Part shown: positions 1 through 64,000 of the stretch, piece after piece | Layout: each line of letters starts with the position of its first letter | Numbering within the stretch: the stretch's first letter is position 1 | Virus record (IMG/VR): IMGVR_UViG_3300029893_000001 | Span: 310,001 to 374,000 of that record | Reading direction: 5' to 3' (one strand) | Length of the DNA stretch: 64,000 nucleotides | Notes under the pieces: generated by a model | Seen by the model: only the letters and a program-made list of their open reading frames with translations | The model's database searches: none | Told to the model about the DNA's origin: nothing | Translations under genes and position numbers: made by a program

Positions 1-316
1 GCCAAGCACACGGGATTCCATACTTGAGAGAACGGTAAAGGATCACAGGAATGTCGAATCGACGGCCTGACCAAGTCACAAGCATAGTGTCGTCGTCGAT
101 CTCAGCTCCAAACTTCTTCAGAGCCTCCGCTTCTGAGTGCTCGTTTAGCCCAAGAACACAAAGTTTTTGCAGGTCGAACGAGTTGCCGAGAACTGCGTAT
201 GAGATACACGCTACTCGGTGAAACACGGGAAGCGGAAATTCGAACCCCTTTTCATCTAGGCAAACCTTTTGGTCGGGGACTGTTTCTACGTCTACGATCA
301 CGCACTTCGTGGGCAT
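1..316 (-). CDS. PolB-type stand-alone 3'-5' exonuclease (partial, runs off window start)
   Basis: Not in the ORF track; hand translation from ATG at 316: MPTKCVIVDVETVPD...FPLPVFHRVACIS...LVTWSGRRFDIPVILYRSLKYGIP, with ExoI (DxE) and ExoII (GxxFD) motifs of the DNA_pol_B_exo2 type. Confidence 0.8.
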   Translation of the reverse strand, partial: MPTKCVIVDVETVPDQKVCLDEKGFEFPLPVFHRVACISYAVLGNSFDLQKLCVLGLNEHSEAEALKKFGAEIDDDTMLVTWSGRRFDIPVILYRSLKYGIPCAW

Positions 317-939
317 TACCACCTCCAACGGAAATTCCGGATCCATTCAGCCCTTCCCTCGGCAGGTTGGGATAGGAATTCTTCTTCTGTCCTTCTCATG
401 TCGCTATAGAAGTCTTGCACCTGCTCATAGGACGCATCCGTAGGATCGTAAGTATGGGGCTGCCACGGGTACTTGCCGTTGACTTTTAGATTGTCCTCCG
501 CTTCGATGACATGGCTAATGACGGTGCAGAATGTCTCGTATGTGGGGCATGACCTGTCGTAGTTGCACTCTTTAAGGTGCTGTTTCACATACAATTTCAC
601 AGGAAGCGGGCTGTGTCCGAGCTTCATGTTGAGCAGCGCTCCTGCGAAAACAATGTTGCTTCCCCCGCTTCCCCCGCCATCATTTACTACAGCCACAAGA
701 TGCTCTCGGGTAACCTCCCAGGGAGAGTACTTGAAATGCATAGTGGAGAGGTATGTATGGACCCCGGAGTAGAAACAGACCATCTCTTCGTCTAGGTTGT
801 TTCTATGCATCGATGCAATGACATGACGCCTTCTCGTTTTGACGCAGGCGGGTAGGTCTTCCCAAAGGTACTCCTTCAGGACAGGATTGTTCTGATCGCC
901 GCCAAAATGGCGGACGCGGTAAATCATAGGCCACGCCAT
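316..939 (-). CDS. hypothetical protein
   Basis: 207-aa ORF, stop overlaps the next start. Confidence 0.6.
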   Translation of the reverse strand: MAWPMIYRVRHFGGDQNNPVLKEYLWEDLPACVKTRRRHVIASMHRNNLDEEMVCFYSGVHTYLSTMHFKYSPWEVTREHLVAVVNDGGGSGGSNIVFAGALLNMKLGHSPLPVKLYVKQHLKECNYDRSCPTYETFCTVISHVIEAEDNLKVNGKYPWQPHTYDPTDASYEQVQDFYSDMRRTEEEFLSQPAEGRAEWIRNFRWRW

Positions 940-941
940 GA

Positions 942-1313
942 TCAGGCTCTGTTTCGAAACAAGAACCAGTAACTCGGGTTCTTGGTACTGTTGAACCGAT
1001 ACAGGTAGACCTTTTGGTCCTTGAACAGAATCTTCGGATCTTTGTGGGCTGGCACATCTGCAAGAAACGAGACGTATGAGTCCTGGGCAAAGACTTTCTG
1101 GATATCTCGCTTTAGTTGGAGGATGTACCCTAAGACGGAATTTCCCTCTCCCTCAACTGATGCTAGGGACACATAACTGTCCTCAAATCGTTTGAGGCGC
1201 TTAGGTCTGTTCACAACGACACCGGTTCGGACAACCCAAACAGTATCGGAGTGCGCAACGATCTTCCCCTCGGGGAAGGTATTCCACGGAATTACAGGTT
1301 CCTTGGAGGACAT
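942..1313 (-). CDS. hypothetical protein
   Basis: 123-aa ORF translationally coupled to the clamp gene. Confidence 0.6.
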   Translation of the reverse strand: MSSKEPVIPWNTFPEGKIVAHSDTVWVVRTGVVVNRPKRLKRFEDSYVSLASVEGEGNSVLGYILQLKRDIQKVFAQDSYVSFLADVPAHKDPKILFKDQKVYLYRFNSTKNPSYWFLFRNRA

Positions 1314-2389
1314 CAGGCCGCCACAGTGGGAATGAGAGCCTTGAACTTACCAGAAACACCAGAAATCAGCAAGAATGAGTCCCAAAATCCAATTTCTACA
1401 TCGCCTGCCTTCGCTAGATTGAGCATTTCTAGGGCGTACCTGGACGATATTTTGGTCAAGAATTTGTCAGTATCCGCCGATACGAGCCCGAGGGAGGTTT
1501 GGGCCGATCCGTGATCGGCTGCACATCTAAAGTGTGCTCGGTTGCCCTTGATGAGAAGATCGATATACGTGTCGTATGCAACCGCCCCCATATGAATAGA
1601 GCTAACTTCTCGGATTGCCTTGGATAGGTCCTCGGCGGTTGTTTTGATGAGGCAGGCTCTCTTGTCGTAATCAATACCCTTTGAGATCCATTCATCGATA
1701 TCGTCTGGTGTAGATTGAATCGCTGGGTGATAGATGTCCAACACATCCGTCTTGAGCCTAAATGTACCCTTGAACACCCCCAATCGGGTTTCCAAGTCTT
1801 GGACGCGACTTAGCACAGTGTGTAAGAATGCGGGCTGAAGCAGGACGTCGAACTCGGTCTGCGGCACCGCAAGGTCCTCTTTGAAGAGGGTTGCACGGTA
1901 ACCATCCGTTGTGGAGATGACAAGTTGCTCCCCTGCTTGAATCCTGATGCCTGCTTGGGCTCCAGGTAGGGCAGACCCGAACGCAACACGCGAAACAGCC
2001 GCCTTGAAGACTTCAGTCGGAACGCACACCTTAGCCTTGAAGGGCTTCTCTGGTCGGGAACCTTCAATTTCTTCCCCATCCGAGCTTCCTGCCACCGTCC
2101 CTTTGAATCGACCAGACTTAAATGAGACGTGTTTCCCGTCGGCCACTAGTGTAACCTGGTCAGAGAACGAAAGCTGCGCAAAATGGGCGCAAGCCAGCAC
2201 GATCTGACCCGCTTCTTCTACATTCGCGTCTAAAGCCTGTTTGCAGTAGATTCCATTGCGGCCTGCCTCCAGGATGAGACGGCCGCTTGTCGGGTCAGAC
2301 GTAGCTAGGACTTCTGCTTCGGCGTTAAAGAGAACCGCTACGGTCTTCATCGCATCGCGAAATGCGGATCCTTCTAAGGTGACTTTCAT
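1313..2389 (-). CDS. dnaN: DNA polymerase III beta-type sliding clamp (divergent)
   Basis: 358 aa (beta-clamp size), STTDGYRA resembling the ATDGHRL motif, replication-gene context. Confidence 0.75.
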   Translation of the reverse strand: MKVTLEGSAFRDAMKTVAVLFNAEAEVLATSDPTSGRLILEAGRNGIYCKQALDANVEEAGQIVLACAHFAQLSFSDQVTLVADGKHVSFKSGRFKGTVAGSSDGEEIEGSRPEKPFKAKVCVPTEVFKAAVSRVAFGSALPGAQAGIRIQAGEQLVISTTDGYRATLFKEDLAVPQTEFDVLLQPAFLHTVLSRVQDLETRLGVFKGTFRLKTDVLDIYHPAIQSTPDDIDEWISKGIDYDKRACLIKTTAEDLSKAIREVSSIHMGAVAYDTYIDLLIKGNRAHFRCAADHGSAQTSLGLVSADTDKFLTKISSRYALEMLNLAKAGDVEIGFWDSFLLISGVSGKFKALIPTVAA

Positions 2390-2853
2390 TTCAGACTCAA
2401 GAGGTATGAGGTGAACGTATTGTTCGTGAGTGCAAAGTCTCCTCGGCGTTCCTTGATTAGCTGAATAGCTTCAGCAGCAGGAAGGCCAAACCTTTTCATC
2501 AAGATCAGGGCGGTCAGGAGCCCACTACGATTGCGTCCCGCCATACAAGTGACGAGAATCCTTTTTCCTGCCTTGTGCTCTGCCGTCAACTCGTCGGCTG
2601 CCGCATGCAGAGCACGTACAACGCTGGGTATCAACGCTGTATTGCTGTCGTCGTAGGGGATACGAATTACCCGCTTCGAGCGGTCCTCATCTGGAAGGGT
2701 CACATGCGGCTGCCATTCCCCGGCACAGAGGACAAGGATATCAAACTCCTCGAAGGCGGCACTTGAATCCAGGAGCGCTCCGCCCATCGCCAAGTTTGGC
2801 TGGATGATGTTGTAGCTGTACTTGACGGGTAAGGCGAACGTCGGAGGCTTCAT
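2386..2853 (-). CDS. dual-specificity protein phosphatase
   Basis: CX5R signature VTCMAGRNRSG, upstream IPYDD acid loop. Confidence 0.9.
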   Translation of the reverse strand: MKPPTFALPVKYSYNIIQPNLAMGGALLDSSAAFEEFDILVLCAGEWQPHVTLPDEDRSKRVIRIPYDDSNTALIPSVVRALHAAADELTAEHKAGKRILVTCMAGRNRSGLLTALILMKRFGLPAAEAIQLIKERRGDFALTNNTFTSYLLSLK

Positions 2854-3239
2854 CAGTAGCCCTCGTAAGGAACGTCTTCACGGTGGGAGGGTCCCATCCC
2901 TCGGATGTACCTAGAAACGGGACAGTGGTTTTCGCAATACGGCTCATCGTGAGGGCAAGGGTCGCCCACCCAGCGCTGACGAGCAGCGCATCGATTGTCG
3001 CATGTGAACTTTACAAGCTCTTCGACAGTCGTCTCGTTTGTGCCTCGCTCACCAAAAAGCTCGTAAACACAACACGAGCGTGGAGGCTGACGAATAATTG
3101 TCCTGAAGATGCAAAGATCGCGATACCAACAAGACGAACAAACCTCACTGACAGGTGTCGGCGAGGCTCGCACTACATCGTGTTTTCGCTCTTCGTACTT
3201 TTTTCGAAGAAGCTGAGACTTCGAAATGAAATTGGGCAT
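2853..3239 (-). CDS. Cys-rich hypothetical protein
   Basis: Multiple CxxC/CxxxC motifs; coupled stop/start. Confidence 0.55.
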   Translation of the reverse strand: MPNFISKSQLLRKKYEERKHDVVRASPTPVSEVCSSCWYRDLCIFRTIIRQPPRSCCVYELFGERGTNETTVEELVKFTCDNRCAARQRWVGDPCPHDEPYCENHCPVSRYIRGMGPSHREDVPYEGY

Positions 3240-3493
3240 TACGACCTAGGGGGCGGTACAGAGTCAGGCTGCGGAGCGCTCCCATTCTCTTTCGAACGCT
3301 GACGAGTAATTCGTTCTACTTTGCATGAAGGACATGCAGTACTAGAAAGTGGGTAGTGTAATGAGCAATTTGCGCATGCACTCGTTAGTGCTGGCTGAGT
3401 CAACGTGCTTCTCTTGCACCTAGGGCATTGAGCTGGAATTCGCCCTCCCCCGGCAAATAACCCACTGAACCCGCAGGAACACTGGACTTTCAT
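3239..3493 (-). CDS. double zinc-ribbon protein
   Basis: Likely start MKVQCSCG at 3493 overlapping the upstream TGA; four Cys pairs. Confidence 0.6.
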   Translation of the reverse strand: MKVQCSCGFSGLFAGGGRIPAQCPRCKRSTLTQPALTSACANCSLHYPLSSTACPSCKVERITRQRSKENGSAPQPDSVPPPRS

Positions 3494-3741
3494 CAGTTTA
3501 CTCCGCCTCGAACGTGGGGCCCATTCGCCGGGAGATCTCCAGTGAACTGAGGATCTGAAGTCATGCGGCAAGCTACGCAGTTCTTGACTCCTAGCGGCAC
3601 CTTACCCTTGCATTTTTCGCAAGCCCCAAATTCTTCGTACCTCAATAGCTTTGAGCATCGGGGGCACTTTTCCGGTTTTTCGTCCGAGAAAAGCTGAATT
3701 CTAGCGTGGCAAGAGTTACAGTGGGCGTAGGTGGGCCGCAT
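3493..3741 (-). CDS. double zinc-ribbon protein
   Basis: Four CxxC pairs in 82 aa. Confidence 0.6.
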   Translation of the reverse strand: MRPTYAHCNSCHARIQLFSDEKPEKCPRCSKLLRYEEFGACEKCKGKVPLGVKNCVACRMTSDPQFTGDLPANGPHVRGGVN

Positions 3742-3745
3742 TTGG

Positions 3746-3964
3746 TTACTTGTGGCGGAATGTGATTATTCCGTGTGTTAGGTCATAAGGGGACAACGCA
3801 ACATCAACGTCATCTCCAAGAATAACACGGATTCTGTTTTTCCGCATCTTTCCGCATAGCTTGGCAGTCACTTCGACGCCATTTGGCATGGTAACGCGGA
3901 ACTGGCCACCAGGATGAACATCGGTCACCTTGCCAGTGAGCTGTACATGCGAATCTTTAGGCAT
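3746..3964 (-). CDS. infA: translation initiation factor IF-1
   Basis: 72 aa, GKMRKNRIRVILGDDVDVALSPYDLTHGIITFR, typical IF-1. Confidence 0.97.
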   Translation of the reverse strand: MPKDSHVQLTGKVTDVHPGGQFRVTMPNGVEVTAKLCGKMRKNRIRVILGDDVDVALSPYDLTHGIITFRHK

Positions 3965-3968
3965 ACCT

Positions 3969-5300
3969 CTATCTAATTCCCTTCATAGAATCGACCTTGG
4001 TTTTGGTCGACAGGTCAACGTCTGGGTCACCTCCATGGTGATCCGAAATTGTCATTCTGGAGAAGTCCTCCAGGAGCTGGAACTTGAAAGGAGCCCATCC
4101 TCGGACAGCAGGCTGGTCAATCGTGATAATGTGAGTGCCCTGCTCTTCCTCTCCATATTTCCAAGTCCAGACGGTGTTGGCATGTTCGGCTAGACCTCGG
4201 GCGTATCTCAAAGAGCCGTCTTCGTTCATCTGTGTGGGTGCGATAATTAAAGCCCCGAGGTCCTTCGTCAGAAGCTTCAGATCACGCGCGAGATCATTTA
4301 GCTTCTGCCAGTCCTGCATCTTGTCCCCCTGGGGATGATCCAGAAGGTTGATGTAGTCGATGACGATAACCTTGTACTTGAACGGCTTTAGCTTAATCCG
4401 GAGTTGAGAGATGCTCACATGGCTGGCAGGCCACACAGTGAATCGGCAGTTGTTTTTTAGACCGTGTGCCTTGAACCTACGCCAAGCCTTCTGCATAGCA
4501 GTAAGCTCAAGGGAACCCATGGTTTTTGTTCGGATCTTAGTGTGCTCCACACCAGAAAGATGGGAGATCAAACGTTCAGCCGTTTCTTGCTTGTTCATCT
4601 CCAGAGGGATGTATACGACGTCCACGTCATTGAGCCTGTACATGTTGCTGGTCATGTTCAGGGTCAAAATGGACTTCCCTCCTTTCTTGTGGCTCGCAGG
4701 GATGAACAAGTCGGTTGTGCCGAATCCCCCGGTAACCTTGTCGAAGTTACCAAAGGTACTTGGAAGTAGTTTGACGGGCTCGTTAGAGAAGACCTCTTCC
4801 ATTAGTTCGTCGGCCTCGTCAGGCTCTGTTCCTTTTCCGACGTGATATAGCTTCTCTTCTCCGGCCTCTGAGCGCATGTCAGAAAGACATGTCTCCATGT
4901 CGCCCATCAACTTGTCTACGTCGACTTTTCTCTCCTGCTTGAGCATTCCTAGGCTGTCCTGCCCGAAGCGATAAAACCTACGAATTACTCGGTAGTGCTC
5001 CAGCGTTTCAAACAGCCTCTTTGCGTCGTCGACCCTTTGGACAGGACTGACAGTAGGGCTCTTTAGGAGGTCTGCCGTATCTTGTTCAAGCTCGGGGTGC
5101 TCCAGGAAGGTTTCCATGGAGGGAAGGTCTAGTGCCGACTTTACGAGCATCGATTCGATAACGCGGTACGCGCCGTGCATCGGACGATACCCAAAATGGT
5201 CCGGTGACAGACTCCCTAGCAGCTCAACTTTGACTTTGTTGGGGCTCTGCAAACAAGAAAGGATAGCTTTCGTCTCTGCTTTGGGTCTTACGATCTTCAT
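3969..5300 (-). CDS. dnaB: DnaB-like replicative helicase
   Basis: FDKVTGGF, Walker A-like ASHKKGGKS, LEM, VIDYINLL, PTQMN. Confidence 0.88.
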   Translation of the reverse strand: MKIVRPKAETKAILSCLQSPNKVKVELLGSLSPDHFGYRPMHGAYRVIESMLVKSALDLPSMETFLEHPELEQDTADLLKSPTVSPVQRVDDAKRLFETLEHYRVIRRFYRFGQDSLGMLKQERKVDVDKLMGDMETCLSDMRSEAGEEKLYHVGKGTEPDEADELMEEVFSNEPVKLLPSTFGNFDKVTGGFGTTDLFIPASHKKGGKSILTLNMTSNMYRLNDVDVVYIPLEMNKQETAERLISHLSGVEHTKIRTKTMGSLELTAMQKAWRRFKAHGLKNNCRFTVWPASHVSISQLRIKLKPFKYKVIVIDYINLLDHPQGDKMQDWQKLNDLARDLKLLTKDLGALIIAPTQMNEDGSLRYARGLAEHANTVWTWKYGEEEQGTHIITIDQPAVRGWAPFKFQLLEDFSRMTISDHHGGDPDVDLSTKTKVDSMKGIR

Positions 5301-5309
5301 AGGCTCCGC

Positions 5310-5876
5310 TCAGGCAAAGGTCTTCTCACTTACTACGTTGGAATCTAGGTAGAAGACTGCGTTGAATTTGAGCTTGAGCCTACGGATCAAAACAGTAGGG
5401 TCTCCCGTTGCACACAGAAGCCTAAAGCAAGTCTTGTGACGATGGCACCAGTCCCTAACACTCTGGATCCTCTCGGGAGGGGCTTCGTCATAAATATTGG
5501 TCAGCATGAACACCGTCTCGTCATTGACCTCTTCCTCCCGAATTCTGGAGGATTCGGTAATTTGAACCCGGATCTCCTGCTCCAGTGCTCGTTTCATCAG
5601 GTCATAGCCCTGACTAATGGACATGTCGTCATCGACATCGGACGAGACTAAAATGAGATAGGGCTTTGAAAACATCTCCCCTGAACGCAGGCGAGCAAAC
5701 CACTCAGCCTGAATCTTTGGGGATATGTTGTCGTCGTCAAAAACGACTAGCTTGAATCTGGGCTCATCTATCAGGATTGGCCCCCAAGCCGTCGAGGGGA
5801 TTTCGGCCGCGTAGTACAGAGCGTCCTTAGTGGTCTTGATGAAGTGAAAGTCTTGCGTACGCTTTCCAGTTCTCAT
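5310..5876 (-). CDS. hypothetical protein, possibly degenerate helicase-loader-like fold
   Basis: Directly upstream of dnaB; no intact Walker A, so the function is context-based only. Confidence 0.4.
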   Translation of the reverse strand: MRTGKRTQDFHFIKTTKDALYYAAEIPSTAWGPILIDEPRFKLVVFDDDNISPKIQAEWFARLRSGEMFSKPYLILVSSDVDDDMSISQGYDLMKRALEQEIRVQITESSRIREEEVNDETVFMLTNIYDEAPPERIQSVRDWCHRHKTCFRLLCATGDPTVLIRRLKLKFNAVFYLDSNVVSEKTFA

Positions 5877-6676
5877 GCAGACTCCGTCTTTACACGGACC
5901 TCGCGTACGCCCCCTTTGTTGGTGAAACTTACGAAGACCTGCATTCCCACTTTAGGATCTTCTGGGCCTACGAACGAGGCCTTGGCAAACGGCAGAATTT
6001 CTGTTCCGATCTGGATGCGTCCTCGTCCGTCGTCGAATGAAAAGACGGTTCCAGGCTTGCCCCCACGGGAATTCCAAAAGTTGGCGCGCACCCGGGACAC
6101 TGCCTCACGTCCATAGAGGTTCTCTGCTCGCATCTTGAGGAACGTCAGCCCTTGCTCTATAGCATCATCGATTGCTTTATGGGTGTGGGGCAGGTCTCTA
6201 TCGAACCACCGAGACGGCCACGATCTCTTGCCAGAGTGGCGGTACGACTGCTTTCTTGAGGCGGAGACGTATGTCTTCATATCGATGCACGAGAAGCTGA
6301 ACGGGCTCTCACCTACGAAGTACATCATGTACACGTACATGAAGGTGAAATCGAAACCTGAAGGCATGCACACTGCCACGCGTTGGTCGCCAGGGATGGA
6401 CTTGACCCAGTCTACAAAGTCCTGCATCGCTCTCGCTGGGTCTACCGTGTTTGTGGTGCAGTAGTTCCAGGCCTCAGGTTCTTTTGCCCAAAACTCGGTC
6501 ATCGTTCTTTCATCTTGCACTGCTCCAGGTAAGGGAGTGAGGTTGCGCTCGAAGCTTCCCAGTACCGAACCCTCCTCAGAGAACGCAACGCAAGCGAACG
6601 AAAGCATCGAATTCTTGATGGGAATCGGACCATCAGTTTCGATGTCGATGCTGAAAAAGACTTCTGTCATACTCAC
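5873..6676 (-). CDS. DEDDh 3'-5' exo(ribo)nuclease with C-terminal cold-shock-like domain
   Basis: SIDIETDGP, GFDF, HKAIDDAIEQ; C-terminus GTVFSFDDGRGRI...PKVGMQVFV resembles a CSD/OB fold. Confidence 0.85.
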   Translation of the reverse strand: MSMTEVFFSIDIETDGPIPIKNSMLSFACVAFSEEGSVLGSFERNLTPLPGAVQDERTMTEFWAKEPEAWNYCTTNTVDPARAMQDFVDWVKSIPGDQRVAVCMPSGFDFTFMYVYMMYFVGESPFSFSCIDMKTYVSASRKQSYRHSGKRSWPSRWFDRDLPHTHKAIDDAIEQGLTFLKMRAENLYGREAVSRVRANFWNSRGGKPGTVFSFDDGRGRIQIGTEILPFAKASFVGPEDPKVGMQVFVSFTNKGGVREVRVKTESA

Positions 6677-7146
6677 ATCCTAGGGCAAGACCACCGCTTG
6701 CAATCTTTCATGCCGGGAGGGCAGGAGCAATCGTCACTAGCCTTATCAAGGTCCTGTGCGTTCGTTAAGGGCGCGTGGTCCCGTGGATCGTTGAGGATCT
6801 CTACTCTCCAAGCTCCGGCAGAGACAGCGGCCGTTACAAATTCGAGTACGCGTTCTAGGCTGTCCGTTTTAGCGTATGAAGTCTGGACTCCGGGATTCGA
6901 GTCCGACTGCTGACGTACCGTGATTTTATACCTACGTCGTGTTGGAGGTTCATAGAAATAGTGGGTACCCATGTCTCCGCGCTCCATCACGATTTCCCCC
7001 GAGTCAGCCATTGTGTATAGGATCTTCGCGACTTTCGTAAAGGGAAAATCAGTCGTGACTTGCTCTACTTGGTAGAGGGCTACGCCTTCCTCAGAGCGGA
7101 TCACTTCTAGGATTTTTTCACGGATCTTTTCTTCATCCCGCGTCAT
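6673..7146 (-). CDS. hypothetical protein, possible N-terminal winged helix
   Basis: 157-aa coupled ORF. Confidence 0.5.
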   Translation of the reverse strand: MTRDEEKIREKILEVIRSEEGVALYQVEQVTTDFPFTKVAKILYTMADSGEIVMERGDMGTHYFYEPPTRRRYKITVRQQSDSNPGVQTSYAKTDSLERVLEFVTAAVSAGAWRVEILNDPRDHAPLTNAQDLDKASDDCSCPPGMKDCKRWSCPRM

Positions 7147-8828
7147 TCGTCGTCCTTAAATGAATCAAGCCATTCTTTCATGGTCTTAGGTCGCCGTTCC
7201 TTGGGAAGGCTCTCTGTACTTTGGGCAAAATCGAAGCCCCACTTCTTGTACAGCTTGTCCCTGAATCCCACCGCCGAGCCAGCCATGCTGTGGCTTGAGT
7301 GCCAGGTATATATGTGAACTCTTGGTTGCGGCTTCTCCCACTGTATGTTGTGGGTCTTCAGAAACTCGATGTTGGCACCAGACAAGTAACGGCGTACACG
7401 ACCTACTCGCTGCTCTTCTCTTTCCTTACCGAAGTTAGGAAAAGGCTGATGGATTGAATCGAGCGGAGGGATGTTGACGTTCTCATTGATCACTTGGGTT
7501 CCGATGATCACGCTTATGCGGCCACTTAGCAGCTCTTCTGCGTACCAGTTTTGCTCTTTCAGCTCCTGACCGCCGATCATCAACTCGCACCCGAATCCTT
7601 GCAGCTTTAGCTTCTGCTGAAGTCTAAACGCGTGATTCCTGCGCTCCGTGACTACAAGGATCTTACGTCCCTCTTCGCACTCCTTCAGGACTTCTTCGTA
7701 CAACGCCTCCTGATAATGGGCATTCCTGGCAAGGAAATTGACTAGTACAGGGAGCATGTACCTGCCCTTGAAAACCCGGTCAGGCACGTGGATGTTTGTC
7801 GGATGATAGATGACGATTGGTGTCATCTGCTCCTTTCGACCCCGTGCAGTTACTGGCCCAAGCGTGTCAAATATCGCGACGTGGGTCTGGTCTTTCCTAG
7901 ACGGAGTCGCCGTCTGGCCGCCTCGGTAATATGAGTTGAAGGCCCTTGTCGCTTGGTGGAATGTGGGCGCAGATTCATGGTGGGCTTCTTCACACCACAC
8001 CACACCAAAGTAGTTGGATAGCTTCTTACGGAGCTTTTTGCCCCTCTTCGAAGCCAAAGCCTGGAAGGTAGCAAACGTGATAGGGTAGTACTTACCTGGC
8101 CGGCTGACGAACTTACGGACAGGATTCCCCTCCTTATCTGTGCCCCACTTCCAGTCCTTGTTGAGAATTCCCACCAAATGCTCGCCGTGCTGCTCTTCCA
8201 GCTCGGCTATGTTTGTGTGTTCATAGAGTCCTTCAAATCCGACCATCAAATGTCGGACTTCCTGCGCCAAAAGAAGAACGCGAAAGCCCATCTTCGCAAC
8301 CAGCCAAGCCCATACTACAGTCTTTCCCCAGCCGGTGGGGGCCTGGATGATTCCGTATCCCTTCTTGAGCCAAACATTAGCGACTTCTTGCTGTTCTGGG
8401 TAGAGCTTACGATGACACTTTAGCTTGAATCCTAATTTGGGGGCGACGCGCTGATCGTCGATCCCAAGGTGGCCGAACACACGGTTAATCTTGCCCATGT
8501 TTCCACGAGCAAACGTTGTCCAGCCATCTTCTCGCCTTGCGTAAGTACGGAGAACGATTTCCTTCGTTACAGGAAGCTTTTTGTGAGTGAAGTGCTTGCA
8601 AACGTCATCGAGTGTATACCCCTTTGACTCACAAGTGACTCGACCTGGGCGCCACTTCTTTCCCCAGAGATCACAATTCGCGCATTGGGTAGGGAGATCA
8701 ACCATCGGTTGGTACTCCACCTCTTCAAAGCGATATGTGAACTCTTCTTCAGCTTCCGGCTCTACGTATTCTGACGGAACCCAGAGTACGTTGTTCAGGA
8801 CGCAAAGAGCATCGTCCTCGTTCGACAT
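7143..8828 (-). CDS. superfamily 2 helicase (UvsW/XPB-like)
   Basis: APTGWGKT, CEEAHH (DEAH variant), TATP, QRVGRVRR. Confidence 0.9.
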   Translation of the reverse strand: MSNEDDALCVLNNVLWVPSEYVEPEAEEEFTYRFEEVEYQPMVDLPTQCANCDLWGKKWRPGRVTCESKGYTLDDVCKHFTHKKLPVTKEIVLRTYARREDGWTTFARGNMGKINRVFGHLGIDDQRVAPKLGFKLKCHRKLYPEQQEVANVWLKKGYGIIQAPTGWGKTVVWAWLVAKMGFRVLLLAQEVRHLMVGFEGLYEHTNIAELEEQHGEHLVGILNKDWKWGTDKEGNPVRKFVSRPGKYYPITFATFQALASKRGKKLRKKLSNYFGVVWCEEAHHESAPTFHQATRAFNSYYRGGQTATPSRKDQTHVAIFDTLGPVTARGRKEQMTPIVIYHPTNIHVPDRVFKGRYMLPVLVNFLARNAHYQEALYEEVLKECEEGRKILVVTERRNHAFRLQQKLKLQGFGCELMIGGQELKEQNWYAEELLSGRISVIIGTQVINENVNIPPLDSIHQPFPNFGKEREEQRVGRVRRYLSGANIEFLKTHNIQWEKPQPRVHIYTWHSSHSMAGSAVGFRDKLYKKWGFDFAQSTESLPKERRPKTMKEWLDSFKDDE

Positions 8829-9292
8829 TACTTACCTGTACTGCCGAATCCACCGGATCCGCGCTCCGTCTCGGACAAGGACTCGCTGACCTGGAACTCA
8901 ACATCAGGTAACCTACAGATGACAAGCTGGGCAATCTTTTCCCCTGCCTTCACCTGGTAAGCAGGACCAGTGTTGTAGAGAATTACCTGCACTTCCCCTC
9001 GATAGTCAGCATCGATGGTACCAGGAGCGTTGAGAACTGTGATACCATGCTTGAGTGCTAGACCGCTTCGAGGGCGAACTTGACCCTCATAACCTGGAGG
9101 GATCTCCATCGCGACGCCAGTTCGAATCAGCGTCCGGCCCCCAGGTAGGATCTTGGCATCCTCGATAGCATACAGGTCAAATCCTGCAGAGTCCTTGGTG
9201 GCCCTTTCAGGAAGTACTGCATTCTCGTGAAGCTTTTGTAGCCCCACGACAACCTTCTGCTTAGGTGCCATCTTTGCTGTCTTTTTAGCCAT
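8828..9292 (-). CDS. dut: trimeric dUTPase
   Basis: AGFDL, RPRSGLA, GTIDADYRGE, RGSGGFGSTG. Confidence 0.98.
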   Translation of the reverse strand: MAKKTAKMAPKQKVVVGLQKLHENAVLPERATKDSAGFDLYAIEDAKILPGGRTLIRTGVAMEIPPGYEGQVRPRSGLALKHGITVLNAPGTIDADYRGEVQVILYNTGPAYQVKAGEKIAQLVICRLPDVEFQVSESLSETERGSGGFGSTGK

Positions 9293-9636
9293 TATTCATT
9301 CTCCTGACGGACGCCACGAAATGCCTCAGAGTCCAGGGTGAGTTCGCCAGGAGAACCCTGAAGCTGTCGACGCCGTTCGTCATTTATTACGTTTAGAAGT
9401 ATGCGGAACCCGTGCTTTGCAGCCACGGCGTTCACAATCACCTCAACGGCCGAGATCGTGGTTCGCTTCGAACCAATGATCTTAGCAATCTCGGTTGAAG
9501 GTCCTGTAATCTCGATTGCACCAGTGACGCCTACGTGCGCTCCATCTATCTGGAGTGTGTCGGAGTCGTCGACTAGTTCTTCACACATGTGTTCGACAAG
9601 TGCGAACACCTTCCCAAAGCCTTCGTCGTTTGCCAT
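9292..9636 (-). CDS. KhpA/YlqC-like KH-domain protein
   Basis: LVEHMCEELVDDSD...EIAKIIGSKRTTISAV follows the KhpA layout, but the GxxG loop is altered. Confidence 0.7.
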   Translation of the reverse strand: MANDEGFGKVFALVEHMCEELVDDSDTLQIDGAHVGVTGAIEITGPSTEIAKIIGSKRTTISAVEVIVNAVAAKHGFRILLNVINDERRRQLQGSPGELTLDSEAFRGVRQENE

Positions 9637-9656
9637 GAGCCCCCTTTACAGGTTGC

Positions 9657-10526
9657 TCAGGCGCACATCAGCTTGATCATAGGCTGCAGAGACGAACACT
9701 CGAATTCGTTGATGAACTTCCGCAGCGCCCTCTCGTCTCCGGCTCTCTCGCGACGCTGAATCCTTACATCAGGTCGAAGCTGGACAACGCTGTACATCTT
9801 CCTGATGTGCTCCTCGTACTCGCGGAGCTTGTCTGCTGTCTTCTGAGGAACGGCGTCTAGCATCGCAAACAACTCGTCAGGGTCGGACGCTTGCTCCAAA
9901 ACCTCGCTGACGTGCTTTTTGAGCAAGCGAGGAACTCCAGGAAGTCCGTCGCTCTTATCGCCAAAGAGAGCTTTAGCTAACGTGATCGATTTTGGGGCCG
10001 CAACACCGTAGTGTTTGGCGCAGGATTTTTGGATATCCTGCTCAGAAAGCATTTCCTGGAATGAAACGATTTGGACGTTAGGGCCCCTAATCGTCCATAA
10101 ATCCTTGTCTGACGACAATACTAGGTGTAGCGCGTTCGGCTTCCTCTTCACGAACGCAGCAATAGCGTCATCTGCTTCTGCCTCAACGGGTCGTAGTTCT
10201 GTACAGCGGATGAGACTAAGCAGGCGTTTCACGTCCGGCGCAGGGTTGAATTCATGGTCTCGTTTTCTACCGGCTTTGTAGTCGGGAAACACCTCGTATC
10301 GCTGACGTTCCCCTCCTTCATAGCAGAAGACTAAGTGGCCCTGGAAGTCGCGCTTCCATTTGTAGATCGTACGGAAGAACCTAAAAACGTGTCCTGTAGG
10401 ATATCCGTCAGACCTACATAAATCAACCCCACCCTTTCCAGGCTTTGCCATCCACGACTTCCACAGAGTGTTTTGGAAGTCGACGACTACGTACCTCTCT
10501 TGGTGTTCAAGAATCCTTCTCAACAT
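9657..10526 (-). CDS. 5'-3' exonuclease / flap endonuclease (PolI N-terminal, T4 RNase H-like)
   Basis: YKAGR, EADDAIA, SSDKDL, GDKSDGLPGV. Confidence 0.93.
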   Translation of the reverse strand: MLRRILEHQERYVVVDFQNTLWKSWMAKPGKGGVDLCRSDGYPTGHVFRFFRTIYKWKRDFQGHLVFCYEGGERQRYEVFPDYKAGRKRDHEFNPAPDVKRLLSLIRCTELRPVEAEADDAIAAFVKRKPNALHLVLSSDKDLWTIRGPNVQIVSFQEMLSEQDIQKSCAKHYGVAAPKSITLAKALFGDKSDGLPGVPRLLKKHVSEVLEQASDPDELFAMLDAVPQKTADKLREYEEHIRKMYSVVQLRPDVRIQRRERAGDERALRKFINEFECSSLQPMIKLMCA

Positions 10527-10863
10527 CGTTAGCTAACTTTCGAATCACTCCGATGCTCTCGTTAACCTTTTCCCACGCAGTCTGAAGCCGTTCTTTGGTG
10601 TCCGGGTCAAGTTGTGTGCTGCATGTAGACAGAGTGTCAGAGAGAACGTCTCGGGCCATGTACAGAGTATTCTCTACATGAGAGCCATTCGGCCCTCTGG
10701 CATCATTGTACACAGCGGCCACTCGTAGCAAATCGTGGAGTGCATTCATTTCTGCCTTGTCGTACGAAGCAGCCTTTGGGCTAGAACTCCCCTCTTCAAT
10801 CCTGGTCCGAAGATGGGAAATTCTGCGCGAGAGCGCCTTCATTTTGGACTTGATATCGTGCAT
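10507..10863 (-). CDS. hypothetical protein, first gene of the replication operon
   Basis: Likely start MHDIKS at 10863, downstream of the promoter motif at 10901-10918. Confidence 0.55.
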   Translation of the reverse strand: MHDIKSKMKALSRRISHLRTRIEEGSSSPKAASYDKAEMNALHDLLRVAAVYNDARGPNGSHVENTLYMARDVLSDTLSTCSTQLDPDTKERLQTAWEKVNESIGVIRKLANDVEKDS

Positions 10864-11084
10864 TTTTGAGCCCTTTCTGCCTCCGTAGGAGGTCTTTTTC
10901 CTACTATTCATAGGGTTCGTTAACGACAAAAATCGGCCTTTTGGGGCCGCAAAGAGTGCGAAAACCTTGCGTTTCGGTGCCCCTAACGACAGCGTGAATG
11001 CTCACCCACAAGGTCATTTATAGGCGTGATCTAAGGGGTTATCTAGCCTCATTCCGACTATCCTTTTTACCGGGAAGTGCTGAG

Positions 11085-12263
11085 ATGCGACAAGATCTGA
11101 AGCTGCGACTTCAGCAAGTAGCCACAAAATTAGCGCTCGTACACCGCCTTCGAAAGGTCGCTCTGGCTACGGAAGAGGCGCTGATCGATCGCATGTCAGA
11201 GCGGTCCAAGAAGATTCTCTTGGACGTGCGCAGCAAATTCTTCCGTGCAGCCAAATACATTGAGCCCGCATTAGATGAGGCGGGTAGGACGGCCCTAAAC
11301 AAGGCGGTTAAAGAAGTAGGCAGGGTGGTCACAAATGCCGGCATAGTTGACGTGTCTGTGATCGAGGAAACCCATAATAGCCTAGACGATATGTGGAAAG
11401 AACTCTCGCGTGCCACGAGTGGCAACATTTCCGTGATGTACTTCTTCAATTCGTTTGACAGGTTTATCAAAGTCGCAATGCTAGGAGGCCTGCTTCAGAA
11501 TCACCGATTTGTGGAGCGCGCTAAGTCCGACCCTAGAGTACGGGAAAAGATTTACTCCGTAATGGAGAGGCTTGCGGAGCTTATCCCACAAGTACAATCA
11601 ATTCTGCAGAAGGCGATGGATTCTGTCAAGGTTGAGGCGCCTCCATCACAGCCCTCAAAGGAGATGAAGGATACCTCAGCGGAAGAAGCTGTCACGAATC
11701 AGCTAAGTGAAGCTGAATCACAGATGAGAGGCGTCGTTGACCAGCTTACGAAGGTCATCGTAGACAAGGCAGAAGAGTTGTTTGGCGTGGGCTCCGAGAT
11801 GGCCGAGGCGCTTGATGAGAATATCTTTGCAATCTACAACAAGCGACGAGTAAACCCTCAACTAAACCGGAATAGGAATTTCTATCAAGATGCATTGCAT
11901 CTGGAACACAGTCCGACTCACATTGATCTCGGAGAATTCCTAGACACCAAGGAAAAGAAGGCGATCTACCTTTCTTATCGGTCGTTCGTCATGGCAGCAC
12001 GGGCACTAGGTGTTGTGCAACACGCTAAAGCGAAACCCGAGCTAGTGCTGAAAAACCCGAAGCTTCGCGAGCTAGTCATCAAGGCGCAGCAAATCCTGAT
12101 GAAGCGCAAGGACACGATCGTACGATACTTGAAAGCGCTAAAGAAATCGAAAGAGGAAAAGAAGGACAAGGAGATCGGAATCCCTAAGGGGACATTCTCC
12201 GACTTCTTCGAGTCTCAGCAAGACGGCGGTACGTCCAGAGAACTTCCACGTGGCCTCTTTTGA
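11085..12263 (+). CDS. hypothetical helical protein, possibly virion-associated
   Basis: Long plus-strand ORF; likely start MRQDLKLRLQQVATKLA at 11085. Confidence 0.65.
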   Translation: MRQDLKLRLQQVATKLALVHRLRKVALATEEALIDRMSERSKKILLDVRSKFFRAAKYIEPALDEAGRTALNKAVKEVGRVVTNAGIVDVSVIEETHNSLDDMWKELSRATSGNISVMYFFNSFDRFIKVAMLGGLLQNHRFVERAKSDPRVREKIYSVMERLAELIPQVQSILQKAMDSVKVEAPPSQPSKEMKDTSAEEAVTNQLSEAESQMRGVVDQLTKVIVDKAEELFGVGSEMAEALDENIFAIYNKRRVNPQLNRNRNFYQDALHLEHSPTHIDLGEFLDTKEKKAIYLSYRSFVMAARALGVVQHAKAKPELVLKNPKLRELVIKAQQILMKRKDTIVRYLKALKKSKEEKKDKEIGIPKGTFSDFFESQQDGGTSRELPRGLF

Positions 12264-12457
12264 TGCGCTCCGCTTCTACGACGTTCCGAACGTGATAGCT
12301 CTGTAAACGGGGAGAAAGCGTACGTCGGGAACTACTCCCGACATCTCTTACGCTTAGACGGCCCTGTCCACAGGCTTATGTACTACAACAGCAGCAGCGG
12401 TTCAGAGCAGTCTGATTGTCTTGCCCCGCTTTTTGGGGCTTCTACTACGAGGATTGC

Positions 12458-13810
12458 ATGAGCAAGCCGCATCGAGGGACAACGAAGCATGTTTCTTGGA
12501 TGATCAAGAAAGTCATCGAAGTTGCAGAGAAGCTTGGTGTCCCGGTGAAGGACCTTCATCGAGACGTCTTCCTTAAGAATGCCGGGGATGACGTAACACG
12601 TACAGACATCGACGCGTGTATGGCCTGGTCTCATTTGAAGACTCTAGCCGACACGAAGAGCAAAGCGATCCATGGGCCTGTGGGAGCAGATGATCTCCCT
12701 CTCGACCCCGCTGTGCCGGATGGCTACTTTGTTAAGCAGATCTCGACTCAGCTAGACAAGGCCGGAGACATCGAACGTCAGTGGATCAAGACTCCCCTGA
12801 GTCAGGCTCCCGGCATGCTGACAGACCAAGTCCCCGAGGGACATATCATCTCGGGAGTATCGACTCTGGTTTCCGGAGATGGCAATACTCTTGCTCAGTG
12901 GGTAAAAACCAGGAAAGAATCAGAGAGTAGGGAAGAACTACTTCTTCGATTGATGCGCGAGCTTCCGACGCAGATTCCTGCGAGAGAAAGCAGCATTCCG
13001 AAGCCAACGGGCTCTCTTTCCGACGATTTGCTTGCGGTGTATCCTATGGGCGATCCCCATATCGGGATGCTGAGCTGGGCACCGGAGACGGGGGAGGACT
13101 TCGATCTAGGCAAAGCGCAGAAGGTGATGACTTCTGCGATGCAAGAATTGGTAACCAGGGGACCCCGAACCAAGCAAGCCTTGATCGTCAACCTCGGTGA
13201 TTTCTTCCACGCCGATAACGAGCAGAACAGAACATCCAGATCGGGCCATGCTCTCGACGTTGACGGCCGGTGGCCCAAGGTCCTCCAGGTTGGGATCGAA
13301 ATCATGGTATTCATGATCGATCAGGCCCTCAAGCATCATGAATCAGTTCGAGTCGTCAATGAAATTGGCAATCACGACGATCATTCTGCAATGTTCCTGA
13401 GTGTGGTTCTCAGTGCTTATTATCGAAACGAACCTCGCGTCGAAATCGATATGAGCCCCAGCCGCTTCCACTGGCATAGGTTTGGTAAGAACCTTATCGG
13501 AATCACACACGGCCACAATACAAAGCATGGTGACCTTGAGTCCATCATGGCTGCAGAGAGGGCCTCTGACTGGGGTGAAACGATTCATCGATTCTGGTAC
13601 TGCGGACACATCCACCATAGCGTCAAGAAGGAGATGCGGGGATGTGTCATCGAGTCATTCAGAACATTGGCACCAAGAGACGCCTGGGCAGCTAATGCTG
13701 GGTACCGCTCTGGCCGCGACATGAACCGCATCACTCTTCACCGTGAGTACGGCGAAGTCGGCAGAGAGATCGTGAACGCAGCCTACCTTCAGGCTCGTTA
13801 TCGAGATTGA
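12458..13810 (+). CDS. calcineurin-like metallophosphoesterase with N-terminal repeat
   Basis: GDPHIG, LGDFFH, GNHD, THGH, GHIHH; GAGG upstream of ATG 12458. Confidence 0.9.
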   Translation: MSKPHRGTTKHVSWMIKKVIEVAEKLGVPVKDLHRDVFLKNAGDDVTRTDIDACMAWSHLKTLADTKSKAIHGPVGADDLPLDPAVPDGYFVKQISTQLDKAGDIERQWIKTPLSQAPGMLTDQVPEGHIISGVSTLVSGDGNTLAQWVKTRKESESREELLLRLMRELPTQIPARESSIPKPTGSLSDDLLAVYPMGDPHIGMLSWAPETGEDFDLGKAQKVMTSAMQELVTRGPRTKQALIVNLGDFFHADNEQNRTSRSGHALDVDGRWPKVLQVGIEIMVFMIDQALKHHESVRVVNEIGNHDDHSAMFLSVVLSAYYRNEPRVEIDMSPSRFHWHRFGKNLIGITHGHNTKHGDLESIMAAERASDWGETIHRFWYCGHIHHSVKKEMRGCVIESFRTLAPRDAWAANAGYRSGRDMNRITLHREYGEVGREIVNAAYLQARYRD

Positions 13811-13812
13811 GG

Positions 13813-14439
13813 CTACCTGAGGAAGTCTTTTGCCTTCTTCAGGGCACGATTCTCTTCAAGAGTGAGAAGCTTGAACTCGGTAATCCAAACAGCCGGGTTT
13901 GCTTCCCATTTGTCCGATAATGCGCGGTACCTTGTGTTCCAGTATCGCGCAAATTGGTTCCGGATGTCGGCTTTGCCCCGCTTTCCCTTTAACGCAGAAG
14001 CAAAACCGTCGCGGTACACATCTAGCGGCCTCAGTTCCTGGATGTGCGGCTCGAAGCGATATCCGGTAATCTGAAGGCACAGTCGCGAGCATTCCTCTGG
14101 CATGCCTACGACTGGCAACCAGTCGGAATTAGGCGTCTCGCGGTTTGGGTCGATGTCTAGCCTGTACTCGGCTTGGCCGTCGTCACGGAGCCGGTACGAC
14201 TCCCGAACCCAGAGATAGTCGCCGATCTCTCCATAAGGAGCCGGGAGGCGCTTCCAGTCTTCGTCGGCTACGCTCCAGTAGCAAGGCCAGCCGTCGACCT
14301 CTTCTTGCCACTTGTTTGCTTCCTTCCGCGACAGTGCGCGAATGGTATGAGTCTTGTGGCCATTCAGCACGGCCACAATCATCTCGTCACTCAGCGCAAG
14401 CGGGGTCCCGTAAGAAAGGCCCTTATACCTCTTTCGCAT
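13813..14439 (-). CDS. ASCH/PUA-like phage protein
   Basis: GHKTHTIR, PYGEIGDYLWVRE, WEANPAVWITEF pattern. Confidence 0.75.
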   Translation of the reverse strand: MRKRYKGLSYGTPLALSDEMIVAVLNGHKTHTIRALSRKEANKWQEEVDGWPCYWSVADEDWKRLPAPYGEIGDYLWVRESYRLRDDGQAEYRLDIDPNRETPNSDWLPVVGMPEECSRLCLQITGYRFEPHIQELRPLDVYRDGFASALKGKRGKADIRNQFARYWNTRYRALSDKWEANPAVWITEFKLLTLEENRALKKAKDFLR

Positions 14440-14795
14440 ACCTGTAATATATCAGGTATTTGCGAAAGGTCTGAATTATTCCTCGGACTCGTACTTATGG
14501 CTTATCCTCCGCCCGTTCCCTTGCATTCCTAGCACGCGATTTTGTGGTATCCCATCTTGGGTGGACGAATGGGGTGAAGCCCTTTTCTTGTTGGCCACGT
14601 CCGTGTGTTTCTACAAAGCATCCTGTAACGAGAGAAGTTCTGTGGAGCACCATAAAATCCTTTCCGAACCGTAGTTCGAAAAATGCCCATTCCAAAGGTC
14701 GGACTTATTCGGCTCATAACGCGCACGAGCGGAATCCGCATCGTGGATGACCTTTCCGCCCAAAGTGTAAACCGTTATGCCAATGGCAGTGTAGG

Positions 14796-15593
14796 TCATG
14801 TTCGATCTTCTGAATTTGCTGCTACATCACGACGAGCTGTAAGGATCTCACATCCGGTTTTCGTGACTAACACAGTGTGCTCAAATTGAGCAGACAGACT
14901 TCCGTCTACGATCACAACCGTCCACTCGTCTTCAAGCATCTTTGTATGCTTTGAGCCTGCATTAATCATTGGCTCAATGGTAAAGATCATTCCGGCTTTC
15001 ATCTTTTCGCCGGCGCCCCGGGTTCCATAATGACGGACCTGAGGAGGCATGTGGAACTTGGTTCCAACACCGTGACCGACGTAGTCTTCTACTACGCTGA
15101 ATCCACGAGCATGTGCCAATTCTTGGATAGCAGCACCGATGTTTCCCAGGCGGGCACCGTCCTTTACTTCAGCAATTCCTGCCGCCAAGCACTCCCTAGC
15201 TGTCTCGACGAGGCGCTTTGTATCTTCTGACGGCGTTCCGACGTAGAACGTCAAGCTGGTGTCTCCATGAAAACCGTCTAGGATTGGTGTAACGTCTACA
15301 TTGACGATGTCACCGTCGTTCAAAACTCTAGGTCCTGGGATTCCGTGACAGACCACTTCGTTGACGCTCGTGCAAACACTCTTGGGAAACGGAACAGGTG
15401 ATGCTCCTCGATACCCTAACGGAGCGGGGTAAGCACGGCGCTCTAGCGTCCAATTATGGACCATTGTATTAATGTCGTCAGTGGTTATGCCAGGTTTGAC
15501 TTGGGGGCCCACCATAAGTAGGCAATCTGCCGCCAGTTGACAGGCAGCTCTCATCTTTTCCAGATGGACTCCAGATAGCTTCTCAAGTTTCAT
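14796..15593 (-). CDS. map: methionine aminopeptidase type I
   Basis: CTSVNEVVCHGIP, DGFHGDT, GHGVG..FH, FTIEPMIN, SAQFEHT. Confidence 0.98.
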   Translation of the reverse strand: MKLEKLSGVHLEKMRAACQLAADCLLMVGPQVKPGITTDDINTMVHNWTLERRAYPAPLGYRGASPVPFPKSVCTSVNEVVCHGIPGPRVLNDGDIVNVDVTPILDGFHGDTSLTFYVGTPSEDTKRLVETARECLAAGIAEVKDGARLGNIGAAIQELAHARGFSVVEDYVGHGVGTKFHMPPQVRHYGTRGAGEKMKAGMIFTIEPMINAGSKHTKMLEDEWTVVIVDGSLSAQFEHTVLVTKTGCEILTARRDVAANSEDRT

Positions 15594-15895
15594 GAATCCT
15601 CGGCTTTCGAGCTAAAAGTCTCCAGCGAATTGCTCGGGTAGCACTATCTCCTAGTTTGTCTCCCAATTCCCTGACAAAGCCATTTCTTCTATGCAGGAGA
15701 ATTGCCGAAACAGGAGTGTGCGTTACTAGTGTGGTTCGCCTCAGCTGAACACATTTATCACCTATAATGTGCTCAGCAGCCCAGTTGCGATCGGTTTTTG
15801 GGTGAAAAGCGAACTTCAATCGGCCAGGAACGTGGACCCAGTATGTTTCGTTAGTTACTCGTCCGTCGACCGCTGTCAGCAGTATGTAATGATTC

Positions 15896-16336
15896 CTAGA
15901 CTTCAGCTTCGGCATATACCGGAAATCCTTCCCACTCCCAGGGACCATCGTATTGTCCCTCTTCTTCTATGATAACGGCAATCGACGTAGCGGTAGCTCT
16001 TACATCTCGAATCCCAGCCCGACCAGCTAAACTCTCTCGCAGGGACTCAACTGCAGCAGTCTTAGCAAGTAGCTCATCGTCCGTAAGAGGAAGCTGCACA
16101 ATATGTTCACCGAACTGCTCGCTAACCTCGGATTCGTTCATTCTCGCAATGGAATCGAATGCCTCAATCGCCTCCCACAAGTTGTCAGCTTGGGCAACGA
16201 CACCACAGCCGGCGAGATCTCCTAAGAGAATCACCTGATCGAGTTCTTTGACGAAGAAAGCGATTCCGATGAGATTTTCGGGATTTTCAAGTAGACGATG
16301 ATACTCGTTGAGATCAGAGATCTTGCGCGTCCGCAT
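15896..16336 (-). CDS. hypothetical protein with HicB-like segment
   Basis: DLAGCGVVAQADNLWEAIEAF resembles the HicB N-terminal motif. Confidence 0.45.
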   Translation of the reverse strand: MRTRKISDLNEYHRLLENPENLIGIAFFVKELDQVILLGDLAGCGVVAQADNLWEAIEAFDSIARMNESEVSEQFGEHIVQLPLTDDELLAKTAAVESLRESLAGRAGIRDVRATATSIAVIIEEEGQYDGPWEWEGFPVYAEAEV

Positions 16337-17120
16337 AAGCCCTCGTAAACGGTTTCATGACCTTGACTGAACGGGTGATACTGTCTTGTGAGATGTCACA
16401 GCCCCAGAAGTAGCGGGAGTTTTGAAGTGCCACTTTTCCTGTAACTCCGCTACCCATAAATGGGTCGATCACTAGGTCGCCTTCTTCTGAGGAATTGGTC
16501 AGCAGAATTTTGATCAGCTCTTCTGGCTTCTCTGTGGGATAGGCGTCGGGGTGCTTTATCCGCTTCACAGGAATGACATCAGGGATAGAGCGATTTGCTA
16601 ACTGACGCGTTCCGTGAAATACCTTCCCTGGCTCTGGCTTCCAGGGTGTTCGGCCTTTCTCGAAGAAGAGAATGAATTCGTACTTAGCCCGGTAATGATA
16701 CCCCATTCCCATTACCATCTTGTCCCATACAATCCTCTTCCAGCAGTAGAAGCCTGCCTGGACGCCAACGTGCTTCAACAAGTCGGAGGTAGGATCATCA
16801 CAAAAGATATAGCAGTGTGTACGGGGTCGTAGAACACGATACAGCTCACGGCAAAGGTCGTAGAGCTTCTCGTTAGGGATTACCCCAAACCACTCGTTAT
16901 TTGACGCCTTGCTCTTGGCGAGCCGAGTTGTCGTTCCTGTGGAGCGATGCTTCTCCAGCGACTCATAAGGCGGATCAGTAATCACGAGATCGACTGACTC
17001 ATCTGGGATCTTTTTGATCCAGTCGAAAGCATCGCCTTTCGCCAGCCAGACACCCTCTGAGGTTAAGGCCGTTTTAACGAGAGAATCCATGCTTGGCATT
17101 TTACAAGCATGGATTCTCAC
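16314..17120 (-). CDS. N6-adenine/N4-cytosine DNA methyltransferase (beta class), orphan
   Basis: ITDPPY before YPTEKP and DPFMGSG; no adjacent endonuclease recognised. Confidence 0.93.
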   Translation of the reverse strand: MRIHACKMPSMDSLVKTALTSEGVWLAKGDAFDWIKKIPDESVDLVITDPPYESLEKHRSTGTTTRLAKSKASNNEWFGVIPNEKLYDLCRELYRVLRPRTHCYIFCDDPTSDLLKHVGVQAGFYCWKRIVWDKMVMGMGYHYRAKYEFILFFEKGRTPWKPEPGKVFHGTRQLANRSIPDVIPVKRIKHPDAYPTEKPEELIKILLTNSSEEGDLVIDPFMGSGVTGKVALQNSRYFWGCDISQDSITRSVKVMKPFTRAYADAQDL

Positions 17121-17583
17121 CAGAAGGAACGGTATCAGAGAAGAGGCAAATGGCCTGTTATCGGATCGATTTCGTCAACCCAAGTGGGACCCACCGCCAC
17201 CACATCCATCGATTCGCCGTCTTTCAGTTCTTTTCCATGTTTCGGTGGGCCAATGCTCGTCCTATGTCATTTCGCCTAGTCTGCAGGCGAATCATCATGT
17301 CATAGTTCTCTGCGGACATCGACTCCAAGACGGCGTCATTCTCATCCAATGTGAGATTTGCTTCCCACTGTTCGTACTCATTGAGTAGTTCAACACACTG
17401 GTCAAGCAGCCATGTATCATACGTCTGAAGTGCTGACGTGGGGGCTAGGACAATGTCCCCATTGGGTTTCGAAACGTGGACCCCGTCCTTACCATTGACC
17501 TTCTTATGCGTTCCACGAACAGTGCAGCGTTCGCCTTCATAGAACACCATGTCACCGTCTTCAAAAATCGTCTTCATGACAGC

Positions 17584-18912
17584 TCAAACCTTGTCTGTTG
17601 TGTATCCGCGCGTGGTCTTCGACAAATCGAAATTTTCGTCGATGAATGCGATTACTCGCTCTGGGTCGACGTTCGAATTGAACAGAATGTTAGGCCCGTG
17701 ATTGTCAAGCATCACAGCGTAGATCATCCCGTCGTCAGAAACAGGCACGAGCCCGGCTGCCGTGTTGTAGCCGCACTCATTCGATCCACATTCAAAGTTC
17801 CTCTGAACTCTGGTGCTTAGAAAGCTGCCCCGCTTGAGTGGACAATGGAAATGAACAACGCAGTCCAGGTCTGGATTCTTGTTGAACATGATCCACTGAG
17901 ACCGACTACCCGCGCTGGGACGTGCACCGTACGCAATAGTTTCACGCTCGTTTAGGGTAATCATGCGTACCAGTTTGATACCATCGTTGTAATTAGAGCG
18001 CCTAATGCTGCACAGAACTGATCCATCTGGCTTCCTAACAGCAAAATGACCAACACATTTGCCGTTGAATGGCTGATACGCTCCCTTCTCGACACAGAAG
18101 GAAACTACCTTGCGCAAGGCCTCAGGGACCTCTTCAGAGCCGAACTCTACAAGTTCACCTTCCTCTATCTTGCATCGGGCGAAGGTTCCCTTTGACCTCA
18201 AGCCTGCCATCTCTACTAGGTCTGAGAGCACCCTCTCCCTATCAGTGGTGACGGAGTAACGAGCTTGCTCTGGCGTGATAATCATATTCACGCGAGTGTG
18301 AACATCGTTAGCAATCACTAGATTGCAATGGGCTTCTTTGCACAGCCTTAGTCCGGCGTCGAATTGATCATCTTCTGTAGCCCCGGCGGTGGTTTTGAAT
18401 CCTACTAGGAAGATGTCTTTGCGGGTCTCGCGAATCTTGCTGATGATCTTGGCAGCGGGGTATAGAGACATTAAGTAAGACGCACTCTTGCCGTCAGTTT
18501 GACGGGTTTGAAGTCTCGGCTGGTCCTTACCTGAGTCTGTGTTGGTATACACTATACCATCAAAGTCCATACGCGAACCGGAACTAGAGGTATCCTTGAT
18601 GAATCCTTCGAAATCGCACATCGCTACAGAGAAGAAAACCATCTTCGACTCAGGATCGGCTACAATCTTTTCGACGAGCTTCTCGACATCGGAGTTGGTT
18701 TCAATCTTAGAGTCAGGCGATCCCATCTTAGTAAGATGGAGACAAACCTCCATACCTTCGAAGAGAGGGTTTGGCCAATAGGTGATCATTCTGGCAATTG
18801 CTCTAGCTGTCTTGCCGCCGGCTGGAGCCGAAAGAGCAAGATGGGGGCGCACGTGGAATAGAGTACCGCCACCAAGTACGTGAATCTTCTTCATTCGCTT
18901 AGCTCCAGACAA
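17584..18912 (-). CDS. CoaB/DFP-like domain fused to class II aldolase-like domain
   Basis: GGGT...SAPAGGKT, VAMCDF, FLVGFK, NLVIAND; C-terminal VVHFHCP, ECGS, LDNHGP. Confidence 0.75.
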   Translation of the reverse strand: MSGAKRMKKIHVLGGGTLFHVRPHLALSAPAGGKTARAIARMITYWPNPLFEGMEVCLHLTKMGSPDSKIETNSDVEKLVEKIVADPESKMVFFSVAMCDFEGFIKDTSSSGSRMDFDGIVYTNTDSGKDQPRLQTRQTDGKSASYLMSLYPAAKIISKIRETRKDIFLVGFKTTAGATEDDQFDAGLRLCKEAHCNLVIANDVHTRVNMIITPEQARYSVTTDRERVLSDLVEMAGLRSKGTFARCKIEEGELVEFGSEEVPEALRKVVSFCVEKGAYQPFNGKCVGHFAVRKPDGSVLCSIRRSNYNDGIKLVRMITLNERETIAYGARPSAGSRSQWIMFNKNPDLDCVVHFHCPLKRGSFLSTRVQRNFECGSNECGYNTAAGLVPVSDDGMIYAVMLDNHGPNILFNSNVDPERVIAFIDENFDLSKTTRGYTTDKV

Positions 18913-19798
18913 AATCAGTCGAAGACCGGGGGTTCCATCTTTTCACCGGAGTACACAACTGCCGGCTAATTTCCTGTAGATACGTCCTGCCGTATTTTCC
19001 GTCTTCTAAGGACTTTTCCAGATGGCGCGTGGAGTCATCTCGAAAGATTTCTCTCGACGCCATCCCGGCTCCGTAAGCGAGGGCAGCCACAGTGTCGGTG
19101 TCTCCGCAAAATCCAACACTCCTGACTAGGAGTGCCATCGGATCGTTAGAGGATCTTATCGCAGTTGCAGCGGCTTTGACGCAGGGAATTCCGTCAGAAG
19201 GACAGAATCCATTCCAATCGTTTCCCCACTCATACCCAGGCACGTAAGCGTCGAGGTATTCATGGAGATCTTTCTTTGGTCCTAAGCCATACCAGAAGTA
19301 GTGGTACATCAGGGCTGCGGCTGCAGCACTGTCCCTCCCCTCCTTGGTATTGTGTGTAACTGACGCCTGCAGATGCGAAAACCAAATCACCTTTTCTGGT
19401 GTGTCATAGACTCCTGCAGGCAACGCTCGCATCGCAGCCCCAGAACGACGGCTATCTGATTTGATTCTTGCGAGGAAATCCTGCGTGTCGGCGACTGTCT
19501 TCAAGAACTCGAAGAAGTGCTTAGCGTATGTTTCTCGCGGGTCTCTCTTGAAAATCCGAAGGAAGTTTTCCGCAATCTTCTCTTGTGAGAGACCGTATGG
19601 GCTGTGTCGATGCTGCAGTACAAGCTCCGCGATCGCGATCGACATCTGTGTGTCGTCCGTGTACTCACCAGGACCGTGGGGCCCCAATGCATGAGCGAAG
19701 AATGTTTCGCCCGTGTTGTTCTCTTCCACAAACATACGGGGCCGGAATTCAAATCCGGCCCCGTATGCGTCCCCTACTGCAATATCAACGAGAAGCAT
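18899..19798 (-). CDS. ADP-ribosylglycohydrolase
   Basis: AVGDAYG, YTDDTQMS, GAAMR, VTH, GDTDTVAA. Confidence 0.93.
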   Translation of the reverse strand: MLLVDIAVGDAYGAGFEFRPRMFVEENNTGETFFAHALGPHGPGEYTDDTQMSIAIAELVLQHRHSPYGLSQEKIAENFLRIFKRDPRETYAKHFFEFLKTVADTQDFLARIKSDSRRSGAAMRALPAGVYDTPEKVIWFSHLQASVTHNTKEGRDSAAAAALMYHYFWYGLGPKKDLHEYLDAYVPGYEWGNDWNGFCPSDGIPCVKAAATAIRSSNDPMALLVRSVGFCGDTDTVAALAYGAGMASREIFRDDSTRHLEKSLEDGKYGRTYLQEISRQLCTPVKRWNPRSSTDFVWS

Positions 19799-20189
19799 CG
19801 TCGTTCTCCATGAACGGTAGCTGTGTCACTTTGCTGTCCGTAGCCCCAAGCGCACGAGCCACATCATCCGGAGAGACTCGCTTCGTTGTCGGCGGCGTTA
19901 GGCGTATACCGGGCGGCGTGACTTGGGTAGAGCGCTCGTCAAGGACTTCCCGAACAATCGCACGAATGCGGTCCCGCTCTTCCTCGGCCATCCCCTTCCT
20001 CATGAACAGGTATCCAACCAACAGAGCTACTGATGAAACGAGCAGATAGTGAAGAAACGGAGTGACAACCTCCATGTCCTCAGAAGCCATAACTGCTGCA
20101 GTCATGAAAACCACCCCTGGCGCAAGGGCTAAAATGGCCCCGAAACTACGGATCCAAAGCCATCTTGAACGAACAGAGATGGGCCGCTT
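19785..20189 (-). CDS. membrane protein (two TM segments)
   Basis: Likely start MKRPIS after GAGGTG; two hydrophobic helices. Confidence 0.55.
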   Translation of the reverse strand, partial: KRPISVRSRWLWIRSFGAILALAPGVVFMTAAVMASEDMEVVTPFLHYLLVSSVALLVGYLFMRKGMAEEERDRIRAIVREVLDERSTQVTPPGIRLTPPTTKRVSPDDVARALGATDSKVTQLPFMENDDASR

Positions 20190-20411
20190 CATACTCACCT
20201 CGCTGGAGGAATGCTGCTTTGTCGTTGAGTAATTTTCTTCAACAGAGACAGCAGGAACGCAATGTCCCGAGACGGAATCCTTCGCACCGTTGATTTGGTT
20301 TGCTCCCATTCTCTAATCTCGTCTGGACTAGAGGACGGGCCGGGTCCCGTCCAATAGTATGAGATTTGTTGAACGGCCCGGCCCTCTTCAGGATTTAGTA
20401 TGGACATTCGG

Positions 20412-21734
20412 TTATCGCAGGGGTCTGTTTGCGGTTTTGGGTGAAGCTTTTGTAGAACTGTGAGTTGCCGAATCTACTTTGTAGGGACGCGGACGCCGTG
20501 GTGTAATTCTAGTGGCGTCAGACTTGGGCTTCACGGTCTTTGGTTTCCAGCCGTACGACTTCGCAATCTTGAAAACGTCGGCTAGCAAAACCTTGTCGTG
20601 AAGTAGAGTCGTATCATTCGACATAAATCCAACGGATCCACGACGATTGAAGCCTGGGATCTTGGCAGGAGGCCACTTGTTCACCTTCAGTGTCGAGTCC
20701 TCAACAAGTCTGCAGAGGATTGAGTCTGCCTGTGCTCGCTCGACCGGCGGCACTTGTATGTATTGAGCCAAGCGGCCGTTCCGAAGTAGAGCTGGTTCGA
20801 TTTCGGTCTTCGGAGCGTTGGTGGTCGCGATCACTCGGATGTCAATGACATCTCCGAGAAGACCGCTAGTAAGGTTCAGCACTGATGAGATCGCTGGCAT
20901 ATTGTCTGCCGCTCTCGTAGTCAGTATGGAGTCTGCGTCCTCGCAGATGAGGACTGTCGGCCCTACATAAAGTGATTCATCTTCTGAGTGCATGCCTCCT
21001 TCTTCTTGAAGGCTGAGAAGCGCACTCACTAGTGATGGATCACCTAGATTTGGAACCATGGCGGGCGGGACGAAAATGAACTTGGCAGAGGGAATCTCGT
21101 GGACCAAAGAACGAATGAGGAATGTCTTGCCGCAGCCAGGCGGTCCCTCCAAGATGGTCAAACGACCATCAGGAAATGGGGTTTGAAGGTCAGAAACCGT
21201 CTTTGTAATTGCATCACGAATTGACGGGTCGTAGTTCTCAGTCTCTAGCGGTACTGCCGCGAATCCAAGGGGATTCGGCCGAATCCCTTGCTCCGTCTGA
21301 ACTAGAATGTAAACTCTGCCTCGATTTGTCTTAGCCTGACGAAGGATGTTTTCGTGAAGGAATTTGCGGAAGGTCTCAGCGAAATCATAGTCCGTTGTGA
21401 CTACGTTCACGCCAAGCTGAACGCTTTCATCCGCACTTGTGATGAAGGCCGCTCCAGTTTCCCATACGTATACTTCTTCGAAGTCATCATCCCAGACATA
21501 GAATGATTCTTCGACGCGAGCGGCTCCTTGGCTTTGGAGTAGTTCAGAAAGCTGCTGATACACTTTCTCGTGGGCTACGGGGCCTGCTGCTCCGACGCGG
21601 AGCGGAGCAGGCTCACCCTTTTCAATAGCCCGAAGAGCAAGAGCCTGTTGAGCCCACTGAAAAACCCATTCGTGGGTATCGCTTCGAACTGCAGCAGGGG
21701 TCTGGGCTCGATTCCACCAAGCTTCCTTCGACAT
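20412..21734 (-). CDS. AAA+ ATPase
   Basis: GPPGCGKT, ICEDAD, ATTN, ALLRNGRL. Confidence 0.9.
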   Translation of the reverse strand: MSKEAWWNRAQTPAAVRSDTHEWVFQWAQQALALRAIEKGEPAPLRVGAAGPVAHEKVYQQLSELLQSQGAARVEESFYVWDDDFEEVYVWETGAAFITSADESVQLGVNVVTTDYDFAETFRKFLHENILRQAKTNRGRVYILVQTEQGIRPNPLGFAAVPLETENYDPSIRDAITKTVSDLQTPFPDGRLTILEGPPGCGKTFLIRSLVHEIPSAKFIFVPPAMVPNLGDPSLVSALLSLQEEGGMHSEDESLYVGPTVLICEDADSILTTRAADNMPAISSVLNLTSGLLGDVIDIRVIATTNAPKTEIEPALLRNGRLAQYIQVPPVERAQADSILCRLVEDSTLKVNKWPPAKIPGFNRRGSVGFMSNDTTLLHDKVLLADVFKIAKSYGWKPKTVKPKSDATRITPRRPRPYKVDSATHSSTKASPKTANRPLR

Positions 21735-22350
21735 TCGTTTTCCTTTAGACTAACTCAAGTGTTGTTGAGACTAGAGCCGCTACTGACTCAGTATGTACTG
21801 AGCCCAGTGATGGGTTGTCCTCAGCACAGACGCCATATCAACTGGCTTCTGCTCGTTGAAGGCGTCTAGAGCTGGGTCTGCCACTTGTTGGATCTCCCTC
21901 AGGGCAGTACGGGCCTCATCACGTTCCTTCACGAGCTTCTTTACAAGACTCATGAGGTTCTCAACAACTTCAGGCGCCTGCGCGAATGCCTTGGCCTCTA
22001 AGTCAGAGTCGAACCGGCCGATTGGAGTACTGAGGTCCTCACAGACGAAGACGCAAGGATTTCCGTCTCTGTCCGCCCCAACAACCCGCTTTCCAGGATG
22101 CACCTTCGACCAAGTTTCGTCAAGCTGTTTCAAGAGGTGCTCGATTTGTCTGCTATCGGTAGCCATCAACCATTCCTCGGTTGCTGCCTTACTAAGGCAA
22201 AACGCACCTCGGATCACGAAAATCGTGGCCTGCTTAGCAGGACTTTCTCCAATTCCACTATCGTTAGGGTTCGGAGACCGAGGTGCGTCTAACTCTCATC
22301 AGATAACGTAGCGGTTTTCGAGACTCTATTGTTGCTAGTTATCTAGAAAC

Positions 22351-22446
22351 ATGCGTCAGCATATTACCCAACGAATTCTAGGAGTTGCAACTCATCTTGC
22401 GGACCTCGCCGCAGATCGCCGCCAGCTCTCGGATATCATTCGATAA
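22351..22446 (+). CDS. 31-aa peptide MRQHITQRILGVATHLADLAADRRQLSDIIR
   Basis: Below the ORF-track cutoff; N-terminus resembles that of the 11085 protein. Confidence 0.4.
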   Translation: MRQHITQRILGVATHLADLAADRRQLSDIIR

Positions 22447-22507
22447 ATTCATCGTATAGCAGTATCATGTATCAGTCGTTAGAAGCCATCGCGCATCAGG
22501 AAAGAAT

Positions 22508-24214
22508 ATGCATATCATCATCACGAATAACACCCGCTCAGTAGTTAGCATCAACAGCACTCTGGGTGTTGTACAAGCTCTGAGCGTAAAGACTGCAGAC
22601 CTTTCGCTCAATGAGCTTGAAAAGATTGCGCCGCGGCTACATGAATTACAGCAAGCGGGCTTGATCAGCTTCAGCGTAACTCCGACAACGAGTTCTAATG
22701 ATGACTTTGCAGAAGGGGCTACGATTGCGTACTTGCAGAGCAACTTCTTTCCTACGTTTCCTGCAGTTACGCGATATGTATATGTAGCAGCCACAGGTGA
22801 TGACGACACCGGTGACGGCACGAGGGATAATCCCTGGGCGACTGTCGCTCGCGCGTTTCGTGACGCGCCGAAGATCATTCGTCAAGAATCAACTTCGGAC
22901 AGTATCAACTATGTAATCCGCATCGTGGCGCCGTATGACGGCCCACTCGGGAAGATGTCCTACATTGTGCAGGAATACACGCAGATCCCGGGTAACGGTC
23001 TATTGCCGCCGAATTTCTCTATCGTTGTGCAGTCCTGGACCAACTCTGCCGATCTCGGCGGAGTGGATGATCCGCGCTATACGCTCGTGGCAGGGCCCTT
23101 GACGCCAAGTGCGGCAGTAGTGTTCGCGGGTAACAGGGCGAAGTACACGATGCCTGGTGGGACGATCACTGTGAATGACCAGTGGTCTGGCAATTTCGTG
23201 CGAATCTATCAAGGTGGCGTTGAGGTTGCGCGCGGGATCATCCTTCGCACCGTTTTGTCCACGCAAGAATTGTTGGTCCATCCGACGCAGGATTACGTCC
23301 CGGCTGTAACAGACGAAATTCGTATCGTTCAACCGAGCGTGAATCTTGGTGGCATTCCCGGTGGTGCTACGCAGACCTCTTCACAAGTCCGTGCGCTAAC
23401 GGAGGGCACCTTTACCACCGTGCGTTTCGAGAACATCCGCATAATGGATAGCCTGACGGTTAGCGGTAATAGTTTCTGCATCTTCTCCGGTTGCCAACTC
23501 AATGCAAATGGAGGTGGTGGCGCGTGCAATACGTCCGATAACGGACACGCGTTCCTGTCGCCAAGTACGCTTTCCGGGGTATCGATCGACACGACGCTCC
23601 AACCAGGATCGGTACTAGTGCGAACTGGAGGTGGTTTCTGCTGTGCAGGCAGGATCTCGCTTTCGAATGGTTGTGTTCTACTCGGCGATTATTGGCCTGG
23701 AAACTTTCCTGCTACTGGACTATTTACCATCAACTCAACAGCGACCCTTCGTGGGAAGATTACTCTCACTGGCCGCATGGAAGGACGTGTGAACCTAAGC
23801 GGACCGAGCGTAGCGAAACCGACGCTACTCATCCATCGAAGTGCCGGTGCGATTCTTGATGCAGGTGTCGGCGCGCAGATAGTAACGCAAGGCGTAATCG
23901 CTGTCGATGCTGGAGCAGCTCTCGGTAACGTATTTACGATCAAAGACGCGCGAATGATGGCATTCAGTACAGCGACGCAGCTCGTGCCAGCTGATTCAGG
24001 CGTTCCTACGATGGCGTCTGGGATCCCTGTGGAAGTTCAGCGGGATGGATCTGCCCAGGTCAATACGACTTCAACGCTGGCAGGTGCTGGTGGTGTGGAT
24101 GTGAAGGCAGGAGATAATGCTGGTCTTACATGGGCAGCGCTAGCTGCTATCGTCGGACCTCCGGCCAAGCGGAGCACGGATAGCGGAAAGCAGGCTACTG
24201 TGTGGGCCCCTTGA
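22508..24214 (+). CDS. putative virion/tail-fibre-like beta-rich protein
   Basis: YVAATGDDDTGDGTRDNPWATVARA (DUF1565/beta-helix-type opening), G/T/V/A-rich, plus strand. Confidence 0.65.
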   Translation: MHIIITNNTRSVVSINSTLGVVQALSVKTADLSLNELEKIAPRLHELQQAGLISFSVTPTTSSNDDFAEGATIAYLQSNFFPTFPAVTRYVYVAATGDDDTGDGTRDNPWATVARAFRDAPKIIRQESTSDSINYVIRIVAPYDGPLGKMSYIVQEYTQIPGNGLLPPNFSIVVQSWTNSADLGGVDDPRYTLVAGPLTPSAAVVFAGNRAKYTMPGGTITVNDQWSGNFVRIYQGGVEVARGIILRTVLSTQELLVHPTQDYVPAVTDEIRIVQPSVNLGGIPGGATQTSSQVRALTEGTFTTVRFENIRIMDSLTVSGNSFCIFSGCQLNANGGGGACNTSDNGHAFLSPSTLSGVSIDTTLQPGSVLVRTGGGFCCAGRISLSNGCVLLGDYWPGNFPATGLFTINSTATLRGKITLTGRMEGRVNLSGPSVAKPTLLIHRSAGAILDAGVGAQIVTQGVIAVDAGAALGNVFTIKDARMMAFSTATQLVPADSGVPTMASGIPVEVQRDGSAQVNTTSTLAGAGGVDVKAGDNAGLTWAALAAIVGPPAKRSTDSGKQATVWAP

Positions 24215-24707
24215 TCTCGTTAGCAGTAATGATGTATCAATACTGGGCAGAGGTTACGAGAGAAGGTCAGGACATGAGGGGCCAGTTCACAGACTCGAAC
24301 AGGTCCAGAAGGACATACAATTCGCGTTGGAGACTTTTCGTATTCTAGACGCTCTATACCACACTGAAAAGCTTCGCTACGGACCCAGGTCACCGCAAGC
24401 GGGCCAAATGCAAACGGCCCTGGGACTGTCATCCCCTCAAGAGAGACCTTCCCCGGACCGTCCTACGCGATCGCTGTCTTGGAAATGATTTAGCGGTAAG
24501 CTCCGATGGCGTCGGGACGCTTGACCACGCTAGTGATTGATACCTGGTCTTCAGGGCCTGCTCGCCTACTCACCCACCAGTAGGCCACTTTCGCGATAAT
24601 CTTACTTCGGAAAAACCGGTGCCACAGAATCTCCCAACGAGGGGTACCTAGATTTCCGTCCGAAGACATGCCTTCATGAACTACTATCCAGTTATAGGAT
24701 GTAATGC

Positions 24708-25076
24708 TCATCCAAATACCGGACCCTTGTAGTCATCGTCTCTAGACGTACCTACTGTGAATTCCTCGCCTGGGCGTACGCGACCTCGACCTACATTCAC
24801 TATGTAATGGCACATAGAGACCCAGGCAATCTCTTCTTCGACCCTGAGACGCTCAGAGTTCTTGAGCTTCTTCTCAAGCTCCCTGTAGCGCTTCAGAATA
24901 GCCTTTCTGGCATCATCAATAGCGGCTTCGCGGCTATCCCCTTCTCCCTCAATTCCTGTCTCAATCCAAGTGGCTACCCAGTTAGACCCACCACCTGCCA
25001 ACTCAAGGGGAAGAGGCGAGTCAAGATGTAGCTCTGTATCTTCTAGGGTCTCCAAGTATTCACTCTGAGTCGTCAT
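24708..25076 (-). CDS. HicB-like protein
   Basis: WVATWIETGIEGEGDSREAAIDDARKAI matches the HicB GxTxEEAxxN pattern. Confidence 0.5.
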   Translation of the reverse strand: MTTQSEYLETLEDTELHLDSPLPLELAGGGSNWVATWIETGIEGEGDSREAAIDDARKAILKRYRELEKKLKNSERLRVEEEIAWVSMCHYIVNVGRGRVRPGEEFTVGTSRDDDYKGPVFG

Positions 25077-25320
25077 CGTGTCCTCTGCTCTTTCGTATTA
25101 GCTTGCAGATCTCGGCTTCTTGTTCCGGAGTAAGGTCTAAAGGGTCCCCATCGTATTCTGGCATTTCTGGGGGAATCCAGTCCTCGGCTTCAGCCTGCAG
25201 CTTTGCTAGTTCTGGGGTGAGGACGTCATGGAAGAAGAGCTTTTCTTCCTCCTCCACATTTTTCTTGGTCCTCTTCACTTTTGCCATTTTACAGACTATC
25301 TACGGGTCAGGGACGTAGAT

Positions 25321-25506
25321 ATGCAAGACCACCGTCTATTACAACTCGCTCGACGCCTTGAGAGGCTTGCCGCTCTTTCTATTCTCGCCCGGAAAAAGAA
25401 GAAGCGCAAGAAGAAAAAGAAGCGCAAGGACTATGCTGGCGCTCCTGCTGACGCTCTTGACGTGACATTTGGCGGGGACGGCGGTGGTGATGGAGGCGGC
25501 GGTTAG
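25321..25506 (+). CDS. small polybasic protein
   Basis: MQDHRLLQLARRLERLAALSILARKKKKRKKKKKRKD...GGDGGGDGGGG. Confidence 0.55.
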   Translation: MQDHRLLQLARRLERLAALSILARKKKKRKKKKKRKDYAGAPADALDVTFGGDGGGDGGGG

Positions 25507-25665
25507 GGCCGCAGAGAAGCCTCTTCGAGTTTCTCTAATTCACTGCGTAGCCTCTGAAGGTAGCAGTCAACGCAGAACTCTTGTGGCGTTTCGACGAACG
25601 GCGGCTGCAACTGCCTGGATCGTACCAGAGGTACTGGGTTGTGGCAATCGTAGCAAGCTACGACC

Positions 25666-26313
25666 TTAGCCGCGGAGATTCGGTAGCCCATTGATCTGGT
25701 GTAAGCTGATTACATCTGAAGACAAGAATTGAATCTCCTTATCCCAGATCCAACGTACTTCCTTAATCTCGTCGTAGTTCATAAGGATGTCGGAAGCATA
25801 AGAGTGGACCACCGTGAGAATGCCATCTCCGATGAATCCAGGTATGTTCCATCCACGATCGGCTGCAGCCTCGATAGGATCCCACCCATAAGAGTCACAT
25901 GTGCTGGAGGACAGGTGGGACAAAACGTCTACAGACATGTACTTGCGGTCTTCGGGGTCCTCAGGGAATAGTCGACTATTGCGTTCTCTGGTAGACTCTC
26001 CGCATTCAGGACAAAAGCGTGCCTCGGACTTGACTGCTTTTTGGCAACATGGCGGAAGTATAGCTGCTTCGGAGTCAAGAGAAAATCCCTTGTGGTACTT
26101 CACAACCGCCAAATAGGCGGCTCTTAATGAAGCAAACGAGACTTCCCACGCCTCCCAAGGCGTTGGCGCATCCGGAAATTCTACGCGCATCCCATTGTCG
26201 TTGCGCAAACTCATAACGACAGGGCTTGTCGAATTGCTCTCGACATACCCATCGTAGAACATGAAGATGTTGTACTTTGCGGGATTCAACGGTAGGTCAT
26301 GAACTGATTCCAT
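25666..26313 (-). CDS. hypothetical zinc-ribbon-containing protein
   Basis: CCQK...FCPECG. Confidence 0.55.
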   Translation of the reverse strand: MESVHDLPLNPAKYNIFMFYDGYVESNSTSPVVMSLRNDNGMRVEFPDAPTPWEAWEVSFASLRAAYLAVVKYHKGFSLDSEAAILPPCCQKAVKSEARFCPECGESTRERNSRLFPEDPEDRKYMSVDVLSHLSSSTCDSYGWDPIEAAADRGWNIPGFIGDGILTVVHSYASDILMNYDEIKEVRWIWDKEIQFLSSDVISLHQINGLPNLRG

Positions 26314-26836
26314 GACGCAAACTCCTTTCGTTCCACGCTCGAACTAGAATCGGCGTGGGATCGAGCAATTCTTCCGGCTGCGGATTTCCCTTTTTCCACC
26401 AAACAGTACTGCGAGTACCTGGAATGTACAGTTCCAGGTGAAGCATGAATCGTGAGTGTCCCGGTATATCCGAACGCTCTTGGCCTGGCTTCAAAACAGG
26501 AACTACGTTTGCGATTTCCTGACCTACGCAAACCAAGTCTCCTGCGGATACCTTCGGAGTCACTTCTCCATAGGCGATGACACCGCTTGGCCCCTCGACA
26601 AGAATGACGTCAGTAGGAAGCCACCAAGGAGACTCAGGAGGTCCTGTGAATTGCTCAATGCACACTACCCTACCGGTTTCCATCGCTAGGACCGGTGCGT
26701 TCTCGCGCGTATAGATGTCCACTCCAGTGTGAACGTCGTGTTTCCTGACGGCCCCGAACTTCCCTTCTTTTGAAAGGAGTCTAGGGAACTCAGTCCACTC
26801 GTAAGGGAGAGGAAAACAAATCTCGGTCATTCGCAT
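26297..26836 (-). CDS. M23 family metallopeptidase
   Basis: FGAVRKHDVHTGVD (HxxxD) and MLHLE. Confidence 0.85.
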   Translation of the reverse strand: MRMTEICFPLPYEWTEFPRLLSKEGKFGAVRKHDVHTGVDIYTRENAPVLAMETGRVVCIEQFTGPPESPWWLPTDVILVEGPSGVIAYGEVTPKVSAGDLVCVGQEIANVVPVLKPGQERSDIPGHSRFMLHLELYIPGTRSTVWWKKGNPQPEELLDPTPILVRAWNERSLRHGISS

Positions 26837-28019
26837 ATGATTCTCGGAATGCATCGAACGCGGCTACAGCCGGGCCCAGGAATTCTTCCTTAAGGCACAA
26901 CTCATCACAGAGCATGATGTTCCGATACCCAATATCGTACAACCATGCCAGCTCAGAGAAATCGGAGCACGCAGGCACTGGAGACCTGACTATCGACAGC
27001 AGCAGCCTCGACGCCACACAGGCTTCTGGGTCGTGCGCCAGAATCATCTTCTGTGCTGTCAGGATTTCATGGGGTCTATCCAATTCAACGTACAAATCTC
27101 CGCGAGCGGTGACTAGAGTCAAGTTGTCTCTCTTCTTGAATTCTCTGGATACGTATTCGAGTCCCTTCTTAGACTCGATCTTCAGCATCACCTCAGCATC
27201 GCGTCCGACCAGCTCAAGAAATTCGTCTACGTCGCGCTGCGATTCGACATAAGACAGGAACCACTTCGTGAATCCAGCCTTCTTCACGCGAGCGATCTTC
27301 TCAAGCTCCGAAGGAACAAATTGGTCTCCGCCAACTACGAGGCTTGGGTGGCGGATGTGAATCGATTCGCCCTCTCTCACCATGTACTTGGGACCGCCCC
27401 TAAAGACCAGCCGGTATCCGTCATCAACGACACGCTCTAGCAGGGCAGTGTCGGCTCCCGCCTTAAACAAGACAGGAGTAGGGGTGGTCACCGAAATGGG
27501 GTGGTTGAGACGAATCTCCAAGTGGGATGTCTCTGGAAGAACCTCTACAATTCGTAGCTGTCGGCCCTTGATGTCGTAGAAGAGCGGAACGGTTCCTTCG
27601 TGGCGTTCGGCCTCTACAATTTTCAGCTCCTTATCCAACTCTGGCAGTGCCATCATGGCACTATTGAGCCGAATGCCAGAAAGCCTGGGGTCGTTTAGGA
27701 AGGGGCGGAAGTGGGGGAAGCTGGGCCAGAGAGTGACCAGAAGCTTGAGATCAGTGTCCATCGATTTGGCTTCTGCCCGAATTGCAAGGGAAGCTTCCTT
27801 GGAGATTCGGTGCAGACGCACCCGAAGAAACCATAGAGTCGCAACGTAAGCGATTCCTGCCAAGACCAGAGCTAGACTCCCCGCTCCCACGGCTCGCATC
27901 CATGCCTCTGGACCGGCAAAGATGATAATGAGACACGCGGTAAGAAGAATCAGGGGTACAATGATCTGACCAGCCCTGACATACCAAGGCATGTGGAAGG
28001 TCACTTGAGAAGTTTTCAT
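26790..28019 (-). CDS. pyruvate-kinase-like barrel protein with N-terminal TM segments
   Basis: LVTLWP, IRLNSA, YDIKGRQLR, LSYVES, MLKIESKKGL, ARGDL, SELAWL, IMLCDE; lacks the PK C-terminal domain. Confidence 0.75.
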   Translation of the reverse strand: MKTSQVTFHMPWYVRAGQIIVPLILLTACLIIIFAGPEAWMRAVGAGSLALVLAGIAYVATLWFLRVRLHRISKEASLAIRAEAKSMDTDLKLLVTLWPSFPHFRPFLNDPRLSGIRLNSAMMALPELDKELKIVEAERHEGTVPLFYDIKGRQLRIVEVLPETSHLEIRLNHPISVTTPTPVLFKAGADTALLERVVDDGYRLVFRGGPKYMVREGESIHIRHPSLVVGGDQFVPSELEKIARVKKAGFTKWFLSYVESQRDVDEFLELVGRDAEVMLKIESKKGLEYVSREFKKRDNLTLVTARGDLYVELDRPHEILTAQKMILAHDPEACVASRLLLSIVRSPVPACSDFSELAWLYDIGYRNIMLCDELCLKEEFLGPAVAAFDAFRESYANDRDLFSSPLRVD

Positions 28020-28990
28020 GCTAGAGGCTTCGTCTTCGTTCCGGTGCCAGGTCGATGCAAGGTGCTGGCGCCTTTGGCGAGAGCCTTGGTGGGCGGTGCT
28101 GCAGCATGGACTGTCTCAAGAGACTTCATCACCGTAGCTACCTGCGCAGGCGTCTGCCGGTCATTCAACTCCTTCTTGAAGTAGTCGATCTTGCCGGTCT
28201 CTCTCGCGAAAATGCCAAAGATCACGTCTACGACGCGACCAGCTTCAGGGAGGAAGACGACACGATCTTCGCCTACCAAGCTTGCCCAAACTCGATGTTG
28301 ATGGCTGTTGGTCGGGTCCGACTCTCCACCTCCCTGGTAAGGCTTGCGGATATAGTACACAGAGTATTTCTCAGCCAACTCCGTGAAGACATCCTTTGTC
28401 GTGGCCATCTTCGGTGCAGCGGTGTGGGCATACCGCTCCGAGACGTCAGGAGAAATGGTGTCGTACGGCAACTCGTCTCCAATCATGATGAAGATTGGCT
28501 TACGAACCGCCATAGGCATCTCGACGTTTCGAGCGAAGTAAAGGGCCGCCAGTTCGTAGCTCTCCCTCCCTCCGCCTCCGCCGCCTCCTTCAATTACGAG
28601 GCTAGTTAGCCTAGCCTTCATGTCCTCACCGTTGGCGAATTCTCCGGCCTGCATCGGATACTTGTCTGAAAACGCATCTCCGACAGCAGCGAAGCAGACT
28701 TCAGCCCCATCTCCGAAGTACTCCTTCCTCATCTCATGATCGAGGTAAGGGAGCTTCGAGAAAATAGTCGCAGGCCATTCACCCATGGACCCAGTGACAT
28801 CACAGACGATCACAATGGGCGCTGGGCTACTCGTCTTGATCGACCTTGGAAGCATGTCGATCGACGTCTTCCCTGCAGACGTGGCGGTCGCATAGCTTCG
28901 TCCGGCATAGGCGTCGTACGCCGCACGAGCGGACGCAAAGCTGTCGCCGCTAGACCATGTTGCCGGAGTGTAGTCATCACCTTCAGCCAT
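28016..28990 (-). CDS. VWA-domain protein
   Basis: MIDAS DVTGSMG, AVGDA, GGGG..ESY, IGDE; start MAEGDD after AGGAG. Confidence 0.85.
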   Translation of the reverse strand: MAEGDDYTPATWSSGDSFASARAAYDAYAGRSYATATSAGKTSIDMLPRSIKTSSPAPIVIVCDVTGSMGEWPATIFSKLPYLDHEMRKEYFGDGAEVCFAAVGDAFSDKYPMQAGEFANGEDMKARLTSLVIEGGGGGGGRESYELAALYFARNVEMPMAVRKPIFIMIGDELPYDTISPDVSERYAHTAAPKMATTKDVFTELAEKYSVYYIRKPYQGGGESDPTNSHQHRVWASLVGEDRVVFLPEAGRVVDVIFGIFARETGKIDYFKKELNDRQTPAQVATVMKSLETVHAAAPPTKALAKGASTLHRPGTGTKTKPLA

Positions 28991-29221
28991 TTTGCTTCTC
29001 CTTGGTGGTCTTCTTGGTCCACTCAAAAATGAGATTGACTCCCCTACTGAGGTATACCGCCTCTCCCTCGTCAAACCCCGGAGGGATCACTACGTAGGCT
29101 CGTAGTTCTGATTCCTTTGGAATCGAGACTCCACGTTCCGAGAGAAGTTGAGCAATCTGCTCGGTTGATAGCGACACCTTACCCTTTTCGGTTTCGGTAG
29201 TCTCGATTTGGACGCTCAGTT

Positions 29222-30250
29222 TCATGCCGTGAAACCCGGAATTGGCTTGAGGTTTGATTGATGACGGCCGAACGAATCGACCCTCATTTGATGAAACGTC
29301 TCGATCAGATTCTCTTTCGACCAGTTTGGTCGAGAGAGGGGGTCTCTTACAATCAAACGCTTCACGAACTTGCACATGGGATCTGGAGTCGACGCTGGAA
29401 CCTTGAGAGCTGACACCCCGTCGTAACTACCGGTGAGACAATACAACATGGTCTTACCCAGGCTGTACAAGTCTGTCTCCGGAATTGGAGGCTTCCCGTC
29501 CACCATCTCCGGGGCCGAAAATAATTCGGTGTATCCCTTGGCTGCCGTCTTCCCGGTAGGACGAATGGCTGCCAGTCCGAAATCGACCAACACGGCGAGA
29601 TGCTTGTGTGGCTGCACGATGACGTTCTTCGGCTTCAAATCTCCGTGCACGACGCCGTGTTGGTGAAGGTATAACAGTCCGTTCAAGAGACGCTGGGTGA
29701 TCCATGCCACATTCTCTGGGTCCAAGCGTCCAGCCTTGTCAACGACCTCCTCCAGCGTTGGACCCTCAACATAGGACATGACGAGGATGATGCTCCCATC
29801 ATCATGGCGAATGACATCCCTCATGGCAGGCAGTGCGTAGTGCCTCATGTCCCAAAGCGCACGAGCCTCGTCCATGAGGATAGCCTCTGATTCTGGGCCT
29901 GTCATGAAGCCCTGCTTAAGGCAGGCCGGATGCTTGAGGATGAGGTGCTCAGCTTTGTATGTAGCGCCAAAGCCGCCCTCTGCGATCTTCTCGACAACAC
30001 GATAGTTGCCAATAATCGTGCCTTTCTTCGCGAGCTTCTCGAAGCGGGCGCGCTTTTGGGCGCTTACAAGGATACTGTGAGCCTCATTGATTTCCTTGGC
30101 CATGGTGTCGTCACCCCCTGACCGATCAGGATGGTACTTCACCAGCAAGGCCTTCTTGGCAGCGTCAAGAACTTCTCGCGACGCATTCACGGAGACCTGA
30201 AGGATGTCGGCCAACTCACGGAGAGTCTCCGCCTTTTCAACCAAACCCAT
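29222..30250 (-). CDS. J-domain fused Hanks-type Ser/Thr protein kinase
   Basis: KYHPDR (J domain), EGGFGATY, HGDLKPKN, DFG, APE, DLYSLG. Confidence 0.92.
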   Translation of the reverse strand: MGLVEKAETLRELADILQVSVNASREVLDAAKKALLVKYHPDRSGGDDTMAKEINEAHSILVSAQKRARFEKLAKKGTIIGNYRVVEKIAEGGFGATYKAEHLILKHPACLKQGFMTGPESEAILMDEARALWDMRHYALPAMRDVIRHDDGSIILVMSYVEGPTLEEVVDKAGRLDPENVAWITQRLLNGLLYLHQHGVVHGDLKPKNVIVQPHKHLAVLVDFGLAAIRPTGKTAAKGYTELFSAPEMVDGKPPIPETDLYSLGKTMLYCLTGSYDGVSALKVPASTPDPMCKFVKRLIVRDPLSRPNWSKENLIETFHQMRVDSFGRHQSNLKPIPGFTA

Positions 30251-30389
30251 GGGTCACCTAGTTCTTCTGCGGGCTGGATGCGGGCTTTTCGGCGGGAAGC
30301 CCATACAGCTCTGCGATTCGATTGTGCGCCATCTAGTACCCTCCAACGAGAATCGCCAGATGGTCACTCTTACCATCTGGCGATTCTCT

Positions 30390-30932
30390 TCATGACGATT
30401 CCCTCTCTACGAGAAGGGGGCCAATGAGCCCGGTTTGTGTGTCCCAATACCTTTTTCGCTCCAAGAATCTCGAAATTGCGGGAGCAAAAGAGGAGTCCAC
30501 GGGCAAGTATTCCTGTCTCATCTGAGACACCAGCCTTTGTAGGTGCGCCACCTGCTGAGCAGCGTAGGCTTTCCTAGCCCGCAGTGTCTCTGTCGTAAGC
30601 GAGTCCAAGAACACGCGCAAGTCTCTCCTTAGGGACTTAGGTGTCTTCAGAGGCGGAGCAGAAACTACAACAGGAGCAGGCGCCGTGGGGGTTTTCTCGG
30701 AAATGAGAATCTTCGTAATACGCTCTGCGCTTTTTCGCTTCTTTTCAGATAGATCCGGCGGTCTGTGGAGAGACTCGGCTTCAATGCCAACAATCTCCTG
30801 GAATTCAGCGAGGTCTGTGGCCAGTGTCCGAAGACGAGTTCCGTTCCTGGCATTCCATTTTGACCGCTTCCTGTGGTTTTGAGTTTTCTTGGACCCGAAT
30901 TTTCTCCTAAGACCTCGGTAGGTCCGACCCAT
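30390..30932 (-). CDS. basic hypothetical protein with its own promoter motif
   Basis: Promoter motif 30951-30968 and GAGGAGG upstream. Confidence 0.65.
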   Translation of the reverse strand: MGRTYRGLRRKFGSKKTQNHRKRSKWNARNGTRLRTLATDLAEFQEIVGIEAESLHRPPDLSEKKRKSAERITKILISEKTPTAPAPVVVSAPPLKTPKSLRRDLRVFLDSLTTETLRARKAYAAQQVAHLQRLVSQMRQEYLPVDSSFAPAISRFLERKRYWDTQTGLIGPLLVERESS

Positions 30933-31603
30933 GCTTGACCTCCTCGCTACTTACTATCGGCAGGGTTCAAGGTTCATGAGTCTGCTCCTTCAACCCACCA
31001 TGTGTAGTTGCAAGCCAAGCAGACGTACTTGTAGTCTTCATATCCACCACATGACGATTCCCACATTCGACAAATGGCTTCCCTCTGCTCGCACTTTCGG
31101 CAGCAGTATTTCTCCTCTTCCGGAGGAGAAAAGGTTCCGCTTAATTCTGACATGGGTTTGTTGTGCATCAGGCACCTACCACAACAATAGGCTTATACTC
31201 AAACACCGTTAGGAAATGGTAGGCTTTCGAGTCACCAACCTGGCCTTCGTAGATCTTTTCCTCTGGCTTTAGGTCTCGACCGAAAAAGGTGCCACGAACC
31301 CTACTAATATCCGCAGCATTGGGCTTCTTGACTTTGTTCCCGTCGCGACGGTAAGCGATCACGTGATAGCTGACTTTCTTCACGTCCGAGTCTTGGATGT
31401 GAAGAGGAGACACACAGGCCAACACGTGTAGGTTTTGCCCCCGCATGTGAAATTGGTTTGTGAGTCTTCCCTCGTACTCAGTCTCCTCGCCCTGGATCCA
31501 CACACGCGAATCCAGTTCATCGGGTAGAACTCCGGCCAGTGCTTCTCCGACCCATTCGCCATCCTGTTCAGTCGCAGCGATTGATACAGTCATTTTATTC
31601 CAC

Positions 31604-32260
31604 CTACTTTCTAGGTCCCGTGCGTTCGTCATGAATTACGACAGAGCGCTCTGGCACCAAAGTTAAGATCTCGTCTGAGACGTTACGTCGGGCCTGCTGC
31701 TCGTACTTGTCTCGAAAATGTTGAGACAGGTAAATCTGATCTCGTGCAAGAAGACCAAGAAGAATACGACGCCTCCCTTCACGGAAGGTATTTTCGTCTA
31801 GAAAAGCGTACTCTCTTCGAATCTTCTGTGTGTAATCTAGGTATTCCGCCTCAGAACGTCCTAGGATCGCTAGATCGATGTCGAGGAAGTAGGAGAACAG
31901 ATGAGTATGTTCCCACGTATAATCAGGAATTTGATGATCGGATGTCGACATGATCATGTCGTACACAAGGTGAATGGGGACACTCTCTACGCCACCAGGA
32001 TAAAGAAGATCCGCGCTATTACACTCGTTGACACCCGGAGGGGCTTGTGGGTCATAGACCGCGTCGTGGAACCAAATCGCAGCCTCCAACACGGAGGCCT
32101 CATCGTCAGAGACGAAAGGACGCACATCATGCAGCTCTCGAAGACAGTGCATGATATGGTCAAGATTGTGGTAATGACGATGGGGCTCGGTGTAGAGCGT
32201 TACCAGGTGGGCTCGTTGCGCAAGCGTAAGCATCCTATGCTGTTTACACAGCGTGCTCAC
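31604..32260 (-). CDS. HD-domain metal-dependent phosphohydrolase
   Basis: RHYHNLDHI, WFHDAVYDP, NECNSA, DIDLAILG, IRREY. Confidence 0.88.
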   Translation of the reverse strand: MSTLCKQHRMLTLAQRAHLVTLYTEPHRHYHNLDHIMHCLRELHDVRPFVSDDEASVLEAAIWFHDAVYDPQAPPGVNECNSADLLYPGGVESVPIHLVYDMIMSTSDHQIPDYTWEHTHLFSYFLDIDLAILGRSEAEYLDYTQKIRREYAFLDENTFREGRRRILLGLLARDQIYLSQHFRDKYEQQARRNVSDEILTLVPERSVVIHDERTGPRK

Positions 32261-33981
32261 GCTTCATGCAATGCGGACATTTTAGACGGACCGTCTTAGG
32301 ACGTTCGGTGAATGTTCCATCAACACCCCAGCCCCCATTTTGCAGAGCATCTAGGATATCTTGTCCTGTTTCTTGCGGGGATTCCATCGAGAAGGGCTGG
32401 ACACTGTGACAGCGCGGCTCGTCGCAACGAGCATGCATCGTGATAGACATTATTCACCTCCGTCAGTTCATTATTCACCATCCAGAATAGCGCAGAGATC
32501 ACCCCCAATCACTGGAGGCGTCCGACCTCTTTGCCGTCAACTGGAATTAAGATACCTTTTGGGAGGACAGGAACATCCGAGAAGGCGTTGTCTACCTCCC
32601 CTCCTTGTCCAAATCGCTCATCAATTACTGATTCAAGCTGCTTCGGGCTGAAGCGAATGCATAAAGGATTAGGGCATTCAGCGGTAGAGAACCCTACGTA
32701 TGCATCGTTCGCACCACAGGTGGGACACTTCATCTTGCTCACCCAGAACAAAGAAATTCAAAGGTTTCGTTCTCTTCGTCGAAGAGAATAGCGGTAGTAT
32801 AGAGCAATTCATAGGATGAGCCATGTAACTCAACCTGGACCTGGTAGGTGGTCTCGTTGGACGACGTTAACGTAGCCGTGAACGGCTTGCCAGATACTGT
32901 AGCGAAGGCCCTATCACCTTTGGGCACCTCGAATCTAGTAAGGGTGATGGACTCACCTTCAACAGAGTGGCATAGCTCAACATAGAGAGGATTCGTTGTA
33001 GTCTTGATGGTTATCATCTCGACAATTTCAGGATTCTCTATGACGATTATACGGGCCTTCAATTCTTCGACATAGCGAAGGCCGGGTACTGTCTTCCCTA
33101 GACATGCGTCTTTGTGCCTCTGCGAGAAATAGAGACAAGCGGCGTTGACGCACTCAATCGTGAAGCCTGAATTGTAGACTTCTTCCGCACTGCAAAAGGG
33201 ACACTGTGCCACACTACTCTCCACTACCTAAGCGGTAGAATTGACCACGTTTGATCATTCGCGCCAAACGTTGGCGGTATGACTCTTCAGATTCGCTGTC
33301 TCTACGAGGAATGACTTCGCTTGCCAGATCAACTGCCAGGCACCAAATTGAATTGGTGCAATGCGTAATTGGAGTACCTACAGTCCTAGCGTCGCGTCCT
33401 TCTCCCACCGTGCACGGTCGGCTCGATCTCGCTCTTAGCCGGCGGCCGAGGGCGGGCTGGGAGCCAAGAACGCCGTCAGGCGATCCGTGCCCGCGGTCAC
33501 GGCCTCGTGGGCTCCGGCGCGGGCTCGTCGAGTGCCAACTTTGCCACCTCAAACAGCCGCGCCCATAAGGTCGCTTCGTCGCCCTTTTCCGGGCGGGGCT
33601 TCCTGACTTCCGTGCAGAATACGCAACAACACTCTAATTCTGCAGTTGTCCAGACTAAGTCGTCGTACTTAGGCATATCCGTCCTCGATATCCCATTTAC
33701 ATCGGGTGCAGTACGAGTTACATCGGGTGCAGTACGAGTCTTCGGTGTGAAAAAGACCTATTCCACATTTGGTACAGTTGCGAGTAGCTTTTGCTCTGGT
33801 TGAGCATGCGATACACTGCCAATCAAAAGGCTTTGGCTCTCCCGCGTCGATTGCTGCAGCTCGAACTCGTGAACACGTACATCCGTTCGGGTCTGAAAAA
33901 CATATCCGTTCCCGCCGCTTAAAAATGAGATTCGTGCGCCGCGGGATTGCACGAAACTAAAGCGTGGCTTAATGTCCATGC

Positions 33982-34173
33982 GTGCGCGGGGCGACCGCCA
34001 GCTCGCCCGACTGGGACCGCCTCTTCGAGATCGCGGCCGCCCAGGATGGGCTCTTCACGACGCGGCAGGCGGCCGAGGCCGGCTATTCGCCGCAGCTGCT
34101 CGCGCACCATCTGGGCGCCGGACGCGTGATCGAGGAACCCTCCCGCGCGCCAGCGGTGAGCATTGGGGAGTGA
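33982..34173 (+). pseudogene. truncated AbiEi-type (type IV TA) antitoxin N-terminal domain
   Basis: LFEIAAAQDGLFTTRQAAEAGYSPQLLAHHLGAGR then loses similarity; locally GC-rich, opposite strand. Confidence 0.7.
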
Positions 34174-34195
34174 CCCCGACGAAAAATGAAGTAGA

Positions 34196-34274
34196 TGGAC
34201 TAGGCGGGAGTTGAACGCCGCACGACGCCCAGGGTTGCCCGGAAGCATTGCCCCGAACGCCATCCCTCTAGCCC
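34196..34274 (-). ncRNA. tRNA-like mini-RNA resembling the tmRNA tRNA-like domain
   Basis: Acceptor GGGCTAG/CTAGTCC with G3-U70 and A73, T-loop TTCAACT, 13-bp internal helix, no D arm. Confidence 0.55.
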
Positions 34275-34483
34275 TGAACCCTTATCTGTTCTTGCGCTGG
34301 GACTTTCGGGCCATCTTCCGGCGCTTCCGGTTCTGAGCCTTCCGCTTCTGCATTTGCCTCATACGGGACGCTGTGGTTACCCCAGTTTCGTACGCCTGAA
34401 CGTCAGTTGTGGTATCCTGCGCCTCTTCCGCTAGGCTGTCCTGAAGATTTGCGTTCGTGATGTTGTCGGGAACATGCATTTCA

Positions 34484-35029
34484 CTAACCTATTCGTCTAA
34501 GAGAGGGTTCGCCTAAGAGGTGAATGGCTCTTTCCACGTTTTTTCTCGTAATTCCCACCCGGGAATCGGTCTGCACGAGGAACTGCTCTCGTGGGATACG
34601 AGTGCAGCGAACGAGCCGATCCCAATCATGCTCCTGGTCATCCAGGACCACAAACTTCTCTACCTGGTCGACAAAAGCCCACATGAAGAGGAAGTCGTAA
34701 ATCTCGTCCGCACGAGTTGTTTCCTCGTACACGCTCCCATCTTCATTCGTCGTCCACTGCAGGAGAGGCGTTGCTGCCAACACGGGGCGCAGCCCGGCCC
34801 GAGCCAGTACGACGCTCATTCTGGGGTCGGACCGGGTACTACTCGACAGTATGATATCCGCTCCCGTCTGGTCTACGATTTCGTTGACCAGCAGGACTTT
34901 GGACGGGTCGATCCACCGGACGAGATCATCAATCGTGGACTTGAGGTCCGGGACCAAATTGTTTCTTCGCCCCCAATCGACATCGTTGAGGACGCCGTCT
35001 ACATCAAGGAAGAGAAACTTGAGACTCAT
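34484..35029 (-). CDS. HAD-family phosphatase (Swiss-Army-Knife RNA-repair type)
   Basis: FLDVDGVLN, ILSSST, RADEI, VVLDD. Confidence 0.85.
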   Translation of the reverse strand: MSLKFLFLDVDGVLNDVDWGRRNNLVPDLKSTIDDLVRWIDPSKVLLVNEIVDQTGADIILSSSTRSDPRMSVVLARAGLRPVLAATPLLQWTTNEDGSVYEETTRADEIYDFLFMWAFVDQVEKFVVLDDQEHDWDRLVRCTRIPREQFLVQTDSRVGITRKNVERAIHLLGEPSLRRIG

Positions 35030-36530
35030 GCACGTTTCCAGTCGTCCGTGCGGACCAACTCAACGATACGATATTCCGCGTCCGTTCCTGCGCGCTTCCA
35101 GCCATCCTGGGTCTTGACATACCACACGGTGCCTCTGCCTCGGTACGTTCTGACGCTAGCATGGTTTCCGATGGAAACCTCGATGCTCAGTTCCTGTTCA
35201 CCGGTGCCCAGAAACCGTCGGCTCAGAAGCTGCCAATGCGCGGCCTCTGCCAACACCGCTCCACCTGCGCGGAGGATAAACCGCACCGCGAACACAGCGA
35301 GGAGAGCCACGCCGCAGACAAGCAAAATGGCGGCGATCGTGTCAGCCACAGGAATCTGTCTCTATGTAATAGAAATTAGGGTCTGTGACGCGATGCATCT
35401 CCGGCAGAAAATCCACCAAAATTCGAGTCTGGCCGATTTGAGCCCAGTCAAAGGGTCGGTCCCGTTCGTCCACGTCCTCCACCATTTCCATGACAATGGG
35501 GTCGTAGATCAACTCCTCCCACGCTTCGAACGACATCACGACACGCTTGACGCCATCGATGCTCCCGATGAACTCGAAAGTGTCAGTGAATTCCACGGCG
35601 CGACCGGTCGCCTTGATCTGCCGTAGCTCTTCACTCCGTGCTGGCCACAAGTCCAGATCCAGCGGGCCCACCAGACTCTGGAGTTTTTGTAAGAGACTCA
35701 GATTCATCGTACGTACTTTTGGTTCAGGGCGGTAAGAAAAGAGTCTTCGAGATAAGCGTCGCGATCGGCGCAGAACTCCTCGTACTCTGGAGTTCCTTTT
35801 GCCGGCCACGGAATTTGGTCTTCGGGTATCGGTTCTTGTGGAGTGAACGCCGGCTCCCCGGTTTTGGCGAGAACCACGTCAGTACGAAGGCAGTCACTGC
35901 ACGTCAGGAACATGCCGAACGGCAGCTTCTTCTTGCAAAAGCGGAAGCACCAGGGGCACCGAGTGAAGTACCCGTTCTCCGCCGCGCGTGTTTTCCACTG
36001 ATCCATCACGGAAAGCTCTCAATCAATTCTGCTTTTCCTGCTTTGATAGGATTTCGCCTACGTGCAGCTCGGGCGCTTATCTTGCGGGACCCTGTTCGGG
36101 TACTCGTTGCGAGTACTGTTCGGCGTGCCCAGACCCAGTCTTTACCAAACTTGAACCCGATCTCAGCCCCCGTGTGCATCCGGAAGGTGGATCGCTTTGA
36201 CGCCGCTTTCCCCCGGACCAGTCCGAGAGTTGACGGGTTCTTTCCGCCCACGATGACTCCGACTGAGCCGTCGTGATGATGGTACGCACGAACTACTTTC
36301 ATGATACACCCCAGACACACGCAGCCGCTGTTGGTGCGCTCATCTCGTCTTTACTGTGCAAGTGCTTACTTGAGGCTACGGTCGTCTTTTGCCGAGAAGT
36401 AAGCAGAACCGAGCATGTACAACACCACAAACCCGATTATAGCAAGTGGTGTGGTAACGGCGACGTAGATTAGGGCCAGCGCGTGAATCCAGTCCATGGG
36501 TCCTCCCCACTTAAATAGGGGAGTTAGGAC

Positions 36531-37256
36531 TCAGTCCTCATCTTCGTAGCTTTCTTCCTCGGGAAACTTTCCGTAGACTTTCTTGTAAACAGCGCGGGCA
36601 CGCGATTCGTTCTTGGCAGGACGGAATTCCTCATACGTATTTACAGTAGAACTGTATACGCCCTCGCCCGCGAAGGCGTCACCCTCATCGTACGTAGCGA
36701 TCGTAAATGTGAGGGTAGGGTACATGAGGAGGAGCTTTTCGAAGATCGGCGCCGGGAAACTCCAAGCTGTCTGAAATTCGAACAGGAATTGGCCACCAGG
36801 GACATCATGCAAATGTACCTTGACCTCGTACGAACTCCACTTCGTTCCCCAGTGTGCCTTGTTCCACTCATACCAGTCTGTGAAACCTGTCGCGTCGTAT
36901 GCCTGGGCGCTTTTCTCTCCGGCTAGAACGGCCTGTGGCTTCTCTTTCTTGAGCCACTCAAGGAACTCTTCGCGACTGTTTATGAAGGCAGGGGCGGCAC
37001 GAGGATACTCTGCCCTGAATTGCTCCCACGAGATAGGCGATGGCTTTCTGGCCAAAAATCCAGCGTAGAGCCCCCGAAGAGCATACAAGCCCATCTGGGC
37101 GTGCGTACTCGATTCAGTTCCTTCAATCTCCGGTGGTGTTGGGATGATCTTGTTGAAGTCAAAGGGCTCATCCCCTTCGAAAAGGTCAGCCCTGAACTTG
37201 GCTACGTCTTCACTCGGTCCCGAGACGGCACATTGCGTCGTAACGTGATTCGGCAT
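36531..37256 (-). CDS. DUF1281/YubB-like protein
   Basis: MPNH, FDFNKIIP, DWYEWNKAHWGTKW, FQTAWSFP. Confidence 0.8.
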   Translation of the reverse strand: MPNHVTTQCAVSGPSEDVAKFRADLFEGDEPFDFNKIIPTPPEIEGTESSTHAQMGLYALRGLYAGFLARKPSPISWEQFRAEYPRAAPAFINSREEFLEWLKKEKPQAVLAGEKSAQAYDATGFTDWYEWNKAHWGTKWSSYEVKVHLHDVPGGQFLFEFQTAWSFPAPIFEKLLLMYPTLTFTIATYDEGDAFAGEGVYSSTVNTYEEFRPAKNESRARAVYKKVYGKFPEEESYEDED

Positions 37257-37266
37257 TTCAGTTCTC

Positions 37267-37851
37267 CTAAACGCGGCTGCGCAGGTACGCCCAGCGCTCT
37301 TCGAACATGGATTGGAAGGCTGTTTCTAGTGGTCGGGGCTCTGTCATCACGACCTCGTAAATCTTACGGGCGGCGAGGAAGTCGTAGATTCGGCCCGACT
37401 CTACAATTTGGATCGCAAAGTCCAACACCCGGAAAGCGTGGTAGACTCTCTCAGGATCATTGATTCGAATGCCCTTGGAGTAATCCGCTTGTGCCTTTTC
37501 TAGCGCAGAAAAGACCACCCGCTCTCGATGGGCATCATCTTTGACCTTGAAGGTCTCGAATTCCACCAGACGCTTGAGTATGTGGGACGAAGGAGCAAAT
37601 ACGCACTCCAGCGAGAAGATGTTCCCGTTCCGGAGGCTGTCTTGGAACGAGGAGATTCCTCGAACGATGACATCAATTCCAGTGCCACGAGCTAAGTCGT
37701 CTCGGGTGCAGTCAGCCAAGACCACCACGTAATCACGGTCCGATTCCGGCGTAGCCGTTCCGTACACCTGGCTCCCAACGCGAAACGCCGCGAGGACTTC
37801 CTTATCCTCACGGCGTGCAACATGAAGCACCTGTTGGTATTCAGGTTCCAT
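37267..37851 (-). CDS. Pol-beta-family nucleotidyltransferase
   Basis: GSQVYGTATPESDRD; C-terminal YHAFRV. Confidence 0.85.
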   Translation of the reverse strand: MEPEYQQVLHVARREDKEVLAAFRVGSQVYGTATPESDRDYVVVLADCTRDDLARGTGIDVIVRGISSFQDSLRNGNIFSLECVFAPSSHILKRLVEFETFKVKDDAHRERVVFSALEKAQADYSKGIRINDPERVYHAFRVLDFAIQIVESGRIYDFLAARKIYEVVMTEPRPLETAFQSMFEERWAYLRSRV

Positions 37852-38237
37852 TGTTCCACTCAGCCCTGCCGCCAGTGTCCTGCCAGCGCAATTGGGTCTC
37901 GAAATGGTCGTCTCCATCCCACCGAGGAGCAAATGCTGCAAACACACCTACCCGACGACCTGTTGTCTTCTGCACGTAAGGAAACAGCTCACCTCGACGG
38001 TAAGCCCAAACCCCTCCGTGAATACGCCTGAGGTGTTCGATGATTCGCCCGCCTAACCACCTACGTCTCGTCAGCACGGCGTCACCAAAAGACGAAGAAT
38101 TCGAGCCAGAAGAATGATAGCCCTACCGAGAAATTTCCTTTGTCAACCCGCACCCAATGCGACCTACGCTGAGTCCACCAACGCGGGCACCACTGAACTA
38201 CGAATTCACACCCAAGAAGAGCAAGTCGCATATCAAT

Positions 38238-38627
38238 TCAACGGAGGTCTCTGTATAGTTCGAGAATCGCGTTGTCGTTCATAGTGATATACTGGTCGAA
38301 GGGAAACCAGTGGATGCCACGTACGTACTCTGGCATGAATCCAACTTGCTGGTTGTAACAGTCGACCACGACAATGGGATGTTCGTTGTCCTGAAGCTCT
38401 GAGGAAATTCCGAAGCCGGTTTCCTCTTCTTCGGAGCCGCGAGTCATGGCATTGAACACCATTCGAGCAAGGTAGGCAGGGTCATCCCACCTAGCCTTTC
38501 GCTGAAGCACGTTCTGCACGATGACTGGAAGCTCGGACCCTAACCAGTGGGTGTAGAGGAATACACCGTTCTTGGACTCGGGTATGGAACCTCGCTTCGG
38601 GAAAAACACATTTGCACGGTCGCCCAT
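38238..38627 (-). CDS. conserved phage hypothetical protein
   Basis: MGDRAN..LYTHWLG..RWDDPAYLAR; AGGAGG SD; promoter motif at 38681. Confidence 0.7.
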   Translation of the reverse strand: MGDRANVFFPKRGSIPESKNGVFLYTHWLGSELPVIVQNVLQRKARWDDPAYLARMVFNAMTRGSEEEETGFGISSELQDNEHPIVVVDCYNQQVGFMPEYVRGIHWFPFDQYITMNDNAILELYRDLR

Positions 38628-39066
38628 GATGAACCTCCTTACAGAGATTTAGTCGCAGCCCGGCTGGAGACTACTCTTCTGTACTATCGTTAGGGTTCGA
38701 CCGGCCACGGGCCTCCAGATCGTCAGCGAGAGCTGCGTAGAGGTTCTCCTCGTCGTCGGTGACCGCCCGGTTTCCAGGCCACGCATTCAGGCTCTCGGAC
38801 GAGCGAGCCTGCTCTGCAGGACAGGGGTACATCCCTCGTTGTGGGGGCTCACCCGTGAACGAGATCCTCTTATCGATTCGATCTTGCTGCAACTCCGGAT
38901 GCATATCGCAATACTTGCATTTGCCTGGTGCGTGAAGGATTCGATTGTCACAGTGCGGAAATTGGGCCATCATCCTCACCTCCGTGAGACTAAGATTGGG
39001 CTGGTCTGAACTGAGTCTGCCCGTTCGAACGCCGTTTCTGTAGACCTCTCGGTTACTCATAATCTC

Positions 39067-39492
39067 TCACACTCCCATGAAGTAGCGGGCCGGCTCGCGG
39101 CCGACGATCGGCGTTACCTTGTTCCAGAATTCAAGCGACGCGTCGTTCCATGCAGTTCCGCGCAGGACGGCAGACGGGTAATACGATCGGGCTGCCTCTA
39201 CCAGGCTTCTACCTATGCTCCGTCGTCGGCTCTTTCGGTCCACATACACGCCGATGCGTGTGACGCCCCCACGAATTTGAGGCCTGCGCGCAAGAAGAAT
39301 GCCATGGACGCCGCCTCGTGGTCCCTCGACGTAAAACATCCGAATGCTCTTCTTGTCTCCGGTCTGTTTTACATGGGCTTCATGACCTGAGAAGTCACCA
39401 TTTTTCAGTCGCAGACGTTGGATCGCCTTTGCTAGGCGTTCATCCTGAAGGGCGTCAGCGAGCCATAAAGACTTCACAGAAACGGCGCTCAT
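39067..39492 (-). CDS. GNAT-family acetyltransferase
   Basis: VYVDRKSRRRSIGRSLV (motif A variant), NDASLEFWNK. Confidence 0.7.
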   Translation of the reverse strand: MSAVSVKSLWLADALQDERLAKAIQRLRLKNGDFSGHEAHVKQTGDKKSIRMFYVEGPRGGVHGILLARRPQIRGGVTRIGVYVDRKSRRRSIGRSLVEAARSYYPSAVLRGTAWNDASLEFWNKVTPIVGREPARYFMGV

Positions 39493-40958
39493 CGCTGAAT
39501 CCTCTCTGCGAACAGAAACTTGAACCCCTCCATGGGGACGAGGTTGAACTCAGATCCACAATGGTCGCACTTCACGTTGACCGCCATGCCGCCGCGGGGC
39601 CCCACCATCAACTCTCCGGTCTCACAATCGGGACAGTGGCCCCTGCTCTTCTCAATGAAGTGCTTTTACCACTGTGTGAGCGTGCCTGATGTAGAACGCT
39701 TTTCTCTGGGGCTGTCGAGCCGACTAATAATGTAGAACGCTTCTTTTCCGGGGCTTTCGAGCCGAACAGAGAACGAAACCACGAAACTACGTGCATACTG
39801 CTTCTCCAGACAAGTTCAGTACCAGTACGAGAATTGAATGGCACGCTTAAAGACGTGCAGGGTGATCCGGTGCAGGGTGATCCGGAAGCACCGGTCACCC
39901 TGCCAATCCTCTGCGGGAGCTACTTGAAAGTAGAAAAGCCGATTACTCGACCAAGTACGGAACCCATTCTCTTGCCATGATTTCATGGCTGCCACTATCG
40001 GCAGGGTTCGTCACTCTAAAAGTCGACCTGGCTCTGCTTGAAGCTCCAAGTGAGCCAAGCGTGCATTTCATCATGGTCCCAGATCGTCTCGTCTCGGATG
40101 AAAGCCTGCCATTCTTCAGCCGTAGCCGGGCGTATAGCCCCCTTCAACTTCTCGTCGTAGTCGTCCCCCTCAAGGTTTCGAATCCATCCTCCACTGACAC
40201 TGCCACTCCAGACGTAAGTGCCGTCGAGGGGATGCTCTCCTACCATCTCTTCGGCTACATCTCTGGCAATCATGCCTTCGAGGTAATAGCTAATCGCTGT
40301 TCCCTGATAGTAGAGAATGTGCGGTACTCCGAACTGGACGATCACGAGCGCTTTGCTCGGAACAAACGGCTCCTTGTTCGTGTCTTCGTTCGTGGAAGGT
40401 GCGTTATCGAGGGAGGCGAGAAGAGTTGTCCTCTTCTCCTCACGGATTTCTTCTGCGGCCCGGTCCAAATCGAATTCAAATACACCACTCATGTTGTGCT
40501 CGACACTCCTTTCCGAACGAACAACCTCCCACGTACCCCCGTTCAAGGAGTCCTAGGGAAAGGAACTTGAAAACGGCCTCGGCCTGCGGTCTAGTACCCG
40601 CCGTGGAGGGAGCCGTCCATGATCAAGGCATTGAGTCTAAACGTCGTGCGAATCGAGCTGCAAGACCGAGAGGCAGACTCCGCAATCGTCTTTACAAAGG
40701 AAGGACCTGAGGCCACGTGGCGGATGATCGGGTATCAACAGTGGTCCGACCTATCTCGGAGACAACGCACCCTCATCATGACAGACATGATGACGAGCAG
40801 TGTCTTGGCCGTGATCGGCAAGTTCGTCGACACACGCCAAGAACGCCTCACTGTGGCTGAGACGTCACTCTCTGGCGTCGCGGAGCCAGTGACAAGTCCG
40901 CAGACGGTAGCAAGAAAATGAGGTACCACTGCGGCGGACGTCTACACTAGGAGATAAC

Positions 40959-41351
40959 TCACAGCACCTTCGAGTTGCCGACCGTCGAGTGGAAGCAGTC
41001 GGCGCCGTCAGGTGGACGGGTGAGTCGGTAGCTCGGAGGCAGCCCTAGCTCCAGTCGAATCTCCGTGAGGCGGTCCGAATAGCAGTTGAACCACCAGTAC
41101 ACATCATTGTGGTGGAGAAAAGTTTCGTAGGAAAACTCCACCATCGTACCCTGATATTTGCCCCATGCCTCTGTTTTAGGCTTTTCTCCGCGAACGACGG
41201 TGATGTGGGGCGGGTACTTTTGGGGTCGGCAGACATAATAGGGAGGCACCAAAGACCGCAGAAAACGGTGCAGCTCTGGGTCGACAAGAACCACCAAGCG
41301 GTAGTAGTCGTCTTTCACACAATAGTCGAGGGCCCCCAAACTAAGATGCAT
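40959..41351 (-). CDS. 2H phosphoesterase-like protein
   Basis: Two HxT motifs, PHITVV and FHSTVG, in 130 aa. Confidence 0.7.
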   Translation of the reverse strand: MHLSLGALDYCVKDDYYRLVVLVDPELHRFLRSLVPPYYVCRPQKYPPHITVVRGEKPKTEAWGKYQGTMVEFSYETFLHHNDVYWWFNCYSDRLTEIRLELGLPPSYRLTRPPDGADCFHSTVGNSKVL

Positions 41352-44300
41352 TTACTGATCATGCTCGCCAACCAGGGCGAGCAATTCCCTTGCAAGCGTA
41401 CGAGTCGCTTCACGAGAAAGCTCCGAGATTCTTCGCACCACTCCAGGCTTTCCACTAGGCTGTGTGAACATTACCTTGCCCGTGTCTTTTACGACATGGA
41501 CACCGAACACTCGTTGGCGGTCGTCCTCAATCCACAGGACGTCCCCTTCTCTACGTACCTTACACATTCAAGGCCAGCCTATGTTCTACGAATTCCCAAG
41601 GAACCAGCTCGCCTGACCAGTTTAACTTTACGACGGTCTCGGGCCAACGTCTTGTTATAGCGTCGCGAGTTGGTGCCCAGCCGCGCATAAGGCAAGCCCG
41701 TACCTCTTGAAGAGATGCATCTGCGAAGATCTGCTTTTCGTAGCTCGTGCTACGAGCGGGTAAAATAAGACGGGCCACCTGACCACCCAGGTCAACGTAG
41801 CAGGCATTTTCTTCGTCGTACCCCCAGCCGTCACCGCTGCAAGGAACAACGACAGCATTCAATCTCAGAAGCTTTTCACGACGAACGGCTTGATGATGCG
41901 CCTTTCGTGCAAGTTTATTGAGGAGTTTGCGCCTTCGTTTTGCTGCACGTTTGGTGACCTTCATGACTCAGTCTCTTCCGTGACAATCTTCTCGTGAAGA
42001 TGATCGAGAGAGTCTCTGTGGAAGGCCGAGTAGGAGTCAGGAGCATCGTGCTCACTATCCCAAATCTGCACCCAATCTCGGCGCCAACCAAATTCACTTC
42101 CTTCCCCACTAAGAAGACGATAAGCCACTTGAAACGCTTCTAGGCGGGTAGCGTGAGAAGAGTGGAAGTCCTCCATTCCTCCGCATGGATAATAGTTGTC
42201 TCCAGAGAAGACAAAGTATCTCTTTTCAGCCATTCAGCAGCGCCTTCTTGGCGTTCCTACGGTCCGGGATACGACTGCTTTCGATGTAGGCCACAGTCAG
42301 CATACCACGAAGGAAATTGACAACGTCATTTCTGTCGGGGGAAGCAAATGTGACGCAGCCATCACTCACATCGAGACCAGGCTTGGCCACTCCAAGTTCG
42401 CCGCTCCTATCCCACCAACCTTCGGCCTCTTCGGACCATTTCACCCTGACAGGACGTGTGCCCCACAGTCCTCCGAGGTTATACCGAGTGGCATACATGA
42501 TTTTGTGCTCTGGGGTACGAACTTCTTCTTCCTCTCGGGATAGTCTCATGATGCTCTCCTACCAAACCTTGAACATTAAGCCGGGTCTGTTGTTACAATT
42601 CCGGCACACATACAGTGGATCACTGGCCGGCGCTCGACAAACCATTTGTGACTTCCACGGCCGACATCGTCTCTGGCATGATCCGCATATGGTCCAGCGA
42701 CGCATCGGAGTAAGCAGCAGTATCAGTATTAGGCGACGTCTAACGCATTGAAAGAGCCGTTGAACTCGCAGTTGCCTCCGCTGCGGCTTATCCAGCAATA
42801 GAACACTGCTTCTGTATGGACTCATTTCAGATGACTCTTATTGACGCATAGTTCGTTAGCAGCACGCAGATGAGCAATAGTATGCCCCGCGTCCTCTGTT
42901 CCATCTGCTTCTACGAGGACTGGTTCCAATGCGTCTATCAGACGTTTTCTGGATGGAAGGCGGTCGGAAACCGCCGATGTGCCCAACAAAACTGCGATAG
43001 CCGTGTCTATTTCATCGGTGCGTATCGATCCGGCCCACACATCCAACATGGAATCTACTTCAAGGAACTTTCCATTATGGAGCAGCCGATCAATATGCTC
43101 CAGGTAGTCCAATATCGATCTACCTTTCAGGCTTTCACCCACCGACGGAACAAAACGGACCGTGGCGTTCTCCTTGCTTTGCTCCGCAGCAATGACACGG
43201 CGTAGGCTGCCACCTAAAGTGGTGGTCTTGTACTTCTGCGATGTCCGCATCGAAACATTCCTCTTGGCACAATTCTTGATGAGGACACCCGGATGTCCAT
43301 GCCTTGCAAATGACGCCGGTTACGTCGTTCTCGTCTGAATCCTGGGTCATTTTCTTCTTTTGGGTGGCTTTGACCGACGATGCCATTCTCGAACGCCTAG
43401 TGTATCTTCGAAAATGAGGCGCATCTTTTGGCCCTCAACAACGGGACCACGAATGTTCAGCTCGGTCCACGTGTGGATGTAATCAGGCTCATCCTCTCCA
43501 TCGGGATGGAACTGGGCACAGCCGATGAGGTGGTACCGGCCCTCCCAATCTCTCCAATATGAATCTGTCCAATAAGTCAACCACCCCATACGCTCTGTGA
43601 GTGGACAGAAGGCACGAACGCGCGTTTTGGTTGCCATGGGTCAATTACTATCGCGAGGGTTCGCTGCCATGCGGTGACGCTGTGGCAGGGCTATGCTCGC
43701 CGCGAGCCGACGACCCAGCAAAAGCCGATGCTGAGGTCGCTAGTTGCCATTGCAACTCGAATCGCGAAACGCTCGAATTCCTCGTCTTCTGCTGTGGTCA
43801 TACGGCCACCAGCGAGATAGACTTGATTTCAGGGGAAAACATTTTGCCGTCTTTCCTCACCAAAATGCACTTGTAGCTCCCTGATTCATCGCCGGCTCTC
43901 AACAAGGCCTCGTCGAGAGCCCTGATGGTCGCCTTCAGCGTCTTGCGATGTGTCTCCGGCTCAAACCAAAATCCGGGATCCCAACTGGCGCCCGGATACC
44001 AAGAGGAAAACAGGATGTATTCTGCCCGTCCCCAGTTTGCATGTATGGGGCATTGTTCTGAGGCCATGACCCGTTGTTGATCGCTGATGAGCCCACAGGA
44101 GTGGAGCAGTGCTATTGCCTGTTCTTTGGTCATTCGCCGAGTCCTAGTTTAATGCCCAGGTGCTGCTCAACCGCCCCAAAGTAGTTAATTGGAGCGATAG
44201 TGAAATCCTCGACAGTAAGGCGACGACCGAGTCTGCTTTCCAGACACAGGAAATGAAGGTACCCTTCGCGCTCAGGACCTCGGGTGACGGATTCCCAGAG

Positions 44301-47226
44301 CGAGTCGAAGACCATGTACATTTCCTCGCACTCTAACCCGCAGTGAAGACAAAGCCTCAAGTACCAACGAGGCCTTCCCTGCTCGTCCTCACCCACGCCG
44401 AGCATCCAAGGCTTCACTACACGAATCTTTTGCACGTTCAGTTCACCTGCTCTGGAATGCACCAGTCAGCGTGGTAGTCACACCCGGAGCAAGTCACCTT
44501 GTGCCAGTCGCCTTCGACGGAAGTTACGCCACCTTGATACGCGTCGAGCTTCTTGATGAGAGCGCCGCCACAGTCGGGGCATTCTCCGCGGATAACCTTG
44601 CGACGCTCTTCATATAGACTAGCGAGGATTTCTTCTCGCGTCATGCCGTCATTGTTGCTCATAAGAAAACGAATTCTCCACTCACAAGTGTGCCGGTGTG
44701 AGTCTCTCCGTTCAGGACCCGAACCAAGCGCCCTTGGGCATCAACGTGGTACCGCGGGATATCAGGCGAGAGGTCCAACGTGACACCGGATTTTGCTAGC
44801 GCAGGCGCCGCACGCTTCAGCGCTTCATGGCTATCGCGAAAGCTCTTCTCTGTTTGGGAAGAGGTTACCTCTTCAACCAATTGGATCGAAATCAAACGGG
44901 GTTCGAAATACAAGCCCAAGTTTCCCCAATCAAAATCGTCCCACCAAGGAAAATCGTCGTCTCCCTTGGTATAGATGGCTGCCTTGTTGGGATCGCGAGT
45001 TGGAGATCCGCTAGGCGTGACCATGTCTCCGAGCTTGTACGTTCTGGAGCCAAGGCCTACCGTGCTGCCTTTTACTCGGGTGCGACACACCACAACGTAG
45101 CGTTGGCCACGTTTTAGTTTCTTGATGTGCATTAGGTTGTTACCTGGACAACGAGCCATATGATTCCAGCCGATACTCCAATCATGGCAGCTGAAATGGT
45201 GAGATAGACAGCCAGGTGCCACACGTTGCGGCTTCCTGTTTTGTCCAGCAACCAATCGTAGAGGCTCATCGTCGCTTCTCCTGGATGTTGAGCTTGAACT
45301 TGATTGTCACGGGAATGTAGTCCCGAAATACCTTTTCAAGTTGATCGACAATCCTGGCCTCGTCCCTGAGGTCCGAAAAGTAACTCGTGTGAACGATGAC
45401 TGAGATTTCATCGTGCATGTCATTACAAATGGACACTCCCCTGACACCAGGAACTGACAATGCCAAACTCTCAATGTCACGCACAGAGTTACTGAACGGA
45501 ATCTTGTTCTGAAGTTGCGACACCAAACGCGGCAAGCTGACCGCGAAGCGGGCGGCGCAATCAGGTGCCTCGACAGGCTCAATCGTCCCGCCGATACGCT
45601 CGACAACATTGAGACGGGCTGCAGTCTCGCTGTTGAGGAGAAGGTCAAGGTCCGACTTCTGCTTATTGAAGTACCCTAACGCGTCTTCTTCAATTTCTCG
45701 AAGACTTGGGCCTCTCCAGCTCCTAGTGTCTCTCAGACGCTCGTTTCTTACGTACACGAGCCATTCAGAGTCGTCTCGACACTCGTAGCAGGTTATAGTC
45801 CAGTTTCCTAGCTTACCTTTGAAATGGGAAGAAGCTCCGGAGGCCGAGGTAGAGTGCCTCTGACACTCTACCCCAAGGAATGTAATACTGGACTCTGTCT
45901 TCCTCACGCTGGAACGTACCCCTGCGACCGAATACGGTCTGCTGTACGTAGGTCCGTTCACACAGCCCTCGATAGTACCATTCCGCTTGAGTCTAAGCCT
46001 TAGCTCAATGCTATTGGTAATAGGCTCTCGCGTAATAGTGGCAAAGTCATGACCATCTAAGAATCTACCAAACAGGGTAATCCTACCATCCCACGGGCTG
46101 GCAGCTATTCCTACGATACAAAATTGTGCCCACTTGCCGTTCCAGCCGGGACGTTCTGCAAAGTCGCGGACCTCTGCCCGAATCGAACCCGAGGCGCACA
46201 CATTGCGCATCTTGGGGCTCACACCCACAAGACTCCACTACTTTCTTGCAGGTAGCGCATTCCGCGTAATTGTACTCTGGATGGCGCTTGAGCTGCTCAG
46301 CGTAGCGACAGTTGGGGTTCGAGCAGTCGGCACTCTCCATCAATCCTGTGTACCCGCACGGACTTCCACAGGCGACGCACGTGTTCTTGTATTCCATCGC
46401 TACCTCTCTAATCCATTTGAGAAACCTTCTCAATGATCTCTACGGTTCCAAGGCCCACGAAGTCGGTGCCTGCTTCATGGTCACTCCATACCCATGTCGT
46501 TCCCAAGCCAACGAATGAAGCCAAGCAGGTCCTCGAACCCGTAGCCGGCCTTTAGCGCTTCCTCACCAAGAAAGTGGCGATTGATGTACCGAGCCATCAG
46601 GGCGCTGAAGCGATCGCTGAAAATCTGTCCGGGCTTGATCTGGTGTAGCCGAATGCTCTTCAGTTCTTCTTTAACGCGAGCGCGCAAAAGCTCGTCGTGA
46701 ATCCCGGAACCCACAATCCCGGAACCCACGCACCCCTCGTAGTAGGCGTGCAAGCCAGACATTGCATCAAACAGTTCTTCTTCGGTCAAGTTGCTTATCC
46801 TATTGGAGTGGCGTTCCCCAATCCCAACATTATCGCTAGGGTTCACCAGCTACGGGTACCTCTTAAAACACCCATACCCCTATTTGGGGGCTAAAATGGG
46901 AAAGGGAAATTACGGCTTGGGCCGACGCCGGTGTGCGATCTGCTCGAACTCGGCGAGCCCGACGTTTTGCACCAGATGAACCAGCTCCTGGAGAGGAACG
47001 ATGCGAGCCCGCCGAGCCCGGTCATGAGTCTCCCATAGCTCCACGTAAGGAACAACGGTCCCGTCCACCGTGTAGGTCACGACACGCATGTAGTGCGCAC
47101 CGTCGCGTGACTTCGACAGTACCTTATGCACCCGACCGGTGAACCCAGCACGTCGCATCCTTCGGCGTTCGAGGATGATGGAGTGAGGCGTAGCCATGAC
47201 CCGACTGTTACAGAACCCTGAGGGAT

Positions 47227-47490
47227 TTACTCCGTCGCCACTGAACTCCTATACAAGTCGATCTTGTCCTGCAGAAACAACCAGAATTCCGGCGTGGTCC
47301 CGAGTGCCTTCGACAGCCGTAGCGCGGTCAGCGGTGTGATCGACTGATGGCCGTTGACAATTCGATTCACGGTCTCTGTCGTCATACCGATATGTTTCGC
47401 CAGCTTCCTCTGCGAAATGCCTGCAGGCTCCAAGAATTCCTTTCGCAGGACTTCACCAGGTAAAGTAGGCATTCTGTTTTTAGGAGTCAT
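47227..47490 (-). CDS. higA: HigA-family XRE antitoxin (orphan)
   Basis: PGEVLRKEFLEPAGISQRKLA...ITPLTALRLSKALGTTPEFWLFLQ. Confidence 0.9.
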   Translation of the reverse strand: MTPKNRMPTLPGEVLRKEFLEPAGISQRKLAKHIGMTTETVNRIVNGHQSITPLTALRLSKALGTTPEFWLFLQDKIDLYRSSVATE

Positions 47491-48462
47491 GTTGCTTTTC
47501 TCACAAGGGATGGCGCAGTTGGGATTACTACAGCTCTGTTGTATCAGTTGATTGTCTTTCTGCCCGGAGCAGTTGTAGTTCGGCTAAGTCGAGTCCTGTC
47601 ATTTTTGCGATGACTTCGTCACTCGGATCCACAGAGTCGGCGAGAATTCCAACCGCACGTCGCAGTCTCTCGTTATTCGAGAGCAGCATCCTAATGAGCG
47701 CGGTGAGCGTTCTGATATCCTTATGAACGTCTGGGTTGGTCTTTTCCCACCGCAATTCGATCGTCTGAATTGTGTTTCGTACGATATCGCTCATTAGCTC
47801 CTACCCAAAGTGTCTTGTGCATCCTCCACGTCTTCCTCGCTCCAACCCCACACAGGGCCGAGAGCGTCGAGAAGACGATCCACCAAGGCATCGTATGTTT
47901 TGGGAGTTCCTCGGGCCTTGCTTGCCCTCCACACGTAGGAGAGCACTATCACCATGGTGTCCCCGTGAACACGTTGCGGGTCGAGGTGGCGCAAAACGTC
48001 TTCGACGAAAGCTACGTCTCCCCGAGCGAACGCACTGTCGAGGGCTTTCGTCAAATTGATCCCTGCGCGCATGGGAGCCTTAATGCTCTCTTCGGCACAG
48101 TCTGCGACAATTTGTGATGCTTCTTTGGTGTCCATGGGTTATTCCGCGAAGAAGGCGAGGGGTGCGTTCGGGTGCTTGTTGCGTTGCTTCGTACCCATAC
48201 CCTTATCCCGACAGAAAATGGAAAGGGTATTTCCGGGATCTACTAAATCATTCTGAGTGGTCTTTGAATTCATAGGCGTCTTCATAAGGGTTTTCACAGA
48301 AGTGAAAATAGATGCCCAAGCACTCGTGACAGAGATCTTCCTTGCGGCAGGTTTCACAGACATTGATTTGATCCGCTGGAACAGCGTCCCCGCAGTTGCC
48401 GCAAACAACTTTTGTGTCTGTTTCAGACATACTAGTACCTCGTTTTAACCCATACCCATATT

Positions 48463-49296
48463 TCAGGTTGATTCTGGTTTTCGCCGTTGTGCAGTCCTGA
48501 CACGGTGGCAGCAGGCACAGACCAGTTCACACTTTTGGAGTTCAGCCTTGAGAGCCTTGAGCCGACCTTGGCTAGCTAGGTCAGAAATCGAATACTGCTT
48601 CTCATACTCGGGTAGGTGATCGAAGTCCATGGCCTCCGGCGGGAACTCCCACCCACAATCGGTGCATGGATTCGCCTTGAGCTTATCCAGAAGCCTCCTG
48701 CACTTTCGAACTTTACGTTGGCGTCGAACCTTCGAGCACTCCTTGCAGGTACGGATTTGATCGAGTCGAATCGTAAGTGTGAATTCCCTTGTGGGCTTTA
48801 CTTCACCACAGTATTGACACTCACGAAGTTCTTCAGGGTCAAATCCTTTCTCCCATTCTTCAAGCTGAGATTTCCTCTGACAGAGCTTACAGTGAACAAC
48901 TGCGTCCTCAAGTAGTTTCCGAAAGCTACGAACCGAACGTTCTAATTTTGCTGTGAGTGGCACGTCCTCTAGCTTGGCTACTAGCTTCTCTTTCGCACCA
49001 CAAGAGCCGCATCTCATTTTCTTGAGCGCTGCTTTCAGAAGTTGCTTATTGCGTTCTGCGTACTTGGCGTAATAAGCGGCCCGTTCTTCTGGTGCCTTCG
49101 GTACGTACGTTGACTTCTCTTCACGTGCCGCCAACAGTCGCCGACGTTCATTGACACGCTCACGATTTTCTTTGGCCCACTTCCGCGCTTTCGCCTTGCA
49201 GCATTCCTTGCAATAGCTTTGAGGCCTCTCGTTATACACGTAGAAATCGTTGAGAGGTAAGACAGCCTCACACGCGCGGCATTGCTTTGTAGACAC
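48463..49296 (-). CDS. HNH endonuclease with multiple zinc ribbons
   Basis: PCTDCG..AMDFDH..KCELVCACCHRVRT plus N-terminal CxxC pairs. Confidence 0.85.
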   Translation of the reverse strand: MSTKQCRACEAVLPLNDFYVYNERPQSYCKECCKAKARKWAKENRERVNERRRLLAAREEKSTYVPKAPEERAAYYAKYAERNKQLLKAALKKMRCGSCGAKEKLVAKLEDVPLTAKLERSVRSFRKLLEDAVVHCKLCQRKSQLEEWEKGFDPEELRECQYCGEVKPTREFTLTIRLDQIRTCKECSKVRRQRKVRKCRRLLDKLKANPCTDCGWEFPPEAMDFDHLPEYEKQYSISDLASQGRLKALKAELQKCELVCACCHRVRTAQRRKPEST

Positions 49297-49728
49297 TAGT
49301 TTCTTCCGAGAAAGACCCTAGTACCTATTTACAGACCCTAGCCGTCTTTTTTTTTTCTAAACTGGGAAAGGGTTTTCCGGGACCTGGGATTTCAACTTCG
49401 CTTGTCCCAGACGAAGCGATGCTCAGTCGTCTTCCACAAGCTTCCACAAGGACTCGATCGGTTTACGTTCTCCCAACGTGCAGCGATATCTCTCACCTCC
49501 CGTGCACGTGAATTCTACGTACGGTGTGTACGAGCCCCACTGCCCCACGGTCCAGCCAACCGAGTGAATCGTTTCGACCGTCACCTCTAGCTCGCCCACC
49601 TTGTACGTCTCGCCTACCTCAAGCATGCGTCAGTCTCCTACTCTCCCCGCCCCGAGCGTCGCACGAACCCACTCCCGAACTCAAGCAGTTTCTAGGAACT
49701 CAGTCCCCTACTACCCAGTTTACCGGGT

Positions 49729-49905
49729 GCCCCAAAATCCATTTTGGATTTTGGGGCGTGAAAAACCCCCGGAGGGTTTTTCACTGGTTTTTGCAAAGCA
49801 AAAACCAACGCATTTTGCCGGGTAGGCAAAATGCGAGGCCCATTTTGCTCCGGGCAAAATGGGCGGGAGGCCGTTCGCTGGATTTTCCCCGGAGGAAAAT
49901 CCAGC
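49729..49905. repeat. array of six near-contiguous perfect inverted repeats
   Basis: Stems of 10-12 bp with 3-5 nt loops at 49729-49757, 49758-49784, 49785-49807, 49809-49835, 49838-49864 and 49877-49905. Confidence 0.92.
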
Positions 49906-49946
49906 CCTTAACGGCCGACTGGCCCGGGGCTTTTGCCCCGGGCCGG

Positions 49947-50204
49947 TCAGTGGCAGGACACCCAGAATCCGGGCCGGACCATGACGGCCCGATTGACCCG
50001 GCGGGTGACGTGCGCCCCGTACCGATTGCACGCGGCCTGCGTTTCGGCGAGGAGCGCATCCCCGCTCGACGCTTCCGAGCGGGGCGTCGAGGAATACTCG
50101 ACGCGGGCCGGCGTCGTCGCGCCGCAGCCCGAGGCGAGCAGCACGATGCAGACGAGCAGGAGCGAGAAGAGGCCAGCGCCGAGAGCCTTGATTTCGTCCA
50201 TCAT
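49947..50204 (-). CDS. small putative lipoprotein
   Basis: Hydrophobic signal ending LLASGC; promoter motif at 50228 and GGAGG. Confidence 0.65.
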   Translation of the reverse strand: MMDEIKALGAGLFSLLLVCIVLLASGCGATTPARVEYSSTPRSEASSGDALLAETQAACNRYGAHVTRRVNRAVMVRPGFWVSCH

Positions 50205-50309
50205 TATTCGGTCCTCCCTTGTGCCGACTAGTATCGGGTGGGTTCGCTCCTCTTAAATGGAGAAGCCCCCGGGCATCCGCCCGGGGGCTATTCCCTTGTT
50301 GCCCGGAAA

Positions 50310-50786
50310 TCAGCCGGGCAACAAATCGTTCAGCTCGTCGAGGAAATCGTCGACCTCCCCGTCCGAAGCCTCCGCGGGATCCGGGGTCGGCTCGGGAGCC
50401 GGAGCGGGGGCCGGCGCCGCCTTCGGAGTCGCCTTCGGTGCGGCCGGAGGCGCCACCGGAGCCGCTCCGCCGAGGCTCGACAGATCCAGATCGTCGATCC
50501 CCAGGGACAGCGCCGGAGCGCTGGCCGGCGGAGGGGTGGGCGCAGCCTTCGGAGCCTCGGGAGCCTTCGCGGCGCCCTTGCCCTTGCCCTTCGGACAGCC
50601 CCGGGCGTTGTGCCCCTGCTCGCCGCAGGTGCCGCAGGTGTAGGTCGGGGCCGGAGCCGCCATCACCGCCGCCGTGGCCAGCGTCGAGATGGGAACGACC
50701 GCGAAGCCCATCGCGCTCAGCGCCCGCACCACCTTGCCGAACTGCTCGTCGGTCATCTTGTCGGTCATCTTCTTGCTCATGATCAT
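50310..50786 (-). CDS. CCHC zinc-knuckle protein with Pro/Ala linker and acidic tail
   Basis: CGTCGEQGHNARGC; tail DGEVDDFLDELNDLLPG; promoter motif at 50823. Confidence 0.75.
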   Translation of the reverse strand: MIMSKKMTDKMTDEQFGKVVRALSAMGFAVVPISTLATAAVMAAPAPTYTCGTCGEQGHNARGCPKGKGKGAAKAPEAPKAAPTPPPASAPALSLGIDDLDLSSLGGAAPVAPPAAPKATPKAAPAPAPAPEPTPDPAEASDGEVDDFLDELNDLLPG

Positions 50787-50850
50787 GATTCCTTTCCGGC
50801 GAGGCGTCCCTCGCCTCATTTCCTAGTATCGAATGGGTTCGTTTGGCCGA

Positions 50851-50943
50851 CTAGCGCCGCTGACGCTCCGCGTGACGCCGCGCCAACTCGGCGCGGGCCT
50901 CCTCGATCGCTAGAATCTCGTCCACGTCCAAACCGTCGTACAT
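50851..50943 (-). CDS. 30-aa peptide MYDGLDVDEILAIEEARAELARRHAERQRR
   Basis: Promoter motif at 50968 and GGAGG upstream; below the ORF-track cutoff. Confidence 0.6.
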   Translation of the reverse strand: MYDGLDVDEILAIEEARAELARRHAERQRR

Positions 50944-51050
50944 GGGGCAAAAACCTCCGTTCGCCGTCTAATATCGGCCGGGTTCGCCCAATTGACATTT
51001 CGAGAGTAGCTTAAACGGGCTTTGGCCCGGGTTTCCCCGGGCCGCCCGCC

Positions 51051-51467
51051 TCACGCCGCCTTCGTACGGGCGGCCAGCTTGGCGGCGACCGCCTTGCTGT
51101 ACGCCGCCGCCTTCTCGTAGACCGCCGCCGCCAGGTGCAGATCGAGCCGGCCGATGCTCGACCCGAGGCACACGTGGCCCTCGGAGGGCACCCCGAGCAC
51201 CAGCTTGTTCCCCTGGCCGCAGATCCACCGCTGGAGACGCTGCCGGTTGCCGCTCGACGCCTTGGCCACGAAGACGTCGTGGACCGCGATGCGCGCCGGG
51301 CCCGGCGTCCCGTCCTCGCCGTGCATCGAGCGGAGCACGATGCCGAAGGACTTCACGCCCTCCCCGGCGGAGCCGACCTGCGCGCCGGTCGCGGCGTCCA
51401 GGTGGAAGACCAGGGCGGGGGCCAGCGGGAGATCGCGGGTGACGTCGTACGTGTTCTTCTTCGCCAT
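51051..51467 (-). CDS. hypothetical cassette protein
   Basis: Promoter motif at 51513, hairpin-TTTAA at 51011-51043. Confidence 0.7.
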   Translation of the reverse strand: MAKKNTYDVTRDLPLAPALVFHLDAATGAQVGSAGEGVKSFGIVLRSMHGEDGTPGPARIAVHDVFVAKASSGNRQRLQRWICGQGNKLVLGVPSEGHVCLGSSIGRLDLHLAAAVYEKAAAYSKAVAAKLAARTKAA

Positions 51468-51538
51468 GATTCACCATTCTTTCTGGGGCGCCGTGCCCCG
51501 TCGTTGTACCGACTAGTATTGTCAGGGTTCGGAAAACT

Positions 51539-51672
51539 TGGCGGAGTCACATCGATGCATGGGTGGAGCCCGTGTCTCTGTGCAAGTGACTCGCTCCCGA
51601 CGAGTATGTCCCTACGTGCAGCTTGCCGGTAACGTAGAGGGAGACCGCCGGGCGGCTATCATTCCTCCGCCA
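51539..51672 (-). ncRNA. candidate structured ncRNA (~135 nt)
   Basis: Directly downstream of the promoter motif at 51677; ends pair (TGGCGGAG/CTCCGCCA); nested stems; no credible ORF. Confidence 0.45.
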
Positions 51673-51743
51673 TTCACTACTATCAGCCGGGTTCAAATCC
51701 CTCTTAAACGCGAGAAGGCCCGGGGCTTTTGCCCCGGGCCCCA

Positions 51744-51941
51744 TCACCCGACCTTCCGAATCGGGGCGACGATGACTCGACTACGCAGCTCGCGCCGCTC
51801 TCGGAGCTTGCGGATCTGCAAATCGAGAAGCGCAATCGTGGCATCGAGCATTTCCCTTTCCTCGGGATCTTGCTCCCTCACACGCTTGCGCAGCGCCTCC
51901 GCTTTCTCACAGAGGAGTGCACGAATGACATGATCGTTCAT
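51744..51941 (-). CDS. hypothetical cassette protein
   Basis: Promoter motif at 51959, GGAGG, hairpin-TTTAA at 51704. Confidence 0.7.
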   Translation of the reverse strand: MNDHVIRALLCEKAEALRKRVREQDPEEREMLDATIALLDLQIRKLRERRELRSRVIVAPIRKVG

Positions 51942-52247
51942 TATTCACCTCCCACCAACTACTATCGAGCGGGTTCAATTGCTATTCGGGAGTAGGGTCA
52001 CGCGGAAATAGGAAAATGCCGACCAATTAATTTTGACCCATAAGTGGTAAAGTATGTAACCGCTCGTTCACACATTCTCACGCTTAAGTACGTATACGCT
52101 CGCAGCCATTGCGAGCTTGCTTGTACCCACTGCGAAATAGCCTAATAAGGCATGTACGCTCGCAGCCATTGCGAGCGGGGCGGGGCGTTAAAAGGCTACG
52201 GGCCCCAGAGGGGCCCTATCTCCTCGCAGCCGTTGCGAGAAATGGTC

Positions 52248-52478
52248 CTAGTAGTCCATCCGTCCGCTCGGAATGGGACCCGAGCCGAGCAGGTAGGCCA
52301 GCGCCTCGACCCACGCCGCTCGTCCAGCGGCCAAGTGAGACCTCAGGACGAAAATGCTTCCCAACGCTCCGACTTGCAGATCGAGAGCAAGTCGAGCCTG
52401 GTGCTCGTGGTAGCGTGCCGAGCCGACCGCTAGAGCAGCACGAGCACACTGATCACCGAAATCTTTCTCCGTGGCCAT
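52248..52478 (-). CDS. hypothetical cassette protein
   Basis: Promoter motif at 52496, GAGGAGG. Confidence 0.65.
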   Translation of the reverse strand: MATEKDFGDQCARAALAVGSARYHEHQARLALDLQVGALGSIFVLRSHLAAGRAAWVEALAYLLGSGPIPSGRMDY

Positions 52479-52569
52479 CGTTGCCTCCTCGCCGATTATT
52501 ATCAGCTGGGTTCAATTCGTGCGCGGTTAAATGCGTAACGGCTGCGAGGAATCTCGCAGCCGCTGCAAA

Positions 52570-52729
52570 CTCCCAAAGGGAAACTGGAATCCGTACTCAA
52601 TCACTTGTCCGACTTCGTTGTCGGGGTGTCTTTCGGGACCACACGATTCCCGCTTCTACGCCGAAGCTCCACGAAAGATCGTATGTTTCCAGCGTCCCTT
52701 TGGGAGCCCGATTTTTCGGTGAATCGGGC
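52570..52729 (-). ncRNA. candidate structured ncRNA (~160 nt)
   Basis: 12-bp plus 6-bp closing stem (52570-52589 / 52687-52706) with internal hairpins, preceded by hairpin 52706-52729. Confidence 0.5.
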
Positions 52730-52756
52730 GAACCGTTCTCGCAGCCGTTGCGAGAA

Positions 52757-53095
52757 TCAGGCGGCCGTGCCGAGCACCTTGCCCATCGACAGGAACCGGC
52801 CCTTCTCCCCGCGGAGCCTCAGGCGCAGATCCCCGCTCTCGTGGGCGTCCCGGATCTTGTCGCCGAGGCTCACCCGCACCCCCGCCTGCTTGCCCTGCTT
52901 CCTCAGGAACTCGCGGGCCTCCTCCGCCTCCTGCTGCTGCGCCTGCTGCCGCTCCTTGAACTGGCGGCGGGACTTGGCCTCGCGCTCCTTCGCCTTGCGC
53001 TCCTCGGAATCCTGCCAGAAGCGGCGCTTCACCTCCGCCGGGTCGAGGCGGCGGGTTCCGGGGACGAGCGTGGTGCGGGTCGCGTTCGTGGTCAT
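52757..53095 (-). CDS. hypothetical cassette protein (charged coiled coil)
   Basis: Promoter motif at 53131, AGGAGG. Confidence 0.7.
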   Translation of the reverse strand: MTTNATRTTLVPGTRRLDPAEVKRRFWQDSEERKAKEREAKSRRQFKERQQAQQQEAEEAREFLRKQGKQAGVRVSLGDKIRDAHESGDLRLRLRGEKGRFLSMGKVLGTAA

Positions 53096-53220
53096 GATTA
53101 TTCCTCCTGGGCCGGAGCCCGTTGCCCCGACTAGTATCGGCCGGGTTCGGCCGACTAGGGAATTAAACGCGCAACGGCTGCGAGATTTCTCGCAGCCGTT
53201 GCTTGTGTAGAGTCAGTGGG

Positions 53221-53403
53221 TCAGGGGATGCTGACCTTCGCCTCGACCGTCGCGGAGTCGAGATCGATGGCCTCGCGGCACGAATCCACGTCCACGATGT
53301 CATCGTTACCCACGAGCACATCCCACACGAGAGATTCCGCCTGCTGGGGACTCTCGGCCGTGACTTTCACCGTCACGGTCACAGTGAACTCCTGATCTTC
53401 CAT
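53221..53403 (-). CDS. small acidic cassette protein
   Basis: Promoter motif at 53423; cassette flanked by 19-bp direct repeats. Confidence 0.7.
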   Translation of the reverse strand: MEDQEFTVTVTVKVTAESPQQAESLVWDVLVGNDDIVDVDSCREAIDLDSATVEAKVSIP

Positions 53404-53451
53404 TTTGCATTTCCCTCGCTAACTATTATCCGCAGGGTTGCTTGTGTAGAG

Positions 53452-53730
53452 TCAGCCCAGGTCGAAGGGGTACTCCGAAGTGACGTCGCCCCACAGACGA
53501 TCGTCGTCGCCGTAGTAGTGGTGCGTGGCCGTCTCCGGGATCACCGGATTCTCCCGGTCGTCGTTCCTGTAGACACAGAAGCGCTCCCCCGGGCAGCAGT
53601 CGCCCAGGAAAAGCATTCCCGCTCCCATCAGGACGATCGTCTCGGCCGGCGTTCCCTGCGGGGCCACGAAATGCACCACGGTGACGTCGCGGTCGCTTTC
53701 GTAGCGCACGGAGTAGTCGTTGACGTTCAT
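53452..53730 (-). CDS. hypothetical cassette protein
   Basis: Promoter motif at 53751, GAGGAGG. Confidence 0.7.
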   Translation of the reverse strand: MNVNDYSVRYESDRDVTVVHFVAPQGTPAETIVLMGAGMLFLGDCCPGERFCVYRNDDRENPVIPETATHHYYGDDDRLWGDVTSEYPFDLG

Positions 53731-53850
53731 TCGGCTTTCCTCCTCAGCGACTATTATCGTCGGGGTTCACGTCCGACACGAAAAGCGCGTTAAATGAAAC
53801 AACGGCTGCGAGAAATCTCGCAGCCGTTGCGTGCCTTGGGAACTTTGGAA

Positions 53851-54195
53851 CTACAGGACCACCCATCCCCAGAAGACGGCCCAGGCGATGAAGCGGATCG
53901 GCCAGCGGGTCCAGGAGTCATTCTGCCAGAGGCAGAGCAAAATCCAAGTGACCCCGAACGCCGGCCAGAGCGTATTGAACCACGGGATCACCTGGACGAT
54001 TCCGCACCAGATCCAGTACGTCAGCAGGAAGCACGTGGAAATGTTGCAGAAGAACTCCACCCAATCCGAGATTTCCATCTCGTTGTGCGGGGTGTAGATC
54101 GTCCGGCCCGTCTCGTGGTCCCTGTAGACCTTGTACGTGGCGCGGAGCGGGCGGATGCTCGGCTGGAGCCGGCGGATATTCTTCGGGTTGGGCAT
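53851..54195 (-). CDS. Trp-rich membrane protein
   Basis: Promoter motif at 54214; three hydrophobic segments. Confidence 0.7.
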   Translation of the reverse strand: MPNPKNIRRLQPSIRPLRATYKVYRDHETGRTIYTPHNEMEISDWVEFFCNISTCFLLTYWIWCGIVQVIPWFNTLWPAFGVTWILLCLWQNDSWTRWPIRFIAWAVFWGWVVL

Positions 54196-54290
54196 GGGTC
54201 GTCTCCTCGCTGACTATTATCAACAGGGTTCTCGCAGCCGTTGCGAGAAATTAAAGTAAGATGGCCCCGGGTTTCCCCGAGGCCCTCTTT

Positions 54291-54677
54291 TCATCCGAGC
54301 GGCTGACTGAGAGCCACCGCACGGCGTCGAGCGTGGATCGGATTGCTCTTCCAGAAGCGAGCCCAGAAATCGCGCTCCGCTTGCTTCGCCTCGTGCTCAT
54401 TCCTGTACTGCAATTGAACGAGCAGATCGGCGTATTCCCCATCCCACTTGGGGTCGTACTCCAGCGACTCACGAACGAGCTGGAATCCCTCCGTTTCGAC
54501 GACCGCCTCGGCCCGGAGCGCCCGGAGTCGGTACGGGACGAATCGGAGGAGCGCCTCCCGATAGTCAGCGTCGTTTGTGATGAATCGGCTCGCCTGTCGG
54601 AGCCAGTCGGCAGCCGACTGTTGCTCTTTCATGACTCGCCGATACAGCACCTCGGAGAACGGGATGATTTCTGCCAT
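54291..54677 (-). CDS. hypothetical cassette protein
   Basis: Promoter motif at 54696, GGGAGG. Confidence 0.7.
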   Translation of the reverse strand: MAEIIPFSEVLYRRVMKEQQSAADWLRQASRFITNDADYREALLRFVPYRLRALRAEAVVETEGFQLVRESLEYDPKWDGEYADLLVQLQYRNEHEAKQAERDFWARFWKSNPIHARRRAVALSQPLG

Positions 54678-54759
54678 TCAACCTCCCTTCGCCGATTATT
54701 ATCAGCAGGGTTCTGTGCGGCCGTGAATGTCCTTAAAGCACGAAAAGGCCCTTGCTAGG

Positions 54760-54915
54760 GCCCTTTCGCGGGTCATTTCGGCAAAAGCTGACCAGGCTCG
54801 GAATACCAAGGCACGTGGTCGTGTACCTTGGTTAGCCTTGCCCCTTTTCGAGTCCATTATTGGTGGCTCGCCTTACGGGTGGGAGGGTGCAGCCCGGATG
54901 GAAACGGAACGAGAA
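54760..54915 (-). ncRNA. candidate ncRNA cassette (~160 nt)
   Basis: Between the promoter motif at 54922 and hairpin-TTTAA at 54733; no SD-led ORF; 10-bp stem ACCAAGGTAC/GTGCCTTGGT and others. Confidence 0.45.
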
Positions 54916-54958
54916 CACCATTTAGTATCGCCAGGGTTCTCGCAGCGGCTGCGAATCC

Positions 54959-55159
54959 CTAAATCCCGATCCAGTAGTTGTCCAGGTCGCTCAGCTTCAC
55001 GCTGGTGATCTCGGGATTGTGGTCCGGCAGACGTTGCTTGGCGAGTCGACGGACGTGAACATCGAACTCCTTTTTGTCCCTCGTTCGCGTCAGGACCGTG
55101 AATCTGTCCACCGCCGACTTCCCGTCGACTTCGTAGCACAGTTCGATGAGATACTTCAT
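54959..55159 (-). CDS. hypothetical cassette protein
   Basis: Promoter motif at 55178, GAGGAGG. Confidence 0.7.
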   Translation of the reverse strand: MKYLIELCYEVDGKSAVDRFTVLTRTRDKKEFDVHVRRLAKQRLPDHNPEITSVKLSDLDNYWIGI

Positions 55160-55247
55160 TTTCCGCCTCCTCGCCGAATATTATTGGCAGGGTTCTCGCA
55201 GTGACGGCGAGAATTTAAATTGAGAAAGGCCCCTCGCGGGGCCCGTC

Positions 55248-55466
55248 TCAGTCGTCGCGGAGGCACGGGGTCGGTCCCCCGCAGAATCCGCAGCGCCCCG
55301 GATTGTGGTACGCTGAGAGCACGTGATTGTTGGCCACGTGCTCCGGCTCGAAATAGTCTTCGGTTTCCCGAACTTCCATTCCTTCCGGGGCTTGCTCGTC
55401 GTCGAGGAGACGCACGGCTCGTGCCGTGGTCTTGCCGGGGTTGGCAATGTAGTAGCGGATGGTCAT
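55248..55466 (-). CDS. hypothetical protein, probably leaderless
   Basis: ATG lies 7 nt after GATAAT of the promoter motif at 55472; no SD. Confidence 0.6.
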   Translation of the reverse strand: MTIRYYIANPGKTTARAVRLLDDEQAPEGMEVRETEDYFEPEHVANNHVLSAYHNPGRCGFCGGPTPCLRDD

Positions 55467-55491
55467 GCCGAATATTATCGGCAGGGTTGAA

Positions 55492-55564
55492 TCGGACCGG
55501 TGGGATTCGAACCCACAACGTCCCGGTTATGAGCCGGGGGCTCTAACCATTGAGCTACGGTCCG
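55492..55564 (-). tRNA. tRNA with CAT anticodon (Ile2 or elongator Met; not initiator)
   Basis: CGGACCG TAGCTCAATGGTTAGAGC C CCCGG CTCATAA CCGGG ACGTT GTGGG TTCGAAT CCCAC CGGTCCG A; paired 1-72; no encoded CCA. Confidence 0.93.
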
Positions 55565-55921
55565 ATGGTTTTCACTAGGTTACGTTTCGCGTTACTTTGT
55601 GCGAACGATTCAGGCCCAGATCCCAGGCGCCGAATCCGGTTGCTCCGGGATCGGGATGTATTGGTTTCCCACGAATCCCGCCGCCGCGTCCAAGGCGACC
55701 ACACGGGGGAATGTCACCGCAGGGTGCGGCTCATCCTCCCAATAGGCTTCCCACGCAGCCAGAGCGAGATACTGCAAGAGCAGTTTTTCCATTATTCACC
55801 TCCTCGCCGTATCCATACGGGCTTGCACCACTTTTCTCAATGACACGAGGCCTTGGGTCGCTGTCTTCCCACAAACGTATGGGTGCAACCCATACGTTTT
55901 CGCCTTTGGTGTACACGAGAA

Positions 55922-56380
55922 TCAACCTTGGACAAATTGATCGGGTGTTCCGCAGTTCCACACCCTCAAGGGTGTGCCCCAACGGGTCGGCTCCTCGGTC
56001 CAGTCGAAGTGGATCCGGCGGGAGTTCCCCTTCCGAATCCAGAACTTCCCCCTCGCATCCTGAGGCCGACTCCACACGTCGGCCGAGACGTTCATCGAGT
56101 CCAGGAGATCGTTGACGATTCCGTGGAAATCCACCCAATCCTGCCACTCCAGAAAGCGAGCCTTCGGCTTCTTGCGGGGCGGGAAAGTGACGACGCACTC
56201 TCCGGGGTGATTCCCGCAGTATTCCTTCGCGGTCACGAGGCGGACGCGCTTCAGAAGGATCGTCTGGCCATCGACGCACGATTCCACGTTGAAGCGACCG
56301 TCGGCCCGCACCTTCTTTTGAAGGGCTACGTGGATTCGCTCGACGTCGCTGCCGTCGAGCACCTTGATTGAGTACGGCAT
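55922..56380 (-). CDS. hypothetical cassette protein
   Basis: Promoter motif at 56413, GGAGG. Confidence 0.72.
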   Translation of the reverse strand: MPYSIKVLDGSDVERIHVALQKKVRADGRFNVESCVDGQTILLKRVRLVTAKEYCGNHPGECVVTFPPRKKPKARFLEWQDWVDFHGIVNDLLDSMNVSADVWSRPQDARGKFWIRKGNSRRIHFDWTEEPTRWGTPLRVWNCGTPDQFVQG

Positions 56381-56491
56381 GATTATTCCTCCGTGGGTTG
56401 GTCCAGCGAGCTTTAGTATCGGGAGGGTTCTCGCCGTGGCTGCGAGAATTAAACTGGAAACGGGCCCCGGGAAAACCCCGGAGCCCGTTTT

Positions 56492-56854
56492 CTAGAACTC
56501 GCCCTCGTCGTCGTCCACCGCGTCGAGTGCGTCTGGACGTCCGAGGCCGCCGTCGGGCCCATGAGGGTGGTACCTCTTTTCCTTGTGGATGTCCAGAAAG
56601 AAGAGCGCCTCTTGCAGCGAACGCACCCTCTTTGGATTCTTCGTCCGCACCATTTTTGGGTTCGTCAGGGAATCCTTCGAGACCCACTCCTCGACGAGAA
56701 AGAAAACCTCCGGGCACCCATCGAGAGGAGCCGAGGGCCCGGTAATATTCTCGATGACGGTCGAGATTCGGCCTCGCTCGTCCGAGAAAATCACCGTGGT
56801 CGGCTCGAAATCGGTGAGCTTTTCGATGATTTCACTGTAGGTGAACTTTCGCAT
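56492..56854 (-). CDS. hypothetical protein
   Basis: AAGGGA SD, followed by hairpin-TTTAA at 56449. Confidence 0.65.
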   Translation of the reverse strand: MRKFTYSEIIEKLTDFEPTTVIFSDERGRISTVIENITGPSAPLDGCPEVFFLVEEWVSKDSLTNPKMVRTKNPKRVRSLQEALFFLDIHKEKRYHPHGPDGGLGRPDALDAVDDDEGEF

Positions 56855-57030
56855 TTGTTCCCTTCTACCGACGGTATCGGTACTCCTCGTCCACCTCTTG
56901 CTGCGTGGGCTCCCTTCCGAGCCTCTTGCGCAGATCGTCGCGGGCCGCGTTCCACTTGCGCTCGTCCTCCGCCCTTTCGAGAGCGCAGGCCGAGCATCCC
57001 ATCATCATGCACATGGTCGCCTCCCTCTGA

Positions 57031-57245
57031 GAGCGAGGCTCGGAGCCGGAATCCGAGATTAGTCTGTTTTCGCCTCTTGGCCTAGCTCCGCCTCCGTGCC
57101 TAAACCTACACGGCCAGCCTCTACACTAGGTTGCAGACGAATCCAGGGTCTAGCCGCTTTTGCCTTGGATGACTAGTCCTCGGCGCTTGCACCCACGGGG
57201 GCGTCACCCCTTGGGGTATCTGGATTCCGGCTCCGAGCCTCGCTC
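57031..57245 (-). ncRNA. candidate structured ncRNA (~215 nt) with 24-bp closing stem
   Basis: Perfect inverted repeat 57031-57054 / 57222-57245 just downstream of the promoter motif at 57260; internal hairpins; no ORF. Confidence 0.7.
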
Positions 57246-57351
57246 CTCGCCGTCGTGGTCTACTATCAGGAGGGTTCAACTCCTCTAATTAAACAGAGAA
57301 AGGGGCCTGTGGCCCTTCTCCCTGTTTTGGAATCTCGCAGTGGCGGCGAGT

Positions 57352-57990
57352 CTAGTAGGCCCGGCTCACCACCGGAAGCCCACGCAGTTCCTCGACTATT
57401 CCCTTGAAGGCGACCTCGACCTCGCCGGTGTCGGGCAGCTCGACCGTGCGATCGATTCCGTAGAGATCCTCCAGGAACTCCCGGAATCCAGGCGTGTCGC
57501 CGCGGAACGGCTTGTTGAGAAGCCACTCCGCGAACTCTTCTCGGCGATTCCAATCCAGATCCTTGGCGACCTGCGTACCGATTGCCACCCCGAGGATACA
57601 ATATCCTCGGACATCCCAACGATCGATGAACGACCTCGCGCTGCTGTCGCTCGAAAAGACTCGACACGAGTAGTGCACGTGCCAGTAGCCCCACTTCGCC
57701 GCCGGCTCGCTCTCCCTCACGTCGTCCATGGAGGCGTAGGAACCCATTTCCGGGCCCCACCCATCCGACGACGGCATCGCCCTGACGAACGTATGGGCAC
57801 TGTCGTAGCGATTTCGGATGAAGCTGCCGTCCGGCATCTTGAAGGCGTTGATCTGGTGGCAGTGCGGGTGCTTGAGATCCTCCTCCAGCGACTGCTTTGC
57901 GCTCTCGACGCTGCGCTCGCAAAAGAACCTCCACGAGAGCACCGCGCTGATGAGCCGCTGCCAGACCTTGTGAGAAATCTTGTTGTTCAT
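57352..57990 (-). CDS. hypothetical cassette protein
   Basis: GAGGAGG SD; partial promoter motif at 58013. Confidence 0.7.
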   Translation of the reverse strand: MNNKISHKVWQRLISAVLSWRFFCERSVESAKQSLEEDLKHPHCHQINAFKMPDGSFIRNRYDSAHTFVRAMPSSDGWGPEMGSYASMDDVRESEPAAKWGYWHVHYSCRVFSSDSSARSFIDRWDVRGYCILGVAIGTQVAKDLDWNRREEFAEWLLNKPFRGDTPGFREFLEDLYGIDRTVELPDTGEVEVAFKGIVEELRGLPVVSRAY

Positions 57991-58279
57991 TGTTCTGCCC
58001 TCCTCGCTCTAACTATTATCGTCGTCGACTACGATCCGATGCTCCCCATTCGCGGCGCATGCTGAATCACGTAGGAGACGCCGGTCAAAACCCAGCCAGC
58101 GGGAGTGTGGCCGTAGATGTTCACGCAGAACGTGAACACCAACACGGCGACGATGACGTACCACCTCTTGAGGGTTTCCACGATTGATTGACCTCCTCTC
58201 GCCGAACTATTATCGACGGGGTTCGCCGTCATATCGAGAACGACGAAATGCCCTCCGGGACTTACCGGAGGGCATTTCG

Positions 58280-58555
58280 TCAGGATTCCACGATCTTGCC
58301 GGCGTCGAGATCCACGAAACCGATGTGGACGTACTTCCAGCCCGTGCTTCCAATGAGCGTGGGCGAATCCGGGAGACGCTCCGGAGCCTCGGCGAACGTG
58401 CAGCCCTCTCCGACGAGCAGGAACGCCAAGTGGCCGAATCCAGAGGAATCCACCGCCGCGTTTTGGTAGGCTGCCCAGCGAGTTCGCTCGCGCTGTCGAG
58501 CGCGCATTTGGCTCAGGACTTCCTCGTCGATTTGGAGATCATTGGTCGTCATCAT
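58280..58555 (-). CDS. hypothetical protein
   Basis: Coupled downstream of the 58561-58932 gene. Confidence 0.65.
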   Translation of the reverse strand: MMTTNDLQIDEEVLSQMRARQRERTRWAAYQNAAVDSSGFGHLAFLLVGEGCTFAEAPERLPDSPTLIGSTGWKYVHIGFVDLDAGKIVES

Positions 58556-58560
58556 GTCCC

Positions 58561-58932
58561 TCAGTACAGGTTCACGTAGACGCTATCGCCCACGATTTCC
58601 ATCGCGTCCCGGACCTTTTGGGCCGCGTTCATTTCCTCGACTTCGCAGCGATCCCACGTCGCTCTCTGGTCGAGCACGTCGCGGAGAGCAGCCGGCGTGA
58701 CGAGCACCACTTCGGTGTCGCCCCAGGTGAACGCGTTGGTGATGAGTTCCGAGACGATCTCGTATTCCTCTTCGGAGAGGAACTCCGAGAGCGTGATGAA
58801 CTGGCACTCGAAAAGCGTCGGTCGCTTCATGGCCTCCTTTCGGTCGCAGTCTTCGCAGTTGCCTGGACCGCGAAACTCGAAGACAGTCGGACTGATTTCC
58901 TGGCCACACGTCTTGCAATGATATTCGGCCAT
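58561..58932 (-). CDS. hypothetical zinc-finger-containing protein
   Basis: Start MAEYHCKTCG after GAGGAG; promoter motif at 58950. Confidence 0.68.
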   Translation of the reverse strand: MAEYHCKTCGQEISPTVFEFRGPGNCEDCDRKEAMKRPTLFECQFITLSEFLSEEEYEIVSELITNAFTWGDTEVVLVTPAALRDVLDQRATWDRCEVEEMNAAQKVRDAMEIVGDSVYVNLY

Positions 58933-59020
58933 GTTTTTCTCCTCGCCTATTATTATCGACGGGGTTCGTGGTAACGACAAACGCAGAATAGGCCCCGAGT
59001 TTCCCCGGAGCCTATCTCTC

Positions 59021-59395
59021 TCACTTGTTCCTGAAGTACGTCTCGTACCCGATGTCCTTGGTGGACATCAGATTGTGCTTGAGATTCATGGACTCGCCGC
59101 TGAGCATGCGGCGCATTTCCTTCTCGCTGACGAAATCCACCCACTTCTCGTCGTGTTCGGGCCGAATCATGTGGTAGTTCTCGGGGTGAGAGCCCGTCGA
59201 ATCGTAGTCGGTCCACTTCATGATCTGTTGCGTGGTCCATCCGACCGCCGGCATTCCGGTCATGTCGTAGCACCCGCGATTGACCAATTCGGTGGCCACC
59301 ACTTCGTGCCCTTCGATGACCAGCTTGACGATCGGCCAGTCCTCGGGATCGAGAACGTTGTCGCTGAGTCGGGCGTAGAGAATCGGCTTTCGCAT
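59021..59395 (-). CDS. hypothetical protein
   Basis: GAGGAGG immediately after hairpin-TTTAA at 59408. Confidence 0.7.
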   Translation of the reverse strand: MRKPILYARLSDNVLDPEDWPIVKLVIEGHEVVATELVNRGCYDMTGMPAVGWTTQQIMKWTDYDSTGSHPENYHMIRPEHDEKWVDFVSEKEMRRMLSGESMNLKHNLMSTKDIGYETYFRNK

Positions 59396-59440
59396 CTTAC
59401 CTCCTCGTTAAACGCGAAAAGGCCCCTTTCGGGGCCTCTG

Positions 59441-59833
59441 CTATTCCTCGGGAGCAAGTAGCAGCATGGTTTCGGCGGCGTGAGTCAGCGCACCCCACTG
59501 GAGTGCTTCCTCCTCGCACACCGCCTTGTACGCGCGTTGAAGTACACGCAGAAGCACACGCTGCTCGAATTGAATCCGAGCCTCGCCGATCATTTCGTCG
59601 AGGGGCGGGCCCTCGTCGTTGTAGTAGGCGATGCACGCCGGCTTCATCTGCGGGAACGTCTCGCAGTACAGCCAGTCGAGCACGCTCTTGTATTCGTCTT
59701 CCCTCGGAGGGGCGATCTTTCGCAGCGCCTTGGCGTGTTTGCTCGTGCGGAGCCACGCCTCGACCTCCGGGAAGAGGCTCGACGTGAGAGGCCCTCGAAC
59801 GACGCAAACGCACACCATCTGGAGAGCACTCAT
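59441..59833 (-). CDS. hypothetical protein
   Basis: GAGGAGG SD just downstream of tRNA-Glu. Confidence 0.68.
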   Translation of the reverse strand: MSALQMVCVCVVRGPLTSSLFPEVEAWLRTSKHAKALRKIAPPREDEYKSVLDWLYCETFPQMKPACIAYYNDEGPPLDEMIGEARIQFEQRVLLRVLQRAYKAVCEEEALQWGALTHAAETMLLLAPEE

Positions 59834-59859
59834 TATTCACCTCCTCGCCATTATTGAAT

Positions 59860-59932
59860 TGACCCCAACGGGATTTGAACCCGTGTTCTCGCCGTGAAAG
59901 GGCGGCGTCCTAGGCCACTAGACGATGGGGCC
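59860..59932 (-). tRNA. tRNA-Glu(TTC)
   Basis: GGCCCCA TCGTCTAGTGGCCTAGGAC G CCGCC CTTTCAC GGCGA GAAC ACGGG TTCAAAT CCCGT TGGGGTC A; promoter motif at 59946; no encoded CCA. Confidence 0.95.
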
Positions 59933-60210
59933 GTGTCCTCGCCGATTACTATCGGCGGGGTTCACTTCTTTCCGTGGGTGGACTCCCACCATTTCAGATA
60001 CTCGTAATCCTTTCGGTCGAGCATCCGATAATAGGACTCGGGGTCCGCGTCGAGTTGGTATTCATTCTCAGCGGCGTTTTGGTCGACGCCAGGAAATGTC
60101 TCCTCGTACCTGACTCGTCGATTTTTCTTACGCTGTTTCTGCTGTCGTCGCCGTCGCATGGGATATTATTCCTCGGGTTAACGCCGAATAGGCCCCGAAA
60201 GGCCATCGGC

Positions 60211-60408
60211 AGAAGCGAATCGCAGTGGGGAGGCCTACAGAGGCGGATAAAGGCAAACCAATACCCGGAACCCTCGGTTCCGACGGGATTCGAACCCGCA
60301 TCACCGCCGCACCTGGTGCCACAGGACGCCCACTAGACAGCTCCGCGTTGGCACTCACGGAACGTTCATCGTAGGTCCCTGTAAGCCGCCCCACTGCGAT
60401 TCGCTTCT
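60211..60408 (-). ncRNA. candidate ncRNA (198 nt) with permuted tRNA-like (YrlA-type) module and kissing loops
   Basis: 20-bp perfect inverted repeat 60211-60230 / 60389-60408 extended by 11 bp; T arm GCGGG-TTCGAAT-CCCGT, loop-closed acceptor CGGAACC-GAG-GGTTCCG, D-like arm; followed by hairpin-TTAA at 60178. Confidence 0.72.
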
Positions 60409-60419
60409 TGGTTATTGTT

Positions 60420-61170
60420 TCCGCAGATTCAGTTTCCTCCGCCCTGCGCTGCGGCTCAATCTGAGTGACCATGAGAAGGGAGTGCAGTATTCGTTAGCCT
60501 CGTTGGAGATAGTGTGCCCTTTGACTGCCGAGGGTGCAATAGCAATCTGCACCTAAACATAGGCCCGGCAATCTACAGACGATAGTCCAGCGAAGCACCG
60601 AACAATGCGTGTAACCTACGCGATGGTCAAACAATCGAGATGAGTACGAAAGGGAGTTAATTGGCGAGTCAAGGCGTCCTCCTAACGAGACTCTTTTGGG
60701 CCAGCTTTCGCTTTTAAGTGGCGTGGAGGTACGACACAATCTGCAACGTCCAGTAGCAGAAGCCCTGCCCTTGTACTCAGAACATTATCCAGCATATGCT
60801 GGAAGCGAATGGCTATGTTCCTTCGCCACCCGTTCCCCTTGAGCCGCCTTTAGCGGACGCTCATTGGTCCTATCGGAAGCCTAGGCACATCTTGCCCAAG
60901 ATTCCAATAGTATCAATTCAATCTCCGAGCGGTCCAGCCAGGGGGACCGATCCCTGCCACGAACTTAGCGGCGGCGCGTCATTCGTGGCTATATAGTCTC
61001 GAAGTGGTTACGACTCTTGCCCGACAAGTGTCGCAGCAATCAACTGGTCCAGGGGAAGGATTCAGTTGAGTAGGTATGCTTAGTTGCTTCTTGGCGGGTT
61101 TCCTACTAAACCCAGCCAGTCATAAGCTGTAGAACAGGAGAATCATTTCCAGTCCTCCGGCTGTGGGATT
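60420..61170 (-). ncRNA. candidate large structured ncRNA (~750 nt)
   Basis: No credible ORF in an otherwise gene-dense region; dense hairpins and long-range stems; strand inferred from neighbours. Confidence 0.5.
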
Positions 61171-61205
61171 CATTAAACGCGAAGAGGGGCCCGAAGGCCC
61201 CTCTT

Positions 61206-61760
61206 CTATGCGTCCACCATCGCCCGACGGCTCCAGTAGAGGATTGCCTTGGCGAAATCCTCCGCCGAATAGGTGGCCGGCGTTCCTCCGGGGAGACCCA
61301 GGAAGTTGCGGGCCATCGCCATCGGAGTCTGGGGCTCCGGCTCCTCGGTGGGGCGGGCGTTGATCGAGACGATCTCCCACTCGCATTCCGTCGAGGCGTC
61401 GTTGCCGAGAACGTCGTGCCTGTAGAGCACGATCTCGACGACCTTCGCGGGAGCCTTCTCGCCCTTCGCACGCACCTCGATGTAGGGCTCCTCGCCCTCT
61501 CGCCGCGCCGAGAACGTCGCCCGGAGCGTCGTCTTCGGAGTGACCTCGATGACGCCACACTTGAAGTAGTGCGCCTGACTCTCGGTCATCGGGATGAGCA
61601 GAACGCCGTCGCGGTAGCCCGGCTTCGCCTCGGAGAACTGCTGCTCGACGAAAGCGATGAGCACATCCCACTTCGCATCGTGGGTGGCGATGAAGTGTGA
61701 GAAGGGGCTCTCCGGCGTCTGGCGACGCACGAAGTCATTGATTCCGATGAGGTTACCCAT
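61206..61760 (-). CDS. DUF3228-like protein
   Basis: INDFVRRQ, PGYRDGV, FSARREGEEP, IVLY, WEIVSIN, PMAMARNFLGLPGG; promoter motif at 61792. Confidence 0.72.
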   Translation of the reverse strand: MGNLIGINDFVRRQTPESPFSHFIATHDAKWDVLIAFVEQQFSEAKPGYRDGVLLIPMTESQAHYFKCGVIEVTPKTTLRATFSARREGEEPYIEVRAKGEKAPAKVVEIVLYRHDVLGNDASTECEWEIVSINARPTEEPEPQTPMAMARNFLGLPGGTPATYSAEDFAKAILYWSRRAMVDA

Positions 61761-61807
61761 GATTGATTCGGCCTCCCTTTGCCTCGCCAAACTACTATCG
61801 ATTGGGT

Positions 61808-62020
61808 TCAGTCCCTCTCGATCGCGGAGAAGTCTCCCAGGTTCCACGTGGTGTGAGTGGGCTGCATGATGCCGAGAACCTGAGTTCCGTAGTTCTTCTC
61901 GTAATCCCAGGTGTTGAAGTCGCCCCGCGACTGAGCGTAGGCAGCGATGACAGCCTCTCGTGGAGAGCACGAAAACGTCTGCTCGTGGCAGGTGGCGAGG
62001 TTGAGGACAGTGGTGAACAT
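61808..62020 (-). CDS. hypothetical protein
   Basis: Start MFTTVL after GAGGAGG following hairpin-TTTAA at 62040. Confidence 0.65.
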   Translation of the reverse strand: MFTTVLNLATCHEQTFSCSPREAVIAAYAQSRGDFNTWDYEKNYGTQVLGIMQPTHTTWNLGDFSAIERD

Positions 62021-62072
62021 GATTGATTTCCTCCTCTCATTAAACGCGAGAAGGGGCCCGAAGGCCCCGTTC

Positions 62073-62490
62073 TTAGTGACTCCAGGAGCGACGCACACCC
62101 TTCGAGAGGCGGCGAATCATTCGCTCCTCCTGAGCGATGACCTTCCTGGCGACCGGATTGAAATCGCGCAGGTCATCGCGCGTTGGGTAGATCCGGTCGA
62201 TGTCCAGTCCGAATCCCCTACCGCTGTGATGGCTGAAGAGACTTACATGACCAGGAAAAGCCATCGTCTCGATGTAGTGTCCAATCACGACTGTCGAGAT
62301 CGTGACGTGCCGGGTCTTGCACCACGTGCGGTACTCCGGACGAAAGAGATCCCAGGACTTCGGGATGCGCCGTCCGTACCACCGGATGATCGGCTGCTTG
62401 AAGACGACCTTCGTGACCCTCTGGACCTGACCGTCCTTGTGGGTGATGATCTCGGTGGAGCGCCGGAGAGCGCCGGAGAATGTTGCTCAT
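62073..62490 (-). pseudogene. cassette gene frameshifted by a 10-bp tandem duplication
   Basis: GCGCCGGAGA x2 at 62460-62479; removing one unit gives a single 135-aa ORF joining ATG 62490 to the 62073-62288 frame. Confidence 0.75.
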
Positions 62491-62608
62491 GATTGATTGC
62501 CTCCTCTGATTGATTGCCTCCTCGCTCAACTATTATCGGCGGGGTTCAGCGTTCTCTTAAACGCGAGAAGGGGCCCGAAGGCCCCTCGTACGCAGCTCAC
62601 TTAGTGAG

Positions 62609-63232
62609 CTAGTTGGTCTCCGAAGGAGGCGGCAGGACAGCCGATGGCCTTCGGGGAGACGCCCACTTTTCCGCGGCCTGTTCGATGTTGCCATCCGTCA
62701 GGGTGCCGACTTCCATCCTGATGAAGTGCATCGCCTCATTTCGGTAACGATCTGCTTCGAGCGAATCGCAGAAGACCTCGACGAGATTCTTCGCGTCGGC
62801 CAGACCGAGGCCGTGCATCTCGCGGGCCTTCTTGATGGCGGGGATCTTCCTGCCAGTGTTGTTCGGACCTCCGACCACCGCCATGAACTTCGCGGCGGGA
62901 TCGAGATCCTTGACGGGGAAGGGGCACTGCTTTCCGATGTTGCCTCGGATGCGATCGTTGTCGTACTTGAGGCGACCGTTCTCCTGTCGGAGCGTCGCGA
63001 TCTCTTCGCGCTGAAGAGCCACGGTCTTGTTCATGTGAGACCACTCACAGACCATCGCCGACGCATCGGCGTGGATCGACTCCAAGAGCGACGAGGCGCC
63101 GAGCACCATCGCATAGATGGGCACCAACACCAGGTTGAAGGGCTCGTCCTCGACCTGTTCCTTGAGACGGTCCGCGGCGTCTCGGACCATCGTCGTCAGG
63201 ATCTCCAGGTTCTTCACGAACGTGTCGTACAT
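62609..63232 (-). CDS. protein with ribosomal L7/L12 C-terminal-like domain
   Basis: RKIPAIKKAREMHGLGLADAKNLVE; GGAGG; promoter motif at 63263. Confidence 0.72.
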   Translation of the reverse strand: MYDTFVKNLEILTTMVRDAADRLKEQVEDEPFNLVLVPIYAMVLGASSLLESIHADASAMVCEWSHMNKTVALQREEIATLRQENGRLKYDNDRIRGNIGKQCPFPVKDLDPAAKFMAVVGGPNNTGRKIPAIKKAREMHGLGLADAKNLVEVFCDSLEADRYRNEAMHFIRMEVGTLTDGNIEQAAEKWASPRRPSAVLPPPSETN

Positions 63233-63625
63233 TACCAATTCCTCCGGGCCAGAAGTTGGCACTTAGTATCGCCAGGGTCCAACCCCTTAAGCAAGAAAAG
63301 GGCGGCCCCGAAGGACCGCCAATTCATCGGTACATGTTGGCTTCCTGATGGGAAGCCCAATCGTCGTTGACGATCTCGGCGAGTTTGCGAGCAACCTGCT
63401 CACCGTACTTCGAGATCCACTCTTGGAGTTGTTCCCCCGAGAGCGGCTTGATCTCGTATCCGACCATCGGGTCGGAAGCCGGAAGAGCAGGGAAAACCTG
63501 CGGCGGGTCCGAGAAGGCAAACTTGGTGGGTTGCATCGTCTCGACGACGGTGGCGATCACGAGATATTCCACTCCATCCAGAGTGAACTCGTGCTCCCTT
63601 TCGGGATAGGTGAAGCTCTTGTGAT

Positions 63626-63976
63626 TCACTCGCCCTCCTTCTGGTTGAGCCGACTGAGACACGTCTCGCAGATGATGACTTCGCCACGCGTCATCATGCG
63701 ACCACCGCAGTCTCCCCGCGGATTGTTGTTCCAATTCACGCAGTCATCCAGAGCGTACAGGCCGGTGACTTCGACAACCTCCGGAGAGGCGTCGCGGTGG
63801 TCGTAGATGCCCAGCTCCCACCGACCGTCGGCCATCTTCTGACCGGTGGTGTTGGACCAGTTTTCTCCGACGCACCACGGCTCCGGGAGAAGTTCCTCGA
63901 CCTTCGTCGGATCGTTCGGACAGATGATGAGGCGCTCGTCGAGATTGATCTCCGTTCGATTCGCCACGTCCAGCAT
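63626..63976 (-). CDS. hypothetical protein
   Basis: 116-aa ORF with C-terminal Cys cluster. Confidence 0.55.
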   Translation of the reverse strand: MLDVANRTEINLDERLIICPNDPTKVEELLPEPWCVGENWSNTTGQKMADGRWELGIYDHRDASPEVVEVTGLYALDDCVNWNNNPRGDCGGRMMTRGEVIICETCLSRLNQKEGE

Positions 63977-64000
63977 GGACTTGAGCCACTCCCGAGTCTG

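What the first reader, a model, noticed from the sequence alone, without database searches (positions are those of the whole stretch)
49900..64000. Modular cassette architecture of the GC-rich early region
Seen: about 23 copies of the promoter motif in 14 kb, many fused to a near-identical leader (GATAATA.TCGGCGAGGAGG), each driving one to three tiny genes or an RNA and ending in hairpin-TTTAA. The 24-nt hairpin GGCCCGGGGCTTTTGCCCCGGGCC is identical at 49921 and 51717. Known: repeated promoter/stem-loop units mediate shuffling in T4-type phages, and SPO1/T5 cluster host-takeover genes behind repeated early promoters. Inference: a recombinogenic host-takeover/anti-defence array.
Basis: partly seen in the sequence, partly recalled or inferred. 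Interest (0 to 1): 0.72.

Follow-up and report, generated by a model that had tools for sequence, protein, structure and literature searches.

The report
Shuffled early-gene cassettes of a jumbo phage
The end of a 392-kb uncultivated subsurface phage's early region is a dense row of about 25 tiny self-contained units (own promoter, one to three unknown genes or an RNA, own terminator), and related phages use the same unit design but mostly different genes in a different order, much like the "mobile regulatory cassettes" of T4-type phages but with an unusual promoter.

Summary
The window is part of a 392,328-bp jumbo phage from subsurface metagenomes. Window 49.9-64 kb holds 23-24 same-strand copies of GAACCC-N4-GATAnTA (30 in the window against 0.15 expected; 76 genome-wide, all on the minus strand). 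About half carry the TCGGCGAGGAGG leader. There are 16 hairpin-TTTAA terminators, and the two 24-nt hairpins are identical.

Related metagenomic phages have arrays with the same layout. Few of their ORFans are shared (7 of about 22, at 40-54% amino-acid identity). The shared ones are in scrambled order, always on the same strand, and each sits behind its own promoter. Homology starts at the promoter and ends at the stop codon. So cassettes are gained, lost and moved.

However, three deletions that co-exist with the full form in the source population all break inside ORFs with 1-3 nt of microhomology, not in the motifs. No circles could be tested.

A host-takeover or anti-defence function is unproven, because nearly all the proteins are ORFans.

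The promoter has a sigma-28-type extended -10 (GCCGATA), an upstream GAACCC element and no -35. Which sigma factor reads it is unknown. The phage encodes a UvsX-like recombinase and a divergent sigma factor, and no site-specific recombinase. Several cassettes hold highly structured RNAs, including a 1-kb one.

The parts
49725..49950 (-). Block of seven consecutive perfect hairpins that closes the array at its downstream end. It includes the 24-nt hairpin at 49,921-49,944.
   Evidence: MFE -147.7 kcal/mol, z = -11.7. A homologous block ends the relative's array (nhmmer E 2.3e-5).
49947..50245 (-). Cassette: promoter 50,229-50,245, then an 85-aa ORF (49,947-50,204) with a signal peptide and a lipobox-like LLASGC.
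   Evidence: The lipoprotein reading is my own inference from the sequence.
50253..50840 (-). Cassette: promoter 50,824-50,840, a 156-aa ORF (50,310-50,780; CCHC knuckle, Pro/Ala-rich, acidic tail), and hairpin-TTTAA at 50,253-50,257.
   Evidence: The leader and ORF start have homologues downstream of the G cassette in L131 and L132.
50851..50985 (-). Cassette: promoter 50,969-50,985, then a 30-aa ORF. This cassette is absent at the same place in L131 and L132.
51011..51694 (-). 'G' cassette with tandem promoters (51,678-51,694 and 51,514-51,530), a 138-aa ORF at 51,051-51,467, and hairpin-TTTAA at 51,011-51,015.
   Evidence: Homologues at 51-64% amino-acid identity exist in four other metagenomic contigs. 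Homology runs from the promoter to the stop codon only.
51704..51976 (-). Cassette: promoter 51,960-51,976, a 65-aa ORF at 51,744-51,941, the 24-nt hairpin at 51,717-51,740, and TTTAA.
   Evidence: A homologue is present in L130 (45% identity).
51977..52513 (-). Cassette: promoter 52,497-52,513, a 76-aa ORF at 52,248-52,478, and a terminator (TTTAA 52,188-52,192). This is followed by about 200 nt of lower-GC non-coding DNA with two identical 22-nt CTCGCAGCCATTGCGAG hairpins 60 nt apart.
52527..53148 (-). Cassette: promoter 53,132-53,148, a 112-aa basic ORF at 52,757-53,095, a structured 3' RNA element at 52,566-52,756 with a 12-bp closing stem, and hairpin-TTTAA.
   Evidence: Fold z = -4.8.
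53163..53768 (-). Two cassettes: promoter 53,752-53,768 with a 92-aa ORF ('C', 53,452-53,730), and promoter 53,424-53,440 with a very acidic 60-aa ORF (53,221-53,403) followed by hairpin-TTTAA.
   Evidence: C has a 54% homologue in L075 and L114.
53790..54231 (-). 'E' cassette: promoter 54,215-54,231 overlapped by the palindrome CTCGCAACGGCTGCGAG, a 114-aa membrane ORF at 53,851-54,195, and hairpin-TTTAA.
   Evidence: There is a 40% homologue in L059 and L114.
54251..54713 (-). Cassette: promoter 54,697-54,713, a 128-aa ORF at 54,291-54,677, and hairpin-TTTAA.
54733..54939 (-). RNA-only cassette: promoter 54,923-54,939, then about 185 nt non-coding and a terminator.
   Evidence: No codon periodicity; fold z = -3.6.
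54959..55195 (-). Cassette: promoter 55,179-55,195 plus palindrome, and a 66-aa ORF.
55215..55489 (-). 'F' cassette: promoter 55,473-55,489 with ATG only 6 nt after the motif (near-leaderless), a 72-aa ORF at 55,248-55,466, and hairpin-TTTAA.
   Evidence: There is a 48% homologue in L059.
55491..56430 (-). Cassette: promoter 56,414-56,430, a 152-aa ORF, a 125-nt spacer, a 60-aa ORF, and tRNA-Met(CAU) at 55,491-55,565.
   Evidence: The ESM Atlas gives a weak GGDEF-like fold lead for the 152-aa protein.
56449..57277 (-). Cassette: promoter 57,261-57,277, a 246-nt leader RNA with an approximately 27-bp closing stem (57,015-57,260), 49-aa and 120-aa ORFs, and hairpin-TTTAA.
   Evidence: Fold z = -5.3.
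57289..58025 (-). Cassette with a degenerate promoter (GATAATA kept, GAACCC lost), a 212-aa ORF at 57,352-57,990, and hairpin-TTTAA.
   Evidence: The protein has no relatives among 5.8 billion sequences apart from identical copies.
58029..58224 (-). Cassette: promoter 58,208-58,224 and an approximately 50-aa membrane ORF.
   Evidence: Its 49% homologue lies right next to the G cassette in L130.
58280..58967 (-). Cassette: promoter 58,951-58,967, then a 123-aa ORF and a 90-aa ORF.
   Evidence: Deletion breakpoints lie at 58,375-58,377 and 58,818.
59021..59963 (-). Cassette: promoter 59,947-59,963, tRNA-Glu(UUC) at 59,860-59,932, a 130-aa ORF, hairpin-TTTAA, and a 124-aa ORF.
59962..60180 (-). 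Cassette: weak promoter 60,164-60,180 (2 mismatches) and a near-leaderless 65-aa ORF.
60181..61176 (-). About 1 kb of non-coding, highly structured RNA. Its 3' domain is closed by a 20-bp stem and holds a tRNA-like arm at 60,275-60,364.
   Evidence: No GC3 periodicity; fold z = -6.5. The only Rfam match is a sub-threshold tRNA hit of 19 bits. A weak possible homologue exists in relative G002.
61173..61809 (-). Cassette: promoter 61,793-61,809, a 184-aa DUF3228 protein at 61,206-61,760, and hairpin-TTTAA.
   Evidence: Pfam PF11539, E 5.7e-10.
61808..62547 (-). Cassette: promoter 62,531-62,547 and a leader with a 16-bp tandem duplication. The gene at 62,073-62,490 is frameshifted by a 10-bp tandem duplication at 62,460-62,479. 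Then hairpin-TTTAA and a 70-aa ORF at 61,808-62,020.
   Evidence: (GC3 0.76 in the shifted frame against 0.48).
62557..63280 (-). Cassette: promoter 63,264-63,280 (1 mismatch), a 207-aa protein with a ribosomal L7/L12 C-terminal-like domain at 62,609-63,232, and hairpin-TTTAA.
   Evidence: Pfam PF00542, E 2.2e-6, 28.3 bits against a cut-off of 25.9.
63324..63976 (-). Two overlapping ORFs (116 aa and 101 aa, 'B'). They belong to a unit whose promoter lies beyond the window, at genome 374,537.
   Evidence: B has a 41% homologue in L075.
58376..61662 (.). Segment missing in a co-existing deletion variant (3,287 bp).
   Evidence: The joint 58,375 to 61,663 appears in three runs at depth 5.9, 9.3 and 13.7, against about 14, 8.5 and 14.6 for the full form. 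It is also absent in contig L027, and contigs L028 and L029 start exactly here.
58819..59815 (.). Segment missing in a second deletion variant (997 bp). It gives an in-frame fusion of two ORFs.
   Evidence: The joint 58,818 to 59,816 appears in runs X1 and X5; breakpoint context.
61883..64000 (.). Window part of a third deleted segment (61,883-64,372; 2,490 bp).
   Evidence: Absent in the 403,515-bp sister contig L027. Loose end at 61,882 in run X3.

Best explanation
The region is the most densely punctuated, downstream end of a roughly 45-kb one-directional (minus-strand) accessory or 'early-type' region of a 392-kb jumbo myovirus. It consists of about 25 autonomous expression cassettes.

Each cassette is bounded by a composite regulatory module with three parts. 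First, a GC-rich hairpin directly followed by UUUAA, which terminates or protects the 3' end of the upstream unit. Second, a 17-nt promoter made of GAACCC at about -22 to -17 plus a sigma-28-type extended -10 (GCCGATAnT), with no -35. Third, in about half of the array units only, TCGGC (which completes a palindrome GCCGA-N6-TCGGC across the -10) and a strong GAGGAGG Shine-Dalgarno sequence.

The payloads are unrelated ORFans of 30-212 aa, two tRNAs and several highly structured RNAs.

Shown: the architecture; its conservation in related phages; and the fact that the cassette (promoter to stop codon or terminator) is the unit conserved, lost, gained and relocated between relatives, always keeping its orientation.

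Inferred: the many short direct repeats (17-32 nt promoter and terminator modules), together with the phage's own UvsX-like recombinase, provide the exchange points, as in the PeSL model of T4-type phages. Transcription is by a bacterial-type RNA polymerase holoenzyme starting about 6-7 nt after the motif. The genes are non-essential early accessory functions. The region also loses DNA by plain illegitimate deletion.
For: Architecture and statistics.

The same layout occurs in relatives. The L075+L059 composite, bridged by L114, is 10,981 bp with 17 promoters, 8 hairpin-GCG-TTTAA terminators and GC 0.59. TCGGC follows 9 of its 17 promoters, against 11 of 23 in our array and 0 of 36 elsewhere in our genome.

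Content and order differ. Only 7 of about 22 ORFs are shared, at 40-54% amino-acid identity. The order in the relative is A B C D E F G and in our genome A D B F E C G, all on one strand. The rearrangements are visible within single contigs (L075: A,B,C,D; L059: E,F,G; L114: C,D,E). L066 and L116 each show one relocated cassette in an otherwise collinear stretch. In L066 the relocated gene sits between two identical promoter copies. In L130 the 58,029-type cassette lies next to the G cassette.

Homology blocks begin at the promoter and end at the stop codon. There are no paralogues inside the array, so homologue assignments are unambiguous.

The recombination machinery is a UvsX-like recombinase (phrog_97, E 4.5e-56). 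There is no tyrosine or serine recombinase.

Regulatory modules fall into local sub-families, which suggests local spread: a 69-nt module in three copies, a 40-nt terminator in three copies, and a 32-nt terminator at 94% identity.

Bacterial-type transcription start geometry: the -10 part equals the sigma-28 consensus GCCGATAA with A-11 (PMC12784957). Three promoters carry the ATG exactly 6 nt after the motif, as expected for leaderless mRNAs. No DFDGD-type RNA polymerase and no PF00562 or PF00940 match were found.

Dispensability: three deletions exist at intermediate frequency.
Against: The only breakpoints resolved to the nucleotide (six, from three segregating deletions) are inside ORFs with 1-3 nt of microhomology and no flanking repeats. 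Recent structural change here is therefore not motif-mediated.

At 40-64% amino-acid identity the older rearrangement junctions cannot be placed to the base. Selection alone would also leave only rearrangements that break between cassettes.

No transcript data exist, so promoter activity, start sites, terminator function and timing are all inferred. No circles or back-joints were seen, although only contigs could be examined.

The relatives' arrays come from metagenomic contigs of uncertain linkage to one genome. Function of the payloads is unknown.
Confidence: 0.7

Rival explanations
1. The repeats are regulatory signals only. Cassette turnover occurs by illegitimate (microhomology) recombination and horizontal acquisition. 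Selection then keeps only products whose junctions fall between transcription units, so the motifs mark breakpoints without causing them.
For: All six nucleotide-resolved breakpoints are non-motif, with 1-3 nt of microhomology. Exact direct repeats are short, at most 24-32 nt. 29-32-nt terminator repeats flank single genes (for example 62,037 and 62,554), yet no corresponding joint was seen in four runs.
Against: Relocated cassettes keep their orientation and their own promoter in every case. In L066 the relocated gene lies between two identical promoter copies, which is the signature expected from insertion by recombination at the promoter. Module sub-families cluster locally. A UvsX-like recombinase is encoded.
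Confidence: 0.3
2. The promoter class is not host-dependent 'early'. It is read by the phage's own divergent sigma-70-family protein (genome 246,996-248,375), possibly delivered or made first. In that case the array is a middle-type regulon.
For: The genome encodes a sigma factor with regions 2-4. The motif has no -35 and an unusual GAACCC element. It is shared by the closest relatives G001 and G002 but absent from more distant G003 and G004, although they keep the sigma gene at about 61% identity. No cluster of canonical sigma-70 promoters exists that could serve as an alternative early class.
Against: The sigma gene lies in the motif-free 190-300 kb structural part of the genome and has no recognisable promoter of either kind upstream. 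If the motif needed this sigma factor, nothing obvious would express the factor first. Phage sigma factors usually serve late genes (established knowledge, for example T4 gp55 and SPO1 gp33/34).
Confidence: 0.35
3. The promoters are read by the host's sigma-28 (FliA/SigD-type) holoenzyme, which would tie early expression to motile host cells.
For: Positions 8-15 of the consensus are GCCGATA(A/G/C). This is the sigma-28 -10 and extended -10 consensus, GCCGATAA at -15 to -8 (PMC12784957).
Against: There is no TAAA-type -35 at the expected distance; nothing is conserved upstream of GAACCC. The host is unknown. The conserved T at -7 is sigma-70-like.
Confidence: 0.12
4. This is an integron-like or other site-specific cassette system in which the hairpin-TTTAA acts as the recombination site.
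For: Cassettes share one orientation, each ending in an imperfect palindrome followed by a conserved short motif.
Against: The genome has no tyrosine or serine recombinase. Every cassette has its own promoter, unlike integron cassettes. TTTAA does not fit the integron core GTTRRRY (established knowledge). Observed junctions are not at TTTAA.
Confidence: 0.02
5. The pattern, or its variation, is an assembly artefact.
For: Repeated modules can confuse assemblers, and the relatives are metagenomic contigs.
Against: Our own order is reproduced in four assemblies from different sources. The deletion joints recur in three runs, and depths add up to the flanking depth. The C-D-E order of the relative is seen in contigs from two samples.
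Confidence: 0.03

Closest known systems
PeSLs (promoter-early stem-loops) of the hyperplastic regions of T4-type phages (Arbiol et al. 2010, PMC2839356; Comeau et al. 2014, PMC4122927)
   Same: Both are composite terminator/promoter modules repeated dozens of times. Both concentrate in regions full of ORFans, with a few copies in core regions, and each typically sits just upstream of one ORFan with a Shine-Dalgarno sequence. Cassette content and order differ between relatives. The phage has a UvsX-type recombinase.
   Different: The promoter is not a sigma-70 consensus: there is no -35 and no AT-rich upstream tract. Instead it has GAACCC plus a sigma-28-like GCCGATA -10. The stem-loop lies upstream of the promoter, separated by a TTTAA motif, rather than inside or overlapping it. 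The region is GC-rich. Payloads include tRNAs and large structured RNAs. The phage is an uncultivated 392-kb jumbo phage not shown to be T4-type. Junctions in the motifs and mini-circles, which define the PeSL mechanism, were not demonstrated, and the recent deletions break elsewhere.
SPO1 host-takeover module (26 genes in the 12.4-kb terminal region; PMC6873191, citing Stewart et al. 1998)
   Same: Both are a cluster of small genes behind repeated strong promoters and strong ribosome-binding sites, arranged in short operons. The genes are individually dispensable.
   Different: SPO1's promoters are host sigma-A consensus and its gene functions were shown experimentally. Here neither timing nor any host target is known. 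No sequence homology was found.
Sigma-28 (FliA/SigD) promoters
   Same: The -10 and extended -10 sequence GCCGATA(A), with A at -11 (PMC12784957).
   Different: The TAAA -35 element is missing. There is an extra conserved GAACCC at -22 to -17 and a conserved T at -7.
Spontaneous deletion of an 'ORFanage' region in a cyanophage (PMC4503421; title and abstract only)
   Same: Multi-kb deletions within an ORFan-rich accessory region arise and persist in phage populations.
   Different: Here the deletions were seen only in metagenomic contigs. Any fitness effect is unknown.
GOLLD/ROOL-type large structured phage RNAs (from my own knowledge, not tested beyond Rfam)
   Same: The 1-kb non-coding, strongly folding RNA at 60,181-61,176 lies in a phage, next to tRNA genes.
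   Different: It matches no Rfam family. Only one weak putative homologue was found.

Membership tests
PeSL-type mobile regulatory cassettes (T4-type phages) | Repeated composite motif of an early promoter plus a stable stem-loop terminator | tested here: met
   24 promoters and 16 hairpin-TTTAA terminators, usually adjacent. Function of either element was not tested experimentally.
PeSL-type mobile regulatory cassettes (T4-type phages) | Promoter matches the host sigma-70 consensus with an AT-rich upstream region | tested here: not met
   There is no conserved -35 or upstream tract. The consensus is tGAACCCTGCCGATAnTA. The host is unknown.
PeSL-type mobile regulatory cassettes (T4-type phages) | Concentrated in hyperplastic, ORFan-rich regions, immediately upstream of ORFans | tested here: met
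   About 1 promoter per 0.6 kb here against about 1 per 8 kb elsewhere. The proteins are ORFans.
PeSL-type mobile regulatory cassettes (T4-type phages) | Indels and replacements between related phages with junctions in the motifs | tested here: inconclusive
   Cassette-level gain, loss and reordering is shown, with homology bounded by the promoter and the stop codon. The divergence is too high to place junctions to the base, and three recent deletions have non-motif junctions.
PeSL-type mobile regulatory cassettes (T4-type phages) | Mini-circles formed by exchange between nearby motifs | not testable with these tools
   Only Logan contigs were available. No back-joints were listed.
Sigma-28-dependent promoter | -10 and extended -10 sequence GCCGATAA | tested here: met
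   Positions 8-15 of the consensus, compared with PMC12784957.
Sigma-28-dependent promoter | -35 element TAAA(G) about 11 nt upstream of the -10 | tested here: not met
   No conservation upstream of GAACCC in 76 sites.
Canonical intrinsic terminator | GC-rich hairpin followed directly by a U-tract | tested here: inconclusive
   The hairpins are strong (-17 to -33 kcal/mol) but are followed only by UUUAA. A consensus scan finds 31 terminator-like sites against 13 expected.
Integron-like cassette array | Site-specific (tyrosine) recombinase and promoterless cassettes with attC sites | tested here: not met
   No PF00589 or PF00239 match in the genome. Each cassette has its own promoter.
Host-takeover / anti-defence gene set | Homology or a demonstrated activity against host processes or defence systems | tested here: not met
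   There were no informative family matches. The only leads are an L7/L12 C-terminal-like domain (28.3 bits) and DUF3228. Activity was not tested.

The most novel reading that the evidence does not exclude
A clade of uncultivated jumbo phages uses a previously undescribed promoter class: GAACCC at -22 to -17 plus a sigma-28-type GCCGATA -10, with no -35. In the array it is overlaid by a palindromic GCCGA-N6-TCGGC operator. The class would be read either by the phage's own divergent sigma factor or by a host FliA-type holoenzyme. These promoter-terminator modules would act as portable recombination handles that move not only ORFans but also tRNAs and new large structured RNAs (the 1-kb RNA at 60,181-61,176 and the long-stem RNAs at 57,015-57,260 and 52,566-52,756) around and between genomes as mini-circles.
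Probability: 0.2. Interest if true: 0.8.

Novelty: new variant of a known kind. Interest (0 to 1): 0.58.

Why it matters
Hyperplastic ORFan regions are where phages keep and exchange their host-specific accessory genes, including counter-defence genes. Outside T4-type phages, the way such regions are built and reshuffled is poorly documented.

This case shows the same design principle in an unrelated-looking, uncultivated 392-kb subsurface phage and its relatives: each small gene carries its own promoter and terminator, and the cassette is the unit of exchange. The regulatory vocabulary is different, built around a sigma-28-like -10 with a novel upstream element.

The result provides a compact, easily scanned signature (17-nt motif plus hairpin-TTTAA) for finding accessory arrays in this clade. 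It also gives a defined set of about 30 ORFans and 4-5 structured RNAs to test, and a natural population with three segregating deletions that already mark which cassettes are dispensable.

Tried and rejected
1. Megablast of the region against GenBank phages found no match.

2. The promoter-plus-leader pattern gave no hits in IMG/VR or in metagenome contigs. Records close to the window's own genome are withheld from these scans.

3. Four relatives found through DnaB (G001-G004) are collinear with our genome from 143 to 351 kb, but all stop short of the array. They have no homologues of array proteins.

4. I looked for an equivalent promoter motif in the more distant relatives G003 and G004 using syntenic upstream regions and k-mer or dyad counts. 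Nothing convincing emerged.

5. A phage RNA polymerase was not detected. There was no PF00940 or PF00562 match and no DFDGD motif in six frames. A very divergent enzyme cannot be excluded.

6. A T7-like reading of the 17-mer, with the start site directly after TA, was rejected. The leaderless ATGs cluster 6 nt after the motif, and the -10 matches a sigma-factor element.

7. The idea that TTTAA is a -35 or UP element was rejected. Its distance to the promoter varies from 7 to 25 nt, while its distance to the hairpin is fixed.

8. The palindrome CTCGCA-N5-TGCGAG as a conserved operator was rejected. It is confined to 52.1-57.3 kb of this phage and is absent from the relatives' arrays.

9. Paralogy between cassettes: none found.

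10. ESM Atlas searches for three ORFans gave no usable lead.

11. Two pattern scans for more homologues of the 1-kb RNA returned only G002 and one chance hit in a coding region. A two-sequence covariation check was inconclusive.

12. The whole 403-kb sister contig could not be reached through handles.

13. A literature search for the accessions found nothing.

14. The integron-like model was rejected.

Full report
**Setting.** The window is bases 310,001-374,000 of a single 392,328-bp IMG/VR virus record that CheckV rates as 100% complete. The same phage, nearly base for base, appears in four places: a sister JGI sample (403,515-bp contig), an NCBI MAG contig (364,980 bp), Logan assemblies of subsurface metagenome runs, and at low depth an independent rock metagenome. 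It encodes a large terminase, a portal, a gp6-like baseplate wedge protein, a DNA polymerase, a DnaB-type helicase and a UvsX-like recombinase. It is therefore a jumbo myovirus with its own homologous-recombination enzyme. No tyrosine or serine recombinase was found. No recognisable phage RNA polymerase was found. One divergent sigma-70-family gene is present at genome 246,996-248,375.

**Checking the observation.** Everything in 49.9-64 kb is on the minus strand.
- The motif GAACCC-N4-GATAnTA with at most 1 mismatch occurs 30 times in the window, always on the minus strand, against 0.15 expected from shuffles. Of these, 23 lie in 49.9-64 kb. There is also a 2-mismatch copy at 60,164-60,180 and a decayed copy at about 58,009-58,025.
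- Genome-wide there are 76 copies, none on the plus strand. There are 20 per 10 kb at genome 360-370 kb, a thinner continuation through 374-392 kb and 0-11 kb, scattered single copies in the replication region, and almost none between 190 and 300 kb, where the structural genes lie.
- About half of the array copies run into (A/G)TCGGCGAGGAGG followed 5-8 nt later by ATG.
- All 16 minus-strand TTTAA pentamers in the array lie 1-4 nt after a strong GC-rich hairpin (-17 to -33 kcal/mol). Only two TTTAA occur on the other strand.
- The 24-nt hairpin is identical at 49,921 and 51,717.
- GC is 0.58-0.67 here against about 0.51 for the rest of the window. GC3 of the array ORFs is 0.65-0.96.

The description is accurate. 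The one qualification is that the motif is the phage's general leftward promoter, not something special to this region.

**Anatomy of a unit.** Aligning the 76 sites gives the consensus tGAACCCTGCCGATAvTA, with nothing conserved further upstream. The core GCCGATA(A) is the published sigma-28 -10 and extended -10 consensus, (-15)GCCGATAA(-8), in which A-11 is flipped out (PMC12784957). With that register, the invariant T falls at -7 and GAACCC at -22 to -17. There is no -35, and a sigma-70 consensus scan finds only weak partners.

Three promoters place an ATG exactly 6 nt after the motif: window 55,473-55,489, genome 350,009 and genome 81,451. Others place it 3-8 nt after. This is what leaderless mRNAs starting about 7 nt after T-7 would look like. 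It favours a bacterial-type holoenzyme over a T7-like polymerase.

In the array, and only there, the motif is followed by TCGGC, which makes the palindrome GCCGA-N6-TCGGC across the -10. This occurs at 11 of 23 array sites, 2 of 17 in the upstream early region and 0 of 36 elsewhere. It also occurs at 9 of 17 sites in a relative's array. It could be an operator for timed shut-off, or a shared descent mark of the modules. This point is inference.

Upstream of each promoter lies the terminator of the previous unit (hairpin, then usually GCG, then TTTAA), at a variable 7-25 nt.

**Payloads.** The payloads are about 30 ORFs of 30-212 aa, with no paralogues among them and essentially no family matches. 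The exceptions and leads are:
- a DUF3228 protein at 61,206-61,760;
- a 207-aa protein with an L7/L12 C-terminal-like domain at 62,609-63,232;
- a probable lipoprotein in the last cassette;
- two small membrane proteins.

One 212-aa protein has no relative among 5.8 billion sequences. tRNA-Met and tRNA-Glu are each embedded in a cassette.

Non-coding stretches show no codon-position GC signal and fold far better than shuffles:
- 57,015-57,260, a leader with an approximately 27-bp closing stem (z = -5.3);
- 60,181-61,176, about 1 kb with a 20-bp-closed 3' domain and a sub-threshold tRNA-like arm (z = -6.5);
- 52,566-52,756 (z = -4.8);
- 54,738-54,922, a promoter-to-terminator RNA-only unit (z = -3.6).

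None matches Rfam.

The array ends in a block of seven back-to-back perfect hairpins at 49,725-49,950 (z = -11.7).

**Relatives.** Contigs found through DnaB (70-86% identity) are collinear with our genome from 143 to 351 kb but all break before the array. The two closest share the promoter at syntenic sites, and the two more distant do not.

A metagenome-wide scan for the consensus 17-mer then recovered many contigs of this clade. They include true arrays:
- L059: 6.9 kb with 11 promoters;
- L075: 4.2 kb with 6 promoters;
- L114: 2.1 kb with 5 promoters;
- L073: 3.2 kb with 5 promoters.

L075 and L059 overlap and are bridged by L114, which comes from a second sample. Together they give 10,981 bp with 17 promoters, 8 hairpin-GCG-TTTAA terminators and GC 0.59. 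The composite ends in a homologue of our hairpin block. The architecture, its GC enrichment and its distal boundary are therefore conserved.

**Cassette turnover.** Only 7 of about 22 ORFs of that array have homologues in our early region, at 40-54% amino-acid identity, and their order differs. The relative has A(389,686) B(373,324) C(363,452) D(374,937) E(363,851) F(365,248) G(361,051). Our genome reads A D B F E C G. All are on the same strand, and C, D, E, F and G sit directly behind a promoter of their own in both genomes. The rearrangements are visible within single contigs, so they do not depend on joining contigs.

In the more sparsely punctuated upstream part, L116 and L066 are collinear with our genome except for one relocated cassette each. 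In L066 the relocated gene lies between two identical promoter copies, as expected if a promoter-bearing circle recombined with a resident promoter.

A five-way DNA alignment of the G cassette (our genome, three short metagenomic contigs with 59-64% protein identity, and L059) shows invariant promoter bases, a conserved leader and ORF, and loss of similarity immediately upstream of the promoter and after the stop codon.

In L130 the neighbours of G are homologues of our 51,744 gene and our 58,029 membrane-protein gene. The latter lies 13 cassettes away in our genome. In L131 and L132 a different small unit replaces our 30-aa cassette between G and the next shared cassette. Gene order is thus clearly not fixed, and the conserved unit is the cassette.

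**Recent events in the source population.** The 403-kb sister contig is about 100% identical but lacks window 61,883-64,372 (2,490 bp) and 58,378-61,662 (3,285 bp). Two other assemblies break exactly at 58,377.

Laying contigs of four runs on 58,001-64,000 shows the 3,287-bp joint in three runs at depths 5.9, 9.3 and 13.7, beside the full form at about 14, 8.5 and 14.6. These sum to the flanking depth. A further 997-bp joint (58,818 to 59,816) appears in two runs.

All six breakpoints are inside ORFs, with 1-3 nt of microhomology and no flanking direct repeat. These are ordinary illegitimate deletions. They show that the cassettes, including the 1-kb RNA and tRNA-Glu, are dispensable in at least part of the population. 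They do not support motif-mediated exchange. No back-joints (circles) were listed, but contigs cannot show rare forms.

**Mechanism.** The most likely picture is a PeSL-like system (PMC2839356, PMC4122927): many short direct repeats of promoter and terminator modules, in a phage that carries a UvsX-type recombinase. Local sub-families include a 69-nt module in three copies, a 40-nt terminator in three copies, and 32-nt terminators at 94% identity. Together these would allow unequal exchange, excision and re-insertion of whole expression units while preserving orientation.

The comparative data fit this at cassette resolution. The nucleotide-level proof (junctions in the modules, circles) is missing, and the rival 'selection filters random breakpoints' remains viable. 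A site-specific, integron-like mechanism is disfavoured.

Who reads the promoter remains open. Candidates are a host primary sigma with an unfamiliar consensus, the phage's own sigma, or a FliA-type sigma.

The host-takeover or anti-defence label is a reasonable analogy with the SPO1 module (PMC6873191) but has no direct support here.

**Verdict.** This is a new variant of a known kind: PeSL-like mobile regulatory cassettes outside the described T4-type phages, with a distinct sigma-28-like promoter and RNA payloads. Interest is moderate to high. The most novel elements are the promoter class and the unexplained structured RNAs.

Noticed in passing
window 60,181-61,176 (-): An approximately 1-kb non-coding stretch with no codon periodicity folds far better than shuffles (z = -6.5). 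Its 3' domain is closed by a 20-bp stem and contains a tRNA-like acceptor/T-arm (Rfam tRNA 19 bits, below threshold). It lies between the DUF3228 cassette and the tRNA-Glu cassette and is removed by the 3.3-kb deletion variant. A weak possible homologue with conserved sequence islands lies at a non-syntenic place in relative G002 (about 21,010-21,339, opposite strand).
   Followed up: partly
window 57,015-57,260 (-) and 52,566-52,756 (-): Two more RNAs share the same build: a long perfect closing stem (about 27 bp and 12 bp) around a 115-170-nt multi-branched core. One sits in a 5' leader and one in a 3' UTR. They could be RNase III-released small RNAs or MITE-like insertions. They show no similarity to each other or to Rfam.
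   Followed up: partly
window 49,725-49,950: Seven consecutive perfect hairpins (10-13-bp stems, many with A/T runs) in 226 nt mark the downstream end of the array (z = -11.7). A homologous block ends the relative's array. This is probably a multi-terminator barrier before the next gene block.
   Followed up: partly
window 62,460-62,530: A 10-bp tandem duplication (GCGCCGGAGA twice, at 62,460-62,479) frameshifts the gene at 62,073-62,490 just after its start. The leader of the same gene carries a 16-bp tandem duplication of SD plus spacer. No variant without the duplications was seen in four runs.
   Followed up: partly
window 54,200-55,232: Three copies of a 69-nt terminator-palindrome-promoter module are spaced exactly 482 and 482 bp apart, although the genes between them are unrelated. 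This is unexplained.
   Followed up: no
window 58,818 / 59,816: The 997-bp deletion matches, within 1 bp, the 996-bp spacing of the two promoters upstream of its ends (58,951-58,967 and 59,947-59,963). Both breakpoints lie about 131-133 nt downstream of a promoter, and the product is an in-frame fusion. This may be coincidence.
   Followed up: partly
window 52,095-57,350: A local repeat family built on CTCGCAGCCGTTG has 13 copies against 0.5 expected. It forms either short hairpins overlapping the promoter's upstream edge (TCTCGCAACGGCTGCGAGAACCC) or long terminator stems. It is confined to this phage and absent from relatives' arrays.
   Followed up: yes
window 62,609-63,232 (-): A 207-aa array protein carries a ribosomal L7/L12 C-terminal-like domain (Pfam PF00542, 28.3 bits, residues 128-166). 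It is a candidate for interference with translation GTPases.
   Followed up: no
window 49,947-50,204 (-): The last cassette encodes an 85-aa protein with a signal peptide and a lipobox-like LLASGC. It is a possible superinfection-exclusion-type lipoprotein (analogy only).
   Followed up: no
genome 246,996-248,375 (L001) and 242,313-243,725 (L120): The phage encodes a divergent sigma-70-family protein with an approximately 240-aa N-terminal extension, and a UvsX-like recombinase. Both lie in the promoter-motif-free part of the genome.
   Followed up: partly
window about 47,350-47,490 (-); L026 20,501-20,639: An Xre-type HTH gene (PF01381) lies shortly downstream of the array and hairpin block. 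It is a candidate regulator for the palindromic GCCGA-N6-TCGGC sites (speculative).
   Followed up: no
whole genome: Array ORFs have GC3 of 0.65-0.96, whereas the rest of the genome averages about 0.52-0.58. The relative's array is likewise GC-richer than its genome (0.59 against 0.53). The compositional contrast is therefore a conserved property of the arrays, not a one-off acquisition.
   Followed up: partly
window 55,497-55,517 and 60,280-60,300: The T-arm of tRNA-Met and the tRNA-like arm inside the 1-kb RNA share a 21-nt segment at 86% identity.
   Followed up: no

Follow-up and report, generated by a model that had tools for sequence, protein, structure and literature searches.

Within a genuine promoter-cassette array, six ORF-free segments appear to form a mixed set, and our tentative reading, to which we give somewhat less than an even chance, is that three of them are co-transcribed RNA modules bounded by stems of RNase III length, one being a tRNA mimic. 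The segments are numbered 1 (51539-51672), 2 (52570-52729), 3 (54760-54915), 4 (57031-57245), 5 (60211-60408) and 6 (60420-61170, 751 nt), counted along the 64,000-nt stretch of DNA that was analysed, hereafter the window. An earlier note had described all six as structured RNAs sharing one design. This was overstated: three stem-closed elements and one 371-nt structured stretch hold up, and the remainder does not. Coordinates of all features are collected in Table 1.

The source is an uncultured jumbo phage, represented by a 392-kb contig. The motif AACCC-N4-RATANTA is present in 31 copies in the window against 0.58 expected, all on the minus strand, and 24 of these 31 promoter-like copies are concentrated between 50.2 and 63.3 kb, in a cassette array that runs on for at least 7.7 kb past the window end. 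Early-gene regions of large phages resemble such an array. RNA genes do occur within it, with a tRNA-Glu directly behind a promoter and a tRNA-Met directly before one; UTR slots equivalent to those of the stem-closed elements hold tRNA genes. Several units or UTRs have no ORF, and a promoter followed by a long structured leader is also found elsewhere (e.g., 39800-39990, z -4.8). The phage encodes a protein with an RNA-repair-type domain (HAD_SAK_2, 70 bits). Other assemblies of this phage are 99.97-100% identical, and one other assembly is without 58378-61658 altogether.

Table 1 Features of the promoter-cassette array and its ORF-free segments (window coordinates).
Feature	Position	Strand	Details
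Array of 24 promoter-motif units	50229..63279	-	AACCC-N4-GATANTA each, usually with leader GGCGAGGAGG
Segment 1, 134 nt between two promoters	51539..51672	-	z -1.8; 9/200 shuffles as stable
Segment 2 core, 137 nt, closed by 12+6 bp stem	52570..52706	-	z -4.75 and -5.3
Segment 3, promoter-to-terminator unit	54742..54915	-	Promoter 54923-54938, terminator-like hairpin; z -1.4
tRNA-Met(CAT)	55491..55565	-	3' end of 60-aa gene unit, abuts next promoter
Segment 4, 215 nt, closed by perfect 24-bp inverted repeat	57031..57245	-	z -7.86
tRNA-Glu(TTC)	59860..59932	-	Between promoter/leader and second leader copy + SD of 130-aa gene
Segment 5, 198-nt stem-closed tRNA-derived RNA candidate	60211..60408	-	z -9.95, inverted repeat
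Hairpin after acceptor-like stem (segment 5)	60245..60266	-	D-arm position, contains UUGGUU
Closed acceptor-like hairpin (segment 5)	60266..60282	-	CGGAACC, loop GAG, GGUUCCG; 7-bp design
T-arm (segment 5)	60283..60299	-	Stem GCGGG/CCCGU, canonical loop UUCGAAU; Rfam tRNA and YrlA model alignments
Segment 6 3' part, 380 nt, ORF-free	60420..60799	-	z -0.81, no excess structure
Segment 6 5' part, 371 nt, ORF-free	60800..61170	-	z -4.82; 0/100 shuffles as stable

The earlier note was right to place the segments in a real array and to find no credible ORF in them. All three kinds of stop codon occur in all six frames of segment 6, which displays no GC3 periodicity (0.52-0.54 vs about 0.8 in neighbouring genes), and segment 2 contains no ATG. 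Searches of Pfam and PHROGs with ORF pieces of the segments returned no match. The sole ORF reported by the gene caller among the segments covers segment 1; its apparent homologues were rejected, being repeat proteins with summed scores and 23 bits per stretch. Three segments do begin right after the promoter motif (starts at 51672, 54915 and 57245, 5-15 nt downstream), and the paired termini are as described, at 8, 12+6, 24 and 20+11 bp.

Fold statistics on the minus strand gave z values of -1.8, -4.75, -1.4, -7.9, -9.95 and -2.6 for segments 1-6, singling out three (52570-52706, 57031-57245 and 60211-60408) rather than six. Segments 1 and 3 are not distinguishable from background because their values fall within the local baseline (150-nt windows: mean z -1.0, sd 1.6, and 11% of them reaching -3 or lower). 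The signal of the three unusual segments is almost entirely that of their terminal inverted repeats of 18-31 bp. With these stems removed, z falls to -0.03, -0.33 and -1.77 for segments 2, 4 and 5, close to shuffled sequence, so the extensively base-paired, multi-hairpin cores that had been proposed are not borne out. Of the common design, the terminal repeat exceeds chance and nothing else is shared beyond it.

Such repeats are rare. Outside a repeated hairpin family, long-range inverted repeats of at least 20 nt occur at only these three places in 64 kb. Exact long-range repeats of at least 12 nt number 6 in the window against 1.1 in shuffles, three being the stem-closed elements, two the repeated hairpin family and one lying near 27.6 kb. 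All three elements sit in ORF-free positions: a 3' UTR (segment 2), a 5' leader (segment 4) and an intergenic region (segment 5). Each is single copy, no sequence is common to them, and their outer stems contain no G-U pair in about 62 bp, as would also be expected from a recent DNA-level inverted duplication or terminal inverted repeat. Three checks that the earlier note proposed came back empty: an Rfam search (E up to 5-10) gave nothing credible in any segment, with only the two tRNAs reaching threshold; the collections searched held no homologue of the phage or the segments; and metatranscriptome runs of the same study showed no phage reads over 55300-61250 (segments 4-6).

Segment 5 is the best candidate among the six. 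Its anatomy, statistics, tRNA derivation and strand asymmetry are direct observations, and from its sequence it is clearly built from tRNA-Asp parts. The T-arm and the next 8 nt match the 3' terminus of bacterial tRNA-Asp(GTC) at every position, and an exact match of at least 22 nt to Anoxybacillus and Bhargavaea tRNA-Asp genes extends through the acceptor 3' strand. Four of the five T-arm stem pairs are predicted at a probability of 0.79-0.98 (0.18 for the terminal G-U pair), as are six pairs of the acceptor-like hairpin at 0.97-0.99 (0.18 for the outermost). A cloverleaf alternative, pairing instead with an upstream GUUCCG, is ~12 kcal/mol costlier than the closed acceptor hairpin. The hairpin at the D-arm position aligns loosely to the 5' part of tRNA-Asp, with a pair probability of 0.06 in the D-stem register. 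The closing stem consists of a perfect outer 20 bp, a bulged C and an inner 11 bp with G-U pairs, at pair probabilities of at least 0.72 (outer) and 0.82-1.0 (inner). The minus strand folds at -118.7 kcal/mol vs -95.8 kcal/mol for the plus strand; this 23 kcal/mol advantage and the inner-stem G-U pairs indicate selection at the RNA level. Being tRNA-derived and folding much better on the transcribed strand, segment 5 points to an RNA-level product. The promoter motif is absent upstream of it.

Segment 5 was also considered as a conventional tRNA or tmRNA, and both assignments were rejected. It scores 19.2 bits against the Rfam tRNA model (RF00005; threshold 29) and receives no ARAGORN call at default settings; at relaxed settings it is called, and so are 12 further extra sites (13 in all), most of which fall within coding ORFs. 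As a tmRNA, it is called only by ARAGORN at an 80% threshold, with an atypical tag, and no Rfam tmRNA match was found at E up to 10.

The remaining segments differ in kind. Segment 4 interrupts a 5' leader that runs from a promoter (57261-57276) to the SD/ATG of a 49-aa gene (57014). The helix of the element ends 6 nt ahead of that SD, and removal of the element leaves what reads like an ordinary array leader (GGCGAG...GGGAGG). It shows little strand asymmetry in folding, and searches found no other copy in the 392-kb contig or IMG/VR and no Rfam match. The segment 2 core sits in the 3' UTR of a 112-aa gene, followed by a 14-bp palindromic hairpin (52537-52566), and its plus strand folds slightly better than its minus strand. 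Segment 3 has neither an ORF nor the usual GGCGAGGAGG leader and no match in Rfam; by the logic of the units alone, it is possibly a small RNA gene. In segment 1 an SD-like GGAGG lies 1 nt from an ATG that opens a 16-codon frame, and the segment probably represents a cassette leader that has decayed or been truncated. No promoter motif precedes segment 6. Its 3' part holds 4 of the 12 window copies of YAGATTG (60457-60743). Its 5' part, which has no Rfam match and is more stable on the minus strand in sliding windows, may form an additional structured RNA.

Transcription, RNase III cleavage and any function of the modules are what we infer beyond these observations. In the reading we prefer, 52570-52706, 57031-57245 and 60211-60408 would be co-transcribed with the small genes. 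What defines them is a terminal helix of 18-31 bp, long and Watson-Crick paired throughout. RNase III cuts helices of this length class. Set against an uninterrupted dsRNA length of about two helical turns (around 20 bp), the stems of segments 4 (24 bp) and 5 (20 bp) are long enough and that of segment 2 (12+6 bp) is borderline; neither an RNase III gene nor a Ro gene turned up within the 72 kb of the contig that was read. The terminal helices could serve as processing and end-protection signals, in the manner of rRNA-flanking stems and T7 early-mRNA sites, and cutting would then either set the enclosed RNA free or sever the UTR of the neighbouring mRNA. In 60211-60408, the T-arm is followed by an acceptor 3' strand closed onto the 5' strand of a second acceptor, and this T-arm/acceptor minihelix inside a long stem has the permuted-tRNA layout of bacterial YrlA/Y RNAs, which is also that of two tRNAs fused into a dimer. 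Enzymes that bind tRNA, for example RNase P, TruB, the CCA-adding enzyme and RNA-repair factors, could be partners of such a mimic. Alongside the modules, 60800-61170 may add another structured RNA and segment 3 may be a simple small RNA unit, with segment 1 most likely a decayed cassette leader.

A serious rival, though on balance somewhat unlikely, is that the repeats are neutral DNA-level debris, i.e., recent inverted duplications or recombination scars of cassette shuffling with no RNA function, segment 5 being a decaying tandem tRNA-Asp remnant and segments 1, 3 and 6 decayed cassettes or spacers. The perfectly Watson-Crick outer stems around random-like cores fit this, as do the single copy of every element, the degenerate cloverleaf of the tRNA-like part (19.2 bits; ARAGORN only at relaxed thresholds), the absence of 58378-61658 from another assembly and the crippled SD-ATG kept in segment 1. 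Against it stand the strong strand asymmetry and inner-stem G-U pairs of segment 5, its intact T-loop and acceptor hairpin (6/7 pairs at 0.97-0.99), the z of -4.8 in the 5' part of segment 6, and the fact that all three elements avoid coding sequence and occupy transcribed UTR positions. Insertion of MITE-like elements into UTRs is very improbable. Transcribed MITEs such as the Neisseria Correia/NEMIS and enterobacterial ERIC elements are multi-copy families with target duplications; at 100-200 bp, with terminal inverted repeats, UTR insertion and long mRNA hairpins, they resemble the elements here (repeats of 18-30 bp around 100-170 bp, in UTRs), and segment 4 looks inserted into a normal leader. 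In contrast, the three elements are unrelated, with no sequence in common, none of them has a second copy in the 392-kb contig or elsewhere in IMG/VR, and their flanks carry no direct repeats of the kind left by target-site duplication.

The stems might instead act in cis, controlling translation or stability of the adjacent mRNA and yielding no free-standing RNA. The placement of the 24-bp helix relative to the SD/ATG and of the 12+6 helix relative to the stop codon (3' UTR) favours this, as do the long structured leaders behind the same promoter elsewhere (39800-39990). We nevertheless consider it decidedly unlikely: segments 5 and 6 lie outside the UTR of any obvious gene, the gene next to them has its own promoter-like motif with an ATG 4 nt after it, and Rfam gave no riboswitch or leader family match. 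The proposal of the earlier note, that six stable RNAs are expressed early and serve as effectors or decoys against host nucleases, sensors, RNAP or ribosomes, seems quite improbable, as no more than three or four of these segments are unusual and the terminal repeat is the only design they share beyond chance, although a tRNA-Asp-like minihelix could in principle decoy tRNA-targeting enzymes and the array does look like an early-gene region of a large phage. We regard as improbable the boldest version of the module reading, in which a set of undescribed RNAs freed by RNase III from the cassette transcripts, including a Ro-independent, Y-like tRNA-Asp mimic and a ~370-nt RNA, act on host tRNA-directed enzymes or defences. 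If it were true, the mimic would descend from a fused tRNA dimer and would lie next to the ~370-nt RNA, which would be structured.

Several known systems resemble parts of this set. The large, ORF-free region of 0.4-0.75 kb adjoining tRNA-like sequence recalls the large GOLLD and ROOL RNAs of phages and prophages (RF01998, RF03087), but a 1-kb search against Rfam, with E allowed to rise to 10, gave no match, and excess structure is confined to the 5' half. T4 species 1 and 2 RNAs and those of the T5 tRNA region are small stable RNAs with no assigned function, whose genes lie among those of phage tRNAs. They are co-transcribed and processed with the tRNAs, whereas the elements here are dispersed between protein cassettes and have much longer closing stems. 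RNase III recognises helices in T7 early mRNA and in the stems flanking 16S and 23S rRNA. As here, these are helices of about 20 bp or more between or around the functional units of polycistronic transcripts, and in rRNA operons distant arms enclose the product as they do in the stem-closed elements; the T7 sites, in contrast, are simple hairpins with internal loops rather than enclosures of 100-170 nt.

The closest likeness of segment 5 is to YrlA RNAs, for which an origin from dimeric tRNA has been proposed and in whose Mycobacterium smegmatis member RNase P cuts a 7-bp acceptor stem (Chen et al. 2014, PMC4201824; Wang et al. 2018, 10.1101/312249). A GNCGAAN0-1G motif near the YrlA 5' end is the presumed Ro60 contact (PMC4201824). 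Segment 5 differs in several respects: its alignment is local only, at 16.3 bits vs a gathering threshold of 69 (RF02553); it lacks this motif, the nearest sequence being AGCGAAUC at nt 4-11; the linker after its acceptor stem is GG where YrlA has a conserved UA; the D-arm, in YrlA a conserved stem-loop with two G, is not recognisable; and about 77 nt of extra hairpins lie ahead of the T-arm. Among the genes called over 13 kb downstream and 7 kb upstream there was no Ro60/TROVE (rsr) hit, nor was TROVE found among window ORFs of 400 aa or more. Nonetheless, the two termini of segment 5 close in a long stem (20+11 bp), and the order of stem, variable hairpin(s), T-arm, closed acceptor-like stem-loop, D-position hairpin and stem is YrlA-like. 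The T-arm GCGGG-UUCGAAU-CCCGU is followed directly by CGGAACC-GAG-GGUUCCG (model positions 31-62), and the partial Rfam YrlA alignment spans exactly these two elements. The acceptor stem shares the 7-bp design of the M. smegmatis RNA, segment 5 lies near tRNA genes, and it fits the proposed tRNA-dimer origin.

The window, bases 310001–374000 of the 392-kb viral contig IMGVR_UViG_3300029893_000001, contains 31 copies of the promoter-like motif AACCC-N4-RATANTA where 0.58 would be expected; all lie on the minus strand, 24 of them at 50.2–63.3 kb. Given this excess and the unit layout shared on alignment (hairpin, GCGTTTAA, ~20 nt, (T)GAACCC-N4-GATAATA, GGCGAGGAGG, ATG), the array of expression cassettes described in an earlier note on this DNA is real. 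It extends at least 7.7 kb beyond the window end, and in Pfam and PHROGs its small proteins have no matches. Nearly all genes in the window lie on the minus strand, and G+C rises from 52% to 58–66% from ~50 kb onward. The phage encodes a DnaB-type helicase, a second helicase, a sliding-clamp-like protein, and an exonuclease, and the runs containing its sequence are labelled as subsurface metagenome.

Several further features were observed in this array and elsewhere in the window. Many promoters between 50229 and 63279 place the −10-like GATAATA within a short palindrome (e.g., GCCGAT-AGTA-ATCGGC), and in these units the N4 of the motif is complementary to the leader start; such a palindrome may act as a hairpin promoter, or a dimeric factor may use it as its operator. 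A repeat family at 52099–57350 (17 matches versus 0.04 expected) comprises the small hairpin CTCGCAACGGCTGCGAG, which often adjoins a promoter, and its 14-bp palindromic form, CAACGGCTGCGAGA...TCTCGCAGCCGTTG, which serves as a terminator-like hairpin. Seven successive perfect hairpins with stems of 9–11 bp, six of them around AAAAT/ATTTT, occupy 49740–49950 on the minus strand (z, the predicted fold energy relative to shuffled sequence, is about −8 over 150 nt). This run directly follows the last high-GC cassette gene at the border to the 52% G+C part of the genome and might close the array as a multi-terminator, or else be a site acting at the DNA level. An ORF-free leader of ~190 nt at 39800–39990 (minus strand, z −4.8), behind a copy of the array's promoter motif at 39993–40008, contains the direct repeat ACCGGATCACCCTGC in two copies, preceded by a strong hairpin. 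Another ORF-free gap of lower G+C at 51990–52245, absent from the earlier list of segments, holds two 22-nt direct repeats (GCTCGCAATGGCTGCGAGCGTA) spaced by 60 nt. Leader GGCGAGGA flanks tRNA-Glu on both sides (59840–59962) and gaggaggcaatcaatca is duplicated in tandem in the unit at 62546 (62480–62546), both signs of recombination at conserved leaders. In a group at 34484–35029, 40959–41351, and 37267–37947, a HAD_SAK_2 domain protein of the 'Swiss Army Knife' RNA-repair type (70 bits) accompanies weak matches to a 2H-SAK phosphoesterase and a nucleotidyltransferase. Together these suggest an RNA-repair island, and the HAD_SAK_2 protein is evidence of no more than an investment by the phage in repairing RNA. 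A protein kinase with a fused N-terminal DnaJ domain and an ADP-ribosylglycohydrolase were also found (29222–30250; 18899–19798).

Six segments in the array had been read as a battery of structured non-coding RNAs (table). Their terminal pairings are present as described, and there is good support for a lack of coding: segment 6 contains each type of stop in all six frames, segment 2 has no ATG, and the ORF pieces searched match nothing in Pfam or PHROGs.

Positions and predicted fold stability of the six segments (fold z calculated on the minus strand against dinucleotide shuffles)
Segment	Window position	Strand	Fold z
1	51539–51672	minus	−1.8
2	52570–52729	minus	−4.75
3	54760–54915	minus	−1.4
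4	57031–57245	minus	−7.9
5	60211–60408	minus	−9.95
6	60420–61170	minus	−2.6

The proposed multi-hairpin cores did not exceed expectation. Refolded without their terminal stems, segments 2, 4, and 5 give z of −0.03, −0.33, and −1.77, close to shuffles, so these cores are what any sequence of 55–61% G+C yields. Background 150-nt windows over 36–64 kb have a mean z of −1.0 (sd 1.6), with 11% at or below −3, mostly terminator hairpins, and segments 1 and 3 fall inside this local background. The clearly non-random part of the segments is their long-range inverted repeats. Exact repeats of at least 12 nt number six versus 1.1 in shuffles, and inverted repeats, exact or not, of at least 20 nt with arms 97–167 nt apart are confined in the 64 kb to segments 2, 4, and 5, apart from the CAACGGCTGCGAGA hairpin family. 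Integron attC-like sites were rejected, there being no integrase and no R'/R'' cores. No paralogy was found among the segments. Segment 1 has an SD-like GGAGG 1 nt from an ATG, continues into the next promoter, and looks like a truncated cassette; the 65-aa ORF placed over it by the gene caller passes through a terminator and a promoter and has no homologue, matching only repeat-protein artefacts at 23 bits per stretch. Segment 3 is structurally unremarkable and may be a small RNA gene, since it forms a complete promoter-to-terminator unit without an ORF or the usual leader.

The proposed structure of segment 6 held for its first 371 nt (60800–61170), where z is −4.82, none of 100 shuffles is as stable, and the minus strand is favoured, but not for the remaining 380 nt (z −0.81). 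Within 290 nt of this unstructured part, at 60457–60743 on the minus strand, lie four copies of YAGATTG (mostly TGCAGATTG) out of 12 on both strands of the 64 kb. G+C in segment 6 is 52.6% and flat over codon positions, versus a GC3 near 0.8 in neighbouring genes. We rejected a replication origin here, because the GC skew does not turn, an AT-rich stretch for unwinding is missing, and the flanking genes all share one strand. The DUF3228 protein upstream (61206–61760) belongs to a widespread cellular family whose context is unrelated; its closest relatives (64–65% identity) have HicAB and PIN toxin-antitoxin genes as flanking neighbours on metagenome contigs that look cellular, and more distant members are labelled as candidate-phyla-radiation bacteria (Uhrbacteria, Falkowbacteria). 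No promoter motif occurs between the DUF3228 terminator and segment 5, and transcription of segments 5 and 6 would need read-through or an unrecognised promoter.

Every route followed to collect homologues, as the earlier note had proposed, returned only this phage. GenBank phages gave no DNA match, the nearest being Lu11-type jumbo phages with a helicase only ~30% identical. Searches of IMG/VR by two flanking proteins, promoter/hairpin and promoter/leader patterns, and both stem arms recovered only this contig and chance 16-mer matches; in JGI metagenomes a 22-mer of segment 6 had no match and the promoter pattern three chance matches. A 212-aa neighbouring protein is an orphan. Three other assemblies of the phage are 99.97–100% identical over segments 1–4 and therefore provide no covariation, and DNA runs yielded, besides the identical strain, a single 235-nt landfill contig that shows 4 differences. 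One of the three assemblies, the 403-kb contig of JGI 3300029892, joins 61659 to 58377 and thus lacks 58378–61658, a stretch with four genes as well as segments 5 and 6 and tRNA-Glu; 58377 is also the exact start of two further contigs (NCBI, Logan). Either strain-level presence/absence (an indel) or an assembly artefact or chimera may lie behind this. One metatranscriptome run of the source study, compared with 55300–61250, matched only tRNAs of foreign organisms. No segment has a credible Rfam match at E values up to 5–10; across the whole window only tRNA-Met and tRNA-Glu pass gathering thresholds, and the part of the contig read past the window end gave nothing.

Segment 5 is the sole element with positive evidence of RNA-level identity. 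A perfect 20-bp stem encloses it, continued after a bulged C by an 11-bp stem that includes G-U pairs. Inside come two hairpins, then a T-arm whose loop is the canonical UUCGAAU, directly after it the closed hairpin CGGAACC-GAG-GGUUCCG of 7-bp design, and finally a further hairpin containing UUGGUU. The 22 nt from the T-arm through the acceptor 3' strand are exact in 11 Anoxybacillus and Bhargavaea genomes, corresponding in the one genome checked to the 3' end of tRNA-Asp(GTC), and the second strand of the closed hairpin is identical to the 5' acceptor strand of that tRNA. Segment 5 thus consists of tRNA-Asp parts, the end of one tRNA being joined to the beginning of a following one. A true tRNA or tmRNA in segments 5 and 6 was rejected: ARAGORN makes calls only at relaxed thresholds, which add a dozen further calls mostly within coding ORFs, and neither segment matches the Rfam tmRNA. 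An attP-type tRNA 3' fragment was likewise rejected because the surrounding called genes contain no integrase domain and identity ends at the T-arm. Directly after segment 5, a 65-aa protein without a family match (59962–60159, minus strand) starts MRRRRQQKQRKKNRRVRY, an arginine-rich motif resembling those of RNA-binding antiterminators; its gene has no SD, and its ATG lies 4 nt past a promoter-like motif.

Over ~62 bp, G-U pairs are absent from the stems of segments 2 and 4 and from the outer segment 5 stem, which fits either selection for perfect dsRNA or recent DNA-level inverted duplication. Our best reading, offered tentatively, is that segments 2, 4, and 5 are co-transcribed RNA modules whose terminal helices, of RNase III length, would serve processing or end protection, with segment 5 a tRNA-Asp-derived, YrlA-like mimic (YrlA being a bacterial Y RNA, Rfam RF02553) that might engage tRNA-binding enzymes. 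If so, the stem-closed inserts would mean that promoter cassettes of giant phages exchange RNA modules besides small proteins and tRNAs. The main rival, neutral debris composed of inverted-duplication scars and a decaying tRNA dimer, seems to us only slightly less likely. The cores of segments 2 and 4 are random-like with little or no strand asymmetry, the plus strand of segment 2 being slightly more stable; the minus strand of segment 5 is predicted to be more stable than the plus by 23 kcal/mol. Were these scars, the stretch would record how a rapidly shuffling early region accumulates inverted duplications and decaying tRNAs.

In segment 4, an insert of 215 nt separates a promoter/leader from the SD of a 49-aa gene, whose leader without the insert resembles ordinary array leaders, and segment 2 lies in a 3' UTR ahead of a palindromic hairpin. 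A purely cis-regulatory role as UTR elements is improbable in our judgement. The effector or decoy battery of the earlier note we consider quite improbable. The observation of that note is partly confirmed and its interpretation partly supported. MITEs are a very improbable source, because the contig and IMG/VR contain each of segments 2 and 4 only once, the two have no sequence in common, and target duplications are absent. The whole case is a lead from a single sequence.

Segment 5 resembles YrlA RNAs in its layout of stem, variable region, T, closed acceptor, D position, and stem. The Rfam YrlA model aligns exactly to its T-arm and closed hairpin, only locally and at 16.3 bits versus 69, and the YrlA-like fold is predicted to be better by 12 kcal/mol than a cloverleaf using the upstream GUUCCG. 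A 7-bp acceptor stem makes the YrlA of M. smegmatis an RNase P substrate, and a tRNA-dimer origin has been proposed for the family (PMC4201824; 10.1101/312249). However, segment 5 fails YrlA membership on four counts: it has no Ro-contact motif, no UA linker, and no recognisable D-arm, and it is not adjacent to a Ro gene, with no TROVE match within −13/+7 kb or among the large ORFs of the window. We suggest that segment 5 may work like a permuted-tRNA mimic and claim no YrlA identity for it. If expressed, it would be a phage tRNA mimic not far removed from a tRNA-dimer ancestor, such as has been proposed for Y RNAs, and with no Ro partner nearby the binding partners of tRNA-like Y RNAs would become testable in a new setting. 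What is defensible as new is that two kinds already known, a tRNA mimic resembling Y RNAs and enclosing stems of RNase III type, occur in a phage cassette array.

What the first reader, a model, noticed from the sequence alone, without database searches (positions are those of the whole stretch)
52570..52729. Multi-branched closed-stem RNA between a gene and its terminator
Seen: CTCCCAAAGGGA..CTGGAA pairs with TTCCAG..TCCCTTTGGGAG, enclosing TCTTTCG/CGAAAGA, GCTTC/GAAGC, GGGA/TCCC and CCGAC/GTCGG stems. It is preceded by an 8-bp hairpin and bracketed by operator-like boxes at 52539 and 52736. Inference: a 3'-UTR-derived processed sRNA.
Basis: partly seen in the sequence, partly recalled or inferred. 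Interest (0 to 1): 0.6.

Follow-up and report, generated by a model that had tools for sequence, protein, structure and literature searches.

The report
Orphan stem-closed 3'UTR element, jumbo phage
A 137-base stretch whose two ends pair into a 20-bp helix really does sit between a tiny phage gene and its terminator, but only that helix is stronger than chance, nothing like it is found anywhere else, and whether it gives a small RNA is untested.

Summary
The window is part of a 392-kb jumbo-phage record. All genes, tRNAs and 58 copies of a phage promoter motif near the finding lie on the minus strand.

**What is confirmed.** The element at 52570-52706 is real. Its ends form 12 + 6 perfect pairs; on the minus strand this becomes 12 + 7 pairs around one C/U mismatch. 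An 8-bp hairpin abuts it. A single and a double "box" bracket it. An independent assembly gives the identical sequence.

**What is not.**
- The 97-nt interior folds no better than shuffles (z -0.08 minus strand, -1.4 plus strand).
- The claimed GGGA/TCCC stem is improbable on both strands, and TCTTTCG/CGAAAGA is weak on the transcribed strand.
- There is no Rfam match, no second copy in the genome, and no relative in viral, metagenome or prokaryote collections. The flanking genes are ORFans, so covariation cannot be tested.

**Context.** The element has no promoter of its own, so it lies in the 3'UTR of the 112-aa ORF, upstream of a double-box terminator-like hairpin.

**Class.** Ten long-range inverted repeats with at least 18 matched bases occur in this genome, against about 0.18 expected. 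This one is the weakest of them.

**Best reading.** It is a dsRNA processing or stability stem (RNase III type) that may release a small RNA. Interest is modest.

The parts
52757..53095 (-). Upstream ORF of 112 aa. It is Arg/Lys/Glu/Gln-rich, has GC3 of 0.97 and ends in TGA at 52757-52759. The element would be its 3'UTR.
   Evidence: ORF list and GC3. JGI gene call. No Pfam or PHROG family. The only match among 5.8 billion proteins is itself.
52738..52754 (-). Single 17-nt box (6-bp palindrome arms around a 5-nt centre), 2 nt after the stop codon. Elsewhere this box sits directly upstream of the promoter motif.
   Evidence: 17 matches in the window against 0.27 expected; the box is confined to window 52099-54955 within the whole 392-kb genome.
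52706..52729 (-). 8-bp hairpin (GCCCGATT / AATCGGGC, 8-nt loop) that abuts the closing stem and shares one base with it.
   Evidence: (I7).
52570..52706 (-). The stem-closed element, 137 nt. P1 is 52570-81 / 52695-706 (12 bp). P2 is 52584-89 / 52687-92 (6 bp; 7 on the minus strand through a G-U pair). The interior is 52590-52686.
   Evidence: Identical in an independent Logan contig. Single copy in the genome.
52537..52566 (-). Double-box hairpin (10-12 bp stem, 4-nt loop), followed on the minus strand by a weak U-tract tail ending in UUUAA (52523-52536). This is the presumed terminator of the upstream transcription unit.
   Evidence: I4. Homologous hairpins at 53171-53202 and 53799-53830 are called terminator-like. 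This copy has too few T in its tail to pass that scan.
52497..52513 (-). Promoter motif GAACCCAGCTGATAATA of the next cassette. It is followed by the SD GGCGAGGAGG (52484-52493) and the ATG at 52476-52478.
   Evidence: 58 copies of the motif, all on the minus strand..
52248..52478 (-). Downstream ORF of 76 aa, an ORFan.

Best explanation
**What it is.** The element is a noncoding insert in the 3'UTR of a 112-aa ORFan, within an array of tiny-gene cassettes of a jumbo phage.

**How it is made.** It is transcribed on the minus strand from the promoter of that ORF at about 53147. The transcript would end at the double-box hairpin at 52537-52566.

**What probably matters.** Its one robust feature is a 20-bp end-to-end helix: 12 bp, one C/U mismatch, then 7 bp. 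I infer that this helix is the functional part, acting as a double-stranded RNA processing or stability signal of the kind host RNase III cuts in phage T7 early transcripts and in rRNA precursors. Cutting would leave the upstream mRNA with a base-paired 3' end and could release the piece of about 100-135 nt.

**Shown.** The sequence, the fold statistics, the strand context and the uniqueness.

**Inferred.** Transcription, cleavage and any function of the released RNA.
For: - The closing helix has pair probability of at least 0.94 on both strands. Whole-element z is -4.75 to -6.8.
- A G-U pair extends P2 on the minus strand only.
- The genome holds 10 long-range inverted repeats with at least 18 matches, against 0.18 expected.
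- Most of the others fold clearly better on the minus strand through G-U pairs, for example -81.0 vs -66.7, -53.4 vs -38.1 and -118.7 vs -95.8 kcal/mol. One encloses a tRNA-like domain in minus-strand orientation. The class therefore looks like an RNA-level feature.
- All 58 promoter motifs, all gene calls and all 45 tRNA/tmRNA genes are on the minus strand.
- There is no promoter motif between the stop codon and the element.
- The stop-to-terminator distance here is about 190 nt, against 3-31 nt at neighbouring cassettes.
- No ORF is called in the gap by two methods.
- The sequence is identical in an independent assembly.
Against:
- No relatives exist, so there is no covariation.
- All 18 pairs of the two arms are Watson-Crick, which fits DNA-level symmetry as well as RNA.
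- The interior is no more structured than shuffles.
- The plus strand gives the better-defined fold.
- An 18-match repeat appears in 7 of 40 simulated genomes.
- The phage has no RNase III or dsRBD of its own, so a host enzyme must be assumed, and the host is unknown.
- The presumed terminator has a poor U-tract.
Confidence: 0.4

Rival explanations
1. DNA-level inverted repeat with no RNA role: a scar of cassette shuffling, a relic of a small mobile element with terminal inverted repeats, or a protein-bound or cruciform site.
For: - Both arms are perfectly Watson-Crick.
- The interior is unstructured relative to shuffles.
- The element lies in a mosaic, GC-rich island of ORFan cassettes bounded by repeated boxes, promoters and terminators, which invite recombination.
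- It follows a box plus 'GAAC' that normally starts a promoter.
Against: - It is single-copy in the genome.
- The arm sequence gives only single-arm chance hits in 185,579 prokaryote species genomes and in viral contigs.
- No target-site duplication is visible.
- The other long-range repeats of the genome share no sequence with it and show strand-biased G-U pairing typical of RNA.
- There is no GC-skew turn at the site.
Confidence: 0.2
2. Chance inverted repeat in a decayed cassette, with no function at all.
For: - Seven of 40 simulated genomes contain a long-range repeat with at least 18 matches.
- This is the weakest of the real ones.
- The interior z is about 0.
- There is no conservation to appeal to.
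Against: - The expected number of exactly-18 matches is 0.12 per genome.
- The repeat falls in one of the few long non-coding gaps.
- Its arms sit flush against a hairpin on one side and 5 nt from a terminator-like hairpin on the other.
- The class is about 55-fold enriched in this genome.
Confidence: 0.15
3. A trans-acting stable small RNA, which is the reader's sRNA taken in its full sense. One possibility is a Y-RNA-like partner or decoy in a phage that encodes Ro60, YrlA-like RNAs, 44 tRNAs and a tmRNA.
For: - The architecture fits the description of Y RNAs in PMC4201824: a long stem made by the 5' and 3' ends plus a large loop, 80-130 nt.
- The phage has a Ro60 ortholog: TROVE 27.2 bits and vWA_Ro60 53.4 bits, both above cut-off.
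- A third stem-closed element with a tRNA-like core lies 7.5 kb away.
- A neighbouring gap (54750-54940) looks like a promoter-plus-terminator unit without an ORF, so noncoding cassettes occur in this array.
Against: - The element has no GNCGAAN0-1G motif on the minus strand and no T or D arm.
- No Rfam match reaches significance (best E about 0.3).
- It lies about 265 kb from the Ro60 gene. The YrlA-like matches of this phage lie within 1 kb of that gene, as in the published set (within 4 kb).
- It has no promoter of its own.
Confidence: 0.15
4. A plus-strand (antisense) RNA.
For: The plus strand has the lower energy and the better-defined ensemble: -72.6 vs -69.6 kcal/mol, MFE frequency 0.08 vs 0.007, and inner-stem probabilities of at least 0.95.
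Against: - None of the 58 phage promoter motifs lies on the plus strand.
- There is no sigma-70-like site on the plus strand here.
- No plus-strand gene lies in the neighbourhood.
- There is no terminator after it on that strand.
Confidence: 0.05

Closest known systems
RNase III processing stems of phage early transcripts (T7 R sites; lambda N-leader and sib) and the long stems flanking rRNAs. This rests on established knowledge, not on a tool result.
   Same: A helix of about 20 bp with a small internal mismatch, placed between cistrons or in a UTR of a phage transcript. Several such stems are scattered through one phage genome.
   Different: The T7 sites are compact irregular hairpins of about 60 nt. 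Here the helix closes a 97-nt interior, more like the rRNA case. No cleavage has been shown, the host is unknown, and the phage has no RNase III of its own.
3'UTR-derived small RNAs of bacteria
   Same: Position after a stop codon and before the terminator of the same transcription unit, with no promoter of its own.
   Different: Those sRNAs normally include the terminator hairpin as their 3' end and carry a conserved seed. Here the structured part ends 5 nt before the terminator-like hairpin, nothing is conserved, and no RNA species has been seen.
Y RNAs / YrlA (Rfam RF02553; PMC4201824)
   Same: A long stem formed by the two ends, a large loop and a size of about 130 nt. The same phage carries Ro60 and two YrlA-like matches.
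   Different: No Ro60-binding motif, no tRNA-like arms, not next to the Ro60 gene, and no Rfam score.
Mobile regulatory cassettes of T4-type phages (promoter-early stem-loops in hyperplastic regions). This is recalled from memory and was not checked here.
   Same: An array of very small ORFan genes, each flanked by a repeated terminator hairpin and a repeated promoter. The content is mosaic.
   Different: This describes the surroundings, not the element. The motifs are different, and the element is an extra piece inside one junction.
MITE-like elements
   Same: Terminal inverted repeats of 20 nt around a short non-coding interior.
   Different: Single copy, no target duplication, and no other copy in any collection searched.

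Membership tests
Any Rfam 15 family | Score at or above the family's gathering threshold | tested here: not met
   One search finds only two tRNAs in the window. In one search the best matches over 52400-52850 are SorY at 17.6 bits (threshold 111) and Ms_IGR-8 at 17.1 bits (threshold 44). Both lie on the box hairpin, not on the element.
Y RNA / YrlA | Encoded within about 4 kb of the Ro60 gene, on the same strand | tested here: not met
   Ro60 is at G000 95509-97185(-). The element is at G000 362570-362706: same strand, about 265 kb away. The criterion comes from PMC4201824.
Y RNA / YrlA | GNCGAAN0-1G motif near the 5' end | tested here: not met
   The motif is absent from the minus-strand sequence. 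One match, GCCGAAG, lies on the plus strand inside the interior, which is expected by chance. This phage's own best YrlA-like match, next to the Ro60 gene, carries GGCGAAUG.
Y RNA / YrlA | tRNA-like T and D arms | tested here: not met
   There is no 7-nt T-loop or GG D-loop. ARAGORN finds nothing here.
Y RNA / YrlA | Long stem formed by the 5' and 3' ends plus a large loop, 80-130 nt | tested here: met
   A 20-bp closing helix and 137 nt in total. This feature alone is not specific.
3'UTR-derived sRNA | Lies downstream of a stop codon on the coding strand, with no promoter of its own | tested here: met
3'UTR-derived sRNA | A discrete stable RNA species with defined ends | not testable with these tools
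3'UTR-derived sRNA | Sequence or pairing conserved in relatives | tested here: inconclusive
   No relative carries the locus. The only other copy is 100% identical.
RNase III substrate | About two turns of dsRNA (about 20 bp) | tested here: met
   12 bp + C/U mismatch + 7 bp on the minus strand.
RNase III substrate | Cleavage by RNase III | not testable with these tools
   This needs an enzyme assay or an rnc-mutant comparison.
MITE | Multiple copies and a target-site duplication | tested here: not met
Intrinsic terminator (for the double-box hairpin) | GC-rich hairpin followed by a U-tract | tested here: inconclusive
   The stem is strong. The tail has 4 U in the counted window, and this copy is not called by the scan, whereas its two paralogues are.

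The most novel reading that the evidence does not exclude
The element is one of a set of stem-closed small RNAs (with 57031-57245, 60211-60408 and several outside the window). A tRNA-rich, Ro60/YrlA-encoding jumbo phage would excise these from its transcripts and use them in trans, for instance as decoys or partners in RNA-repair or anti-defence functions. That would make it a previously undescribed phage ncRNA without relatives.
Probability: 0.1. Interest if true: 0.6.

Novelty: new member of a known kind. Interest (0 to 1): 0.3.

Why it matters
If the helix is cut, it would show how an uncultivated jumbo phage shapes the mRNAs of its fast-evolving ORFan cassettes. It would also add a case of small-RNA release from a phage 3'UTR.

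On present evidence the element is an orphan structure. Only its end-to-end pairing is significant, so its value is mainly as one of about ten such stems in this genome.

The more informative items are in the surroundings:
- a Ro60 gene with YrlA-like RNAs beside it;
- a distant third tRNA-like, stem-closed RNA;
- a genome-wide phage promoter motif;
- a local operator-like box.

Tried and rejected
**Known RNA families.** Rfam at gathering and at E up to 10 found nothing.

**tRNA.** ARAGORN found none in the element.

**Coding.**
- The only plus-strand ORF (52531..52722, 63 aa) runs through the box hairpin and did not pass the GC3 filter.
- The frame of the upstream gene stays open for about 50 codons past its TGA. 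By my own count its GC3 there is about 0.63, against 0.97 in the gene, so read-through coding is rejected.

**Paralogues.** There are none in the 392-kb genome. The element has no similarity to the other stem-closed elements.

**Relatives.**
- Three pattern scans of viral contigs gave chance hits or nothing.
- The search for related loci with the 112-aa protein found none.
All were chance hits by BLAST, so this search was not exhaustive.
- Two scans of genome contigs gave 0 hits and then 16 single-arm chance hits.
- Four related phage fragments found through DnaB (70-86% aa identity) lack the element and its neighbouring genes.
- Word searches with both flanking proteins found only the proteins themselves.
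- The phages collection gave no match by near or distant DNA search.

**Phage RNase III or dsRBD.** Absent.

**Replication origin.** There is no skew turn.

**Own promoter.** The sequence after the single box does not fit the 58-copy motif, and no sigma-70-like site is found.

Full report
**Where the window lies.** The window is bases 310001-374000 of a single 392,328-bp IMG/VR virus record, rated 100% complete by CheckV. It is a jumbo phage with DnaB-like and other helicases and a DnaJ-kinase fusion. It carries 44 tRNA genes and a tmRNA. From about 50 kb of the window onward, GC rises from about 52% to 58-66%.

**Gene context.** Codon-position GC and the JGI gene calls agree on the layout of this island. 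It is a row of very small genes, all on the minus strand. None of the ten nearest has a Pfam or PHROG family.

**The observation.** The quoted sequences are all present.
- The two arms, 52570-52589 and 52687-52706, are 18/20 complementary with 97 nt between them.
- An 8-bp hairpin (52706-52729) touches the element.
- A double box (52537-52566) and a single box (52738-52754) bracket it.
- The whole element folds far better than shuffles on both strands: z -6.8 and -4.75.
- The 97-nt interior alone does not: z -0.08 on the minus strand and -1.42 on the plus strand.
- Pair probabilities are at least 0.93 for P1, P2 and the CCGAC stem. They are 0.70/0.99 (minus/plus) for GCTTC, 0.24/0.95 for TCTTTCG and 0.20/0.14 for GGGA/TCCC.

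The significant feature is therefore the end-to-end helix, not the branching.

**Chance level of the helix.** I scanned the genome for inverted repeats 30-400 nt apart and compared it with 40 simulated genomes that keep local trinucleotide content.
- Repeats with at least 18 matches number 10 in the real genome, against 0.18 per simulated genome.
- Seven of 40 simulations still reach 18, and the finding, at 18, is the weakest real one.
- An independent Logan assembly from another run is identical over the entire gap, so the element is not an assembly artefact.

**The surroundings, read on the minus strand.** Each little gene is a cassette.
- *Promoter.* A motif with consensus GAACCCTGCCGATAnTA occurs 58 times in the genome, always on the minus strand. 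It stands before ORFs at variable distance, and once 15 nt before tRNA-Glu.
- *Translation start.* The motif is followed by a strong SD and the ATG.
- *Terminator.* After the stop comes a GC-rich or double-box hairpin with a tail ending in UUUAA.
- *Box.* A 17-nt box occurs 17 times in the window against 0.27 expected. Within the genome it is confined to 52099-54955. In several cassettes it directly abuts the promoter motif at the -35 position. That placement, and its constant orientation, fit an operator for a local regulator.

**How this junction differs.** In neighbouring cassettes the stop-to-terminator distance is 3-31 nt. Here it is about 190 nt, made up in this order:
- the stop codon;
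- the single box;
- a stretch that begins like the promoter (GAAC) but does not match it;
- the 8-bp hairpin;
- the 137-nt element;
- five bases;
- the double-box hairpin.

With no promoter of its own, the element would be read from the promoter of the 112-aa ORF at about 53147. It is therefore a 3'UTR.

**Which strand.**
- Context says minus.
- The closing helix is slightly better on the minus strand, where a G-U pair turns the 2x2 loop into a single C/U mismatch, giving 12 + 7 bp.
- The interior is better defined on the plus strand.
- All arm pairs are Watson-Crick, so they carry no strand information.

**A class of such stems.** The same scan found other long closing stems.
- *57031-57245:* a perfect 24-bp stem around 167 nt, lying between a promoter motif and the SD of a 49-aa ORF. 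Its interior has z -0.5.
- *60211-60408:* a 30-nt stem with 28 matches around a core carrying a perfect tRNA T-arm. The core gives sub-threshold tRNA and YrlA matches.
- *Outside the window:* several more.
- *Strand bias:* most fold markedly better on the minus strand through G-U pairs, which argues that the class acts as RNA.
- *Sequence:* they share none with each other.

**Known families tested.**
- Rfam gives nothing.
- Because one sister element looked tRNA-like, I tested the Y-RNA idea. The phage does encode a Ro60 ortholog (TROVE 27.2 bits, Ro60 vWA 53.4 bits).
- Two YrlA-like matches lie within 1 kb upstream of that gene on the same strand (31.4 and 26.6 bits, E 0.0012 and 0.029, both below the threshold of 69).
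- The finding meets only the generic Y-RNA description in PMC4201824. It lacks the GNCGAAN0-1G motif and the T and D arms, and it lies about 265 kb from the Ro60 gene.
- MITE membership fails on copy number and target duplication.

**Relatives.** None were found; the searches are listed under Tried and rejected. The flanking proteins match only themselves among 5.8 billion sequences. Phage fragments related through DnaB lack the whole neighbourhood.

**Verdict.** The multi-branch interior and the processed-sRNA reading are not established.
- Most likely (about 0.4): a 3'UTR double-stranded processing or stability stem cut by a host RNase III-type enzyme, with possible release of a small RNA.
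- Rivals, with the confidences given in the rival list: a DNA-level repeat from cassette shuffling, a chance repeat, a trans-acting Y-like or decoy RNA, and a plus-strand RNA.

Interest is modest. The neighbouring observations deserve at least as much attention.

Noticed in passing
window 60211-60408 (minus strand): A 198-nt element closed by a 30-nt stem (28 matched). Its core carries a perfect tRNA T-arm followed by a stem-loop and a GG-loop hairpin, in the T / acceptor-like / D order of YrlA. Rfam gives tRNA 19.2 bits (E 0.29) and YrlA 16.3 bits (E 1.6), both below threshold. It folds at -118.7 kcal/mol on the minus strand against -95.8 on the plus strand. It may be a third Y-RNA-like gene, about 273 kb from the Ro60 gene.
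   Followed up: partly
G000:C1:95509-97185(-), 97574-97716(-), 97877-98012(-) (outside the window; loci L150, L153): A Ro60 ortholog of 558 aa (TROVE and Ro60 vWA, both above Pfam cut-offs). Two YrlA-like matches lie just upstream on the same strand (31.4 and 26.6 bits, both below the threshold of 69). The first overlaps what ARAGORN calls tRNA-Ile(gat).
   Followed up: partly
window 57031-57245 (minus strand): A perfect 24-bp closing stem around 167 nt. It lies between a promoter motif (about 57276) and the SD/ATG of a 49-aa ORF (56865..57014), so it is a stem-closed 5' leader. Its interior is no more stable than shuffles (z -0.5) and it has no Rfam match.
   Followed up: partly
window 54750-54940 (minus strand): A box plus promoter motif, then about 170 nt with no SD and no called gene, then a strong terminator. 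This is a candidate noncoding, or leaderless 29-codon, transcription unit. Fold z is -2.96 and there is no Rfam match.
   Followed up: partly
window 52099-54955, with weaker copies near 55200, 56430 and 57334: A 17-nt box (palindromic 6-bp arms, 5-nt centre) and 'double boxes' made of its 11-nt half-site in inverted orientation. The boxes are confined to this stretch of the 392-kb genome. Single boxes are always in one orientation and often directly abut the promoter motif. This looks like an operator set for a local regulator.
   Followed up: partly
whole genome; in the window e.g. 52497-52513, 53147, 54230, 54712, 59962: A phage promoter-like motif, GAACCCTGCCGATAnTA. It has 58 copies, all on the minus strand, in G000 1-185 kb and 341-392 kb. 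It is absent from viral contigs when searched together with this region's SD.
   Followed up: partly
G000 89-181 kb and 306-370 kb: 44 tRNA genes and a tmRNA, all on the minus strand. They include a CTA-anticodon (amber-reading) tRNA at 105653-105726. TAG is used as a stop by several small genes near the finding. I did not check whether TAG is recoded elsewhere.
   Followed up: no
window about 50000-64000: A GC-rich island (58-66% against about 52%) of ORFan mini-genes with very uneven GC3 (0.64 to 0.97). This suggests mosaic acquisition. Related phage fragments lack these genes.
   Followed up: partly
G000 2985-3099, 125467-125639, 128391-128460, 309544-309698: Further long closing stems (21-26 matched bases, except 16 of 18 at 309544-309698). 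All fold better on the minus strand. One lies in the tRNA region and one in a 5' leader.
   Followed up: no
window 29222-30250 (minus strand): An ORF that combines a DnaJ domain with a Ser/Thr protein kinase domain.
   Followed up: no

What the first reader, a model, noticed from the sequence alone, without database searches (positions are those of the whole stretch)
54760..54915. Complete promoter-operator-terminator cassette with no translatable gene
Seen: operator (54937) and promoter motif (54922) on one side, hairpin-TTTAA (54733) on the other. The ATG that opens a 29-codon frame lies 2 nt after the -10-like hexamer, probably before the transcription start. The interior forms CGAG-CCA/TGG-ACTCG, AGGCT..ACCAAGGTAC/GTGCCTTGGT..AGCCT and GGTCA/TGACC stems, with a pyrimidine-rich 5' segment (CACCCTCCCACCC) that looks anti-Shine-Dalgarno-like. 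Inference: a trans-acting sRNA.
Basis: partly seen in the sequence, partly recalled or inferred. Interest (0 to 1): 0.6.

Follow-up and report, generated by a model that had tools for sequence, protein, structure and literature searches.

The report
Orphan non-coding RNA unit, jumbo phage
In a packed array of small early-type genes in a 392-kb phage from the deep subsurface, one promoter-to-terminator unit carries no gene with a ribosome-binding site, so it probably makes a ~185-nt RNA whose function, expression and relatives could not be established.

Summary
The cassette is real and lies on the minus strand. It has a consensus copy of the phage's own 18-nt promoter (core 54923-54939) and a canonical local terminator (14-bp hairpin 54739-54770, then TTTAA). 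The ~180 nt between them hold no ORF with a ribosome-binding site.

The promoter motif occurs about 80 times in the genome, all on this strand. It also drives tRNA genes. Hairpin+TTTAA sites number 22 on this strand and 1 on the other in the 32-kb gene array.

The 29-codon ATG lies 5 nt after GATA, upstream of the inferred start (54916-54919). Its codon usage falls between coding and non-coding.

The RNA has the shape of an sRNA: an unstructured 5' ~50 nt, then a 10-bp hairpin, smaller stems and the terminator. The body as a whole folds no better than shuffles. The anti-SD-like run is not unusual. Complementarity to 393 phage start regions is at chance.

No Rfam match, homologue or RNA-seq run exists, and all copies found are identical. 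The upstream 66-aa gene has no terminator of its own, so the stretch is also its 3' tail.

Verdict: a plausible orphan phage non-coding RNA. Trans-acting function is untested. Moderate-low interest.

The parts
54940..54957 (-). Operator-like palindrome directly upstream of, and abutting, the promoter core. It is a perfect 7+7 palindrome with a 1-nt spacer (54940-54954) and a degenerate member of the local TTCTCGC-N7-GCGAGAA family.
   Evidence: Perfect family members overlap the promoters at window 54229-54249, 55193-55213 and 56428-56448.
54923..54939 (-). Phage-specific promoter core GAACCC-TGGC-GATA-CTA. The -10-like GATACT is at 54924-54929. There is no -35 element.
   Evidence: PWM score 26.6 against a median of 27.0 over 78 sites, with a strict strand bias.
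54916..54919 (-). Inferred transcription start (motif positions 21-24). The RNA would begin GGUGUUCUCG or a few nt shorter.
   Evidence: Inferred from the -10 geometry and from leaderless genes of the same phage whose ATG lies 7-13 nt after GATA. Not measured.
54832..54921 (-). 29-codon ATG frame (stop TAA at 54832-54834). It has no Shine-Dalgarno sequence, and its ATG lies 5 nt after GATA, upstream of the inferred start.
   Evidence: Codon score is 0.02-0.07 per codon, against 0.56 (sd 0.34) for genes and -0.49 (sd 0.32) for off-frames.
54871..54919 (-). 5' part predicted to be unstructured and rich in pyrimidines. It contains the anti-SD-like run at 54877-54889.
   Evidence: z = +0.13; the motif is not rare.
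54849..54870 (-). Small stem-loop (CGAGCCA / UGG-ACUCG).
   Evidence: The boundaries were chosen by eye, so the z-score is biased.
54794..54838 (-). Main hairpin: a 10-bp stem (54823-54832 with 54805-54814, including one G-U pair) inside an outer 5-bp AGGCU/AGCCU stem.
   Evidence: -19.5 kcal/mol and z = -4.0 on the minus strand, against -17.7 kcal/mol and z = -2.5 on the plus strand.
54771..54793 (-). Weak GGUCA/UGACC stem-loop.
   Evidence: -5.4 kcal/mol, z = -2.1. It is not used in the full-length minimum-energy fold.
54733..54770 (-). Terminator: a 14-bp stem with two G-U pairs and a 4-nt loop, followed by a CUUUAA tail.
   Evidence: -24.2 kcal/mol and z = -5.3 on the minus strand, against -17.9 kcal/mol on the plus strand. 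It belongs to a set of 22 hairpin+TTTAA sites.
54959..55159 (-). Upstream 66-aa ORFan gene with its own promoter (55182-55195) and no terminator before the candidate's promoter. Its read-through transcripts would carry the candidate as a 3' UTR.
   Evidence: (19 nt from the stop codon to the next promoter).
54700..54713 (-). Consensus promoter of the next unit (128-aa ORFan, 54291-54677). It starts 20 nt after the candidate's TTTAA.

Best explanation
This is a stand-alone non-coding transcription unit within the array of roughly 35 short units (about 38 promoter copies) at the high-GC end of a 392-kb jumbo phage.

How it most likely works:
- RNA polymerase starts at the phage's compact 18-nt promoter, about 54916-54919 on the minus strand.
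- It stops at the hairpin+TTTAA terminator, about 54733-54738, giving an RNA of ~180-187 nt.
- The same stretch is also the 3' tail of read-through transcripts from the upstream 66-aa gene, which has no terminator of its own.
- The RNA has a ~50-nt unstructured, pyrimidine-rich 5' part, followed by a stable 10-bp hairpin, two small stems and the terminator hairpin.
- The most likely mode of action is as an RNA. The open 5' part would pair with, or be bound by, a partner (host or phage mRNA, or a protein). The 3' hairpins would give stability.
- It would be made together with the neighbouring small ORFan genes, some of which share a palindromic operator.

Shown: the signals, their family membership and the lack of a coding signature.
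Inferred: the start site, the early timing, and any activity of the RNA.
For: - Promoter: a consensus-quality member of a strand-exclusive family of about 80 copies. The same motif directly precedes tRNA genes, so it does drive RNA genes.
- Terminator: a member of a set of 22 (minus strand) against 1 (plus strand) hairpin+TTTAA sites.
- Both strong hairpins are more stable on the minus strand because of G-U pairs.
- No ORF has a Shine-Dalgarno sequence, while the neighbouring genes have GGAGG-type sites.
- All three sense frames score -0.36 to 0.00 per codon over the body, against 0.59 (sd 0.28) for real genes. Held-out genes of 49-72 aa score 0.55-0.66.
- The ATG lies upstream of the inferred start.
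- The 5' 49 nt are unstructured, z = +0.13.
- Genome-wide this is the only sizeable promoter-to-terminator unit without an ORF.
- The public gene calls leave the interval empty.
Against: - There is no expression data: no RNA run holds the phage.
- There is no homologue, so no covariation or conservation test was possible.
- All copies found are 100% identical.
- The body without the terminator folds no better than shuffles.
- There is no excess complementarity to phage start regions, and no long antisense match in the genome.
- The U-tract of the terminator is short.
- The 29-codon frame scores better than the two other frames of the same stretch (0.07 against -0.39 and -0.46), so a coding origin is not excluded.
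Confidence: 0.45

Rival explanations
1. It is a decayed or emptied cassette. On this reading a former small gene lost its leader and most of its frame. The promoter and terminator survive because they are recent or still useful, for example as the terminator of the upstream 66-aa gene. The RNA has no function of its own.
For: - The array is plastic: a sibling 403-kb contig lacks two blocks of units.
- The codon score of the 29-codon frame is intermediate, as expected of a decaying frame.
- The body fold is at chance.
- There are no relatives and no targets.
- All neighbouring genes are ORFans with fast turnover.
Against: - The promoter and terminator are both at full consensus quality.
- There is no similarity, at DNA or translated level, to any other part of the genome.
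- The 10-bp hairpin and the terminator keep strand-specific G-U pairs.
- The genome is otherwise tightly packed.
Confidence: 0.25
2. It is a small-protein gene. The 29-aa frame (ATG 54921), or the in-frame GTG at 54918, would be translated from a leaderless or near-leaderless mRNA.
For: - The phage does seem to use leaderless mRNAs. A 72-aa gene (55248-55466) and a 65-aa gene (59962-60159) have an ATG 8-10 nt after GATA, no Shine-Dalgarno sequence and coding-like codon scores of 0.55-0.57.
- The 29-codon frame scores higher than its two off-frames.
Against: - The ATG is only 5 nt after GATA. The other convincing leaderless candidates have theirs at 7-13 nt, so the start site would have to sit 2-5 nt further upstream than elsewhere.
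- GTG is a poor leaderless start (established knowledge).
- The codon score lies in the lowest 5% of real-gene windows.
- A ~98-nt structured 3' UTR would follow a 90-nt frame, whereas in several units of the array the next promoter begins within 60 nt of the stop codon.
- The gene callers did not call it.
Confidence: 0.12
3. It is a cis-acting leader or attenuator. The unit would be an upstream, terminator-gated second promoter for the 128-aa gene (54291-54677), with read-through controlled by a factor.
For: - The terminator lies between this promoter and the next gene.
- The phage has other promoters followed at once by a terminator hairpin ahead of a gene (genome 70470 and 269860).
Against: - The 128-aa gene has its own full-consensus promoter 20 nt after the TTTAA.
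- I found no alternative pairing that could compete with the 5' arm of the terminator (inspection).
- There is no riboswitch or leader match in Rfam.
Confidence: 0.08

Closest known systems
3'-UTR-embedded sRNAs with their own internal promoter that share the mRNA's terminator (for example DapZ and MicL of enterobacteria; from my own knowledge, not tested here)
   Same: It lies directly downstream of a coding gene that has no terminator of its own. It has its own promoter after the stop codon, shares the terminator, and has an open 5' part with 3' hairpins.
   Different: There is no sequence relation. No Hfq-type long U-tail is present and no target is known. The promoter is a phage-specific 18-nt motif rather than a host stress-sigma promoter. 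Expression is not shown.
Small stable RNAs encoded beside phage tRNA genes (T4 species 1 and 2, rnaC/rnaD; from my own knowledge)
   Same: It is a phage-encoded RNA of unknown function within about 600 nt of a phage tRNA gene (tRNA-Met at 55491-55565). It is driven by the same promoter type as the tRNAs.
   Different: It is a separate unit with its own terminator and is not co-transcribed with the tRNAs. There is no Rfam or sequence match.
Predicted sRNAs of virulent and jumbo phages (for example the 75-nt phiKZ candidate from dRNA-seq, PMC8244752)
   Same: It is a candidate non-coding unit in a lytic-type jumbo phage, defined by transcription signals. The paper notes that such sRNAs have been predicted for only a few virulent phages and that their functions are unclear.
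   Different: Those candidates rest on transcriptome data, and this one rests on sequence alone. The phiKZ candidate could not be confirmed by northern blot.
Antisense regulatory RNAs of temperate phages (lambda OOP, P22 sar; from my own knowledge)
   Same: A short RNA with its own promoter and an intrinsic terminator inside a phage regulatory region.
   Different: Those RNAs overlap their target gene on the other strand. Here nothing is encoded on the opposite strand, and the genome holds no antisense match above chance.

Membership tests
Any curated RNA family (Rfam 15) | Covariance-model match at or above the family's gathering score | tested here: not met
   The only match overlapping the unit is snoZ256 on the opposite strand (E = 3.4, 14 bits against a threshold of 50), which is noise.
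Trans-acting base-pairing sRNA | Own promoter and a discrete transcription unit | tested here: met
   Consensus promoter and a terminator of the local family. These are sequence signals only.
Trans-acting base-pairing sRNA | Accessible seed region followed by 3' stem-loops and an intrinsic terminator | tested here: met
   The 5' 49 nt have z = +0.13, followed by hairpins of -19.5 and -24.2 kcal/mol. The U-tail is short (CUUUAA).
Trans-acting base-pairing sRNA | Complementarity to target mRNAs above chance, or a conserved seed | tested here: not met
   29, 9 and 3 start regions hold complementary 8-, 9- and 10-mers, against 25.6 (sd 7.5), 6.9 (sd 2.8) and 1.5 (sd 1.2) in shuffles. Host mRNAs could not be tested because the host is unknown.
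Trans-acting base-pairing sRNA | Detected as a discrete RNA in cells | not testable with these tools
   no RNA run holds the phage. Only DNA contigs were available.
Leaderless small-protein gene | Start codon at or just after the transcription start | tested here: inconclusive
   The ATG is at motif position 19. The inferred start is at positions 21-24, and the other convincing leaderless candidates have their ATG at positions 21-27. The start site was not measured.
Leaderless small-protein gene | Coding-like codon usage | tested here: inconclusive
   0.02-0.07 per codon. This is the 5.7th percentile of in-frame windows and the top 5.6% of off-frame windows.
Leaderless small-protein gene | Peptide conserved in relatives | not testable with these tools
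   No relative carries this region.
3'-UTR-embedded sRNA with internal promoter | Lies downstream of a CDS without an intervening terminator, and shares that gene's terminator | tested here: met
   The stop codon at 54959-54961 is followed within 19 nt by the promoter. Only a short palindrome without a U-tract lies between them.
Transcription attenuator or leader | The downstream gene depends on read-through (it has no promoter of its own) and an antiterminator alternative exists | tested here: not met
   The downstream gene has a promoter with no mismatch to the motif at 54700-54714. No competing helix was found by inspection.
RNA anti-CRISPR (solitary repeat unit) | Close similarity to a CRISPR repeat of the host | not testable with these tools
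   The host is unknown. A 21-nt probe from the 5' part hit only two unrelated coding sequences.

The most novel reading that the evidence does not exclude
The unit would make an abundant early phage RNA with no known relatives. It would be co-regulated with host-takeover ORFans through the local palindromic operator. It would act on the host through its open pyrimidine-rich 5' part, for example as a sponge or decoy for purine-rich ribosome-binding sites or for an RNA-binding host factor. That would be a new class of RNA-level takeover factor in jumbo phages.
Probability: 0.1. Interest if true: 0.6.

Novelty: new member of a known kind. Interest (0 to 1): 0.3.

Why it matters
Regulatory RNAs of lytic and jumbo phages are barely charted. 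PMC8244752 notes that they have been predicted for only a few virulent phages and that their functions are unclear.

This phage offers an unusually clean grammar: one 18-nt promoter motif and one terminator type. That makes an ORF-less unit stand out by sequence alone. If the RNA is expressed, it would be a tractable example of an early phage non-coding RNA.

As it stands it is an orphan candidate from an uncultured subsurface phage with no host, no relatives and no expression data. Its practical value is therefore limited to annotation and as a lead for metatranscriptomics.

Tried and rejected
- **Known RNA families.** Rfam at gathering and at permissive thresholds found only the two tRNAs. 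ARAGORN found no tRNA-like or tmRNA gene in the unit.
- **Homologues by DNA.** All of the following gave nothing:
  - phage collection: tRNA hits only;
  - own genome: promoter and operator repeats only;
  - Viral contigs patterns (with 37);
  - Metagenome contigs patterns;
  - Genome contigs patterns: no hit, and two chance hits inside unrelated coding sequences.
- **Homologues through flanking proteins.** The 128-, 152- and 212-aa neighbours have no relatives in viral contigs. The 128-aa protein finds only itself among 5.8 billion proteins. Pfam and PHROGs are blank for ten neighbours.
- **Related phages found through the DnaB-like helicase (70-86% identity).** All four contigs are fragments. 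They end before the gene array and hold no match.
- **Natural variation.** Copies in a second study and in four contigs are identical over the unit, so no covariation test was possible.
- **Expression.** No RNA run exists.
- **Gene remnant.** tblastx and blastn-short against the genome found nothing above chance.
- **Target search.** RNAduplex energies were dominated by unrealistic long-loop duplexes and were discarded (one search timed out). They were replaced by a k-mer complementarity test, which gave a chance-level result.
- **6S-like, SRP-like and CsrB-like ideas.** Rejected on the lack of Rfam matches and, by eye, the absence of their motifs.

Full report
**Context**

The window is bases 310001-374000 of a 392,328-bp IMG/VR virus record. 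The same phage turns up in subsurface metagenomes and, in an independent study, in rock metagenomes. It is a jumbo phage:
- It encodes a DnaB-like helicase, other helicases and AAA ATPases.
- It encodes a sigma-70-family protein, but no RNA polymerase large subunit was found.
- Its nearest cultured relatives, the Pseudomonas phage Lu11 group, share only about 30% identity in DnaB.

At about window 50000 the G+C content rises from ~52% to 58-66%. From there to the end of the record the minus strand carries roughly 35 short transcription units (about 38 promoter copies) placed back to back. Most units consist of a promoter, a short leader with a GGAGG-type ribosome-binding site, a small ORFan gene and often a terminator. 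I call this array 'early-type' by analogy only. Its timing is not known.

**The signals**

*Promoter.* The phage has one dominant promoter motif, (T/C)GAACCC-TGcC-GATAnTA.
- It is 18 nt long, and no conserved -35 element appears in the 11 nt profiled upstream of the motif.
- A relaxed form gives 30 matches in the window against 2.06 expected.
- Genome-wide there are 78-83 copies on the minus strand. The plus strand has 17 one-mismatch matches, most of them poor.
- The motif also directly precedes tRNA genes: tRNA-Glu in the window and tRNA-like sequences downstream of the copies at genome 105752 and 309065 (read by eye). So it does drive RNA genes.
- The candidate's copy (54923-54939) scores 26.6 against a median of 27.0.

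*Terminator.* In the gene array the terminator type is a G+C-rich hairpin followed within a few bases by TTTAA.
- There are 22 such sites on the minus strand and 1 on the plus strand.
- 22 of the 24 TTTAA on the sense strand follow a hairpin.
- The candidate's terminator (14-bp stem at 54739-54770, then CTTTAAGG) is a typical member.
- Its two G-U pairs make it much more stable on the minus strand: -24.2 against -17.9 kcal/mol.

- A local family, TTCTCGC-N7-GCGAGAA, has perfect members overlapping three neighbouring promoters.
- The same arms also build long terminator hairpins at 53171-53202 and 53799-53830.
- The candidate's copy fits that family only with three mismatches, which is chance level genome-wide. 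I therefore treat it as a degenerate relative.

**What lies between the signals**

*Open reading frames.* From GATA to the terminator there is no ORF preceded by a Shine-Dalgarno sequence. The public gene calls leave a 282-nt gap here.

*The 29-codon frame.* It starts at ATG 54921, which is 5 nt after GATA (motif position 19).
- With GATAnT read as a -10 element, the start site falls at motif positions 21-24, that is 54919-54916.
- In this phage the convincing leaderless candidates have their ATG 7-13 nt after GATA. Among them are a 72-aa and a 65-aa gene with coding-like codon scores of 0.55-0.57.
- One ORF with an ATG 4 nt after GATA (genome 184120) overlaps a TAA and is more likely translationally coupled (inference).
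It remains an inference.

*Codon usage.* I computed a log-likelihood score trained on 38 genes of the array.

| Stretch scored | Score per codon |
|---|---|
| In-frame 28-codon windows of real genes | 0.56 (sd 0.34) |
| Stop-free off-frame windows | -0.49 (sd 0.32) |
| The 29-codon frame | 0.02-0.07 (in the 5% tail of both) |
| The three sense frames over the whole body | -0.17, 0.00, -0.36 |
| Real genes, 50-codon windows | 0.59 (sd 0.28) |
| Held-out genes of 49-72 aa | 0.55-0.66 |

This leans towards non-coding, but it does not exclude a decaying or atypical small frame.

**Structure**

- The full 184 nt fold at -72 kcal/mol with z = -3.8. Most of that comes from the terminator.
- The 145-nt body alone has z = -0.8, while control windows of the same array average -1.4.
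- The 10-bp hairpin (54805-54832, within 54794-54838) is individually significant, z = -4.0. It is stronger on the minus strand because of a G-U pair.
- By my own estimate, a perfect 10-bp inverted repeat with a 3-10-nt loop is expected about 0.001 times in 180 nt.
- The first 49 nt are unstructured, z = +0.13.
- The overall shape is therefore an open 5' part, then hairpins, then the terminator. This is what base-pairing sRNAs look like, but the RNA is not 'highly structured'.

**Tests of the sRNA idea**

- The anti-SD-like run (54877-54889) is not special. CCTCC occurs 33 times on the sense strand of the 32-kb array, which by my estimate is close to the compositional expectation.
- Perfect complementary 8-, 9- and 10-mers to 393 phage translation-start regions occur in 29, 9 and 3 regions. 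Shuffled RNAs give 25.6 (sd 7.5), 6.9 (sd 2.8) and 1.5 (sd 1.2).
- Two 9-nt matches do cover ribosome-binding sites (genes starting at genome 361941 and 156455). That is what chance gives.
- No long antisense match exists in the genome.
- Host targets cannot be tested because the host is unknown.

**Relatives and expression**

- Nothing in Rfam.
- No similar DNA in the phage, viral, metagenome or prokaryote-genome collections. The two 21-nt hits in bacterial genomes lie inside unrelated coding sequences.
- The flanking proteins are ORFans.
- Related phages exist, with DnaB at 70-86% identity. Two of them share the promoter motif. All four contigs stop at or before genome position ~353,000 and do not reach the array.
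- Copies from another study and from four contigs are identical over the unit, so there is no variation to analyse.
- No RNA run holds the phage.

- The upstream 66-aa gene (54959-55159) ends 19 nt before the candidate's promoter and has no terminator. The stretch is therefore also that gene's 3' UTR. The unit resembles sRNAs embedded in a 3' UTR with their own internal promoter.
- Genome-wide, only four promoter-to-terminator intervals lack an ORF. This is the only one longer than 80 nt. Two others are promoters followed at once by a terminator hairpin.

**Verdict**

- The most likely reading is a genuine non-coding transcription unit that yields a ~185-nt RNA (0.45).
- The rivals are an emptied or decaying cassette (0.25), a 29-aa leaderless product (0.12) and a cis-acting leader for the next gene (0.08).
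- It is a new, orphan member of a known kind, namely candidate sRNAs encoded by phages. PMC8244752 gives the state of that field.
- Interest is moderate-low until expression or conservation can be shown.

Noticed in passing
whole genome; in the window e.g. 54700-54714, 55182-55196, 59950-59964 (minus strand): There is a single 18-nt promoter motif, (T/C)GAACCC-TGcC-GATAnTA, with no conserved -35 element in the 11 nt profiled upstream. About 80 copies lie on the minus strand and essentially none on the plus strand. The plus-strand genes must use another promoter type, and the phage encodes a sigma-70-family protein (genome 247425-247622). Two related contigs (G001, G002) share the motif; two more distant ones do not.
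   Followed up: partly
window 50000-64000 and on to genome 392328, minus strand: The terminators of the gene array are G+C-rich hairpins followed by a conserved (GCG)TTTAA tail rather than a U-run. There are 22 on the sense strand and 1 on the other. The G+C content jumps from ~52% to 58-66% at about window 50000.
   Followed up: partly
window 54229-54249, 55193-55213, 56428-56448; also 52736-52756, 53171-53202, 53799-53830, 52537-52564: A family of nested palindromes is built from the arms TTCTCGCA/TGCGAGAA and GCAACGGC/GCCGTTGC. In one arrangement it overlaps three adjacent promoters like an operator. In another it forms 12-14-bp terminator hairpins. A binding protein is not identified.
   Followed up: partly
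window 57014-57277, minus strand: A ~250-nt leader lies between a consensus promoter and a 49-aa gene. Its ends form a perfect ~24-bp long-range helix that encloses ~170 nt (fold -138 kcal/mol for 311 nt). The 5' arm contains the usual leader and SD-like sequence. It could be a structured RNA element or a small inverted-repeat insertion. There is no Rfam match.
   Followed up: partly
window 51530-51694 and 50840-50985, minus strand: Two more short promoter-bounded units (164 and 145 nt) lack a convincing gene. One has only a 16-codon frame with its SD too close to the start. The other has a 30-44-aa frame.
   Followed up: no
window 55248-55466 and 59962-60159, minus strand: These are probable leaderless genes (72 and 65 aa). 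The ATG lies 8-10 nt after the promoter's GATA, there is no Shine-Dalgarno sequence, and the codon scores are coding-like (0.55-0.57).
   Followed up: partly
window 55491-55565 and 59860-59932, minus strand: tRNA-Met(CAT) and tRNA-Glu(TTC) lie inside the small-gene array. tRNA-Glu begins ~17 nt after a promoter and keeps part of the standard mRNA leader.
   Followed up: no
L069 (403,515-bp sibling contig) against genome 368377-375902: The sibling assembly joins genome 374373 to 371882 and 371659 to 368377. It therefore lacks two blocks of units, while the rest is 99.97% identical. The array gains or loses whole cassettes.
   Followed up: partly
genome 70421-70470 and 269811-269860 (outside the window), minus strand: Consensus promoters are followed immediately by a strong terminator hairpin (predicted transcript ~28 nt) ahead of a gene. 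These look like attenuator-type leaders.
   Followed up: no
window 50249-50325, minus strand: A sub-threshold Rfam match to ctRNA_pGA1 (34.4 bits against a gathering score of 45, E = 0.001) lies just upstream of the promoter at 50232-50245.
   Followed up: no
window 54910-54916 and 54936-54942: The first bases of the predicted RNA (GUUCUCG) are the exact inverted repeat of the operator half-site and promoter edge (CGAGAAC), so the two copies bracket the promoter core. A 7-nt repeat at this distance is expected about once by chance (the estimate is my own).
   Followed up: no
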